In this document: in pieces, positions 1-53,076 of the stretch
How the letters are laid out: every line of letters begins with the position of its first letter
Numbering within the stretch: position 1 is the first letter of the stretch
From: Rhizaria sp. SCN 62-66
Lineage: Eukaryota
DNA length: 53,076 nucleotides
Reading direction: 5' to 3'
Assembly (NCBI GenBank): GCA_001724265.1
Contig: MEDY01000203.1
Span: 1 to 53,076 of the forward strand
The notes under the pieces: model-generated
Told to the model about the DNA's origin: nothing
The model's input: the letters and a program-made list of their open reading frames with translations, nothing else
Databases searched by the model: none
Program-made: the position numbers and the translations under genes

Positions 1-1
1 C

Positions 2-94
2 CACTGCGGCCAGATCTTCCAGCTCACCACCAACCCCGACGAGGTCTGCACCGACTACATCCCCAAGGTCGACAACATGGCCCACATCGCGTAA
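2..94 (+). CDS. 3' end of a probable cytochrome c oxidase subunit 5B-like gene (partial, runs off window start)
   Basis: Frame from base 2 reads HCGQIFQLTTNPDEVCTDYIPKVDNMAHIA-TAA(92-94) with strong C/G-ending codon bias. HCGQIFQL resembles the C-terminal zinc-binding CxxCGxxF/YxL motif of COX5B. Only 30 codons are visible. Confidence 0.5.
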   Translation, partial: HCGQIFQLTTNPDEVCTDYIPKVDNMAHIA

Positions 95-520
95 ATACCG
101 TGAGACAGGCTCATCTTACCACAAAGACCAATAACACAAAACAAAGATATCTATCTTCACGTCTATCTAATGCGCGTGTGTCAGCCGCTGCCGTCACTTC
201 ATCTTAAACGGTGACAATTCGCGCTTCCACGCCCAAACAACCCTGAATACGTACCAAAACAAAACAAATGCTACGTACCGCTACCGACAACGACGACGAC
301 ACAGCTTACGACGGTGCTGCACTGCCATGTGTGAGATGCTATTGCGCTTGCGAACCAAATTACACTCTCGCAAGCCGCTGCACTGCACTCTCGCGCTCTC
401 AGCGCCAGTCGTTTACACCCACGCAGTCTGCATGCCTCGCCGCTGTGTGATGCTGCTGTGCTGCTTGTTGGTAGCTTCACTCCTCTCCTGCGCTCCCCTG
501 TCCCGCTCGCGCTGCGCCGC

Positions 521-521
<1 letters not shown>

Positions 522-557
<36 letters not shown>
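522..557. repeat. (CTG)12 microsatellite in the non-coding region downstream of the first gene
   Basis: 12 perfect CTG units read directly. Confidence 0.95.
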
Positions 558-558
<1 letters not shown>

Positions 559-1301
559 GATACATACCGAACGAGACAGCCCCTCTCTACCACGCGCGCG
601 CGCTCCCGTGTTACCTGGCGGTCCCTGTGCCGCTACCTCAGTTCTCCCCCCTTTTTAGTTTTTCAAATGCCGCTCCTGCGACTGCAGCCGCCACTCTGCG
701 GCTGCGGTCCCTGGCTGCATCGGGGGTGATGGTGAGATGTTACAACGGGTTGTGCGTGCTGGTTTCACTCATTCAGAAAATTTATTGAGTATGACTTGGT
801 GGTTTGCCGATTCTTTGCTCTATACACAGATTAAATTCTAAACACTCATTTCTTGCGCTTTGTAATGTCAGTTTCCTTCAACCTCGCACTGACTGGATTG
901 GGGTGGACCATGTTGTCTGACCGTTACCAGTTGCTTGTCAGTTCATGTTTCACAGCTGTTCTCCACATGATGTTTTTGTATTAATGTATAATTACGAGGT
1001 GTCCTGTATCACGGTGTGTTTTGATTTGCTACCATGTTATCATTTCTCTTGACGGACACACTGAAGAACTAGACCCACTTTACCTGCTTTATCCACGACG
1101 CACCCTTGTTCGAGCTTATCTACGCCTCCGTGCCTGCAACGCGTCGTGTATTTTATCCTGACTTATCTCACCACACTCGCATGGTATCTTCATCTGTCTA
1201 GTCTTAGCCACTTTAACGTGAACCTTATTAGGCGGGATATAACCCTACAAAGCTTCAGTTCCCCTTGCCAGCTTTGCTGTTTTCTCTTGTACCGCTGAGA
1301 A

Positions 1302-2407
1302 ATGAACCGCGCCGCCGCTGACGCGGACAAGAAAAAGCCCAAGAAGGCTAAGAAGGAACCTGTACGTTACCACGCGCTGCTGTATATAGATTGCGAGCGT
1401 GTATCCCTGTTTAGCTTGTGGTATAAGTGCGCCAGCCCTCTTGGTTACACTGGGACTGCGGTGCGCTTCATTTACTCCCAACTCACTCTCCAACTCTCTC
1501 GTATTTGATATTACCACTGGCAATTTATCCCTGCCCCACAGGAGCCCCCTAAGGCGGTCAGTGTTTATGAAAACTTTGCGCAGCAAGAAGTAGCTCTGCT
1601 GCGCTCCATGGAGACCGCAAACGACTTCATCTGGCGTACGTTAACTCACAACTTGTTAAAAAATGAGTGGAGTAGCTTGGGTATAGTGCACATTATGCGA
1701 TAAAATGTGGGAGTCCCAGAAATTAATCTGTTTATTTAACTTTAAATATATCTTATTGCTTTTATATATGTTTACCAACTCCCTTAATTCATTGGTTCTC
1801 TTTGCATCACCCAATCCTCTCATGTTTGTTTTACGATTCGAACGCGCTCACAGTGGACCTGAAGCTCGTCGACTGGCTGCACGCCGACTTCGTAGTGTGC
1901 CTGCGCGTGTCTTCTCCGCTGTGGACGGTGCGCCGCCACATCCGCGACCGTCACACGCATGTGGAGCACCTGCAGCTGTACCGCGCGCCGGCGCACAAGA
2001 AAAGCGAGATCCTCGACTTCTCCACCACGCTCCACCAGCTGGGCTTCGTCGGCGGGCCCAAGGAGGCCGGGCTGCGCGGCGTGCTTTACTACAACTTCCG
2101 CCCCGGGCGCGTGCGCGACCCGACGCTGGGCCGGCAGCCGGCGCTCATGGTCGCCCATGACCCGCAGCGGGAGGCGCAGGCCAAGGACATCCTCGAGGAG
2201 ATGGGCATCGTGCCGCCCATGCCGCGCAACGCCGGCGCCGGGGCGGGCAGCGGGCCTCACGGCAGCGCGGGCGCAGGCGCGAGCGTGGGCGCGGGCGACG
2301 GCGGCGCCGGTGGCAGCGGCGGTAGCGGCGGCAGCGGTGGGAGCGGCAGTATGTACGGAGGGGGGATGGGGCTGGCGGGCAGCGCGCTGGGGGGACTCAT
2401 GGGCTGA
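1302..2407 (+). CDS. Ubiquitin-like (beta-grasp) domain protein, ~235 aa; exons 1302-1361, 1542-1635, 1854-2407
   Basis: Introns GTACGT...CAG at 1362-1541 and 1636-1853 join in frame: MNRAAADADKKKPKKAKKEP|EPPKAVSVYENF...NDFIW(L)DLKLVDWLHADFVVCLRVSSPLWTVRRHIRDRH...LQLY...TTLHQLGF...VLYYNF. The spacing of these motifs is ubiquitin-like. Gly/Ser-rich tail, TGA stop. Fold is inferred. Confidence 0.65.
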
Positions 2408-3367
2408 AGCTGAAAACATATGCGCACGATAGCTACAATGACCTGACGAGTCAGGCACACACACTATAAAGCTGCAAGTGGCAATGTGGTATAGAGGACC
2501 GATGTGTGAGATGAAGCAACGCGACGTCTCGAGTCAATCTCTGATGGATGGGCTGCTCGAACCTGTGCGAAGTTGCGTCGGGCCATGTTCGAATTGAAAT
2601 ACACATAGGCATTTCATTTAATGACACATCGTATATCAACGTCTCAAGAGCATACGTGATGGCGGATACTTCACAATGAAAACACTCTGGTGTAGCGAAG
2701 ATCTTATATTGGGTATATTGGTTTAAATACAAGCTTAATGTGAACTAAATGTACTACTATTGCTTACGACTATAGAAACGAAAGAAAAGAAACAATAACA
2801 AAACGACAACTCAAAAGGTGGCAACCACAGCCGCCACACAGAAGATAGGAAGACAAATACTTCAGTGCTCAGCGTTGCTGCTCCTCTAGCGGCGCGTGGA
2901 TACAAAACAAAGTTCGTTTGTGTAAGTGTGGACGTTAGTACGTGTACTGTGTGTTCATAGTTAAGTTTGCTCGTATATCATCAAACAGTAGCAACAAAAA
3001 ATAGCAGAAGTACAAACGATGGATGTTACGGCAGCAACGCGCAGCGATGTGAGTTGTGTAGCCGATGGGGTCAGTGTGAATCAATGACTGAAAGCGTACT
3101 CCTTGTTATCGGCAGTAGCATGAGAGCCCACATGAGCACAAAGAATGGCATAACTTCACAGCAGCCGAAGTGGCAGCGGAAACAGCAATGTTTGTCTAAT
3201 TGATTGTCTGATTGATTGTTTGTAGGTAGGAAACGGCAAGCTACGACATGAACGACCACAATGTCCAGCATAAATATTACAAGAGAAGAATAAAATAAAA
3301 ACGAAACAAGTGTGTAAAAGAGACAAAAATACATAACGACAACGCCTTGTCGTCAAACCACGCTGGC

Positions 3368-4192
3368 TTAAAGCGCCTTGACGGGAGCGGGCGTAAGAGA
3401 GCTGTGGAGCACGGTGCGGAGCTCCTTGTTGCCGATGGAGCCAATGGACCAGGGCACCATCATACGCAGCATGCGTGTGGTAACGTTCTTCATGTAGTCC
3501 TTCTTGAGGAACGCGACGCGTTGCGCGGGCGTATTGTTGGGGTTGTTGTAGAGGTCGAAGCCGATGAGGTGGATGGGCGACGTGAGGAACTGCAACACGA
3601 GCGGCATCATGAATTGCGCGACATAGTAGCCCGAGCGTTCGTTACCCGTGTACTTGGCGATCTCCTTGCCGACGAGCGGCGGGAGCGAAACGAAGAATGC
3701 CATCGAGATGAGGTCGCGCGCGCCCCAGGCGACGTAAGACGCCACGGGGACGGGGGCCGTGTTGGTGGCCACGCCGTAGAGCGATGCGAAGGCCTTGTCC
3801 TTGAACATCGATGCCGTCGAGTTAACGGCCGAGGAGCCGATCCACTTCTCGAAGGCGACGTCGGTTTTGTAGTGCTCCTTGTAGCTGTCGAAGAGGTTGT
3901 TGACGAAGTAAGTCGTGCCGTAGACGCTGAGGACCCAGCGGAACATGGGGCCACGCAGGAACTTAACCGGGTGGCGCACGATGTCCGCAAACGTTGACGT
4001 GGCCGAGTTAAACAAAGTGTTACGGCCGGAAGCGTTCTCGGTGACAGCGCGGTCGAGTGTGGCGATGAACGGGGTGCAGAGAGAGCCCGCGGTGTAGGAC
4101 GAGACGAAATCGGCCGCGTACTTGCTCAGGATGGACGGCTGACGGGGGGCATCAGACGGATCAGGTGCGAACGCACGGGGCTGTGTGGACAT
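3368..4192 (-). CDS. Divergent mitochondrial-carrier-like membrane protein, 274 aa, single exon
   Basis: Clean ORF with coding-type codon usage and several hydrophobic helices. Degenerate Px[DE]xx[KR]-like signatures (TPFIATLDR, SPIHLIGFDLYN). The DRAVTENASGR, YGTTYFVNN, FKDKAFA and RDLISMAFF motifs match my recollection of an uncharacterised fungal/protist mitochondrial family. TAA stop. Confidence 0.7.
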   Translation of the reverse strand: MSTQPRAFAPDPSDAPRQPSILSKYAADFVSSYTAGSLCTPFIATLDRAVTENASGRNTLFNSATSTFADIVRHPVKFLRGPMFRWVLSVYGTTYFVNNLFDSYKEHYKTDVAFEKWIGSSAVNSTASMFKDKAFASLYGVATNTAPVPVASYVAWGARDLISMAFFVSLPPLVGKEIAKYTGNERSGYYVAQFMMPLVLQFLTSPIHLIGFDLYNNPNNTPAQRVAFLKKDYMKNVTTRMLRMMVPWSIGSIGNKELRTVLHSSLTPAPVKAL

Positions 4193-5396
4193 TTTAAGCA
4201 GGAATCCAAAGACGGGGAGGCGCTAGAAGAAGGAACTGACTTGAAAGACAGAAACTCGAGGTGCCGGGGACGTGCGAGAGCGAAGGTGCGCTTCAAACGT
4301 CATCGGAGTCACGAAAGAGGTAGCGGAGATTGATTAGTGATGGCGAGTGTGTGAGTGGTTTGCGGAAAAAACAACACGTAGTGTTGAATAATTGGGTTTT
4401 GCGTCGTCCACAATCAGTCAATTTCTCCCAATAAAAGCTTAAGGACAGGAAACCGGCATTGTGCACTAATGGCCCGTGACGGCCAAGCCGGAACAGCGAC
4501 GAGAACAAGCAGATTAAGACCGATATATACCGAAGATGGCACCCAGAAAACTGTGAAAAGTATCGAAAAAACTAAGAAATCAATCATAATAAAAGACTAA
4601 ATCTTACGAAGACCGTCCGCTGCGACTAGCGGAGAGATTCGCGATCAGCCCGTTCACTCACCCTCCGCTCCGCTCTGTTTCTACACTCGTTCTGGTCCGA
4701 CCGGCCTTCCAGCGCGATGGCCACGTCTTTCTACTAAGCAAGCGTGTTCATGTTTGTAATCAATACCTTTGTTGACAAATTTGCGATATGTCATATTCCG
4801 GAATTTTATTTCTTTTAAAATGCATTTCAATTTTGAAATAAGTTTGATCTTGTTGAGACTACAAGTTAAATGTTGTCATATGACGTCACTCATAAAGACA
4901 CGTTTGTAATATCTGACTATGTGCAGACCACTTGTACTTAAACTACATGAAAGTGCAGCTTAAAACATTGATCTTAGAGACATTTTGTACTTATATAAAC
5001 ACATACGTGACATTATGATCAGAACCATTCCATATGCAACTTGAAAAACGTACACAAAAGGCAGGGATATTGCGTGGGAGTATTGCATAAGCTGTACGTA
5101 TACGCATGACTTGCGAATAGTAATGAAACAAATGAATGTATTCTGTATCATTGGCATCCAAAAGCGAGCAGCTAATGAATAGTGTAATCAATTCAAAAAT
5201 CACAATGATTGAAGGAATGCACGCACTCAACAACAGTGTTGAAAGTGCTGGTGCTCCAATCACACAAACATATAGAGGCATAAAAAAGCTCAAGACTAAG
5301 TAAAAACAGGGAAATCAATTTATCGAAGAAGATACTGTCAGTAACAACTTTCAGTCATTTTGCCACACTACGTCAGGCACGCTCAGAGGAGTAAAC

Positions 5397-8300
5397 TTAG
5401 ACTGTGTCCTCAGCACAATCGTCCACTGTACTGTTGTGGAGCCTTCTGGCCTCGCCAGCAGGGGACAGCGCGGTCGCAAACGCGTTGGAGGTCGAGACGT
5501 TTCTCGCCGACGGTGGCACGAGGTCGTCCCGCGCTTGTTCTTGGAGAGAGGCGACAGGCGCCCTTTCAGTGGTCACAGCCTCTGTAGCGCTCGCAGCAGG
5601 GGTAGCGTCAGTGGTCACGGCGGGAGCCGACTCGCTGCGAATATAGTCGTAGTTGATATTGCCGTCGGACCCACGGTCAGCAATAGCGCTAGAGTCGCCA
5701 ACGACACTGCCGTTGTTGTTGCTGAGGCTGATACTGACAGTGAGCGGCACGTCCGCAGGCTCCTCGAGAGCCATCGGGGCCGACACAGGTTCGGGCGCCG
5801 CGCAGTCGCCGCAGCTACTCTTGGCGCTGACATCGTCCCCGTCAGCATTGTCCGCATCAGGATTGCCAATCTCGCCCACTGCAACGTCGTCGTCAGCGGC
5901 GGCGTCGACACTCGCGGCGTCATATGCCGCGCTCACGGGCGCCGCCGGGCCGGCGCGAAGACTCTCCGCCGCAGTGTTAGTTGGGTTGGGGTTGGAGGTT
6001 ATGTCATGAGAGACGGGAGCAACGCTGGCGCCGGCGCTTGCCATGGTGCTGGAGTACACAAGGCTCTCGTTCTCGAGGCCGCTGCTAAAGACCGCGGCCG
6101 CGTTCGAGTTGGCGCTCAATGTACGCTCACGGTCGACGTCGCTCACGGTCACAGTCGCGTTGTGGGGGTAGTTGCGCGAGTAGCCCGCCACATGAGGAGG
6201 TGCAAAGGGACTACCCACATGAGCCATCGCCGGAGACTGTTGCTCTTGAGAAGCCGTGCCCGCTGCATTCATCGCAGCATCATCAGCAGCAACGGGGGCA
6301 AGAGCATCTCCAGAGTTATCGAAGTGGGCAACACTGTCGCCCCTGAAGTTGCTCGCATTAGGATCAACTGTCACTGGGACTGACATAGCCCTCGCAACCG
6401 CTTGAGGCAGCTGTTGCTGCTGTTGCGGCTCAGTGGGGCGATACAGTGTGCGGTCATGGGGATGACTGATTGCATCCTGGCCGTGACTTTGAATACTACT
6501 AATATAGATGCCACCAGTCGCTCGAGGAGGGGTTCTGAAACCAACGGCAGCTTCGTCGCCACTGAGCGCTCCCACAGGTGCGTAAGTGCCTGAGTTGTAC
6601 AGTCCAGGCGCGAGATACGCGTCTGCCGAGCCCGGGGGAACATCACCACCGTTCGCAGCAGTCACTGCAGCCGATGATACCTTATCCGTCGCAGAGTCAG
6701 AGGCAAGCGCAGGCATGGGAAGCGTCCCTACTGCGGTTGCTGCTGTGACCGAAATACGAGGCGGAATGGCGGGAGGCATCGTTTGGTTGGGACCAACAAT
6801 CGCAGTTGCAACTGCAACAGTTGGATTCAGAGGAGAAGCAGCAGCAGGGGCCGCAAACATTTGAGCTTGCTGATGCTGCTGAAGCAACTGCTCGTTCTGC
6901 TGCTTCAGGTATTCCTTATGCTGCATGTACGCATCCTGCTGCCTCTGGGCAATCATCTCAAGATCGCGTTGCTGCTGCTGGAGCTGCTGTTGTTGCTGCT
7001 GGAGCTGTTGTTGCTGTTGCTCATGCAACTGTTGCTGTTGCTGTTGCAACTGCTGTTGCTGTTGCTGCTGCTGGGGAGTATACTGAGGCATGTAAGGACT
7101 TCCGAATCCCATGTAAGGACTTGTTTGATGTTGTTGCACATACTGGAAGCTGCTATCCGCGTTAGGTTGCTGCTGTACCTGCTGTGGCTGCTGCGGCTAA
7201 GGGTACGCGTTGGGACTCGACACAAACGGCACAGACACATTCATCGGGATCGGCATTGGCATCGGCTGCCACCACATGCCACTGTGCTGTCCAGCGCCGA
7301 CATTCGCGCTCACGGTGTGCATGCCACTAGCATTCACACCAGGAACGCTGCTTGTGTTCATGGGCGCATTGGCAGCGACGTTGGCCGAGCGTGCCTTGCT
7401 CGTCTTGCGCTTCGCACCGGCTCCGAGGCCGGCACCGTCTGCGCCAGCGACAATGGCAGCTACAGCCTCCGCTGCCGCCGCGCCAGCAGCCTGGCCCCGC
7501 GCCGCCTTGCCCCGCACGACAGCGCGCACAAGCGCGCGCGCCGCTCCTGGGGCCGCCGCAGCGACAACGGCGGTCAGCACGCCGACCAGCCTGGCGTGTC
7601 CCGCGGCCGCGGCCGCCAGCGCGCGCCGCTGCTGCGTCACAAGCGCCTCCAGGTCAATGATACGCGCCTGCAGCACGTCGATCTCGCCCAGCTCCGCAAC
7701 GGCGGCCGCGCGCACGCTGTCAGCGCGCCCTGCTGCGGCCGTCGCCCGCAGTGCCCACAGCTGCGCAGACACCGCGGCTTCGGCCTGCGCGCGTGCCTCC
7801 ACGTCCACGGCGGCAAGACCGGCGCGGGAGACCGTCGCGAGCGCGGCGGCGGCGCCGGCGCGGTCGCGCGACGCCGCCGCAAGGCGCACGGCCGCGGCGC
7901 GGGTCAGCGCGGTGAGCGCGTCGCCGCGCGCGCGTGCGCGGGCGGCTGCGGTGTCCGCGGCAGCGGCGGCCTCGCGCGCCGTCTTGGCCTCGGCCAGGGC
8001 GGCGTCAAGACGCGCCTGCAGCGTGCGCGCGGCGGAGCGCGACTCGGCCAGCAGATTCTCGCGCTGCTGCGACAGGCGCTGCGTGCGGTCCTTGTAGGAC
8101 ACGTATGCGGCGCGCAGGCCGTCACGGTCTGCGGCGGCCGCCGCGAGATCGGACCGCGCGCGCGCAAGCTCGGCGACGAGGCGGCGCATTTCGCTGAGCC
8201 CCGCGGCGCCCGTGGTGAGCGCGGCGGCGGCCGCGGCGGCCGTAGTGCTGGCGCTTGCGCCCGCGTTGGTGCCCGTGAGGTAGTGGCTGTGACTAGGGTG

Positions 8301-11300
8301 CATGCCGGGCGACGCTGGCGGGTACGCGGAGAGCGGGGGGACGTAGGGACTGCCGGGAGAGCCGGGCGTCGTTGCTGCGGCGTACATAGCAACGTTACTC
8401 GAGCTGTAGTTGACGTTGGAGTACGTGGGGTTGTACGGGTCAAGTTGTGTGAGCGAGTACGGGTGTGGGTAGCCGGTACTGACATTAGCGGTGTAAGTAC
8501 CCGTCGCAGGGTTGTAAGTGCCAGAGTTTGCGTTCGCGGGGTGTGACAGGGGGAGGATAGCAGGTGATGTGCCTGTGACAGAGTGATAGTTGTTGCCACC
8601 ACTAGCGCTGTTGCTAGCGCCAGCAGCGCTGAACGCGGAAGTAGAGTTGTAGAAACTACTGACTCCGCTATTCACAGCACTCAGACTGCTGCTGTTGCTG
8701 GGTGGGACACCGCCTGCGTTATGGAAAGAAGCACCGGGGGCGTCATTTGCGTTAACGCTGCCACGGCGACTGCGCGTGAGCGTGAGGTTGCTCTGGGATG
8801 CAGAGTGATGCCCATGCCCATGCCTGTGGCCATGACCGGGCACGGTAAGAGCCAGACTGCCCTTGCCACCCTCGGACGCAATGCCGCTGCCTGAAGTCAA
8901 GCCGCGCGACTCAGGCGCGGGCGAGTGAATGCTCATGACGGGGTTGTTGTTGTGGGTGAACGCCGACGAGGATGAGAACGATGAGCGCGACACAGTGCCC
9001 AGTGGCGTGGCCGTGCTGGAAGCGACATTCGGCTGGGCCGAGGTCCATTGCGAGGAAGACCGTTGACGGCTCGACAACACACGCTGCTGGTGATGTTGCT
9101 GCTGCTGTAGCTGCTGATAACCGTAGCCCTGCCCGTGGCCGAGAGCAGCCGCGTGCCCATAGTGATGCGAATTGTGGTTGTGACCGTGAGTCGGCGCCAG
9201 CGACGTCGGAGACACGACTTGGTAGTATGGCGCAACGTCACTATTGCTAGAGTACAAGCGGGTCGTCGCGATCTCGCTATCGTCGAAACTTTGTTTCCGC
9301 TGGTGATAGTGCCGAGATGGGTCAACGCTCCGAGGACCCGTGCTCTCCGGGGAAGCGAATCTCATCAGACTGTGAATACGAGCAAGTTCTTCGTCATCGT
9401 CATCTTCGTAATTGTCGTCGAAGCGATCACTATAGCGACTCTCAACAGAGCCGCTACGGCGAACGGTACTGACTGCGTCAAAACTAGTCTTGCCCGAACC
9501 GGAGCCGTTCATGCGCTTCGCGACCGCGGTCATCATGCGGCGCATCAGAGTCGTGGACGCGGCGCCAGCGCCAGCAGCGCGAGAGGCACTCGCAGCAGAG
9601 CCAGCAGAGCCGCGGCCCACAAGACGGCCGACGTTGGCGCCGTCAATAGAGCCCGCTGCAGCCGCTGCTGCGAGCTGTTGTTGTTGAAACTGAAGCTGAT
9701 GTTGCTGGTGGAACGATTGCGAGTAGCTCTGCGATAAGCGTGGCAGCTGCTGCGTGGGCAACATCACCGTGCTCGACGAGCGCGCGCGGGCGGCATTCAC
9801 GCCCGCACTGTCGTCGTCAAAAGGCCTGCCGGCGACGGCGTAGTAGATCGGGTTCGACACAGTGCTGCTGCTGCGGATACTGCGGCTGATGTAGCCGGCG
9901 CTGGCATACCCGCGCTCGCCGGAGCTTCTAGTGACTGCGGGAGCAGACATACCAAACAAAGACTCGGCCGCGGTCGACTTGCGGTAGTTGTTAGACGGAG
10001 TTGAGGCTGCAGAGTGAGTGACGGGGCTGTGAGAGGCGCCAAAGACGCGGATGCGCAGACCGTCACTGTCACAGCCATTATCACTGTCACCGTTATCGTT
10101 GTCACCGTTATCATGACCACGCTTCGAAACGCGAGCATTCGCACCAGTAACGGCAGCAGCAGCGCTGCCATCTCTGTCCTTGGCAGTGAACTGACTGCAG
10201 TAAGAGTCATCGTCAATGTTGCTGCTGCTGTCGCCGTCACCGTCGCTGCCGCTACTACGAGCCGATGTTGTTGCGACGCTGCTGCCGCTCTCGCCGTGCA
10301 GGCGTGCGAAACGTGGCAGCAGCGGCGCAAGTGCGGCGGCGATCGCGGCGACGGTGGGGGCAGCAGCTACAGATGCCACGGGTGACGGAGAAGGGAATGG
10401 AGCATTCAGCAATGCAGCAACGGACCTATTGATGATGTCGTCACTGTAAGTACCAACGGCAATGTCAGCGCTTTCAGCAGAGCCGCAGCGAGCGCAGTAC
10501 TTGTTGCTTGAAGTATAACGGCCGCATAAATCGCAGTAGTAGTTGTTAGCATCAGCAAATAGCACAGCAGCAGCGTCCATCCTAGACGCACTCATAGATT
10601 CCGACTTAACCGCCAGTAAAGCAGAATCAGTTGACTCAGTCACACCGTTGTCGTTGTCGACGCCGTTGTCGATAGCGGCCTCAAACGCAACGCTCGATGC
10701 AGCTGGAGGAGGAGGAACGCGACTTAACTTCTCAACCACAATCTGCAGCAATTCCGCAACCAACAGCAACGCGGGCGACTCCTCTTCGTCTTCATCGTCG
10801 TCCGCCCGGCGAGCGCGGCGAACGCATTCGGCGCTTGAGTCGGAGCCATCACACACATCCGAGTTCGAGTCTGACTCGTCGCCGTAGGTAGTGCCGTAGT
10901 CCTCCTCTTCCTCCTCATTCACAGCAGTCAGGCGCATCGAACCACCGTCAGCGCCTGTCTTGCTCTTGATCTTATGCTTGCGACCGTGCTTATGCTTGTG
11001 TGTGTTGCTGCGACTTGACTTTTGCCTGAACGCGGCCAAGGAGCCCGACCGGGCCCGGCCCACAGCCGCGCTAAAGCTGGAGCTACTGGTGCCGAGGACA
11101 ACGTTATCACTGTCAGAGCTGCGAACAGTCTTGGATGAGTACGTGTCCACGGCCGTGGTGATAACTGTGCTGTTAGAACCAATGTTACTGGTGTTTTTGG
11201 CACCCGCTGTGCTGCCACCGCTCTGACTAGTTCCGCTGCCGCTCCCGCTTCCACGCTTGCTGCGATCGACGTTGGAACCAGCAGCATCAGCGTCAGTGCC

Positions 11301-14300
11301 CGCGTTATTGTCAGCGTTGATCGCGTCGCTGTCAGCTAGAGACCGCGTGCGCGGAGTCGCGAAAAGGTCGTCACCGTAGCTGTGGCCGTCAGCGTCGCGA
11401 CTCCCGCTGTTGCTGGAGTTATTGGGCATTGGTGCCATGCGGCTCAGACTCGCCCGCGTATTGACTCCAACGCCGATAGCGTTCGCGCTGACGCCTCCAG
11501 TGCCGCCGCTGTACGAGTGTTGCGGCTGTGCCTGCAGACGCGTCCTGCTCGCAGCCGCACCCACAGCGCCGGTCGCGGCCTCGTCGCGCCACCACTCGTC
11601 GGCCGCACTGGGGTCGACGTCGTACGCCTTGCCGCGGCTGACGCCGCCGCTGGCGCCACCGCTCTTTCCCGTCGCCGCGGCGGCCGCAGAGCCCGTATTC
11701 GCAGCAGTCGTCGTCAAGGGAGCGGCAGTCGTCGTCGAGACAGAGTGCCGCGCTCCCTTGGCCCCGGCTCCGGTCGCCGCCGCCGCCGCAGCCGCAGGGG
11801 CCGATGCAGAGCCGGCGGGCCTGGGCGGGGAGAGAGCGCCGCCAGCGCCCGCCGCACCAGCGCCGAGACCGGGGGGCAAGGGCGAGCCTCGGATTCCCGC
11901 GGCGCCGCCCGGCCCTGAAGACATCTGGTTCGGTGGTTGCGCGGGCTGCGAGAGCAGTTGCGCGGTGAGAGCGTTCGCGGCGACGGGGCTCTGGTAACCG
12001 TAAGCTGAGCCGACGGCTGCGCCAGAGAGTGTCGCCGTCACGGAGACGCGTCCAGGGCCGCTGCTGCTGGGCGCCATGACGCCACCAGCGCCTGTCTCAG
12101 TTGCCGACCTCACGCGGTCACGCTGGCCGAGGGCGGCGGTATTGCCGCTGTTGTCCGCGATCGCGGCCGTGGCGGTCCCGCGGCGGCGGGGTGCGGCGCC
12201 GTCGGCCACAGTCCTGTAGCCGCCATCGTCGCCAGCGTCGTCGCTGTTGCTGCCACTGTCGTCGTCCTCGTCGTCGGGGTCCGGCAGCGCGAGGGCCAGG
12301 TATGACAGCGGCAGCAGCCTCTGCAGCGGCGCGATTAGGCACTCAAGCAGGGGGATGCTCACAGTCATGTCGCCCACGGTCACTTCGCCGACGCGGGCAG
12401 CGTGCTCCTGCGCGCTGGCGCTGGCGCTCGCAGCCGCAGCAGCCGCGGCCGCCGCTGCGGCGGTGGCCTTCGCGACGGCGGTTGCGGCGGTGACGGCGGC
12501 GGCAGTGGTGGCGGAGGAGGTGGCCGACACCGAGGCCACGTCGCGCTGCATGATCGCGGGATCGACCACGGTCCCGGCGCGGCCCCATGTCACGGGCGCC
12601 AACGCACTTGCACAAAGATTTGCACTAGGAGCGGAGGCAGTGCTGCCGCCGTTGTTGTTGGTCGTGGCCAGTTGCTGGGCCTGTTGCTGCTGCTGCAGCA
12701 CGGGAGAGCGGTTGGATGTGGGCGGGGTCAGAATTATCGACGACTGGGACCGCGACAGCATCCACGAGGGCGGCGACTGCTTCGCGGCGCTGGCCGCCGT
12801 CGCCGAGGGCGTGTTGCCCGTGGCAGTCGGCGGCGCAAAGAACGAGTCCGCCGCCGACGCCGACGCCGACTGCGCCGTGCTTGCGCTCGCCGCACTAACA
12901 GCAGCCGCGGGACCTGCAGTGTTCTTCCGTCCAGGCGCGGTTGCGGGCACCGCGGCGGTAGAAATCGCAGAGCTAGTGGCAGTCACTGAGGCATTCGAGT
13001 ACACAGGCGAGCTATTCTTGGCGCTAGTCGTGCTTGCATTGTCAACTGCAGTCGGGTGCGTGGCGCCGAACGGGGACAAGACAGCGAGCGACGAAGACGA
13101 CGATGGGAGCGGAGACCCTGACAGCGACGCCCCTGGGTGAAATGAGGACATGGGCGCCAACACACGCGCCTTCGCTGTGGGAGAGTGCACTCTGAAGCTG
13201 AATGGACTGTCAAACACACTACTTCCTGCGGCGGCGGACCGCAGAGCGCTATTGTTGCTAGAGCCGCCGAAACCATTGAAGGCTGCAAAGCCAGCGTTGG
13301 CATCGGAGTCGGAGTCGAAAGCGTAGCCAGGTGAGCTGCTGCTGCTGCTGGCAGATGGGGCGTTGTTGGGAAGAGAAAGTCCAAGGAAACAAGCGATGAA
13401 GCGGGTCTGGCGCAGCAGAGCCTTGTGAGCAGTCAGCGCCTCCGCGTTTGGCCAAAGGATGCTCTCCAAGGCTGCCGTGGACACGTCGGCGGTGACACCA
13501 TTGCTCTCGGCCACGCTCGCGTTTGCGCCAGTTGAGGAAAGATGGGCGAATGCGGGCGGGATAGGAACGATGCAGAACGGCGCATGGTTAGCAGCCCACT
13601 CCTCAGTCACCTCGCCGTCGTCATCGTTATCGCTCGCCGTGTCCTCACCGTCGCTAGCGTGATCGCTGTCACTAGCAGTCGACGAACGCAAGCTGGTGCG
13701 GTCATCCTCTGCGTCGTAGCTGCTTTCGCAGCTCGAGTAGGACTGTGAGGCGCCTCTATCTTCGCTGCTGTTGTTTCTACCTCTATCACTATCATCGCCA
13801 CGTTTCTGGGGCAGTGCGTGCTCACAGTTGCAGTTGCAGCTCGTGCACGCGGCAGCGTCAATATCAGCGTCGGCGATCGCTGCCAGCGCGCGAATTGTTG
13901 CGACGGTGACGCTGGCATTCGAGTCGGCAGCATCGCCGCGGCCACCGCGGCGCCGCTTGGGGGCGCTACACGATTGACTTCCAGCACCAACGATAGACTG
14001 TGTGTGCGGTGGCTTCGGTAGGCGTGATCCAACCAGAGGCAGCGCAGCGAAACGCACTGTAAACACCGCAGATGTGATGTCAGTAGTCGTTGTAAGCGGG
14101 ACAGAGACCAGCGCAAGCTCCATCCGTGGGGGGTTGTCAGCGTAACTGCGAGGCTTGGCGTTACTAGGACTGGTAATCCCAGTCTTCGAACTCGGGGACT
14201 TGGCCGCAGCAGATGTGGGGGAAGGCGGAAAGGCCTGTGGGCTCACTTGACGCGCAGCCTCGCGCAGAGACAGGGCACGCTGCGCGCCCTGCACGCTGTT

Positions 14301-17300
14301 GCTGCTGACGACGTTTGCAGCGCCCGGCGCTGTAGTTGGCACCGAGCCTGGCTTCGTCACGCTGAGGCTGCTGCTTGCACCGCGTGTGACCGTGGTCGTT
14401 GCATTCACGGCCGCAGCGGTCGCAGCGTTTGTGGACGATGACGACGAGGAAGAGGATGAGGAAGGACGGAACCTGAAGAAGGCACGAGCCGCAGCGGCCG
14501 CAGCAGAAGCAGCGGCAAAGGCGCGCGCGCGAGTGCTGGTCGCCTCGGCCGTAGCCGCTGCAGCTGCAGAGGGCGGCTCAGTAGCAGTGGCGGTCGTAGA
14601 CGGAGCGCGTGGCGAAACCTTACTCTGACCAATACCAGCGCTCACGCTCACTGGAGAGCTAACAGATCCCGGGGCGGCTGCATGTCCGCCCTTACTTTGT
14701 TCAGAATCACCGCTGACTGGCGTCTGAGTGGGACTGGATAAAGGTGTGACAGCGGGCACAGGAACGAGCGCGGGCGCAACGGCGTGCACGGCGACGTGTG
14801 TGTTGAGCACCCTGACCGCGGCCGCAGAGCCGCAGTACAGCCCCGCCCGGCCGCGCGCAGGCACCACGAGCGCCACGCGCGCGGGCGCAAGCGCGGTGCG
14901 GGGCTGTGAGAGCGAGAGCGCACGCGCAGTGGCGGCGGGCCACGCAGAGCCGTCGAGCGCGGTTGCCGGGGCGACGTAGCCGGTGCGCGCGGTGACCGAA
15001 GCAGACGAAAGATATGCGTCAATGAGGGGCCGTTTGGCCTCGTGACTCAACTTCGAGAACGCATGAGTCGGACACTCCGTCTCGCTGTCACTCCCTGTCG
15101 TCTTATTCTCGTGGGCATCTTGGTCATTGAAACTCTTACTGTAGATGTTATCATCGTCGCTGCTGCTGCTGCTGTCGTGAACCTTCAGAGCGGTCACGGC
15201 AGCGGGCATGGCCTGAGCAAAAGCGCGTGCACGAGAGAGCGGCGACAACAGCGGCGACAGCGGCACGGGACTTCCACCAACAGAAGCATCAGCGCGCGTG
15301 TTAGCAGCAGTTGCGCCCACACTAGATCGGCGACGGCGGCGCGGGGACGTCCGTACATCGCTCGCATCATGTTGAGTCGCGCCTATGTTCCTCAAATTCG
15401 CAGCAGCCGCTTTGTTGCCGGCAATGACGCGCGTGACTGTCATGCCAGTCGACTTCTTCGCGTCAACATCGACCCGATCATGTGTGCTGTGAGCAGAAGC
15501 AGTGTTGACCGTGAGCTGAGACACCGCAAGCTGGCGTCCGCTGCCGCCATCGCCGTGAGCAGCGCCTGCGTGACCGTGCGCAGAAATCAAGTGACCGCTG
15601 GGGCTCGTGAGCAAAGTGTACGCGTCGTCCGCGGCAGCCGCAGCGGCATGAGCAGCGGCGGCGGCAGCAGCAGCTCTGATCGCCCCGCTCTTGCCCTTAC
15701 TCTGTCTACGGTGGCCATCGAACATGTTGGAGTCGTCGTCCTCTTCCTCCTCACCCTCAACCAGCGACGGCAGTCCGCCAGCATTCGCTGCGATAACAGC
15801 TGGCGCGTCTCCGGTCGCAGCTCCGTAACCGTGGCCGTGGCCGTGGCCGTGCCCGCGACTAAAATTGGGACCAAGGTTGTGATGGGTCTGCAGCTGGTGC
15901 GTCAGGAGCGTCACCGTCGCGCTGCCGCGCGGTGAGAGCCAGCCGGCGCCGACTGTCGAAGCCTCCGCCACCGCGGCAGCTTCGGCCGCCGCAACCGCCG
16001 CGGCGGCATCCGCGTCAGCCTGCGTGCCACGGCCGCGCACCTTGGACGGCGACGCCGCCGAAAACAGCAGCTGCGACGACGTCGGCGCAGCGCCGGCAGC
16101 TGAGACAGAGCGGGGTGAGCCGACAGCGGATGCAGACGCGAGGACAGAAGCATTATCAGCCGCTGGCGCAGGCGAGAGCGCGGACGCGTGGCCACTGCGA
16201 ACGCTGGAGTTAATGGTCAAGTTGAGCCGCTCGCCTGTGCGTGGGGACACCGCAGTGTCGAAGCGCCCCAGCGATACAATGTGCCGGGCAGGAACAACAA
16301 CAGGGCCCACACCGCCGGTGATGGAGTTGCCACTAATGAGCGTGGTCGTGGTGTTGCTGAAAGTTGGGGCAAAGGCGGGCGGGGACAGTATGCCAGCGGA
16401 GGTTCCGGCGGCCTTGGCTGCGTTCTTCGCAGCAGGAGCACCGCGCGATGCCAAAGGCGTGGACGGGGAACCGGGCACTGGTGACAGCGCAGGTGCGCCG
16501 CCGTGACTAGTTGCAGCAACACCGTAACCGTTACGAGGCGACGCTGGCGACAGCGGCGTGAAGAACGTCGCCGGGGATAAGAGTCCGCCGTTCACAGCTG
16601 ACCCAGAATTAGGAGGGCGTAGAGAGTTGCCTCCGGGGGCAATACGAGAGGCTGATGTGCTGGAAGTAAGGCCGCCAGTACTGGCATTGGTGGCAATGGT
16701 GTTGGCAGCGCGAGGACGAATGTAGTACGAGAGCGCACTCGCCTTGGGTGTCGCTGTGGGCGCGCCAGACGCAATGGCGTCGAGACTGGAGCGAGGGGAA
16801 CTGGGCCCGTTCGGCGTGCAACTGCCACCCGCATTGGGTAAGTCACTGCTGACACCGAATAATGCGTCTTCGCCCAGTGAGGGCGCATGATCGTACTGCA
16901 AGGGCTCCTTGTTGGCAAACTGCGCAGTGGCTGCGTCGCCGGGCGCGAAAACGGACGTGGAGCGCACCAGCGGCACGCGCCCGGCGACGACGGAGAGCAT
17001 CTTGTCGATGGCCCGCAGCGCGCGGACCACGGATGCGGGCGGCAGAGGGGCGAGCCAGCGCGAGAGACGGGGCCGGTCCAGCGCGCGCGCGTCGGTGGCA
17101 GTGACGGAGCCGGGCGGCAGCACGACTGTCTCGATCGGAGTCGGCTTCACAGTGGATGCTGGAACTGCACTGGCGTTCACGCTGATAGAGGCGGTTTGCG
17201 GCGGAAGCAAAGCTGCATAGCCACCAGTGGTGACGACCGCGCTGATAGCAGCGAGCGCAGCCATGGTTGCAACATCGCTCGCAGCAGCACCAGAAGCTAC

Positions 17301-20300
17301 TAGGGCAGCAGTGGCAACAGGGTCAACATTACTCGCCTTATCGGACTTTTTGTCCTTCTTATCCTTCTTGTCCTTTTTGCTCTTCTTGTCCATGTTTGCG
17401 AGAGCAGGAGAAGCCATTCTAGCAGCAGCAGCGGCAGCAGCGGCGGTGTTTGCCTCCTTCACGGCTGCGGTTAGTTCAAGCTCCATCGCCCGAAGCACGC
17501 CCGCGCGCAGCATTGGCGGCGATGCCATCAGGCACTTGCGCAGCTCCTCCGCAATCGGGTCCGTGAGAGCAGTGTCGTACTTGCGCCTGCGCTCCTCCTC
17601 CTCCTCACGTTCCTGCTGCAGCTGCTGGGACGACTTCGCACTGCGCGCAGCGGCAAACGCCGCGGTCGGAGAAATGACGCCAGTAGAGCCAGCGCCAGCA
17701 GCCGCGGAGCGGGGCGTTGTCGTACTGCTGTTGTTGGCAGCAGCGGCGGCAGCGGCAGCAGCAGCAGCAGCGGCCGTGCTGTAGTGAGTCATGAACCCAG
17801 AGCCAACGCGGCTGAGAGCGCGCGAGGACGGGGACGCGAGGTTCGTATTGGTGCGCGACAGCGGCGGCGACGACTGCTGCCAGAGCTGCTGCTGCGACGC
17901 AGCTCCGCCACTTGTGCTGGGGGTCTGCGGCATCTGCTGCTGCTGAGCGAAAGCGTCCGGGGACTGCGGGCGCGACAGCCAAAGTCCGAGGCTGTCAGAC
18001 ACCATGGGCGACGGCAGCGGGGGGTCAGAAGACGCCGGGAACAGCAGCGGCAGCGGCAGCGGCCCCGGCAGCGTGGTCGCGCCCGTCGGCGCGCGATGGT
18101 GAGCTGCGTGAGCAGCTGCGGTGTGGCTGTGCGCGTGACTGTGGGCAGCCCGAGACTGGGACTGTGCATGCGACTGAGACTGAGAGTGCGACTGCGAGCG
18201 GGGCGAGGGCGCCTCGGAAAGTGACTGTAGCTGTGGCTGCGTGACTAGTGGTGACTGAGTGAAGAAAAGTGCGCGGCCAGGCGAGGCACCGCCCTCGGCC
18301 ACTGGGAAAGTTGCACGGGCCTCTGGAGACAGAGTATGCAAAGCGGGTAGCTGCGGTCCAGCGGGCGCAACGCTAGTCGTGTCGGGCGTTTCTGCCTCCG
18401 TGTCCATGCCGGTCGTCGCAGCAGCTGTGGCAGCAGCGGGCACAGGCGCTGTTGCCGATAGCAGTGATGACAACGCGAGAAGAGGATCTGACCAGCCGAC
18501 AAAGCAGGCAGAGTCGTTAAGCGAGTTGTCAACCACTAAAGGGGGAGCAAATGTCAGCAGCCTCGTCCACACAGTTTGCTTCGACCGGCCGTCTTCAGTG
18601 GAAACACGACGCGAGGCAGCAGAAAGAGCGGCGGCCGCGGCAGTTGTGGCAGCGGCCGCAGCGGCGGCAGGAGTCAGCACGTTCGCAGACGCCGCCACCG
18701 CAGTCGCGTTGAGCCTCGGTGTGGCGGCATTGGTGCTGATGCGCGATGAAGAGCGGTGACGAGTGTTATAAGGACTCTTGGGGCTGTAGCCACAGGGAGA
18801 CATGTCTGAACCCTGAAACGAGTCTTCGTCTTCGTCGGAATCGCTGTCCTCGCTGCTCTTGTCAGGCGCGCTATCATCATCCTCGTCAAAGTCATCATCA
18901 TCGTCACCAAAGGTGCTCTCGCGATGGCTCGCGAACCGGCGCCGCATGCGGCCGCTCTCCATGGCGGTTACAGCAGCCTCGGCTGCGGCGTCGGCAGCAA
19001 CCTCAGCGGCGGCGGCGGCGTCCGCGGCGCGAGGCGCAAAGGCGACACGGAGCCTTTCGCAGCGGCCAGGCAGCGGTGCGTCAGAAACGCATACTGAGAG
19101 GTGGAAAGAAGAGTTCAACACAGACAATGCGTCGAAAGCATCGCAGATGTCCTCGGCCCCGTAGACTTCACCACCAATACTCGCGGCAGAATCTGTGGCG
19201 GCATTATAAGATGCAAGCGCGACCTGGTGCAGCAGCGGTGCGGCGTCAGACCATTGTCGCGCGGCCGCATGCCACCTGCTTAGACGGCCGCCCTTCGCGC
19301 GAAGGCTCTGAGCGGACGAGCCGCGACGACGGTGACAGGCAGCGACACCGCAGCACTTGCTCTCTTCGTTATTGGAGTCGGCAGCAATGCGACTACTCGT
19401 GCAAACCGGTGGTTGTGGCTGCAGTTGCGCCTGTGAGTCCATACTTGCAACAGCAGCAGCAACAAGCTTCTGTGCAGTAGCTTCGGCTGCAGTTGACGCT
19501 GTCGCGCTAGACTCCGGAACCATGGAGGAGTCGTCGGCAAGCGTGAGTACAAGTGGCATCGGCAACGGCAGTGGCACAGGCGCAGGTTGGGGCGACCCTA
19601 TAGCAGCAGACAGCTGCGTTGGCGCTTGTGTCTGTGACTGCTTAGGCGAAAGCAGTGACGGCACCACGGCGGCAGACTGAACCGCCTCGCTAAGAGCGGG
19701 GACGGCGGAGTTGCGAGGCGGAGTTGGCCGGGGCAGCGCGGGCAACCCAGCGCTACCGTGTCCAGCACTAGTTGCGACTGAAGCAAAAGAAGTGCTCGTG
19801 TGAGTGCTTGTACTCGAACCAGTGTTCAGCTGCGCGGCGTTGGCGGTGTTCGTGCCACCTGCAGCCGCAGAGCGTTTGTGGCCGCAGGGAATGCGAGGGT
19901 CCATATCTAAGGGGGTGCACGCGACCGTTGTCCACGAGGTCTTCCCAGTGCCGTTGTTACCAGCATGCGTAGAGTTCGAGAACGTCTCCGTGTCACCCTT
20001 AGACTCCTCAACGCTGCTACGCCGTCCGCGGCAACGCTGTTGAGCGCGTTTCTCGCCTGTGTAAGTACCCTCGCCACCAGTGTAAGGGGTTGTCGTCTCT
20101 GGGTCAGGAAGAAGTGAGGGGAGTGACCAGCCCTTTACTGTCACGCTGCCCGAAGCAGCCAGTGATGCCGCGGTCACGCTCACGCTCTCGGCCCCGCTGG
20201 CGGCCGCAGTTGTGCTTAAAGCCGAACGAGTGGGAGGGAGGAACGAGTGCGTAATCGCGGCAGCGTGGTGGCTACCACAATAAAGCATATCGGACGCGTG

Positions 20301-23300
20301 GCTACCAAGACGCACGCCCCCGCTGCGTGCTGCACCGTTCGCCGATGCAGAAGCAGCGGGGTTGATGCAACCTGACAGCAGCGCGGCCTCTGCAGCGTAC
20401 ACACACTGAGGCGGCAGATCCCATCCGGCACCAACACCAGCATAGCTGCTGTCACCGTCCTTGGAGCGCGCGCTCGAAGATGCCGCAGTGGCCGCAGCTG
20501 CGTAACGCCCAAGCGCACCTGCGAGGCGGCTTAGCTTCGCGCGCGCGGGGCGAACAGCGTACACCCAGCCAGCGGCAAGCCAGGGGGTGGGGATGGGGAC
20601 GCACGCGTGTGGCGGCAGCGGGGCTGAGACAGCGCGCACGCCAAGTTGCCTGCGAGTGTCGGCAGAGTGAAGGATGACATTAGTATGGTCGTCGCCGGCG
20701 TGAGTGTCGATCGTCCACTCGATCTCGCCACTCTGCGAAAATGAGGACACCTGAGCGTATTTGGTGGAAGAGTGTGAGAGGAACGCGTCGAGTTGCTTGC
20801 AACTGGGTGCAAGCACAACCTCGAGCCACACGTCCGTGTCGTTGCGCGCAAAGAAGAGCGGCGTAACTGTAAGCAGCGTCTGTGGAGCCGCAGTCCGGTG
20901 TGCATAAGCATTCGCGCAGCCGGTGCGAGCTGCCACGAGCATCGCGAACTGTTGTCGCTGCTCGTCGCCCTGAATCTGCAGCCCCGGGTGCGCCTGTGTC
21001 CGTGACGGAGAGCATGACTGTAAAACCGACCCCGGCAGAGACAGCAGCCACTGCCTGTTGGGAGGCAACAAAGCCGGGAGAGCGAAAACCAGGTCAACAC
21101 CGACACCAACTCCAATAAGACCGTTGCGAACCGCATCCGTGCTACTTACAGACATCGACCGATCGCGCTTGGGCTTCGAGCGCATCGTACGTGCGGCAGC
21201 GGCGCTGACAACAGCAGCTGTGATGTTGCTCTCGCAGTCGGCATCATCCGCTACATCGTCAAAAGGAGTCAATTCCTCGGCGACAGATGTCAGCGCGTCG
21301 AGGGGAATCGAGAGACCGAGCGCAGTCCGCACCACAATATTGCCAACCTGAGCGCTCTTGTTAATGCCCCCAACAGAATCGGTAAGGTTAAGCGCCGGCA
21401 GGGACAGAGGCGCAACCGTAAGTGCGGGTGCAGCGGCCGCAAACGATAGGGAAGACAGACTTAAAGTTTCCTCAGACAAGCGGCGGCCCGCCCCATCCGA
21501 AGAACGGATACTGCTGCTGCTCTTGTTCGACCGAGTGGTGGCTGTGTAGGCCGCTAACACGGGGCCTGTCGCGCACAGCAGCGCCGCGACGGGCGCCGGG
21601 GCCACAGCGGCTGCTGCTGACGCGGCGACAGACGCGGCAGAAGCCACCAACGTGTTGCGAGAGAGAGAGCGCCTCTGTTGCGTCAGCGCCACATACGGCG
21701 GCGTAAGTGGCCGCGGCATCGGGGTGAAGTCTGCAGTGCACACGCGCGCCCATGCCACAGAGGCGGTCGCAGCACGGCGCCAGACACGCATCAATCGCTG
21801 CTGCTTCTGCTGTAAGTGTGATGGTGTGGCGGTGGACTGGGCAGCTTCTGTTGCCGCTGGAGCCGCTGTCAGCAGAGACGTGGGCATCCAGGATCCGAAG
21901 GCCGCAGCCTCATCGACAGCGGTCGCCAGCGCGCAAATTTCATCGCAACCCAGACCCAATGCCTGGAGCAATTGATGGCGGTCATTCTTAGCCTGAGAAG
22001 AAACGGCAACAGTGCGACGCGAGGGCACGCGCAGCACCAGTGTGCTATCATTGCCGCATGAGTTGTCAGAAATGCACCGCACTGTACCTGAGGGAGATGC
22101 GACGAGGAACGGGACTGAAGGCGCAGCGTTACCACGACGCCAGAGCGCAGCCGTTAATGTAAGCGACTGTGCGGAGACATCATCGGCCGCGGGGAGCGTT
22201 AGGCTAGCTGAAGTCTTCGTCACAAGCGCAGACTTCGCAAAAGCATAGTCAAAGGTTGTTAAAGCATTCTCATCAGGCGCAGCGACAACATTGGATTTAC
22301 TTGCAGGGCGATTAATCCAGAGCGTCAGCTGCATCAGAGGCAGCGGGGCGACGCCGCGAGACCATGCGAGGCGGGACGAACTCAAAGTTACAGCCGCTAA
22401 AACATCGGCGCTGCGACGACGGCGACAATTACGACGTTGGTTACTACTTGTGATTTTGAGGGTGTATGCACGCATCACCCTCTGCGTGTTATCATTAGTC
22501 GTTGTAACTGCTCCACTGTCGGACTGCTTGACGACGTCTGCACCGACTGCTGAGACAGCCGGGCTCGCGGAACAGACAGTCGAGCGGGTGGGGCTGCTCT
22601 GGGGACTGCGGCTGGGGCTATGGCTCGGGCTCGCCGACACGCTGTTGCTGAGACTGCTACTCTGACTGATTTTGCTGCGACTCTGGCGCAATGCTTGCTT
22701 CTTTGGACTTGATTCGGTAGAAAACTCTGCACCAGACGCACCTACAGCAGTCCGCACAGCACCAAACGCAGTTGCGAGCGCGCCATTCACAGTTAACAGT
22801 GAAGCCAGAGTGTTTGAGAACTCCGCTGTGGCGGCAGTTGCAAACACGTCCGTCGCTGTGACTGCAAGTGCAGCCAACGCGGGGATTGCAGACGTGAGCA
22901 TCTGCCAGCGCGCGGGTGACTCCATAGCGAAAGTAATAAGGCGGGGGCGAGCCGCATCAGCGTCAATAATGGGATCCACTAGGCCAACTGAAACAGTCGC
23001 GGCAAGTGGGGAAAGCAACTGAACAAGCGGCACGCAGCGCTCGCAGTCTTCGCGAGCTGCGGCCGAATCAACAGTCAAAGTGCGAGTTGTGCGAGCAGCG
23101 GTAGCCGGGGCAAATGCAGTGGCGGTGGCAGACACCGTGATGGCGTTGACGTCGCTCACGCGCCACAGCGGCTGCCACGGCGTTTGCGAGCGCAGCGCCC
23201 TCGCGACACGCGACAGCATTGCTGCAGCCCCGCCGGCCGGAGCCACTGTGCCCGCGCTCACGGTTGCGGCGGCGTAGCTCAGGCTGGAGTTGGGCAAGCT

Positions 23301-26300
23301 GGCGTTGTTGCTGTCGCGCGAGGGCAGGATCAGGACGGACAGGCGGCGAGACACAGCAGCAGCCGCCGCAGCCGTGGCGGCGGCATCGGCCTTTGCGATT
23401 GCAGTGGCCGCGGCATCAGCGGCGGCAGTGGCGGCGGCCTCTGCGTCTGGCACGGTGACGGTCGCGGCTGCGGCCAGGGTCGCGAGCGGAGAGCTGGCCG
23501 TCGCCAAAGCAACTGCTCCTGTGACAGGCGCGGAGACAGGGTTGACAGCCGCAGCGACAGCGGCAGTCGAGGCGCGATCAGATGCGCTATTAGGAGAAGA
23601 CGCAGGCGCAGACGCGGTAGTGGCATTGCTCGCAGCCGCGCTGGAGCCTGTCACCGTGTGCATTGCAGAAGCGGCAGCGGCTGCAGCTGCCGTCGTCGTG
23701 GCAGCAACAGCTGCAGCGGCAGTCACCGCAGCGTTAGCCGCGGCAACCACAGCGGCAGCAGCGGTCGTCACCGTAGTCGCCGCAGTGGCAGTGGTCGTGG
23801 TGACCGCGGGCAGCGCGAACGTGTAACGGCTGGTGACAAGCGGGCGCGTGAGCGGAGAGATCTTGAATACACTTAAGCTGGCTGCACACGCCATGTCCAC
23901 GTTTGTGACCGTAAGCGCACCCGCGACGCTGACTGTGAGACTGAGAGGGAAAGCAGTGACGTCAGTGTTCAGCGCGAGCGCATCGCTGTGCTGCGTGTAG
24001 TCACCAATCCAGCCCAAAACAATCGCACTATTTTTAGGAACGCTCTTGCCCTTTGCACCAGACTTAACGTTGTGGCTAGTCAAGGCAGGCCCAGCAAACG
24101 CAGCGGTCTTAAGAGAGCGATACGCGTGCGCAGACAGGCAGTGCACATCAGCCGAGCCGCTCACAGTCACCTTGCTCACAGCCACAGCGCCCAGAGACGT
24201 TTCAGCGGCCGAAACAATCTTGGTGACAAGAGCGCTGTGATCAGTACCTTGCGAATGTGATAAATTGATCAGATCGAACAGGGCATTGGCGTTGAGATCC
24301 AGCCTGCCGACAGTCACGCCAACGGTCACACCAGACTCAGCGGCAGCAGCGTTCGAAGGCGCGGTGCTCGCGCCGCTCGCTGCAGGAGATGAGACTGGGG
24401 GGACGATCGAAAAGCGGAGAGAGAACTCGTCATCTTCATCGCCAGCAGAGATCTCTGGGCTCTCAACATCGTCGCCATTGTCTGGCAAGCTGGCACTGGC
24501 ACTATCACTCTCATTTTCGTCCACCTCAGCGCCAACGTCCACATTGCTCTGGAGGGAGGTCGTATCGTCATCGCCTCGGTCACGCTTGATCTTGCCTTCA
24601 GCGCCTGAGCGACTGTGGGAAGAGCGACCCCGCGCAGAGTGACTACGAATCAGCGCGGCAGTGGACGCTGACGTAACGGAGACCTCGGCGAGCAGCACAG
24701 TCCACGCCTCTTTCCGGACGGCGCGTGTGAACACAGCGCGCTCGTATGCAAGCCGCGGCGCCGTGGCCAGCAAGTGACTGTGAGCAGGGGAGGGGTATTG
24801 ACACTGGCCAAGAGCCGCAGCAGAAATCGCAGGCGGCAAGGGACTGAATGCGTTGTAGCTGTCGTAGCCACCATCGTTCTCTTCATCAACGGCATCCTCA
24901 CCGAACTCGCGCCCGTCATCAGAGGCCGCAGTGGCGCTAGCCTTGGCGCTAGCCTTGGCGCTCTTCTGCTTGGCCTTGCGCGCGTCACCGTGCTTCTGTA
25001 AAGCCTCAGCTCCAGCGTTGCTGTTATCAGCTGCTGTGCTTCCAGCGGCTATCTCTTCAGGAGGTGGGGGGAATGAGTCGGCGACAGACAGTCCGCCGGT
25101 GCACGTCGCGTCAGCAAACCAGGAGAGAGACGGAGCAAAGCGTAGACGGCGCAGGCTCGACTCGTTCACAGTCACTACACCATCGTCATTGGACGGCACG
25201 CGCCCCTGCGGCGGGAGCTGTGACAGTGGCTGTGGAGGTGAATTGCGACGAGTGAGCCACTGGGCCGCCTTCTTTTTCAAGTGGCACGAGCGCACGGCAA
25301 TATCAGTGCGAGTACGCTCTGTGACCGTGCTCACAGTGGCCCAAAGCTGCACAGTACTGGTGACCGTCAATTCTGCGCCACCACCGGCGAGCACAACGCT
25401 CAACGACGGCGACTGGGCCAGAGACTGCGCTTGTACGTTGCATCGCGCCTCACCATCGCTCGCACCAAGTTCCGTATTGACGCTGCTAAGATTGTTGAAT
25501 CGACATAAATTGAGCCGCCAAGCAACCTCTTCATAGCCAGTGTCCAGAGATGTCGCTGCAGCGGCCGTCGGAGCGGCGGAGACTGGCACGCACGGACGCG
25601 CCGTGGTGACTGTGAGCGCAACCGGTCCCGTGACCGTAAGCAGGACAGGTACAGAAGCGCCAAGTCCGGTCGCAGCAGGCACAGCATCAGTAACATCGTC
25701 GCCGTTGTCGTCGTCATTGCGACACACAGCATCCGCAGTGCTGCTTCCATTCGCGGGGTCAGCAGCGCTTGCGTCAGGAGAGCTGACGGTGAGGTTCGCG
25801 CTGAGCCTGCGGCGCAGCTGCGACAGCGCGCGCCGGCCCAGCACCGCCGCGCCCACAGTCGCTACCGCAAGCGGACACAGAGACGAGCGGGCGGAAGTCG
25901 CGGTTGAGACCCGCACTGCGCTCGTGACCGCAGAGATGGCTGCAACGACGGTCGCGACAGCAGCGGTAAGCTGCGGCGTAATAGTTAGGTACAGACTGTT
26001 GTTCTCGCCGCCGAGATTGGAAGCAGCGCGGTCAGTAGGGCTAAGTGTGACCGTAAGCAAGTCGCGTGACATAGCAGCAGCGACCGCAAACGCACAAACG
26101 CACGAACCAGCAGTTGCGCTCAGCGCGACAACAGATGAGGAGGCCGCGAAAGTGGCTGCGGCGGCTGCGGACTGAATACGCGACGGGAGCGTGCGCAGAG
26201 GCCGGGGGAAGCCCAGACCCGTGCTCTCGGCGCTTGAGTCGGCGTTGGCGTCGGCATCAGTGCTACTGTTATCGGACGGTGCAGACAGCAAGTGGAGCGC

Positions 26301-29300
26301 GCGCAGAGACGGCAGCTTGGGGACAGCTGCAGCACCGCTGTTGTTGTTCGCGGTCATCATATTGTCTGCAGCAACAGTGAGCAAAGTGTGCGCCAAAGGC
26401 AGTGGCATCAAACTCGCCGTTACAGCGGCCGCGCTCACAGAAGCAGTGTTCAGTGTGAAACCGCCGATAGCCACTCCGCTGTCACTGTTGCCCACAGTTG
26501 TAGCTGCGCGGGCAACGCCACGTGCGACAGGTCGAGCAATCTCTAAAGTCAAGCCGCGGACGCGGATGACGGCCGTAGTGACCGCTGTTGCAACAGCAGC
26601 GCTCTCAGTTGCCGCAGTCGCAGGCAAAACAAACGCGAGCGTGCCATAAGTGCCCGAGGCCGGCGTCAGTGCCCTTGGCGGCGGAATCAGAGTCGTGTAC
26701 GGATGCCGCCATACAGAGAGCTGCGCAGGAGGGACAAACCCGCATGTGGCGTTCGCGGCAGCAGTGGCAATAGCAGCCGCGACGGAGGCGGCAGCGGGGT
26801 GCAAGAGGCCACGGCTACTGGTGGTCCTTGGCGACAGCACAGTGAGAGGCGCAAAGGGAAACGTAGCAATACATGCGGAGCTGGCTTGCGCAAAGTGCAC
26901 CGGTGTGATGAGACGGAGGTCAGCAACGCTCATCGTTGCCTCAGAAACGTACCACCTCACCAGAGCACTGGCACTGCGAGAGGGCTTAAACTGATAGTTA
27001 GAGGTCGAATACACGTCTCTATCGCTCCCACTATCGTCGTTGTCGTCATTGTCACCATCGTCGATAGCGTCAGCAGGAGAAAGGGCAGCACGACCAGTAG
27101 TCGTGTTGCGGGCGCCTGTGAAGCCATTGTCACCGACAGCCTCTGTTGTCTTAGTCTCAGCACGTGCGTTCTTTTCACCAGCATCGCGCTTCTCAGTGGC
27201 GCTCGAGTTAGAATCGTTGCTCTCGAGACTGCTGGGAGACTTGGCCGACGCAGAAGCAGCTGTCGGAGTGGAACCAAGCCCAGAGCGGGCCTTCAATGCC
27301 GTCGCGACCGTGCTAAGCAGTGAAAAACCAAAGCCACTGAAAAAACCGCCGCTGGGGGTCTCGGCCTCCGCGCGAGGCCCCTGCTCAGCATCGTGATGAG
27401 CGTCATCAGTCTTCGACTCTGCATCAGTGACGCTGATAGCAATAGAATCGGGCTTATTGCTAACGTTGGAGTGAGCTGATTCGGCGTCATCAAGAGGAGC
27501 CTGTTTGTTGAAGTTGCTCTGTGTCATCTTCGTGTCCGCGAACGACTCCGTGAGCGACTGCGAGCGCGACTTCGACGTCCTCTCGCGGTCGGCTTCGGCA
27601 GCGCTCGTGTCGTCAGTCTCAGCTGGCAGCGCGAGAACGGAAGACATAAACACGGTCAAGGCGGCCAGGCTTTGAATCTCCTCGACCACAGTCACTTCGC
27701 TAGCCTCCAGTGTAATCTTCACTGCGATACTAGCTGCTCGTGTATCATCAACAGGGGAAATTGAAGCATGGGGTACAGAGACGGTAAGCACCACCGCGAG
27801 CTTATCCCCACTACCCGCGTCGGTGTTAGAGACTGTGAAACCAAGCAAAGGCACAGGCAGCTCGACCATCTCACACGCGCTCGCGGCGTCGGCAGCAGAA
27901 GCGTCAGCGTCAGCGTGCGCGGCGGCCGCTGCGGCCGCGGTTGCGCTCGCCGCAGCGTTGGCCTCGAACTGGCGTGATGAAGCAGCGGCGACAGGCACCG
28001 CAGCAGCGTCTCCAGCAACTTCGTCCTCGTCTTCGTCCTCCTCAGCAGCGGCGGCGGCAGCAGCGGCAGCAGCGGCGGCCGTGGCGGCAGCAGCGGCAGT
28101 AGCAGCAGCGGCGGCAGCGGCTGTGGCAGCCGTAGTCGCAGCGGCTGCGGCTGCCGCAAAGGCAGCGACAGTCCCAGCAACAACGGACGCTGAGCGCGCA
28201 GCAGTCGCAGCGGCGCGGGGCGCGTGTTTGCCAGTGTACACGAGCAAAGAGCGCGCGCCCAGAGTGACGCCAGTGCTCGGAGGCTGTGCGATGCTCGATG
28301 CCACCGGGCCCGTAGAGCTCTGCAGGCCTGTGGCGACGAGGCAAACAGCGCCAGCCTCGGCCTCCGCCTCGGCCTCAGCAACCGCAGCCGCTGCAGCGGC
28401 AGCAGCGGCAGCGGCAGCCTTGAAGCCGCTAAGACTGCTGCTACTGCTGTTGGCGTCCGCGCGAGCACGGGCGCGAGCGCGTGCGCGAGCGGTCTCAGTG
28501 TCTGCAGTGGGCGTAAGAGAGAGTGACATAACGCCGGTCACGCTTACAGTCACTTCCCGTGATGCGCTGTAGTCGCCAATGACAGACGGGAACAGAATAG
28601 AGGCCGCGTGCGCCAAGAACTGCCGGAGACGCCGCGAGCGCCCGCCGCCGCCGCGCGCGCGGGGACCAAGGAACGAGGCGGGCACCGCTGCGGCCACGGA
28701 GGCGGCAGTCACGATGGTGCGGCTGTAGCGGTGCTTCTGGCTCTGCGTCTGCTGTTCGGCGGGAGCCGACTGAGAGTGTGAGCGCGTGGGCCGCGGGAGC
28801 GCGGGGACGGCAAGCGGGAGCAGCAGTTGCGGTGCGGTCACCGTGAGCAGCAGCTCTAGATGCAAGATATCAGCGAGCGAAGTTACAAGCGCAGTGCCGT
28901 CTTCGTCATCAGCAACTGCGTTCGCATCAGCCGCAGCGTCCGCAGCAGCCGCGGCCGCCGCGGCAGTCGCGGTTGCGGCCTCGGCCGCGCCGGCCTCCGT
29001 GTATGGCGCCGCAGTGGCAGCGGCGGCGGCAGCGGCAGCAACGATCGCGGCCGCAGCAGGCGCGGTCGGCAGGGCGGTCCAATCACGCGCGTTTACAGTC
29101 AGCGCGCGCGCCGCGGCGGCCACACTGGCGCACCAACGCTGCGGCGCCAGGGACGCGGCCATGCCCCCCGCCGCTGCCGCAGCAACGGCAGACACCGCCG
29201 CAGCCGCTGCAGCGCCGCCCGCGCCCGCCACAGCCGCGGCGACACTCGCGACAGTCGCGCTAGCCGTGTTCTCAACCGCGCTGGCGGCCGCGGCGGCCGC

Positions 29301-32300
29301 GGCGGAGGCGGAGGCGGCGGCGGCGTCAGCCGCAGTGCCCGTGCGGGACTGCACGCGCTGCATCGCGGCGGGGCCGGAGTGGTGGCCGCCAGCAGCCGGG
29401 CTAAAGTGGCTGAGGTGCAGGCTGGACCGGCGGCCGAGGTTAGACTCGTTATCGCCCGCCAGCGCAGCGGCGGCCGCGGCGGCCGCGGCGGCAGAGGCGG
29501 AGTCCGTTTCAGTCGCAGCTGCGGCTGCAGCGGCTGCAGCTACTGCGGCTGTAACAGCGGCCGCTTCCTCAGCGGCTTCGGCGCACTGGCCCCAAAGCAG
29601 AACTGAGAAAATGGGCTCCCTGAGCTCCGGGGGAAAGAGCAGCGGCCGCGTGAGTGCATCCACAGCAGCGGCAACCCCCTCGGCGGCCGCCGAGGCCGCC
29701 GGGATCGCAGGCACGCGCGCGGACTCGTCGAGCGCGGCGCCGCGGCCGTTGAGCCCGCTCGCGCGGCCGCCGTAGTTCGCGCCGGCGCCCGCAGCGGCCG
29801 AGGCGGTGATGACCGGGGGCGGGAGCGGGCGAAAGGCCTGGAGCGACCGGCACGACAGGAACACAGTGGGCTGCAGCGGGAACGCGAACGGGGGCGGCGG
29901 AGACTCGCGGCGGGCAATATTCGAGGCAGTGATAGTTGAGCTCTCACGGGCGACGGCCTCGTACGCAGCTTCGTCGTCGCTGTCGTGATGGCTGATGCTG
30001 CCGGCAGTGTTGTGGGTGTGAGAAGCGTTGTCGTCGTGGTCCTCATCGCCGTCCGCGACAGTTGCCGTGCCCGCAGCGTTCGCGCTAGCAGTGTTTGAGG
30101 TGGCACCTGCATTCTTCGCAGTAGCGCCTGTGGCGGCAACGTTAGCGTCGGCGTCTGCACTCTGGCCTGGAGCGGCAACAGGTCGGCCGAAAATGAGAGA
30201 TGCAGCCGCAGCAGCGGCGGCGGCAGCAGCGGCCCCAGCAGCAGCAGCGGCGGCGGCCTCGGCCTCAGCATCAGCGTCCGCGGCGCCATCACCACTCAAG
30301 GGCGCAACGGAGGGCAATGAAGACAGGTTCGCGAAAAACGCAAACTGCTCCAAAGGATCCGCATTCGCAGCTGCAGTCGTACCAGCGTCACCAGTGACGT
30401 CATCGTTAACTGCAGCAGTAGTCACCGCAGCAACGCGCTTGTTCTTGGGGCTCTTGCTACTGCTCTTGCTGTCCGTCCTGCCAACACTGTCGTGGCGCCG
30501 AGAGCGGGACGCAGCAGCGACCCTGATCAACGCTGCGGAAGGGACCGCGATGTACGAAAGGTAAGCTGCTTTGCAGTCAGCAGCAGTCGCCAGCAACAAA
30601 GTCTCGGTTAGCAGCGCACGCAACTGAGCCTCAGCCGCGGCGGCCTTGGTCTGGGCGGCCGTGGCCACGGCGCCCGCGCCCGCAGCCACAGCCGCAGCCT
30701 CGGTCGCCGCGTCCGCTGCATCAGTGGCAGTGTTGTCGGGGCCTGGCACGCGTGGGGAATGCGCTCGCACGCGCAGAGACACTGCGGGCACGTCAGCCGT
30801 AACCGCGACTGCAAGCGAGGGCGGTGCGGAAGTGACTGGCGGCAACGAGCGCAGCAGAAGTGGCAGAATAACACGAGTGGCCGTTGCAGCGATGGAAGCG
30901 ATAGACGCGTGGACAGCAGTCGCGGCAGAAACAAGTGAGAATGAATCTTCGTTGTGTTGCAACTCGGCGTACTCACACTCAGAAGCGGCGTCAAAATCAT
31001 CGTCGTTGACATAACCAAAAGAATAGTTGTCCTCGCAGTCATCGGAGTCCTGGACGGAGCTATTCAGATCATTATCATACGCAATGTGGTCCTCACCGTC
31101 GTAGCAGCACTTGCGAGGGCTGTGGCCGTAACTGTTGAAATGATTGTGCGTCGCCGCCGGAGCACGCTGTGGCAGAGTCAGAGTGAACGTGACTTGTTCG
31201 ACAGTCCGGATGCGCAAAGTTAAGTCGCCCCTCACATCACGCACGTCGCGGCCATCAGCGGAAGCGACACTCTCACCGTGCTTGCCGGTCAAAGATAAAG
31301 CAGAGTCCGTGGCAACAGAAGCACCACTGGGGAGCAGCAAAGAGCTAAGTCCGTCAACATGTGAGCTGTCAAAATCGCTACTCTCGTCATCATCTTCGCC
31401 GTCAGAATCGCTCGCGAAAATGCTGGAATCGCCGTCATGGCCAGTAATCGCATTGCCGTGAGCCGCATCGCCAGCGAACAGCAAAGCCACGCTGCTGCCA
31501 CTGCTGCTGCGGTCACGCGCGCCGCTCTTGCGCCCGCTGCGACTGCGCCGGGGGCCGTGGTGGTGAGTCGCTGCGAACGCGGCAGAGACGGTTGGCATGT
31601 CAGCGCACAACAGCACAGGCCCACCGGAGACCGTGAGCAGTGGCTCGAAGTTTGAAGCAACAGCGACCGCGCTCGCGCTGCAGCTGCGGCTGCAACTGTG
31701 CGTTGGGGAGCGGAGCTGGGCCGGGCGAGCACCGCGCGGCTGAGGACGGAGGTCTGACTGCAGCTGCCCGCTGCGCACGCTATTGTAGCGGTTCAGGTAG
31801 CGAGACGGGCCGCTCTCAGCAGGCGACGGAGGCAGCATGAGCTCGCTCTGCTGCTGCAGCTGCAGATGCAGCTGCGATGACAACGGCGCCAGTGACTGAG
31901 AGAGCGACCGTGTTCGCGAGCGCGACTGCGACAGAGACTGGGAGAGTGAGTGAAAACGCGACTGAGGAGTCGCCCAAACGCCGCCAGCCGTGGTGCCACT
32001 CGCGTTGCTGCTCACACTGCCGCTGCGACTGTTTGCTCCGCTGCTGCCCGGTGTGCCGCCAGCGTACGCACCACTTAGACTCGAGTAAGCGCTCTTCTCG
32101 CCTGTGTAAGGGTGTGAAACAGTGAGCTTAAACGCGCTCACGTCGCACTCAAACGCGCTGCGGCCCGCTTTCGCGCCAGAAGCCAAGTCGCCCCACCTCG
32201 AAGTTAAGCCGTGGCGGTAGTGCCCGTTCCACCAGCGCCACCACCAGGCGTTGTCTTCCTCCTCCGCCTCCGCCTCGGCCACCGCTGCGGCAGCGGCAGC

Positions 32301-35300
32301 CCCAGCAGCAGCGGCGGCCTTCGCGGCCCCTCCAACCACGGACACAGCGTTGACAGAGGCGGGGACGGTCGTTACGTTGGACGCGGCCTTGTGGCCACGC
32401 TCGACCGCAGCTGCTGCGGTCGTCGGGGGCTTGAGTTTGGAAGCGGCAACACGCGGGCCAGTTGCAAGATTTGCAGTGTGTCCGAGCGTCGCATTCGCGG
32501 TCGCAGCAGCCTTGGCCGCAGCCGCGGCCGCTGCGGTCGCAGCAGCAACCGCGGAGACAGAGGCGGAAGCAGACGCAGAGACCGGCGGCAATGTGGCTGC
32601 ACGTGCTGCAGCGAGCAAGCGGGAACGCGACGGGGCAAGGAAAGTTAGGCCGCGCAGCTCGCCGCTCACTGTCACGGCGCTGACAAAGCGACTGCGACTC
32701 GTCGGTTTGAGGGCGCGTGACTCTGAAATACTCACACTATTGATGTTGCTACTGTAACTGTTTCCGCCGCTGTTGTTGCGGGCACGGGTCTGTTTACTCG
32801 CAGCCGTGGTATTGGTTTTCGCCCGCGGAGTCGAACTCTGGCTCACATCAAGTCCATGAGCGTTTGCGCTCCCACCTGCATCGACACCAGATCTTGCGAA
32901 ACTTGAACTGTTAGTCGTAACAGTGAGCTGTGACGTAACCGTAAGCGCCTCGAGACTCGACATCAAACTGTAGCCGCGCTCAGCAGTGTCTATAGTGCCA
33001 TGCGCATCGACCGCGGTCGATATGCTGCTAGAGTCAAGCAGAGGCAGCCACCCAGTGGCAAACGTGCCAGCGGCTGCCGCGACAAGAGCGCTAATGCTAA
33101 CTGCTGGCGGACTCGCAGCAGAAGCGAGAGCAGCATTGTCGCTCGTCGCTGAGGGGCTGTGCGCATAGTGACCGTGAGCAAAGAGCTTCGGGTTAACGCC
33201 GAGCAATGCGCACGCAAAGGTCCCAGCTTCCGCAGCTGCCAAAGCGGCATCTGAGTTCGCGAATTGCGGGCTAGTGCTATAACTACTGTGAGTGGTGAGA
33301 GACGACGGCAGCTGCAGTGCCCATGCACCACGGCAAGTGACTGTAATGACTTCGCTTTCGGCGTCGGCAGTGATGGAGAATGCTGAGACGAGATCAGATG
33401 CAGCACCTGTCGGGGAGTCAGACACTGTCGTGTTCGTCGAGAAAATCACAAAGTGGCCATTATCAGCCGCGCTCGGCAGCGTGGTATCAGCATCTTTAGA
33501 GTCATGCTCATTCGCAGCAGCGGGTCCGGAAACAGAATCAGTCTCGTTGGCTGTGTTTGCATCAGCTGCAGTCTCATTATCGGTGCCAGACGCTGCCACG
33601 GGAGCGCGGCGCGGCAGCAATGTGACCGTGATCGACTGCGCTGACGCGCGCGCACAGAGGGGCGCCGTCGCGATAACAGGGTCAGTGACCGTGAGCAACA
33701 GCACCGGCCGCTCAGTGCTGGCCGTCGCTGCACTCACGAGTGCCGGGACCAGAGAGTGCACGTGTGCGGGCGAAAGCTGGCGCGTACAGAGCCGCATCTG
33801 CCGCTGCAGCTCCAGCTGGAAGCTCTGCGTCGACTGCAAATGCAGCTGCTGCTGTTGGCCACGGCCCGGAAACGAGCCGTAAGAGCTCTGGCCGCGGGAC
33901 GCAGCAGCGGCGGCGGCAGCGGCGGACGCGGCGACTGCGGCGGCGGCAGCAGCGGTGGCGTTACTGTTGCTGCTGCCGCCCGACGCTGCGCCGCCGCTGC
34001 GGGTCATGGCGCGCGACGGCCGCGACTGGTACTGAGACTGGGACTGAGACAGAGACTGGGGCGGGAGCTGCGACTGCTGGCGCGACGGGAGTCGGGACAG
34101 CGACCGCGGCGACAGCGGCGAATGCGACTGTGAACCAGCACCCCAGCCGCCAGAAACCTCGCGATCTTCGTCGTTGTGGCTGTAGCTCGTCACAGCGTCA
34201 GTTGGTTCACCATCAACGCTGCTGAATGCGCTGTGGTTTGAATTCGCGCTATGGGTTGTGTTCATGTGCATTGTAAAGCTGTCCTCGTCCGCCTCCTCTT
34301 CCCGCTCGTCCCACCCGCCCAGGCCCGCGGCCCTGCTCCGGCCAGCGCCGCTGTCACCGCCGCCGAACGCGCGGAGCCCGGAGGCCCGCGGCGTGGCCGC
34401 AGCGGAGGACGGCGTGGGTGCGGGCTGAGGGGGCGGAAGCGCAAGGCCGCGGGTGGCGGGCACCGGGAGTGCAACCGCAGCTGTGCACACAGTGGCGGCT
34501 GCGGCGACGAGCAGGCGGTGGTGCTCCGGGTCTGCGGCGGGGAGTCCGTAGAAGGGAATCCACAGGACGGCCGCGGAGGCCAGCAACGGGGCCCATGGGG
34601 AGCCGCTGCCCCCGAGCCCAGCCGCGTGAGAGCTACTCGCAGCACGCGCCGTGCTGGGCTGCGCGATGGAGCTGGCGCTGGCTGAGGGGGGAATGGTAGG
34701 CAGGCCGGTGCAAGTGCTGTGGTGCGGGAATGCGAGAGCGAGCGCGGGCAACAGGGGAGTCCCGGACAGCAGTGCCAGCGACAGCATCTCGATCGCAGTC
34801 GGCCCCGGTGCAGCAGCGTTATAGCCCCCAGCACTAGGACCAGAACCAACACCGGCGACAGTACCAGCGCCAGTCGAAGCAGAGGCGGAATCAAGGCTTG
34901 CTGCAGGCGTAACGGACGAGGCACCCGAACACGCAGGCAAGGTGGCGGCAGCGGCCGCGGCGGAGGCGGCAGCAGCGGCAGCGGCTGTGGCAGCAGTTGC
35001 TGCGGCCGAGATCGGGAAATGCGACGTCCTGAACGGCCTGCGCGCGCTGCCGCTAGCAGTGCTCGCGGCCGCAGCGGCTGCGGCAGCAGCGGCGGCAGCG
35101 GAGGCAGCGGAGGCAGCAGAGGCAGCCGCGCTCGCATTAACCGCATCAGCCCCGGCGTTGCCGACGCTGCCCGCTGCATTCGCCGCAGCAGCAGCAGCAG
35201 CAGCAGCAGTGGCCGCAGCGGCCGCAGCGGCCGCAGCAGCAGCAGCCGGGTCGCCTCCGGGCCGGCCCGTGGCCGCGGCAGCACTCGTGGCGGCCGCAGC

Positions 35301-37829
35301 GGCCGCAGCCATCGTCGCCGCGTACGTCGCGGTCGCGCTGGTGCTGGCCGCAACGCCCGCGAGAAAGGCGGCGGACGGGGGCGTCAGGTCTGTCGAATCA
35401 AAGCTAAGCCGCGCCGACGCAACTGTGATGTCGCAGATGACGTCAACAATGGGCGCATCAGGGGACAGTAAAAGCGCAGCAGCAGCAGAGTCGTGGACAG
35501 TGTTCGAGTTCACAGAGCTGCGGTGGATTGCGGCAGGGACTGGCGGGGCAAGCCTGTTGCAATTGATGTGACCATAGTTGCTGTTGATAGCGCTGCTGCT
35601 CGAGCCAGCGCGAGCCTGCGGCTTGCGATAACGGCGGCGGCGGCATCCGCGCGCGTGCCCGCTGCCGCTGCAGTGCCCGCGCGCCGCGGCCGCGGCCGCA
35701 GTCGCCGCGAGCGGGTTGGGGTGCGCGAGCACGGGCGTGGGGTCCGACAGCGGCAGCGGAAAATCGCGACGCAGGTTCCTAAAAAAGCGGTTGATCACCT
35801 TCTGGGTGCGCGCGGAGTGCGCCAGCGACGGTGGCAACACGAGCTGGGGGCCGGACATCGCGGTCGCAGCGGCGGCAGCAGCGGAGACAGAGGCGCCCGC
35901 GCCGGTGCTGAGCTGGCCGTTCGCGCTGTTACTGCGCCCCCGGTTCGCAGCGCTGTTGCTGGCCGCCACCGCAGTCGTCACGATGGGCGGGCGGGCAAAC
36001 AACGGCCCCGGCGCGCGCTGCCAGCGGCCCAGGGTAACAGTGAGCGCGCCCAGCGTCGCCACGGGCCGCAGCCCCACGGTCGCGCCTCCGAAGGCGGTGT
36101 GCGGCGTGGCCGCGGCGACCGACAGAGTGACGGTGGCGACGGAGAACTCGCGCCCCGCCGCCGAGCCGAAGCAGTGGCGGTGACGCGAGATGTGCGCGAG
36201 GGAAGCGAGGACGACTTCGCTGTGCGTCGAGCCCAGCTCTTCTTCAGTCGCGTGTGCTTTCGGCTGCTGCTGCTGCTGCTGGAGCCTTTGCGAGTTGCGG
36301 CAGTCACACTCACTCTCACTCTCGCTGCCGCTGCTGTGCACTTCTGTGAGCAATTGTGTCTGCGAAAGCGCTGCAGTGCTCTTGGCGCTGTGGGCAGCAG
36401 CACCGGCAGTTGCTTTTGACTCAGTTTCAGTCTCTGTGTCGGTCTCTGTCTGACTACGGACGGCAGTCTTCGCGTTATTGTTATTGTTATTGTTATTGTT
36501 GTTGCTGTTACGGCGATTGTGTGCAAAGCGTGCACGGCCCTTGTGACTCAACGCATGAAGAGCCTTCGCGGTCAGCGCGTGGGAAGTTAGGCCGCCAAGC
36601 GTAACGCGTGCAACAGTCACGTACGCCCCGTTGGCGTTGTGCGCACGGCCCACAGCCGCAGCGCTACTGCTGGCGCCCGTGTCAGTGAAGATAGCAGACG
36701 CGGCGTCGTTGTCAGCAGCGGCCGCAGCGGCGGCAGCAGCGGCAACAGCGGCGGCAGCGGCAGTCGCAGCAACATCGGGACTCGTGCTAGAGCTTGCCGC
36801 CGCCGCAGCCTCGGCAGCGCTCGCGTAGCCATGACCGTGACCGTGACCGTGAGCGTCACTGCCGGTGTACGCGCCTCCCGGGGAGGACAGCGAGGCGAAG
36901 CTGCCGCGGCGAACCGAGGTGTCGTAGCGGTGCAGATACCCGCCCACGGCGCTCACACTGCCACGCGCCCGGCCGCCGCCGAGATCCGCAGCGCCGACGA
37001 TAGAGACACTATCACCAGAGGCAGCAGCGGAGCGACCGTGAGTCGCGCTGAAGTGGGTGTGCGCGACCGCAGCGCCCGCCGCGGCCGCCGCGCGCGCCGA
37101 GAGCCCGTGGGCCGGGGCGCTGAAGTGTCCGTGCGCGCGCATGGCGTTGAGCGCGAGCCCGTGCGCAGCGGGGGCGGGCGCTGGGACCGCAACCGCGACG
37201 GACAGCGAGGCGACCGTGAACTGCGTGCGGGAGAAAGCGGTGCGCAGCGTCTTCTCGTTCACGCCGGTCAGCATCGTCAGGAACAGGTCCTTGAGCAGCG
37301 TCGACAGCGTCAGCGCGCTCGCGGCAGCGTCCGGGGCAGTGCGAGCATTGCTGTCAGTGCCGTCGCTCGCGGTCGCGGTGTTGGGCAGAGCGAGGAGTGT
37401 GGTTGTGGCGGTGTTGATCGTGACTGTGGGCGCGCTGTCAAGGAAGTCCGTCAGCGGCAGCGTGACTGCAATCGAGTCGAAGTGGGCCGAGTCGAACTGC
37501 CACCGCATGCCGCTGTTATCCTCCCCTGTGTTTGCGCTGTTGGCGGCGCTTGAGTGAACAGCGGAAGCAGACGCAGACTCAGTGCTGCTGCCAACGCCTG
37601 TGCCAGCCCTAAAAGGACCGTGCTGCGGTGCGGCCACGGTGTCTGCGGTGGCAAAAGCGCGCGAGAGCGCCGCCAGGACGTCCTTGCGCAGCGACACGTC
37701 GCGCAGCTCGAATGACGAAAACGATGTGATTGTGAGTTCGACGCCGGGCCGCAGCGGGCCCGCGAAGAGCAGCTCGAGCCGGTGCCGCAGCGGGCCCGTC
37801 AGCAGCCACGGAGCAAGGCGGGAAAACAT
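5397..37829 (-). CDS. Giant VPS13/chorein-N (bridge-like lipid transfer)-like protein, ~10,810 aa including one internal TAG at 7199-7197; heavily expanded by Ala/Ser/Gln low-complexity inserts
   Basis: The 10,210-aa ORF (37829-7197) continues in frame through TAG (PNAYP*PQQPQQVQQQ) into the 580-aa ORF and ends at TAA 5399-5397. The N-terminus (FELRDVSLRKDVLAAL...FDSAHFDSIAVTLPLTDFLDSAPTVTIN) fits the chorein-N pattern. TLLTVTPLFFARNDTDVWLEV (~20880-20820) and WTRLLTFAPPLVVDNSL (~18570-18520) fit VPS13 VAB/SHR-BD repeat signatures. The ORF is certain; the family call is inferred. Confidence 0.7.
6965..7075 (-). repeat. CAG/CAA repeat encoding poly-Gln tracts in the C-terminal part of the giant protein
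   Basis: Reads PQQQQQQQQLQQQQQQLHEQQQQQLQQQQQQLQQQQ on the minus strand. Confidence 0.9.
36474..36509 (-). repeat. AAC/AAT repeat encoding poly-Asn inside the giant ORF
   Basis: (gttatt)n on the + strand, read as NSNNNNNNNNNN on the minus strand. Confidence 0.9.
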
Positions 37830-38532
37830 CGCGGGGACGCGCGCTGGGCTGCTCCGGGGCGATGCAGAGGCGCGCGGAGAGGCGCGAGCGTGAGTGGAGC
37901 TGAGACAGGATTCGACAGACGAGTGGATCCGCTCTGTGTGTGCGACAGAACAAAGTCTCTAGACAAGTGCGGCAGTGGCTCGCGACTTTTCAAATGGTTT
38001 GTGCGCTGTGGGTAGCGCCTTTTGAGTGGATATCAAGGGAGACGCAAGAGAGAACGGGGTGTTGGGGTCCCGACCTGCTTGAGTGGCGCTGTGGTGGGGG
38101 GGCAAGATGCAAGTCAGTAGGCGATTGGCAAAATTTCAGAGACAAGGATGATTAATAAAAAATACCACACAAAAGTTTGTTTCAATTCCCATCTTCAAAT
38201 CTCAGCGACTATTAACGATCCCTGTGTCGCCATAAAGACAAAACTAAAAGTCAATTTCCTCTCGCGCCATCCAAGTGGTCGAGCACGAGCCAGCAAGCAG
38301 TGCAAGAAATCGCACACAATTGAGTTTTCACAAGATGTATCCACAAATCACTGAGCAATCAGGAACAAAATTTATCTTTGTATGGATTAACTGCGCGTCA
38401 CACGCGTCTTTTAAAAAGTAAAAGTATAAACATATCAAAAAAAGCAACACTGAACAAGAATTCTGACATGGCCGCATCGCTCACACTCATCAGTGCAAGG
38501 TCACCTCGACTCGCGTGCAAGCGACTGCCCCC

Positions 38533-40016
38533 TTACTCGGCGACGAACTCGTCGAGGATCGTGGTCTGCACGAGCTTGCCGGTGACGAGGTAGGGGTCCA
38601 TGTTGCTCGCAGGCCGGCGGTCCTCGAAGTAGCCCTTGCCCTCGAGCTTGGCCGTGCGCGGGATGCGGATGCTCGCGCCGCGGTTCGCAACGCCGAACGA
38701 GAACTTGGAGATGGGCGCGGTCTCATGCGCGCCCGTAAGGCGGCGCTCGTTGCCGACGCCGTAGACGGCAATGTGCTCCTCGTGCTTGCGCTCGAGCTTG
38801 GAGATAGCCAGCAGGATCGCCTCGAGCCCGCCCTCTGCGCGCATGGCCGCAGTCGAGTAGTTGGTGTGGCAGCCCGCGCCGTTCCAGTCGCCCGGGATCG
38901 GCTTCGGGTCAAAGGAGACGATGACGCCAAAGTCCTCGCAGACGCGCAGCAGCAGGTAGCGCGACACGATCAGCTGGTCGCCGCCGGCGATGCCGACGCA
39001 CGGGCCGACCTGAGGGGGATCAAGTTGATAACAAAATAGATGTTTGAGTGGAAATATGACGTGAGTTGTGTTGCAAAAGTAAATAAATACAACAATTCAT
39101 ATATGTTTCAAGTATATGTACGATTTTTATCCATATATTCGAGCATATCATTGAGATTTGTTCGCTAGAGAGTGAAGTTAGCGTACCTGGTACTCCCACT
39201 GGCCGGGCATGACCTCGGCGTTCGTGCCGGAGATCTGGACGCCGGCGTAGAGGCACGCCTTGTAGTGCGCCTCCACGACCTGGCGGCCGTAGCTGTTTTG
39301 CGTGCCCGCAGAGCAGTAGTACGGGCCCTGTAACATCAGATATAAACAAAGACACAAAGACAGAAAAGTTAGTTCAAGAATAAATTTAAGTGAAAGATCA
39401 TCATATACAAAGCTCAATTTAAGTTGAAAAATAGGGTATCAAAAACAATGCAATATAATTGAAAGATACTGTGGTGCGATATCAAGCAGTGACGTCAGTC
39501 AAGATAAGTAGAGCTCATGCAACGCACCTGGGGTCCCGGGTAGCCGAACTTGGGCCAGCCGAGCGGCGTGACGCCGTCGCGGTCGAAGAGCGTGTACTCC
39601 TGCTCGATGCCAAACCAGGGCACCTCGGCCTCGGCGGCGGCCATCGCGAGCGCGGCCTTGCGGCGCGTGTTGGACGGGATGGGCGTGTTCTTGCCGTCGG
39701 GCAGCACGCACTCGCACAGCACGATGTAGTTGCCCTCGACGGGGCGCATCGGGTCGGGGTAGTAGGCCACGGGCAGCAGGTACACCTCCGAGTCGCGCCC
39801 AGGGGCCTGCTTAGTGGAGGAGCCGTCGAAGTTCCAGATGGGGAAGTCGGCCAGCGACTCAGGCTTGCTGGTCATGGTACGCGTCTTGGAGCGGATGTCG
39901 GCGCCGCTGCTGGCCGTGCCGCCGATCCAGATGTACTCGGCCAAGTACGAGCCGCGCTGCGGGAGCGACGCATAGCGGTTGGTCACCTCCCAGGAGAGAA
40001 CGGGTGCGTAGGACAT
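38533..40016 (-). CDS. GLUL: Glutamine synthetase type II, ~368 aa; exons 40016-39528, 39327-39187, 39009-38533
   Basis: Diagnostic motifs [88 protein letters not shown] and [15 protein letters not shown]. Two phase-0 introns (GTGCGT...CAG, GTACGC...CAG). TAA stop. Confidence 0.97.
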
Positions 40017-40450
40017 CGCGGGGAAAGCGGAAGTCTCTAAGACGTTAGACAACAGTGGAGCAGCGGTCAAGCGGTTGAGCGTTTGAGAGTGAAGGGGGAG
40101 GGGAGAAAATGAAGAGTTTGGGTGAGATCAAACGAAGGAATTGAGTGCTGAGCGAAAATATTCTGGAAGAATATGTGACCCGATATCGAGTATATCTAAG
40201 AAACTTGACAAGAACATGCGGAGTCGTGGTGGGATGCAGCGGCGCGCGAGCGGTGGTCGAGACAGTTGAATGACCCCTACTTGGGCAGAAGCAGGATATC
40301 CATGCATACCACTGCGAAAACTACCCTCGGGTTGACACAAAAAAAATAACAGTGTGTAAAGTATACGGTCATTAAAAATAAAAGCCGGGGCACGACGACT
40401 GCATCGAAAGTTTTCTCTGATACAACAACTCACACGAGGTCGACAACAAT

Positions 40451-40535
40451 CAGACTGACTGACCACCGACCTGCCAGTCAACCGCCCCAACCACAAATCG
40501 CTTTTTAGTCGTTCGGTCGGCAGTCAGTCAGTTTG
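40451..40535. repeat. Imperfect 21-bp inverted repeat in the divergent GS/DDX46 promoter region
   Basis: cagactgactgaccaccgacc (40451-40471) versus ggtcggcagtcagtcagtttg (40515-40535): 18 of 21 positions are complementary. Confidence 0.7.
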
Positions 40536-40797
40536 GCAGTTAGTCGGACACTCGCAACGGTCTCTGGCTTGGTCACCGCAGCGATAGGGACGCGCCGTGC
40601 ACGCAGATCTCCGTTAACTGAGTTATGGGTGCTGTCTGTGTTTTTAATAAGTGTGCTCTGTATTTCTTTCTTTTAATGTCGCTCAAACTCTTCAGCTTAC
40701 CTGTCGTCTCGTTCCCTCTCTTCGTCGTCTTTCCTAGTCCACACCCGCCGAACACTCCTCCGCCTCCACACGCGCGCGCGGCTCACAAACACTCGTC

Positions 40798-43700
40798 ATG
40801 TCCAAGCCAGCCGTGGGCATTAAGATCACACTTGGTGGCAAGACCTCCACCGCAGGAGCGCGCCCCCTCAGTTTCGCCAAGCCCGCCGCCTCCGTGCGCT
40901 CAGTCTTCTCCGCCTTCGACGCCTCGTCGGACTCCGCATCGTCTGCTTCTGCTGCTGCTGTGACAACAAATCACAACAGCGCGTTGTCCTCCGCCGTGGT
41001 CCCGGATGCCAAGCGCGCGCGCCTTGCTTCTGACAACACCTCCGACGCTTCTGGCTCTGATGAGAAGCTGAGCAGTATCGACGAGTTGATCGCCTCAGGC
41101 TTCCTCGACAGGCCTCTCGACGCCAGCACGGTCAGCGCCGCCGCCGCCGGCGACGACGATGACTAGGGCGACAGCGCCAACGTCGACGGAGGTGACGCCA
41201 TTGCGGCCGCGGTGGCTGCGGCCAAGGCTGTGGCCGTCGCGGCCGCCAAGTCCGCCGGCGTCACTGTCCCCACCACCACAAACACAAACAAAGTGGGCAC
41301 TGCCTCGGCTGCTGCACCTGTGAACGGCTCTACTGGCGGCGCCGGCGCTGCGATGACGGACTCCGTGCCCGACGCGAGCGCAAGTGCTGCCGCGGCTGCG
41401 GCTGCTGCTGACGGGGGCGATAACAGTGTCGACGCGTACCTCGCGACGCTGATGGCCACGGTTAGTGACCGTGAGCGCGCCGACATTGCGGCCGCTAACG
41501 CGCTCAAGGCCGTCCCCGCCGCGCAGCTCGCGCAGCACGGCAACGCGAACGCCGGTGCGGGCGCAGCTGCCGCCGCTGACGCTGCCGCCAAGTCCGGCGA
41601 CGCGTCCGCCTCATCTGCGGCTGCGAGCATGAGCACTGGCGCTGGCGCTGGCTCTGGCGCTGGCTCTGCTGGTGCGATTGGGCGCGTGTTCGACGACGAA
41701 GAGGAGCTTGACGAGGCCGACTACGCGGGCGGCGACACGACCGTAGCAGCGGCCCAGCGCGCCTTTGCGGCCACCATCGCCGCGCGCGCGCAGAAGCTGA
41801 TCAAGCCGTACGCGCCGCCGGCCGAGGGCGAGCGCCCCGTGGTCAAGGCGCTGTACCGCGAGCACCCAGACGTGGCCGCGCTGAGCGATGCCGAGGTCGC
41901 GGCCGCACGCAAGGGCCGCCTCGACTCGGTGCGTCTGCGCGGACTCCGCATTCCGCGCCCCGTGAGCAAGTGGATCCACTGCGGCTTCCCAGCGAAGGTC
42001 GACGCCGTGCTCGCTGCCTAGGGCATGCCCGCGCCCTTCCCAATCCAAGTACGGCGATTTTGCATTGTGATATTGCGTAGGGATTAAATATGTCTTTTTA
42101 TACGCTTGCGTGTTTAAGAGGCGGCTATTTTTCACATCTGACTTCATTTTCCGCTTGTTCTGACTTGTTTTTTCTGCTTCATTTTAGATGCAAACGCTGC
42201 CCGTGATTATGAGTGGCCGCGACTGTATTGCCTGCGCCAAGACCGGCTCCGGCAAGACCTTGGCGTTCACGCTGCCCATGGTCCGCCACATCTTGGCGCA
42301 AGACGACCTCGCGCCCGGCGACGGGCCCATTGCGCTCATCCTCGTCCCCACCCGCGAGCTCGCTGTTCAGGTGCGTAAAACAAAAGTCGCTTCTTCAACG
42401 CAAAATCACATAATTACCGAGAATTATAATGATATATAGTACGAATTGTAAGTATGTTCTTATTTGAATGTCATTTCTTCTATTTACTGCATTTTATTGT
42501 TTTGTAGATCACGACCGAGGTGCGCAAGTTCGCCAAGCCGCTGGGGCTGCGCGCCGTGGCCGTGTACGGTGGGCCCAACATCTCGGAGCACATCGCGAAG
42601 CTCAAGGCGGGCGCGCACATTATTGTCGCGACGCCGGGCCGCATGATCGACCTGCTGACGGTGAACAACGGCCGCACGACGAACCTCACCCGCGTGAGCT
42701 ACCTGGTCATGGACGAGGCGGACCGCATGTTCGACATGGGCTTTGGTGACCAGGTGCTGCGCATCATCGCCGGCACGCGCCCAGACCGGCAGACGCTGCT
42801 ATTCAGCGCGACCTTCCCCCGGGTCGTCGAGGCGGCCGCGCGCAAGGTGCTTACTCAGCCTGTCGAGGTCGTCATCGGCGGCCGCTCTGTGGCGTCGAGC
42901 GACGTGACGCAAATCATCCACATTCTGACTGAGGAGCAGAAGTTCGCGAAGCTGACCGAGATCCTTGCGCAGTGGTACGAAACTGGCAACATCATCATCT
43001 TCGTCGACAAGCAGGAGTCGGTGGAGCTCATGTTCCGCCACCTGGCGATGGCTGGCTACCCGGCACTGGCGGTGCACGGTGGCATGGACCAGATCGACCG
43101 CAACGCCATGATCGCCGACTTCAAGAACAAGATCCGCACGCTGATGGTTGCCACGTCGATCCTCGCGCGTGGGCTTGACGTCAAAGACCTGGTGCTGGTG
43201 ATCAACTACGACATCCCGACCCACTACGAAGACTACGTGCACCGCATCGGCCGTACGGGCCGCGCCGGCGCGCACGGCACCGCCATCACGTTCCTCACCC
43301 CCGACCAGGACGCGCACGCGCCGGACTTGGTCAAGGGGCTCGAGAAGGCCGGTCAGGAGGTCCCCGCGCCGCTTGCCGCGCTTCTGGAGAACTTCAAGGC
43401 CAAGGTCAGCCGCAACGAGGCGCGGTACCGCAGTGCCACGCTCGGCTACAAGACCAGCGGGTTCAAGTACGACGAAGAGGAGGCCGCGGCGCGCGCCGAC
43501 AGCCAGCTGTTGCAGCGCGCCGCGCGCGCCGAGGCGAACAACATGATGACGGACGAAATCACCGAGGCGCTGGAGCGGAAGCGCGAGCGCGACGAGGCCA
43601 AGCGCGCCGCGGCGCTCGCCGCGAACGTCGGCGCCAAGGCTGCGGGGGCTGGCGCTGGCGCTGGCCCTGGCGCTGCAGGTGGCGCAACAGCTCTATCGCG

Positions 43701-44274
43701 CGCGGGCTCCGTTCTCGCCAACAGCAGCGCCGCTGGTGGCGCTGCAGCTGCGGCGGGCACGCCCGCGGCGGGGGCGGTGCTGAGCGCGGAAGACGAGGCA
43801 GCGAGCCGCCTGGAGGCCGCGCTGGCGATGATGGCCCAGGTCGAGCGCACCGTGGGCGCCGCTGCCGGGGCCGCCGCCTCCGCTGCCGGGGCTGCGGGCG
43901 CGGGCGCGGGCGCGGTGACGACCGCGGGCGCGAGCGCGGGTGTGGCCCGCATCGCGACGTCGGTGGTGGAGCGCTTCAGCGCCGAGCTGGAGGTCAACGA
44001 CTACCCCTCGCAGGCGCGCTGGAACGTGCTCAAGAAGCCCTACTTGGATATGATCCGCGAGGAGTTTGGCGTCGCCGTGACGTCCAAGGGCCAGTACCGG
44101 GAGCCCGGCGCGGCTGGCGCGGACGGCGTGCGGCCGCTATACGTGTTGATCGAGGGCAAGTCCGAGGAGATGGTGCGGCGGGCCAAGATGGAGATGCTCA
44201 ACACGGTCGAGCGTGACGCCGCACTGGTGCGGCCCGACGTTGCCACGGCCACGCAGGGCAAGTACAGCATCTGA
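40798..44274 (+). CDS. DDX46: Pre-mRNA-processing DEAD-box RNA helicase Prp5/DDX46, ~1,066 aa; exons 40798-42048, 42188-42370, 42508-44274; internal TAG codons at 41164-41166 and 42019-42021
   Basis: Motifs: [28 protein letters not shown] (Q-motif), [58 protein letters not shown]46-specific [13 protein letters not shown] and the C-terminal KH-like [15 protein letters not shown] are present. Introns 42049-42187 and 42371-42507 are GTRCG...TAG. TGA stop. Confidence 0.93.
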
Positions 44275-44842
44275 ATCTGACCAGAATCAAAGCTGAACTA
44301 AGGATGTACGTGTACATTTATACACCATCTAAGCAACTGCTGAACGCGACCTCCTCAAAATCATATTTACGTAAACAGGCGGGACTCTGTAACGTATTGT
44401 GACTCAAAGATGCAAACCAGGATGCAGAGTTAAGATATTGCATCGTATTTGTTGGGGTATTTATTGCTATTGTGAGCAGTATGAATATCAGTCCGTGTTA
44501 TTGACAGGACGAAAAGCTACCTAGAATGAACATTCATGTCGCTTCGCTCTTGGCAGGCCTATTGTGAAGTGATGGAATCAATGTTGTCAACAGCATTTGG
44601 TATGTGCTTATTACTATTACTAACATCTATAAAGTAGAGCGCGTGTTAATATACATGACGAAAATTGATCTAGAAAGACAATTAGTGTTGAGGGCACATG
44701 CGCACTGAAAGTCCAACTTTATTGAGATAGCACAACTTGAAATAGATGTATTTTAAGATGCTATTACGTATACTTCAAAATAGAAATGATACGGTTTTAT
44801 TTTAGTCGTGCAATCAAATTAATAAGATATAACATGGATCTG

Positions 44843-44875
44843 GGTTCGCGAAAAAGTAAAACTTTTTCGCGAACC
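44843..44875. promoter_or_regulatory. Perfect 15-bp inverted repeat (3-nt loop) about 130 bp upstream of the next start codon; putative regulatory palindrome
   Basis: GGTTCGCGAAAAAGT-AAA-ACTTTTTCGCGAACC read directly. The regulatory role is inferred from position. Confidence 0.55.
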
Positions 44876-45001
44876 GGGATTACATTTTATGGCCGCGCGC
44901 GGCTTAAATTCGAGGGACCGAGACTGGGCTGGGACCAAAGTGTTGAGCACCGACCAGACGAGCGAAACTTTCGTTGTTGCCCATACGCACCAAAAATCAA
45001 G

Positions 45002-45816
45002 ATGGTACGTTCTTAAAGGTTTTTGTGATATCCCACGTCTAGTTTTATATTCCTGCGCTGTCTACGGCTTCTGCAGACGCAGTTGGCGTCTATAGGGACG
45101 CCTTTTTGTTCGGCTGCGTAAATCGAGCCCTCGCTCACCGATGTTCTTCCTGTGTTTGCCATGCCTCGCGCCGTGTCTGTGTGCTGCCCTCTGCAGTTCA
45201 CCCGTGCTATTGCCTCGATTGTGACCAAGCCCAAGGCTCCCCTGTCGGCCCCCGCCCGCCGCTTCGCCTCTGACGCTCACCACCACAGCGCTGAGGAGTC
45301 CCTCTTCACGTACGTTCCAGCGACCACTGACTTCTTCCCTCTCGATTGCTCCTGCGCGCGCCGCTTAGCACGCCAAGAGCTGCGGACTGCCGCAATAGCA
45401 ATCTGCGTGTGCTCTCTCGCTTCTTTTCTTATTGCTTCTTCTTTCGTACCCCGCTTCACCCTGCTTTACGCTCACTTTATCTCCTCCGAATCTTCGCTTC
45501 TACTGGCCATCTCTGCCCCGCCGCGCTCTCTCTTCGGCTCTCTCCTGCAACAACATGTCTGGCTCTGCCTGTATCCCTGCGGCATCTTGCATCCGTCTAC
45601 AGTCCCCTCTCCTCCGGCTCCTTCTACGCTGCCTTCGGCGTCCTCGCCGGTGTCTTCGCCTACATCTCCCTCAAGAAGTCTGCTGAGCCCGAGGTCTTCC
45701 CCATCTACAAGGTCGTCCTCGACGAGGAGGTCCGCATTGGCAAGCGCAACAGCGACTACACCATCAACCCCACCTACACCCCCAAGGCTCCCTCCGCTAC
45801 CACTGATGGCTTCTAA
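45002..45816 (+). CDS. Small mitochondrial single-TM protein, ~109 aa, probable respiratory-complex accessory subunit; exons 45002-45004 (ATG only), 45197-45309, 45603-45816
   Basis: ATG|GTACGT...CTGCAG and AC|GTACGT...TACAG|T splice to give M-FTRAIASIVTKPKAPLSAPARRFASDAHHHSAEESLFTPLSSGSFYAAFGVLAGVFAYISLKK...ATTDGF-TAA. Basic, acid-free presequence ending RRFAS, then a His cluster and one TM helix. Strong codon bias. Confidence 0.75.
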
Positions 45817-46803
45817 GTGGCTCAACATGCTTCAGACAACGACGACTCCGACTGACGTCATCTGACCGACGACAGAAGGAATAAGTGGTGCTCCGCTCCG
45901 CGCCGACCCCCTGCGCCCCGGCATCGCCCTTCCTCCTGTTCCTCTGACGGGGGCGAGCGTGGATGTGACTAAGACTGTTTCTAAGTCTGCTCACTTGCCG
46001 CGCGTGCCCCCGCTGGGCTCCGCCGCCCCTGCGGTGTGTGACGCCCGCGCGCCCTCTCTAGCGCGCGTGCGGCGCCGCGGGGCGCGGTGTACCGACCGCC
46101 TCGACCGACAGCGCGGTGCCCTGCCCCTGCCGGGACTGACTCGCGGCTGTGTGCGCGCATGTGGGGTGCTGGAGAGACTATTTCGCTCTCTTGCACTGCT
46201 ATAGTGTTCTATTGAGACGCTGTACGACTGCTGCGCGGTTGTGTCTTCGTGCCTTGTCACTCAGTGTGAGTGCCTGGTATGTATGCAAGTTATCTGCCTC
46301 GTCAGTAACGCGTGGTATCGTTCAGTCGAGGGGAGGTCTGTACTAATTATCGCTACCTGCCGACAACACAGGGGTCTTTTGCTCCGTGCGGTAGGGTAAG
46401 TGTTTCTGTTTTTACAATCAACAAACCTCCAATACCCAAAATAGAGTTTTATTTTTATATGGGCTACGATCTTCATCCTTCCGTACTGCGCTTCATATTT
46501 GCGACTGTTCGTCACTGAATATCTCGCACCCCTAATTGCTTTATCAAAATGAATTGCCATTAATGCATGTTACGATCATGGTTGTTATGTGTAATGACAG
46601 GCATTTAGCATGCCTGCATAAGTATATAGGATGTATTTGTTATCATTCTTTTATCATTAGAAAAGGTAATCATTCTTTCGGGTGTACAGGTTATAATCAA
46701 GTTTGCTCCGTGTGTAAACATTACGTTCAATACGTGCGGATGATGCGAGGCAATTTGCGGAACAATGCTAAGTCTACGTTGCAACGCACTGATGTTTGCG
46801 TCA

Positions 46804-47041
46804 TTAATTGCGGCCGGCGCGCGCGCTGCGGCGCGGCAGTGCGGTTTCGTCGCCCTCGCCCTCGTCCTCGTCCTCGCCGTCGCTGCCCTCAGCAACCGCG
46901 CCGTCGGCCGCAGACGCGCTCGCACTGTTGCTGTTGCTGTTGCTGCCGGTCCCGCTGGCGACGCGGCGACGCTTGCTCGCAGGTGCCGGTTTGCCCGTCG
47001 CCGCACCGCTCGCGTCATCACCAGCAGCGGCAGTGGCCGTC

Positions 47042-47075
<34 letters not shown>

Positions 47076-50000
47076 CGGCTGTGGCAGCGCTGGCGTCGCC
47101 CGCAGCCGTGGTTGCGGCGGCATAGTACCCGCCCGCAGCAGCGGTGCCGTCCGTCGCCGTCGTCGTCGCCGTCGTCGCTGCGGCCGCGGCGGCGGTGCTG
47201 CCCGCGGGGGCCATCACCGTCGCCGGGTCGACTTGCACTAGCGTGTAGATGGTGCCCAGCGACGTCTGGTAGTACCGATACTGCCAGTAGAGCACGCTCT
47301 CGCCCGCGCCGCCCTCGGCCGCCGCGGTCGTCGTCCCGTCCGCGGCCGTCGTCGTCGCCGACGCACCGGAGCCAGAGCCCGCGCCGAGTGTGGAGTTGGC
47401 CTGCGGCGCCGAAGCGCCGATGTAGACCCACGGCGCATCGTTCATAGCTACGCCGGGCGCGGGGGGCGGAATCGTGACCGTCACGGGCGCAGACGCCGCG
47501 CTGCCCGCGGCGGCGGCGGCCGCGACGGCCTGCTGCTGCGCCTCGACAGCGGCCGCGGCGGCCTGCTGCTGCTGCATCATGGTCGCCGTGTAGATGCCGT
47601 AGGGCACGTAGCCCGTCGCGCCGTTGGAGAACGTCTGCAGCACGACGGGGAGGTAGCCGTACACGGTCGGCAGGTACACGACCTGGGTGGAGATGGCCAC
47701 GATGGTGCAGCCGGCGGGCGGGCCGGAGACGATGCCCGACAGCGACGACGGCGTAAAGGGCGCCACGGCCGCCGTCGTCGCCGTCGTTGCGCCCGTCGCA
47801 GTGCCCGCGCCCGCGCCCGTGCCCGCACTGGTCGCGGCGGACGTGCTGTACTGGCTGTATTGGCCGTAGTAGGCGTTGTACCCCGCCGCCGTCCCCGCGC
47901 CGCCAGCGCCGGCCGCGCCAGTCGTGTTGGAGGCCGCGCCGTAGACCGAGCCCGCGGCGCCGCCGTACGCGGCCCCGTAACTCGCATAGTAGTCCCCCGC
48001 CGTCGACGCGGCGTACGTCACGCCCGCGCCCGCAACCGCGCCCGCGCCCGTCGTGGCGGTGGCCGGGACGGCGGTGGAGTAGTAGCCAGCGGCGGTCGTT
48101 GCAGTCGCGACTGGTACAGCGGCCGTGGTCGCGGTCGACGGAGCGGCCGTAGCGGCGGTGGCCGCGGCGGCGGCGGCGCCGGCAGCGGCGGCGGCGGCAG
48201 CGGCCTTGGTGGCCGCGGTGGTCGCCGCCTTGCTGCCCTTGGCAGGCGTCTTGGCGGCGGAGCCGGCAGCCTTGCTCTTGGAACCGCCCTTGGCCCCGGT
48301 CGCCGTGGCCGCAGTCGGAGCAGGGGTCGCCGCGGCGGCCGAGCCAGTGCCAGCTGAGTGCAGCGCTGAGGCCGGCGCGGCGGCGGCAGCGGCGGACGAG
48401 GAGGCGGTGTCACCGCTGCCGGTCGCCGCGCCGTCGGCGTCGTCGATCATGGCGACGCCGGTGTTGTTGCTCCCCGCGGCGGACGCGGACGACGATGCGG
48501 ACGACGACGAAGCAGAGAGCGCCTGCGTGCGCAGAGCGGTGAGCGCGAGGTAGTAGGGCAGGCCCGAGGCGCGGAGCCAGGGCAGAACCGCCGAGGAGAA
48601 ACGGCCCACGGATGTCTGGCCGCCGCAGCCGAGGCAGAAGGACGCGCACGGCACGCGCGAGCGGCCGTGGGCAGCGACGGCCCTGTCCGTGACGACCCGG
48701 GGCTCGGAGTCCGACTCGGAGTCGGAGGCGCCGTCGCCAGAACCAAAACCGGAGCCGGAGTCAGATCCGTGGCCGAGGCGGCGGGGATGGGACTCGTGGC
48801 TGTCGGAGTCGGTGGTGGGGGCGTCGTCGTCGAAGAAACTGGCGTGACCGCGGGCGCGGCGACTGCGCGCGGAGGCAGCGGCAGCGGCGGAGGCGGCGGC
48901 GGCGGCTGGGGTGATGTCGAGGAGGGAAACGACGGCGTTGTCGTCGTCCTCGTCCTCCTCGTCCTCGTTGCTGTCGTCGCCGCCACGGCCCTCGTCGTCG
49001 TCCTCGTCGTCGGCGTCGCCGCTGTGGTCGCGGTCCTCGTCCTCGTCCTCGTTCTCGTCGTCGTCGTCGCTACTCTTACCGCCCTTGCCCTTGCCCTTCC
49101 CCTTGCCGCCAGCCTTCGCAGCAGCGCCGGTCTTGGCCTTGCTGTTCTTGCCCTTGTTAGAGGCAGCAGCAGCGGGTGCGGACTTGGCGCTCTTGCCCTT
49201 TGCAGCCGCGGCGCCGGAGGCGGCGGAGGCGCTCTTGGCGGCAGCAGCGACGCGGCTCTTCTTGCTCGCTTGCTGCACCGCAGACTCGCTGTCGCCAACG
49301 CTCTTGATCCTGCCCTTGCTGCCGGCAGCGCCGCTCTTGGCGGCGCCGGCGCCGGCCTTGCCCTTACCCTTCGCCGAAGACTTGGCCGAACACGATGTGG
49401 CATCATTCGCACCGCGCTTGGCGTCAGCAGAGGCGGTGGCGCTGTCGTCGCTGCCGCGGCGGCCGCCCTGGCGGCAGCGGTGACCGAGGCCGAGGCTGAG
49501 GCTGAGGCTGGGACTGGGCCGGAGACGGGACGGCGGGCCGGCGAGCGGTGCGAAGGGGCCTCCGTACACGCCGTAGATGTCGGCGCTCGCGTCCGAAGCG
49601 GCGTTGGCGCTGGCGCTGACGGCGCGGGCCTCGCCGTCCGCCGTCTTCTTGCTCGCAGCGGCCTTGGCGCCGGTCTTGGCGGCGGCGGCCGAGTCGGACT
49701 GCTCCGAATCAGCCTCGGCGATGCTGAAGAGCGCCGAGGACGAGGCCGGCGCCGACAGCGCGGCGCCCGCGGCGGGCACGGGGTACGCGTAAAGCGGCGC
49801 GCAAAAAGTCAAGCCGCGTTGGGGCGCGGAAGTCAGGCCGCCCGCCCAGCTGGACTGGACGATTGAGACGCCCGCGGCGGTGCACGCGCTCTGCGAGAAG
49901 CCCGTGGTGACCGCACCGGTGCCCGCACCCGTCGTCACCGTCGTCGTTGTCGTCGTCGTCGTCGTCGTCGTCGTCATCGTCGTCGTCAGGGTCGTGGTGG

Positions 50001-52682
50001 TGACGGACAGGCCGGCGCTGTTGGTGCCGGTGATCGTGCTCGCGGTGCCCGCGGCGGCGGAGGACGGGAAGTACGGCAGACTGCGGCCGTGCGTCTGCGG
50101 CGTCGCCACAATGGCTGCGGCAGCGTCGGACTCAGTCTGCTGTTGCTGCTGCTGGCCCTGCTGCGACGACGCGTGAAGCTGCTGCGCGTACTGGCGCGGA
50201 AGGAAGCCCCCCGGCACGAGCTGCGCGGGCATAACTGGCAGCACGCCCGCAAACAGCCGCGCCGCGCCGTTGCCGCGGGCGCCGAAAGTCGCGGCGTGCG
50301 GGGACACGCCCGGCGGCACGCCCCAGCCCAACCCCCAACCCAGGCCCCAGCGCGGCGGGCGGCGGCGCGGCAGAGACGCGGCCGCGGCGAGGCGCCGGCG
50401 GCGGGCCACGCTGCAGCGGCGGCTGTGGCCGTAGGTGTGGCGACGCGCCTTGTTGCCGCTCTTCTTAGCCGAGGCTTTGGCCTTGCCAGTGGCCTTGTTT
50501 GACTTCGCGGAGGACTTGGAGGCGGAGGAGGACTTGCCGCTCTGGCCCTTGCCGGAAGACTTGGCGACGGCAGCTCTCTTGCTCGAGCCCTTGCTCTTGC
50601 TCTTCTTGTCGTCCTTTTGCTTGTCGGCGCTCTTCTGCGCGGACTTGCCCTTCTTGTCGCTTTTGTCACTCTTGTCGCTCTTGCGACCGCTATTGCTCGC
50701 TGCAGCGGCGCGGGGGCGAGCGGGCGTCGCGTGGATCGCAGTCGCGGGAGCCTTCACAGCGGAGCCCGTCTTTGAGTTGGACCCAGCGCCAGCGCTGGCA
50801 GAGGGGCGGCGCGGCGTGGCGGCCACGGGCGACAACGGGCCGCGGCCGCTGCCGTAGCCACCGTTGCTGTTGCTGTTGCTGCTGCCGCCGCCGCCGGCGG
50901 AGGCGGTGAGCGGCCAGCCGGCGGCGGCAGCGTCTGCGGCGCCCGCGGCCGTGGCGGCGGCGCGCGTGATGGGCAGCTGCGATGCCGTGACGAGCGGCAC
51001 GAGCGGCGGGCACGACCTCAGCCACGCCTGCTGCGACGGGAAGCCGAAGCAACACTGCTCACAGTCGCTGCCGCAGTCGACGTCGCAGTCGACATCACGG
51101 TCGTTGGCGGGCGGAACGAAGCGGTGGCGGCGGCCGTGGCGGTGACGGCGACGGCGAGAGTCGTCGGAGTCGCTGCCGTCGGTGTCGCTGCTGTCGCTCT
51201 TGTCAGCGTCCTCCTCGTCAGCGCTGTCAGAGGCCGCAGCGCTGTCGGTGTCTGACGAAATGACGATGACGTCGCTGTCGTCGTCGCTGGCGCTGGCGCT
51301 AGCCTTCCTGGCAGCCTTAGCCTTGGCGCCGGCCTTGGAGCCCTTTGAGGCTGTAGCGGTCGGCTTCGAAGTGCCCTTGGCCTTGCTCTTCGAAGCAGCC
51401 GCAGCAGCGGCCTTCGGCTTGCCGGCCTTGGTCTTAGCAGCGTGGTCATCACCACTGTCGTCGGTGCTGTCACCAGCGTCGCTGTCGTCGCTGTCGCGCA
51501 TCGCCGCAGCGCGGCCGCTCTTGCCCTTGGCCTTGGACGTCTTGCCCTTGGCAGGCTTAGACTTGCGCTCAGTGCGACTCTTGCTCCTGTGGCTCACGGC
51601 GAGAGAATGGCTGTAGCTGTGGCTGTGCCCGTGCCCGTGCCCGCGAGTGTGGGCCGCCGCGAGCGAGTGCGAGAGCGGGAACACCGCGCCCGCGGGGACA
51701 GACCACGCCAGACCCGACGACAGCACGCCCACCGACGACACACACGACTGCGACTGTGCGCAGTGACCGCGGGCGGCGGAGGGCGGCGCAAGCGTGGGCA
51801 GTCCCAGCCCCGGTGTCCACTGCGCCAGGTAGCCCTCCTCGCCGTGCGAACAGGGGCCCGCGCCAACCGCGCCGTGCCGCGAGAGGAACGAGATCGGGAA
51901 CGACACGAAGTCCAGCGGCGCGCTGCTGCTGAGCGCGCTGCTGCTGAGGGCGCTACTGCTGGCGCTGCTGCTACTGCTGCTGCTGCTGTTGTAGTTGCCC
52001 GCAGCAGACGGCGCGGCGAGGGCCGGGGTTGCCGGCACGGACGCGGTGGCGGCAGCACCCGCAGTCACAGCATTCGCTCCAGCCGCGGCAGTGGCGGTGG
52101 CGGGGGTCGCCGGCGGCGCGAGCGCGAGCGAAGGCATGAACATGGTGTCGGTCGCGCCCGCCGTCGCCGCCGTCGCCGCCGTCGCCGCGGTGGCCGACAC
52201 GGGCATGGGCATGGTGGGGCGCAGCGCGGGGGACAGCACGCCGGGCGTGCCGGCAATGCTCCACCCGCCGTGCGCCGCGCCCGCGCCCCCCGCGCCCGCG
52301 CCCCCCGCGGCGGCGCCCCCGGAGCCGAGCGCGAGGGCGCGCGCCGCGGTGGCGGCGACGGCGGGCGCGGCGGGCAGCGGGACCGTCTGCATCACGGCCG
52401 CGGGCCCCAGCCCGAGGGTGGCGGCGGCGACGGACGCCACGGGCAGCATCTGCGTCGGCAGCGACACGGCCGCGTGGGAGAATGACAGCGGCAGCAGCGA
52501 CGGGTGAGACAGCGCGAACGGCGCGTGGTGGCCCGCCACGGCGGCCTCGCTCGCGGTCTGCGCGGCCGCGACTGCGCCAGTAACCGTGTGCGCGCACGAC
52601 GCAGCCGCGATCGCGGCGGCGTTGGCCGCGGCGGCAGCGGCGGACGCAGGGTTAGTGCCAGAGCCAGCGATACAACTGCTAC

Positions 52683-52714
<32 letters not shown>

Positions 52715-53076
52715 GTAGTGCTGCTGTTGTTCGCCGGCGCGGTCGCGGCGAGCACCGCGGCAGCGGCGAAGGCGGCGGCGCGCGCCTGCTCCAACGCGCC
52801 CCAGCACCAAACGTCGTCGCGCACGGCTGCCGAGAGCCCGGGCGCCGCAGCTGACACGGCGGGCGTCGCGGCGGGGGGCAGCACGCCCGCGGCGCTGGCG
52901 CCACTGACGGCGCTGCCCTCGGCGGCGGCCGCCAGGTACGCGGCGCCCGCGGCGGCGGAGGAGGCCAGGGCGGGCGCGAGCAGCGAGGAGGGCCCGACGC
53001 GCAGCCCGCCCGCGCCCACGAGCGCGGCGCCAGGCGGCGCGGCGGCCGCGGCGGCCGCGGCGGCAGCGAGCGCGGC
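46804..53076 (-). CDS. 3' part of a large (>2,090 aa) low-complexity orphan protein (open at window end)
   Basis: Continuous frame from the window end to TAA-TGA at 46806-46801. Contains Ala/Ser/Thr/Gly tracts, Lys-rich basic blocks, Asp/Glu acidic blocks and a Tyr-rich C-terminal region. GC content drops sharply just after the stop. No domain recognised. Confidence 0.75.
49940..49987 (-). repeat. (ACG)n repeat encoding poly-Thr
   Basis: (gtc)n on the + strand, read as LTTTMTTTTTTTTTTTTVTT on the minus strand. Confidence 0.85.

Follow-up and report, generated by a model that had tools for sequence, protein, structure and literature searches.

In-frame TAG codons in two genes of an uncultured GC-rich eukaryote are consistent with translation of UAG as an amino acid

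We analyzed a 53,076-nt stretch of DNA (the window) from an uncultured GC-rich eukaryote that has spliceosomal introns and comes from bioreactor and wastewater samples. The GC content of the contig ranges from 0.50 to 0.74 when measured in 2-kb windows. Introns with support here are 136-293 nt long, start with GTACG or GTGCG, and are AT- or CT-rich. No tRNA genes or Rfam families were found within the 53-kb window. The features are listed below.

1 to 94, plus strand: 3' end of a gene whose 5' part lies off the window, ending in TAA at 92-94
1302 to 2407, plus strand: putative gene of three exons, modelled from the sequence with inferred exon borders, ending in TGA at 2405-2407
3368 to 4192, minus strand: 274-codon gene ending in TAA, with no Pfam match
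5397 to 37829, minus strand: giant ORF without introns, running from ATG 37829 to TAA 5397 (10,810 codons) and including one TAG
7197 to 7199, minus strand: in-frame TAG of the giant ORF (codon 10,254 counted stop to stop, codon 10,211 counted from ATG 37829)
38533 to 40016, minus strand: type II glutamine synthetase (GS), exons 40016-39527, 39326-39185 and 39007-38533, with TAA at the conserved end
40798 to 42048, plus strand: exon 1 of a DDX46/Prp5-type helicase, 417 codons including two TAGs, followed by GT at 42049
41164 to 41166, plus strand: first in-frame TAG of the helicase, within its low-complexity N-terminal region, reading GDDDD-TAG-GDSAN
42019 to 42021, plus strand: second in-frame TAG of helicase exon 1, with the Q-motif glutamine nine residues further on
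42188 to 42370, plus strand: helicase exon 2, 61 codons carrying GSGKT, between AG 42186-42187 and GT 42371
42508 to 44274, plus strand: helicase exon 3, with DEAD, Helicase_C and KH_12 domains, ending in TGA at 44272-44274
45002 to 45816, plus strand: small 109-codon gene, exons 45002-45004 (inferred), 45197-45309 and 45603-45816, ending in TAA
46804 to 53076, minus strand: ORF rich in Ala, at least 2,090 codons long and running off the window, GC3 0.867, ending in TAA, with no in-frame TAG

Splicing of two of these genes was seen in contigs of run X7, with joints at 39007/39185 and 39326/39527 for GS and with 45201-45309 joined to 45603-46454 for the 109-codon gene. An unspliced GS contig was present in the poly(A) run X6. 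Sequences similar to a GS exon carried mixed bacterial labels.

Each gene end was checked singly. Six of the eight genes end in TAA (92-94 and 45814-45816 on the plus strand; 3368, 5397, 38533 and 46804 on the minus strand) and two end in TGA (2405-2407 and 44272-44274), as the first-pass annotation of this DNA had tallied. None ends in TAG, but with only eight ends chance alone could give this result, at a probability of about 0.06-0.4 according to the share of TAG that is taken. The GS protein aligns to residue 353 of a 356-residue maize GS and its TAA follows 6 residues further, while the helicase alignments extend to the last residues of the homologues and are then followed by TGA. These conserved protein ends show that translation does terminate at both UAA and UGA, as had been proposed for the two codons. 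Across 14,717 codons there is no in-frame TAA or TGA. UAA and UGA are kept as terminators and are absent in frame.

In-frame TAG was found three times in the same 14,717 codons (~0.2 per 1,000), in two of the eight genes. All three occurrences had been pointed out before, and their coordinates and frames at 41164, 42019 and 7199-7197 (minus strand) were found to be right.

The gene carrying two of the TAGs is predicted to encode a DDX46/Prp5-type helicase, and all features tested for this class are present. Pfam identified a DEAD and Helicase_C core and a C-terminal KH_12 domain, and the collinearity of the protein with DDX46 extends to the part that precedes the Q motif. Exon 1 matched DDX46 in the PDB with E 2.3e-07, exon 2 continues at DDX46 residues 401-460 (E 9.8e-20), and exon 3 continues at residues 461-816 (E 1.2e-134, against 7.4e-77 for DDX42). 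The relatives of the helicase carry DDX46/PRP5 names from their sources. Apart from the TAGs, the gene has GT..AG introns, no frameshift and no in-frame TAA or TGA. A search by the helicase core found no relatives in metagenome_contigs, genome_contigs or viral_contigs. Word-index protein searches at near lengths, using the whole of helicase exon 1, its residues 300-417, or the tail of the giant protein after TAG 7197, returned the window's own ORFs only, so there was no close relative to show the residue at the TAG positions. The Atlas cluster nearest to the helicase core has a few labelled members, which are diatoms; this is a weak lead.

The TAG at 42019 lies in a conserved region. Helicase exon 1 aligns to human DDX46 residues 304-399 with no gap and with this TAG inside the aligned stretch, facing H in human DDX46 and Q in DDX5. 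An exhaustive search, for which the query was the 125 aa preceding the Q motif, gave 193 hits at E up to 0.001 (best non-self match 39% identity) and supplied the homologues for this column. A residue is present in the column in 128 of 149 non-self homologues, the other 21 being unaligned there, and its composition is L 22, Q 19, S 14, A 13, R 11, H 9, N 8, E 7, K 6 and others 19. This TAG cannot be the end of the gene, because the alignment is gapless and the three exons are collinear with DDX46. It thus lies within an otherwise intact gene at a position where homologues have a residue.

The two remaining TAGs sit in continuous coding frames. TAG 41164 lies 122 codons past ATG 40798 and shares its frame. 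GC3 is 0.746 before this TAG and 0.785 after it, compared with 0.48 in the 100 codons upstream of ATG 40798. A 20-bp hairpin begins 36 nt past the TAG (z -3.13; 1 of 200 shuffles folded as well). TAG 7197 is the sole stop among the 10,853 codons of the minus-strand frame of the giant ORF. The next 599 codons retain the frame and obtain coding scores (log-likelihood +297 and +191 against shifted-frame models), their coding score resembles that of a control stretch, and none of 20,000 shuffles of this tail stayed open. The structure downstream of TAG 7197 is ordinary (z +0.75). Pfam searches of the giant protein, with E limits of 0.01 and, for the part following the TAG, 0.001, gave no domain, and neither its first 1,500 residues nor the last 1,500 before the TAG had PDB matches. 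A VPS13/chorein-like start of the giant protein was considered and is unsupported, with neither a Pfam nor a PDB match.

Contigs from other samples carry the same sequence. In run X3, from another study, two contigs (39774-41517 and 41514-42573) span both helicase TAGs with 0 differing letters, and a contig of run X4 (41639-42542) spans TAG 42019, also with 0 differing letters. No alternative letters are listed at the helicase TAGs in these contigs. The ORF ending at TAG 42019 recurs on 4 contigs, and a 564-aa ORF corresponding to the tail of the giant protein past TAG 7197 is recorded separately on 6 contigs. Among the X6 and X7 contigs listed, none lies over the TAG sites or has a joint for the helicase introns. 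The presence of TAG 42019, so close to the Q motif, in an otherwise intact DDX46/Prp5 orthologue, identical across studies, is hard to explain under the standard code.

We also analyzed how often TAG is used. It makes up 0.7% of the sum of CAG, CAA and TAG. In the giant gene TAG/CAG is 1/275, whereas TTG/CTG is 104/281. A neutral synonym of CAG would be ~100 times commoner than TAG is. Wide use of the codon is typical of the described cases, without being strictly defining, and was not observed here. Since in-frame TAG is so scarce, it fits poorly with an old, freely used reassignment.

Translation of UAG as an amino acid in this eukaryote is the best explanation we found, and we consider it reasonably probable. 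Three TAG sites on one contig are insufficient to prove a changed genetic code. By analogy with known codes of this type, a tRNA with anticodon CUA would decode UAG, and eRF1, which the window does not encode, would have lost or weakened its recognition of UAG. Because in-frame UAG is extremely rare, the change would probably be recent, or the decoding of UAG costly. The first-pass annotation had proposed a variant nuclear code with UAG as Gln, as in NCBI table 15. Its reading of UAG as sense thus stands as the favoured explanation, while the Gln assignment is unsupported and the TAG density is very low. The case for Gln had been built on the sequence context and a single CAG>TAG step. The one alignable column is variable and has more L than Q (22 against 19), both remaining sites are low-complexity, a single step likewise leads from GAG to TAG, and one of the TAGs lies in an acidic run. 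On prior grounds Gln is still the likeliest amino acid, with Glu, Leu and others possible.

The strongest alternative is that the standard code applies and the TAGs are tolerated nonsense alleles, with a dispensable tail lost from the giant protein and with the helicase either a young pseudogene or translated from a downstream start while another copy is functional. Under the codon usage of this contig, 62-65% of single-base nonsense changes yield TAG, so that finding TAG at three of three sites has a P of about 0.24-0.28 and is not significant. Two of the three sites lie in low-complexity sequence, in which a truncated product or a start further downstream might be tolerated, an ATG (42025) lies two codons downstream of TAG 42019, and the very low density of TAG is more readily explained by occasional accidents than by free use of the codon. 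A start at this ATG would, however, require scanning of a ~1.2-kb leader with upstream ATGs, and would lose the conserved region matching DDX46 304-390. It also counts against this explanation that, besides its two TAGs, the helicase gene has neither a frameshift nor a further stop, that its splice sites are intact, and that contigs from other studies match it letter for letter, no variant being listed. This explanation would also have to account for a third TAG inside one 53-kb window. We regard it as unlikely, though the most serious competitor.

It is less likely again that UAG is generally a terminator that is read through at these sites, in a programmed or context-dependent manner or under an ambiguous stop/sense code. 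The low site density and the hairpin 36 nt past TAG 41164 would suit readthrough, but no unusual structure follows TAG 7197, and the contexts of the three TAGs have no common motif, with G at +4 in two. Two sequential readthroughs in a splicing helicase would reduce the yield multiplicatively. Ambiguous codes are known in some ciliates and trypanosomatids; the accounts of karyorelict ciliates, Condylostoma and Blastocrithidia that bear on this point describe a codon that is translated inside genes and also terminates at gene ends. The window resembles them in that a stop codon is apparently translated inside genes, and differs in that TAG is found at none of the eight gene ends seen.

It is improbable that the TAGs are mended at the mRNA level, whether through U-to-C editing or through excision of a short, unconventional segment. 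Pyrimidine-rich sequence precedes each TAG and could mimic a 3' splice site, and the RNA contigs listed leave the TAG sites uncovered. The introns with support here, by contrast, have the lengths, starts and composition given above. Any segment removed up to TAG 42019 would delete residues of the gapless alignment, and the nearest GT upstream of TAG 7197 would define a 10-nt segment whose removal breaks the frame; tiny introns ending at the TAGs were rejected on these grounds. We know of no established mechanism for U-to-C editing of nuclear mRNA, which also counts against this explanation. Sequencing or assembly errors are very improbable, as every letter at the helicase sites agrees in the contigs of X3 and X4 and the ORFs bounded by TAG are found again on 4 and 6 contigs, and we found no points in favour of such errors.

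To our knowledge, UAG has been reassigned without UAA in few eukaryote lineages, namely Iotanema, exLh and some ciliates. If UAG is translated here, this eukaryote would be another member of these UAG-only reassignments, possibly at an early stage. In the data reported for the fornicate Iotanema spirale, UAG encodes Gln and UAA and UGA are stops, with 204 in-frame UAGs in 126 genes, 104 UAA and 15 UGA terminators, and Gln assigned at hyperconserved sites (Panek et al. 2017, PMC5304391). The same report describes UAG as Leu in the rhizarian exLh (Sainouroidea), with 384 UAGs in 71 genes, 56 UAA and 15 UGA terminators, and UAG as the commonest Leu codon in proteasome genes. For phyllopharyngean ciliates, UAG is described as Gln in Hartmannula sinica and in Trochilia petrani, where it makes up 18.5-31.8% of Gln codons and occurs in 78-91% of genes, and as Leu in TARA MAGs (McGowan et al. 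2024, PMC11687900).

UAG is the sole in-frame stop here as in Iotanema, with UAA as the main terminator, UGA as a minor one and, among the eight ends seen here, no UAG. Like exLh, the window would have a UAG-only reassignment outside the ciliates with more UAA than UGA terminators. Because Iotanema and exLh share this pattern of major TAA, minor TGA and no TAG ends, we counted it in favour of UAG as sense. The phyllopharyngean ciliates likewise have UAG alone reassigned and UAA as the fixed, preferred stop, and their cases come from environmental assemblies. Unlike theirs, the contig here is GC-rich, one gene spans 32 kb and its introns measure 136-293 nt. The density differs as well. There are 3 TAGs in 8 genes here (0.2 per 1,000 codons), unlike the density reported for Iotanema, and 2 of 8 genes carry one, unlike the 78-91% in the ciliates. 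Since UAG is reported to be far denser in the known lineages, its rarity here counts against a reassignment. The likeness to them that had been drawn earlier is weakened accordingly, as 3 TAGs in 14,717 codons do not fit an old, freely used reassignment. Neither Leu, as in exLh, nor Gln is favoured by the one alignable column.

A more specific and only tentative reading, to which we give rather low credence, is that UAG has been reassigned only very recently in a GC-rich eukaryote outside the ciliates. Gene ends would have become free of TAG, a suppressor tRNA would decode UAG, and the codon would so far have re-entered genes at only ~0.2 per 1,000. If true, this would represent the stage right after a codon is freed, which is predicted by the codon-capture and ambiguous-intermediate models and is long passed in the described lineages. 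A non-ciliate case with UAG still very rare could reveal the order in which UAG is lost as a terminator, the CUA tRNA is gained and eRF1 changes, and every added UAG-only lineage tests whether UAG and UAA are mechanistically separable. A full-text literature search found no UAG-reassigned GC-rich or wastewater eukaryote, from which it does not follow that the case is unpublished. Gene calling under the standard code splits the genes concerned, and the N-terminus of the helicase and the tail of the giant protein are stored in the databases as separate ORFs.

The window was a eukaryotic contig of 53 kb with a GC content of 0.50 to 0.74 in 2-kb windows and lower GC in intergenic regions. Its sequence was found in sequencing runs of seven studies of bioreactor, wastewater and related samples. 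The gene content was as follows.

Genes in the window and the basis of each call.
1-94, + strand: gene end (reading of the sequence)
1302-2407, + strand: three-exon gene model (reading of the sequence)
4192-3368, - strand: 274-codon gene (ORF reading)
37829-5397, - strand: giant ORF (ORF reading)
40016-38533, - strand: type II glutamine synthetase, GS (ORF reading and homology)
40798-44274, + strand: DDX46/Prp5 helicase (Pfam and DDX46 alignments)
45002-45816, + strand: 109-codon gene (ORF reading and a spliced contig of run X7)
53076-46804, - strand: Ala-rich ORF, 2,090 codons or more, continuing beyond the window (ORF reading)

Spliceosomal introns are present in the source organism. Two GS introns (39008-39184 and 39327-39526, - strand) and the GT..AG intron of the 109-codon gene (45310-45602, + strand) were borne out by spliced X7 contigs. 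The 5' splice sites at 45002-45006, 45310, 1363, 1635, 42049 and 42371 were closely similar (GTACGT, GTACGG, GTGCGT). The first exon of the 109-codon gene, which we infer and which lies outside the RNA contig, apparently consists of ATG alone, directly followed by GTACGT. GC3 of the Ala-rich ORF was very high (0.867), and Pfam gave no match to it. Searches of the window for tRNA genes and Rfam families returned no matches.

Two in-frame TAGs were located in the helicase gene, whose three exons were collinear with human DDX46 in gapless alignments.

Helicase exons and their alignment to human DDX46.
40798-42048, + strand: exon 1, DDX46 residues 304-399, E 2.3e-07
42188-42370, + strand: exon 2, DDX46 residues 401-460, E 9.8e-20
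42508-44274, + strand: exon 3, DDX46 residues 461-816, E 1.2e-134

Exon 3 contained DEAD, Helicase_C and KH_12 domains (Pfam) and matched DDX42 more weakly (E 7.4e-77) than DDX46, and relatives of the helicase carry the names DDX46/PRP5 in their sources. The TAG at 41164-41166 lies 122 codons downstream of the first ATG, in the same frame and in an Ala/Asp-rich region, and the GC pattern at third codon positions agreed with the helicase frame on either side. The TAG at 42019-42021 lies inside the exon 1 alignment, with the Q-motif glutamine nine residues downstream; opposite this TAG, DDX46 has H and DDX5 has Q. An exhaustive, profile-free homologue search (E <=0.001) placed a residue in this column in 128 of the 149 non-self homologues among the best 150 of 193 matches, the other 21 being unaligned there. 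If UAG were a terminator, it would be difficult to account for a nonsense codon immediately ahead of the Q motif in a spliceosomal-helicase orthologue that is otherwise intact.

The third TAG (7199-7197, - strand) was the sole stop in a minus-strand frame of 10,853 codons from 37958 to 5397. The 599 codons past it scored +297 / +191 log-likelihood units in the same frame under the upstream codon model (control stretch, +294 / +284), none of 20,000 shuffles of this stretch remained open, and no AT-rich spacer was found between the parts before and after the TAG. This indicated that the coding region runs uninterrupted on both sides of the TAG. The giant ORF itself (10,810 codons) had weaker codon bias (GC3 0.67) than neighbouring genes (GC3 0.87-0.89). 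It had no Pfam match, and no PDB sequence matched its opening 1,500 residues or the 1,500 residues leading up to the TAG. This giant orphan protein is encoded without introns, though the organism's small genes have several. A further TAG in its frame (37959-37961, - strand), 43 codons upstream of the first ATG, was treated as 5' leader and left out of the count because the frame has no ATG farther upstream.

Each of the eight gene ends was read individually (TAA 6, TGA 2, TAG 0), in agreement with the first-pass annotation, whose three TAGs in otherwise intact genes also held in every particular. TAA and TGA terminate at conserved protein ends: GS, as had been claimed, stops with TAA at the expected position, six residues past an alignment that extends to residue 353 of maize GS (356 residues), and the helicase C terminus aligned to residues 1005/1006, 1100/1100 and 1068/1068 of three homologues. 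There was no in-frame TAA or TGA in 14,717 codons. Computed from codon usage here, 62-65% of single-base nonsense changes would give TAG, so the probability of three out of three being TAG is ~0.24-0.28. The probability of no TAG among eight ends is ~0.06 at an expected TAG share of 30% and ~0.25-0.4 at 10-16%, shares reported for standard-code phyllopharyngean ciliates (PMC11687900). The case depends on the positions of the TAGs, not on stop-codon counts.

We consider it probable that UAG is translated into an amino acid and that UAA and UGA still act as stops; this is the best explanation, short of demonstration. It is favoured by the TAG just before the Q motif in an intact orthologue, in a splicing organism and with identical letters in contigs of other studies, and by the second TAG in the same gene and the third in a neighbouring gene. 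Under this reading, and by comparison with the reassignments already described, a tRNA with anticodon CUA would decode UAG, and UAG recognition by eRF1 would be weakened. The interpretation proposed earlier was partly supported, in that the sense reading is favoured but Gln is not shown. The 42019 column, the sole alignable one of the three, varied among homologues (L 22, Q 19, S 14, A 13, R 11, H 9, N 8, E 7, K 6, plus further residues, among the best 150 of 193 matches). Gln had been argued from context and a single CAG>TAG step. The Pro/Gln-rich context of TAG 7197 hints at Gln; Glu would suit the Asp run at TAG 41164 equally well. A single base change separates TAG from each of CAG, GAG, AAG, TTG, TCG, TGG and TAC/TAT.

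What chiefly speaks against a reassignment of the ordinary, established type is the extreme rarity of UAG. TAG made up 3 of 14,717 codons, occurred in 2 of 8 genes and accounted for 0.7% of CAG+CAA+TAG. In the weakly biased giant gene (GC3 0.67), TAG/CAG was 1/275 versus 104/281 for TTG/CTG; a neutral synonym would be expected ~100 times, and one TAG was observed. UAG is used far less here than in the described lineages with UAG-only reassignment, namely the fornicate Iotanema (204 UAGs, 126 genes) and the rhizarian exLh (384 UAGs, 71 genes), as reported in PMC5304391, and the ciliates Hartmannula and Trochilia, for which PMC11687900 gives UAG as 18.5-31.8% of Gln codons and ~80% of genes with UAG. 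This suggested that the change is recent, that decoding of UAG is costly, or that one of the alternative explanations below is true. Such reassignment is already known as a kind; if confirmed, the source organism would be an additional member, unusual for its low UAG density and, judged from genome style, outside the ciliates. The Atlas cluster nearest the helicase core had few labelled members, mostly diatom, a weak lead on lineage. A literature search found no match for a UAG-reassigned GC-rich or wastewater eukaryote among the papers listed, from which unpublished status does not follow.

A standard code in which these nonsense alleles are tolerated would agree with this rarity, with the low-complexity sequence at two of the sites and with the ATG two codons past TAG 42019. 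However, three events would be required in 53 kb, two of them within an otherwise undamaged helicase gene, and we regard this explanation as unlikely. Site-specific or ambiguous UAG readthrough appears more doubtful still. A near-perfect 20-bp hairpin of Ala codons (41203-41246, + strand) starts 36 nt after TAG 41164, and the 120-nt downstream fold (z -3.13) was equalled by 1 of 200 shuffles. The hairpin may be a simple by-product of GCN-repeat palindromy. Against readthrough, the fold after TAG 7197 (z +0.75) was nothing like it, and no motif was common to the three contexts.

Correction of the TAGs in mRNA is improbable. Any short intron with its 3' end at one of the TAGs would remove aligned residues or disrupt the frame. 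None of the RNA contigs listed spanned a TAG site. An X6 contig (38855-39189) from a run labelled poly(A) metatranscriptome was unspliced across a GS intron, indicating that X6 carries DNA or pre-mRNA, is not clean RNA and is unusable alone as mRNA evidence.

Sequencing error can be practically dismissed, given the X3 DNA contigs from another study (39774-41517 and 41514-42573), which cover both helicase TAGs with no differing letters, and the X4 DNA contig spanning TAG 42019 (41639-42542). The helicase TAGs are no artefact. No alternative letters at either were found among the contigs listed for four runs, although contigs drop rare variants. A protein collection had the giant-ORF tail past TAG 7197 by itself, as a 564-aa ORF recurring on 6 contigs, and 4 contigs carried the ORF that ends at TAG 42019; records cut at these TAGs fit a stop in those assemblies too. 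X4 and X6 also contained a second contig set that differed from the window (38671-39756, 42546-42585), mainly at positions whose spacing is a multiple of three. This indicated that a close relative (strain or species) co-occurs with the source organism.

Follow-up and report, generated by a model that had tools for sequence, protein, structure and literature searches.

Nuclear genetic codes in which UAG and UAA differ in meaning were long held to be non-existent and are now known from a handful of lineages (PMC5304391, PMC11687900). In the rhizarian exLh (Sainouroidea), UAG is read as leucine and UAA and UGA act as stops (Panek et al. 2017, PMC5304391); 384 in-frame UAG codons are given for 71 genes, the terminators are 56 UAA and 15 UGA, and the leucine assignment is described there as proven at 82 of 86 hyperconserved sites. 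The fornicate Iotanema spirale reads UAG as glutamine, likewise with UAA and UGA as stops (104 UAA vs 15 UGA; 204 UAG in 126 genes; PMC5304391). Among phyllopharyngean ciliates, UAG specifies leucine in three TARA taxa or glutamine in Hartmannula and Trochilia, with UAA as the preferred stop (McGowan et al. 2024, PMC11687900). Sense codes limited to UAG therefore already have examples in a rhizarian, a fornicate and certain ciliates, and the literature searched held no report of one for a wastewater or activated-sludge protist.

The DNA analysed here (the window, 53,076 nucleotides in all) carries an in-frame TAG as codon 408 of a gene encoding the splicing helicase DDX46/Prp5 (Table 1), and UAG is probably a sense codon in this genome, with UAA and UGA still terminating. 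The window comes from the nuclear DNA of a microbial eukaryote that is uncultured, GC-rich and intron-bearing and that occurs in bioreactor, wastewater and activated-sludge metagenomes. UAG would be decoded as one amino acid, presumably by a tRNA with the anticodon CUA and alongside an eRF1 that may no longer recognise it; UAA would be the preferred stop and UGA would also serve as a stop, and the TAG would be an ordinary sense codon of a functional helicase. Glutamine and leucine, the two precedents among UAG-only nuclear codes, are the candidate residues.

Table 1. Coordinates of the features discussed, numbered from the first nucleotide of the window (# marks the TAG within a peptide)
Feature	Position	Strand	Support
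In-frame TAG at codon 408, residue 17 in the segment of 26	42019..42021	+	Translation, spliced model, DNA contigs
DDX46/Prp5 gene, 3 exons, 1066 codons, TGA terminator	from 40798	+	Spliced model
First exon of DDX46/Prp5 (codons 1-417), encoding the Ala-rich N-terminus as far as the Q motif	40798..42048	+	ATG at 40798, GT donor after 42048
In-frame TAG, codon 123 of the DDX46 gene (DDDD#GDSA, low-complexity)	41164..41166	+	Spliced model
SVDAYLATL, degenerate match to a DPLDAFM-type motif, between the two DDX46 TAGs	41425..41451	+	Loose pattern
W...PFPIQ segment, 26 codons, start of the Q-motif region, contains the TAG	41971..42048	+	Translation and orthologue alignment
Intron 1 (modelled), 139 nt, GT..AG, AT-rich, phase 0 after PIQ	42049..42187	+	
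Exon 2, motif I AKTGSGKT and motif Ia PTRELA	42188..42370	+	Spliced model
Intron 2 (modelled), 137 nt, GT..AG, about 24-40% GC	42371..42507	+	
Exon 3, remaining helicase core and C-terminal KH-like domain, TGA at 44272-44274	42508..44274	+	Pfam DEAD, Helicase_C, KH_12
274-codon ORF, TAA at 3368-3370, no Pfam family matched	3368..4192	-	
Giant gene of low complexity without introns, 10,810 codons counted from its first ATG, TAA at 5397-5399	5397..37829	-	
Third in-frame TAG, in the giant ORF at codon 10313 counted stop to stop (NAYP#PQQPQQ), followed by 599 open codons	7197..7199	-	
Glutamine synthetase type II gene, 3 exons, without in-frame TAG, TAA at 38533-38535	38533..40016	-	
5'-open ORF, 2090 codons, without in-frame stop, TAA at 46804-46806	46804..53076	-	

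The spliced model of the helicase has a complete DEAD-box core, comprising the Q motif and motifs I, Ia, Ib, II (DEAD), III (SAT), V and VI, and Pfam recognised in it the DEAD (3.2e-24) and Helicase_C (3.2e-28) families as well as the C-terminal KH-like domain (PF23469 KH_12, 2.2e-09, 37.8 bits with a cut-off of 27). Nothing scored above the Pfam cut-off in the Ala/Gly/Ser-rich N-terminal part of the model. In a search of the PDB, DDX46 was the best solved match with 453 bits (E 1.2e-134), followed by DDX42 with 262 and Dbp2 with 238; the best named database matches were DDX46/PRP5 or plant RH42, and the C-terminus, ending in ...GKYSI, agrees with that of relatives. Intron 1 is supported by the resumption of colinearity with orthologues in exon 2, and by several database fragments of other organisms whose sequence past PIQ ceases to be homologous at this same point. 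The gene has in common with human DDX46 and yeast Prp5 (PDB 6y50_p, 7evo_E and 7oqb_p) all DEAD-box motifs, a gap-free Q-motif region and the C-terminal KH-like domain, and differs from them in its Ala/Gly/Ser-rich N-terminus, its degenerate SVDAYL motif and its two in-frame TAGs. That everything downstream of the TAG is intact, as a sequence-only reading of this DNA had stated, holds for the Q motif, the helicase motifs and the KH-like domain alike.

The same reading had translated positions 41971-42048 with the TAG at 42019-42021, which was reproduced exactly, and had aligned the product without gaps to a segment of human DDX46. HMMER confirmed the latter against the human DDX46 chains 6y50_p and 7evo_E, the gap-free alignment reaching ...WVQCGISMKILNSLKKHGYEKPTPIQ and placing the TAG (entered as X) opposite a His. 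For comparison with orthologues, 119 non-self proteins were collected, from which 9 without TGSGKT and 2 truncated at the N-terminus were left out. In all of the remaining 108, a W or F lies exactly 44 residues before TGSGKT, with G at +5, IQ at 25-26 and GRD aligned, and the window fits this register only if the TAG counts as one residue, so that the proposal of exactly one inserted amino acid stands. The residue at the TAG had been called variable, and it is: in the 82 distinct 26-mers from orthologues, L (34) and H (23) predominate, ahead of A (5), F (3), Q (3), W (2) and others, and among the representatives of clusters at 50% identity it is L in 15, A in 14, Q in 13, S in 11 and others in the remainder. 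Because codon 408 varies in this way among orthologues, the alignment cannot name its amino acid. The suggestion that Trp fits poorly is accordingly true only weakly, since a variable position with W in 2 of 82 segments cannot tell which residue is inserted, and the description of the following residue as a conserved Gly was overstated, the 82 segments having N in 31, G in 26, S in 13 and another residue in 12. Codon 408 thus falls at a variable position in a helix, 9 residues upstream of the Q-motif PIQ.

In exon 1, the coding frame holds 2 TAG, 0 TGA and 0 TAA in 417 codons, whereas each of the other five frames holds 3-14 stops, which indicates that the site at codon 408 is more than chance. 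In addition, an N-terminal motif of the DPLD type, which we take to define the DDX46/Prp5 family, was found by a loose pattern in 88 of the 89 orthologues with at least 250 residues before TGSGKT. The match in the window (SVDAYL) is without the D-P of DPLD; it lies 181 residues before the W, comparable to the 122-230 residues in the 25 orthologues listed. Its position between the two TAGs would place the N-terminal part in one chain with the helicase core, and codon 408 would therefore have to be decoded.

Across five genes of the window and 14,608 codons the in-frame stops are 3 TAG, 0 TAA and 0 TGA, an in-frame TAG usage of 0.02% of codons, and the genes end in 4 TAA, 1 TGA and 0 TAG, although five terminators are too few to rule out occasional termination at TAG. 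Non-coding frames are crowded with stops, mostly TGA; for instance, the coding frame of the giant gene has 1 TAG, 0 TGA and 0 TAA, and each of its other frames has 169-485 stops. Only codon 408 is colinear with a sense codon of orthologues, the other two TAGs lying in low-complexity regions without homologues, and the TAG at codon 123 could be avoided by a start at the in-frame ATG of codon 186. With only three sites, the restriction to TAG is by itself not statistically significant, as random single-base changes to a stop would yield TAG in 62-65% of cases with this codon usage. A scan of the window with ARAGORN returned 0 tRNA genes, and Pfam searches of the ends of the giant ORF and of the small ORFs gave nothing above the cut-off.

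Independent data cover much of the helicase gene. DNA contigs of two independent studies run across the TAG of codon 408 with 0 other letters (X3 record 9, 41514-42573; X4 record 17, 41639-42542), and another (X3 record 8, 39774-41517), which covers the TAG of codon 123, is identical to the window. The helicase is present in the database as pieces, namely an ORF fragment found on 4 contigs that ends exactly before the TAG of codon 408 (P0244) and a second that begins inside exon 3 (P0001). In a poly(A) metatranscriptome run (X6), contigs with 0 other letters lie on exon 1 (40715-41023 and 41382-41642) and on exon 3. The depth of this run is 0 in the bins 40032-40439, 42072-42275 and 44316-44500 and 0.66 in the bin 42276-42479; these gaps would be consistent with a spliced mRNA, although a lack of cover does not count as evidence. 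A depth of 2.57 in the bin 41868-42071 could come from a single contig that covers the exon end with the TAG, but the pieces listed include none of this kind, and the depth is not counted as evidence. Splicing was seen for the neighbouring glutamine synthetase, whose segments 38529-39007, 39185-39326 and 39527-40014 are joined correctly in a contig of run X10 with 0 other letters.

Explanations other than a sense UAG have to be weighed against these observations. UAG could still be a terminator that is efficiently read through at some internal sites, either because a near-cognate or suppressor tRNA competes with eRF1 or because the code is ambiguous between stop and sense, and full-length DDX46 would then be made without complete reassignment. 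Such context-dependent decoding would suit the very low TAG usage (3 of 14,608 codons), and codes of an ambiguous kind have been reported from ciliates and from Blastocrithidia. The GGC that follows both DDX46 TAGs (TAG GGC GAC and TAG GGC ATG) could be a favourable context, but the third TAG has a different one (TAG CCG CAG), and none of the three fits the readthrough motifs UAG-CARYYA or UGA-CUAG. Two successive readthroughs would moreover be needed for an essential helicase if translation starts at 40798, and TAG terminates none of the five genes, which leaves leaky decoding unlikely. A defective copy is a highly improbable source of the TAGs. If these codons did terminate, in a nonsense allele, in a duplicate undergoing decay or through an assembly error made repeatedly, with a functional DDX46 elsewhere, three of three nonsense changes being TAG would often be expected from random mutation with this codon usage (P about 0.24-0.28), and rare variants are dropped from contigs. 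However, the assemblies of other studies are identical with both DDX46 TAGs included, the 14,608 codons hold no frameshift, TGA or TAA, the catalytic motifs are all intact, and exon contigs occur in the poly(A) run. GC at the third codon position, furthermore, stays the highest of the three in each of the three parts of exon 1 (0.75, 0.79 and 0.78) and so both before and after each DDX46 TAG, and the TAG of the giant gene is followed by its 599 open codons.

The TAG could also be changed or removed in the RNA before translation, through U-to-C editing (to CAG, Gln), A-to-I editing (to UGG, Trp) or the splicing of a 24-nt stretch, GTCGAC...CTAG, at 41998-42021. The sequence-only reading had itself named this micro-intron as an objection to its interpretation, and the stretch does have GT..AG ends; however, its removal would take 8 codons out and shorten the segment from 26 to 18 residues, a length found in no orthologue (26 in 108 of 108). 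It is also GC-rich, whereas the two introns modelled in this gene and the two seen spliced in glutamine synthetase are AT-rich and 137-200 nt long. Neither the joint of the 24-nt stretch nor that of exons 1 and 2 is among the joints listed for run X6, a listing that leaves out 35 joints, and position 42019 is not demonstrably spanned by any contig piece among those listed. As for editing, the differences listed for X6 include none at the TAGs. Position 42020 is absent from the 4 A>G differences, which are listed in full; four further differences, one of them T>C, lie outside the listing, which leaves a small chance of U-to-C editing at the site. Editing would be needed in three unrelated contexts, and we know of no nuclear U-to-C editing of stop codons in protists. 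A change at the RNA level thus appears very unlikely. The presence of the colinear in-frame TAG is confirmed, and its interpretation as a recoded codon is supported, each core point having survived testing.

Glutamine synthetase in a single-gene tree falls in an environmental clade adjoining the rhizarians Plasmodiophora and Spongospora, a position that hints at Rhizaria. The protein closest to the helicase (P0002) is 69% identical. A metagenome scan with this protein gave 80 loci, the best only 58% identical, and did not recover the protein's own contig (8369 nt). When the whole library was searched with HMMER for the end of exon 1, and when codons 124-417 served as query for a word-indexed search, the only close match was the window's own fragment (P0244). 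No close relative covering codon 408 was recovered by these searches. One contig considered as a close relative (L014) was ruled out, having 48% GC and a DDX46 gene that is intronless and stop-free. It is conceivable, and we propose it tentatively, that an undescribed, non-ciliate protist lineage of wastewater reactors has independently freed UAG from termination and stands at an early stage of codon capture with very low usage (about 0.02%), UAA being its main stop despite genes of about 63% GC.

If UAG is a sense codon here, one more independent origin would be added to the rare nuclear codes that treat UAG and UAA differently, and the raw DNA and poly(A) RNA of public metagenome and metatranscriptome runs could be mined for it. 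An apparently unrelated, GC-rich lineage with such a code would help to test how eRF1 can lose UAG yet keep UAA, and the very low UAG usage would show whether changes of the code begin from very rare codon use. It would also give a measure of how frequently gene callers for metagenomes cut eukaryotic genes short at recoded stops.

Comparison with the described systems shows both likenesses and differences. The phyllopharyngean ciliates resemble the window in that UAG alone is reassigned, UAA is a fixed stop and the code was found by mining metagenomic assemblies; the ciliate study found suppressor tRNA genes, whereas none was found in the window. The contig is longer than 53 kb and carries a 32-kb gene, GC-rich exons and AT-rich introns of 137-200 nt, an architecture that is not known to be typical of ciliate macronuclear genomes. 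Iotanema shares with the window a UAG-only reassignment, UAA as the dominant terminator and a moderate to low density of UAG; it is an anaerobic metamonad known from transcriptome data only, and nothing links the window to Metamonada. The rhizarian exLh is insect-associated and known from transcripts only, and its UAG codons are far more numerous (384 in 71 genes vs 3 in 5 genes); one sainouroid genome, that of Rosculus vilicus, has 37.7% GC (PMC10770858, Table 1), compared with about 63% in the contig analysed here. In other respects exLh and the window are alike, both being non-ciliate protists in which UAG alone occurs in frame and in which termination falls to a majority of UAA together with UGA, and never to UAG.

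The window is eukaryotic nuclear DNA, in which blocks of 60-80% GC are interspersed with short AT-rich stretches that carry GT..AG at their edges. The splicing helicase gene DDX46/Prp5 was modelled in three exons (see table), with the full set of DEAD-box motifs and the Pfam domains DEAD, Helicase_C and C-terminal KH_12 above cut-off. Among solved structures, exon 3 matched human DDX46 best (E 1.2e-134, 453 bits), DDX42 (262 bits) and yeast Prp5 (203 bits) scoring lower, and the top named database matches of the helicase were DDX46/PRP5 and plant RH42. Exactly two in-frame stops occur in the model, both TAG. Between them, at codons 210-218, lies SVDAYL, a degenerate DPLD-type motif; a loose pattern for this motif type was found in 88 of 89 orthologues, and the distance from SVDAYL to the core is typical of them. 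Exon 1, taken in three parts, has in each of them a higher GC content at the third codon position than at the other two, on either side of each TAG. The DDX46 gene is intact.

Coding features, in-frame TAG codons and terminators in the window
Feature	Position	Strand	Remarks
DDX46 gene model, 3 exons	40798-42048, 42188-42370, 42508-44274	+	1066 codons
DDX46 in-frame TAG, codon 123	41164-41166	+	
DDX46 in-frame TAG, codon 408	42019-42021	+	
DDX46 terminator TGA	44272-44274	+	gene model
Giant intronless gene	5400-37829	-	10,810 codons from first ATG; stop-to-stop ORF 5397-38135, 10,912 codons
Giant gene in-frame TAG	7197-7199	-	context NAYP#PQQPQQ, then 599 open codons
Giant gene terminator TAA	5397-5399		
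Glutamine synthetase terminator TAA	38533-38535		
2090-codon ORF terminator TAA	46804-46806		
274-codon ORF terminator TAA	3368-3370		

The sequence-only reading had translated 41971-42048 (+) and set it against a segment of human DDX46. The translation was reproduced, its stop being the codon 408 TAG, and the human segment had been given correctly, since HMMER aligned the end of exon 1 without gaps to human DDX46 (6y50_p, 7evo_E), with the TAG facing the His of ...LKKHGYEKPTPIQ. The claim that one residue is inserted at this TAG is backed by the orthologue spacing: once nine sequences without TGSGKT and two N-truncated ones were left out of 119 non-self matches, W/F, G, IQ and GRD stood in a single fixed register, with 44 residues from W to TGSGKT, in 108/108 usable orthologues, and the window agrees with this register only when TAG counts as one residue. 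If a 24-nt GTCGAC...CTAG micro-intron were spliced out, 18 residues would remain against 26, an arrangement seen in no orthologue; this unlikely candidate is also GC-rich and much shorter than the other introns here (139 and 137 nt as modelled in DDX46, 177 and 200 nt as seen spliced in glutamine synthetase). The glycine after the TAG, described as conserved, did not prove so, the next residue being N in 31, G in 26 and S in 13 of 82 distinct orthologue segments. Opposite codon 408 itself, L occurs in 34 of these segments, H in 23, A in 5, F and Q in 3 each and W in 2, besides others; among representatives of 50%-identity clusters, L stands in 15, A in 14, Q in 13 and S in 11, besides further residues; the position is variable, so the inserted residue cannot be inferred from the alignment. 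A search of metagenome and protein libraries for a close relative's sequence across codon 408 found none.

Intron 1, in phase 0, begins right after the Q-motif PIQ (donor 42048|42049), a position that seems common to other eukaryotes, and several ORF fragments from other organisms read ...PIQ followed by non-homologous sequence beginning with V (GT...). Prokaryote-style gene calling in the databases broke up the helicase, with fragment P0244 stopping at the codon 408 TAG and fragment P0001 beginning at a GTG within exon 3, which shows how such eukaryotic genes become truncated in metagenome protein catalogues.

The same stretch was found in bioreactor, wastewater and activated-sludge metagenomes of several studies. 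With run X1, a possible source of the window, excluded from the count, contigs of public runs X3 (record 9, 41514-42573) and X4 (record 17, 41639-42542) carry the codon 408 TAG over 42019, and another of X3 (record 8, 39774-41517) carries the codon 123 TAG over 41164, all with 0 other letters; P0244, terminating immediately before the codon 408 TAG, is present on 4 contigs. The TAG at codon 408 thus lies in frame and colinear with the orthologues, and DNA contigs of other studies reproduce it. GCTGGC-type microsatellites coding for (Gly-Ala/Ser)n at 41630-41670 and 43640-43900 drew hundreds of unrelated metagenome contigs, with depth up to 4239 and many spurious "joints" in the contig-to-window tables.

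At the RNA level, run X10 has a contig in which glutamine synthetase exons 38529-39007, 39185-39326 and 39527-40014 are joined exactly, with 0 other letters; the organism's transcripts are therefore present there, and for that gene the GT-AG intron model holds. The poly(A) metatranscriptome X6 yielded contigs on exon 1 (40715-41023, 41382-41642) and exon 3 (42589-42804, 43068-43529) of DDX46, again with 0 other letters, and exon 1 is transcribed. Among the X6 differences listed, none falls on either DDX46 TAG, the four A>G ones all lying elsewhere; four more, including one T>C, are given without positions, and among the X6 pieces listed none is shown across 42019.

Over five genes and 14,608 codons, in-frame stops amount to 3 TAG, 0 TAA and 0 TGA, and TAG terminates 0/5. 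TAA ends four of the five despite coding sequence of ~63% GC, a preference for the AT-richest stop that parallels reports for other UAG-reassigned lineages. The frame of the giant gene is free of TGA and TAA, with 169-485 stops in each of its other frames. Low-complexity runs of Ala, Ser and Gln are extremely abundant in this gene, and its first and last ~1330 residues gave nothing above the Pfam cut-off, the lone match being a sub-threshold TFIIA in the Q-rich C-terminal part. The AT-richer, poorly coding region 44300-46800 may hold a small gene with a TAA near 45816 and the C-terminus ...INPTYTPKAPSATTDGF; one long frame there (45122-45865) matched no Pfam family. No tRNA genes were found within the window.

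Colinearity, the intact gene, reproducibility in DNA, further in-frame TAGs and the lack of a TAG terminator support the recoding proposed earlier: UAG is probably a sense codon in this organism, with UAA (preferred) and UGA terminating. At codon 408, one residue would be inserted into the helix that precedes the Q motif, UAG presumably being decoded by a tRNA(CUA), with an eRF1 that would have lost its recognition of UAG. Glutamine and leucine have precedents and leucine is the commonest orthologue residue at the site, which is not decisive. The recoding reading is weakened by the small number of in-frame TAG sites, three, two of them within low-complexity sequence, and by the codon usage, under which TAG would arise from 62-65% of random nonsense changes, so that the TAG-only pattern alone has P ~0.24-0.28. 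Context-dependent readthrough or an ambiguous code is an unlikely explanation. Removal or editing of the TAG in RNA is quite improbable. A defective copy or allele is similarly improbable.

The window's glutamine synthetase shares 86% identity with P0135, and a quick single-gene tree placed both inside a large environmental clade adjoining Plasmodiophora and Spongospora, the oomycetes lying more distant, a weak hint at Rhizaria. Glutamine synthetase lies next to DDX46 and is transcribed divergently from it (38533-44274). Their closest database relatives, P0135 and P0002 (69%, DDX46), each come from an 8369-nt JGI contig, suggesting that the synteny is conserved in a sister organism. The long contig, 32-kb gene and 137-200-nt introns do not resemble a ciliate macronucleus. 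The sainouroid Rosculus vilicus differs from this contig in its genome GC, given as 37.7% (PMC10770858).

Our literature search found no report of a UAG-only sense code in a wastewater protist, and a new lineage with an already known kind of code variant is most likely. As described in PMC5304391, UAG encodes Leu in the sainouroid rhizarian exLh (384 UAGs across 71 genes, with 56 UAA and 15 UGA as terminators) and Gln in the fornicate Iotanema spirale (204 UAGs in 126 genes; 104 UAA, 15 UGA), UAA and UGA remaining stops in both, and phyllopharyngean ciliates are reported to read UAG as Leu or Gln with UAA as preferred stop (PMC11687900). The window shows the same pattern as these accounts, but with a far lower UAG density.
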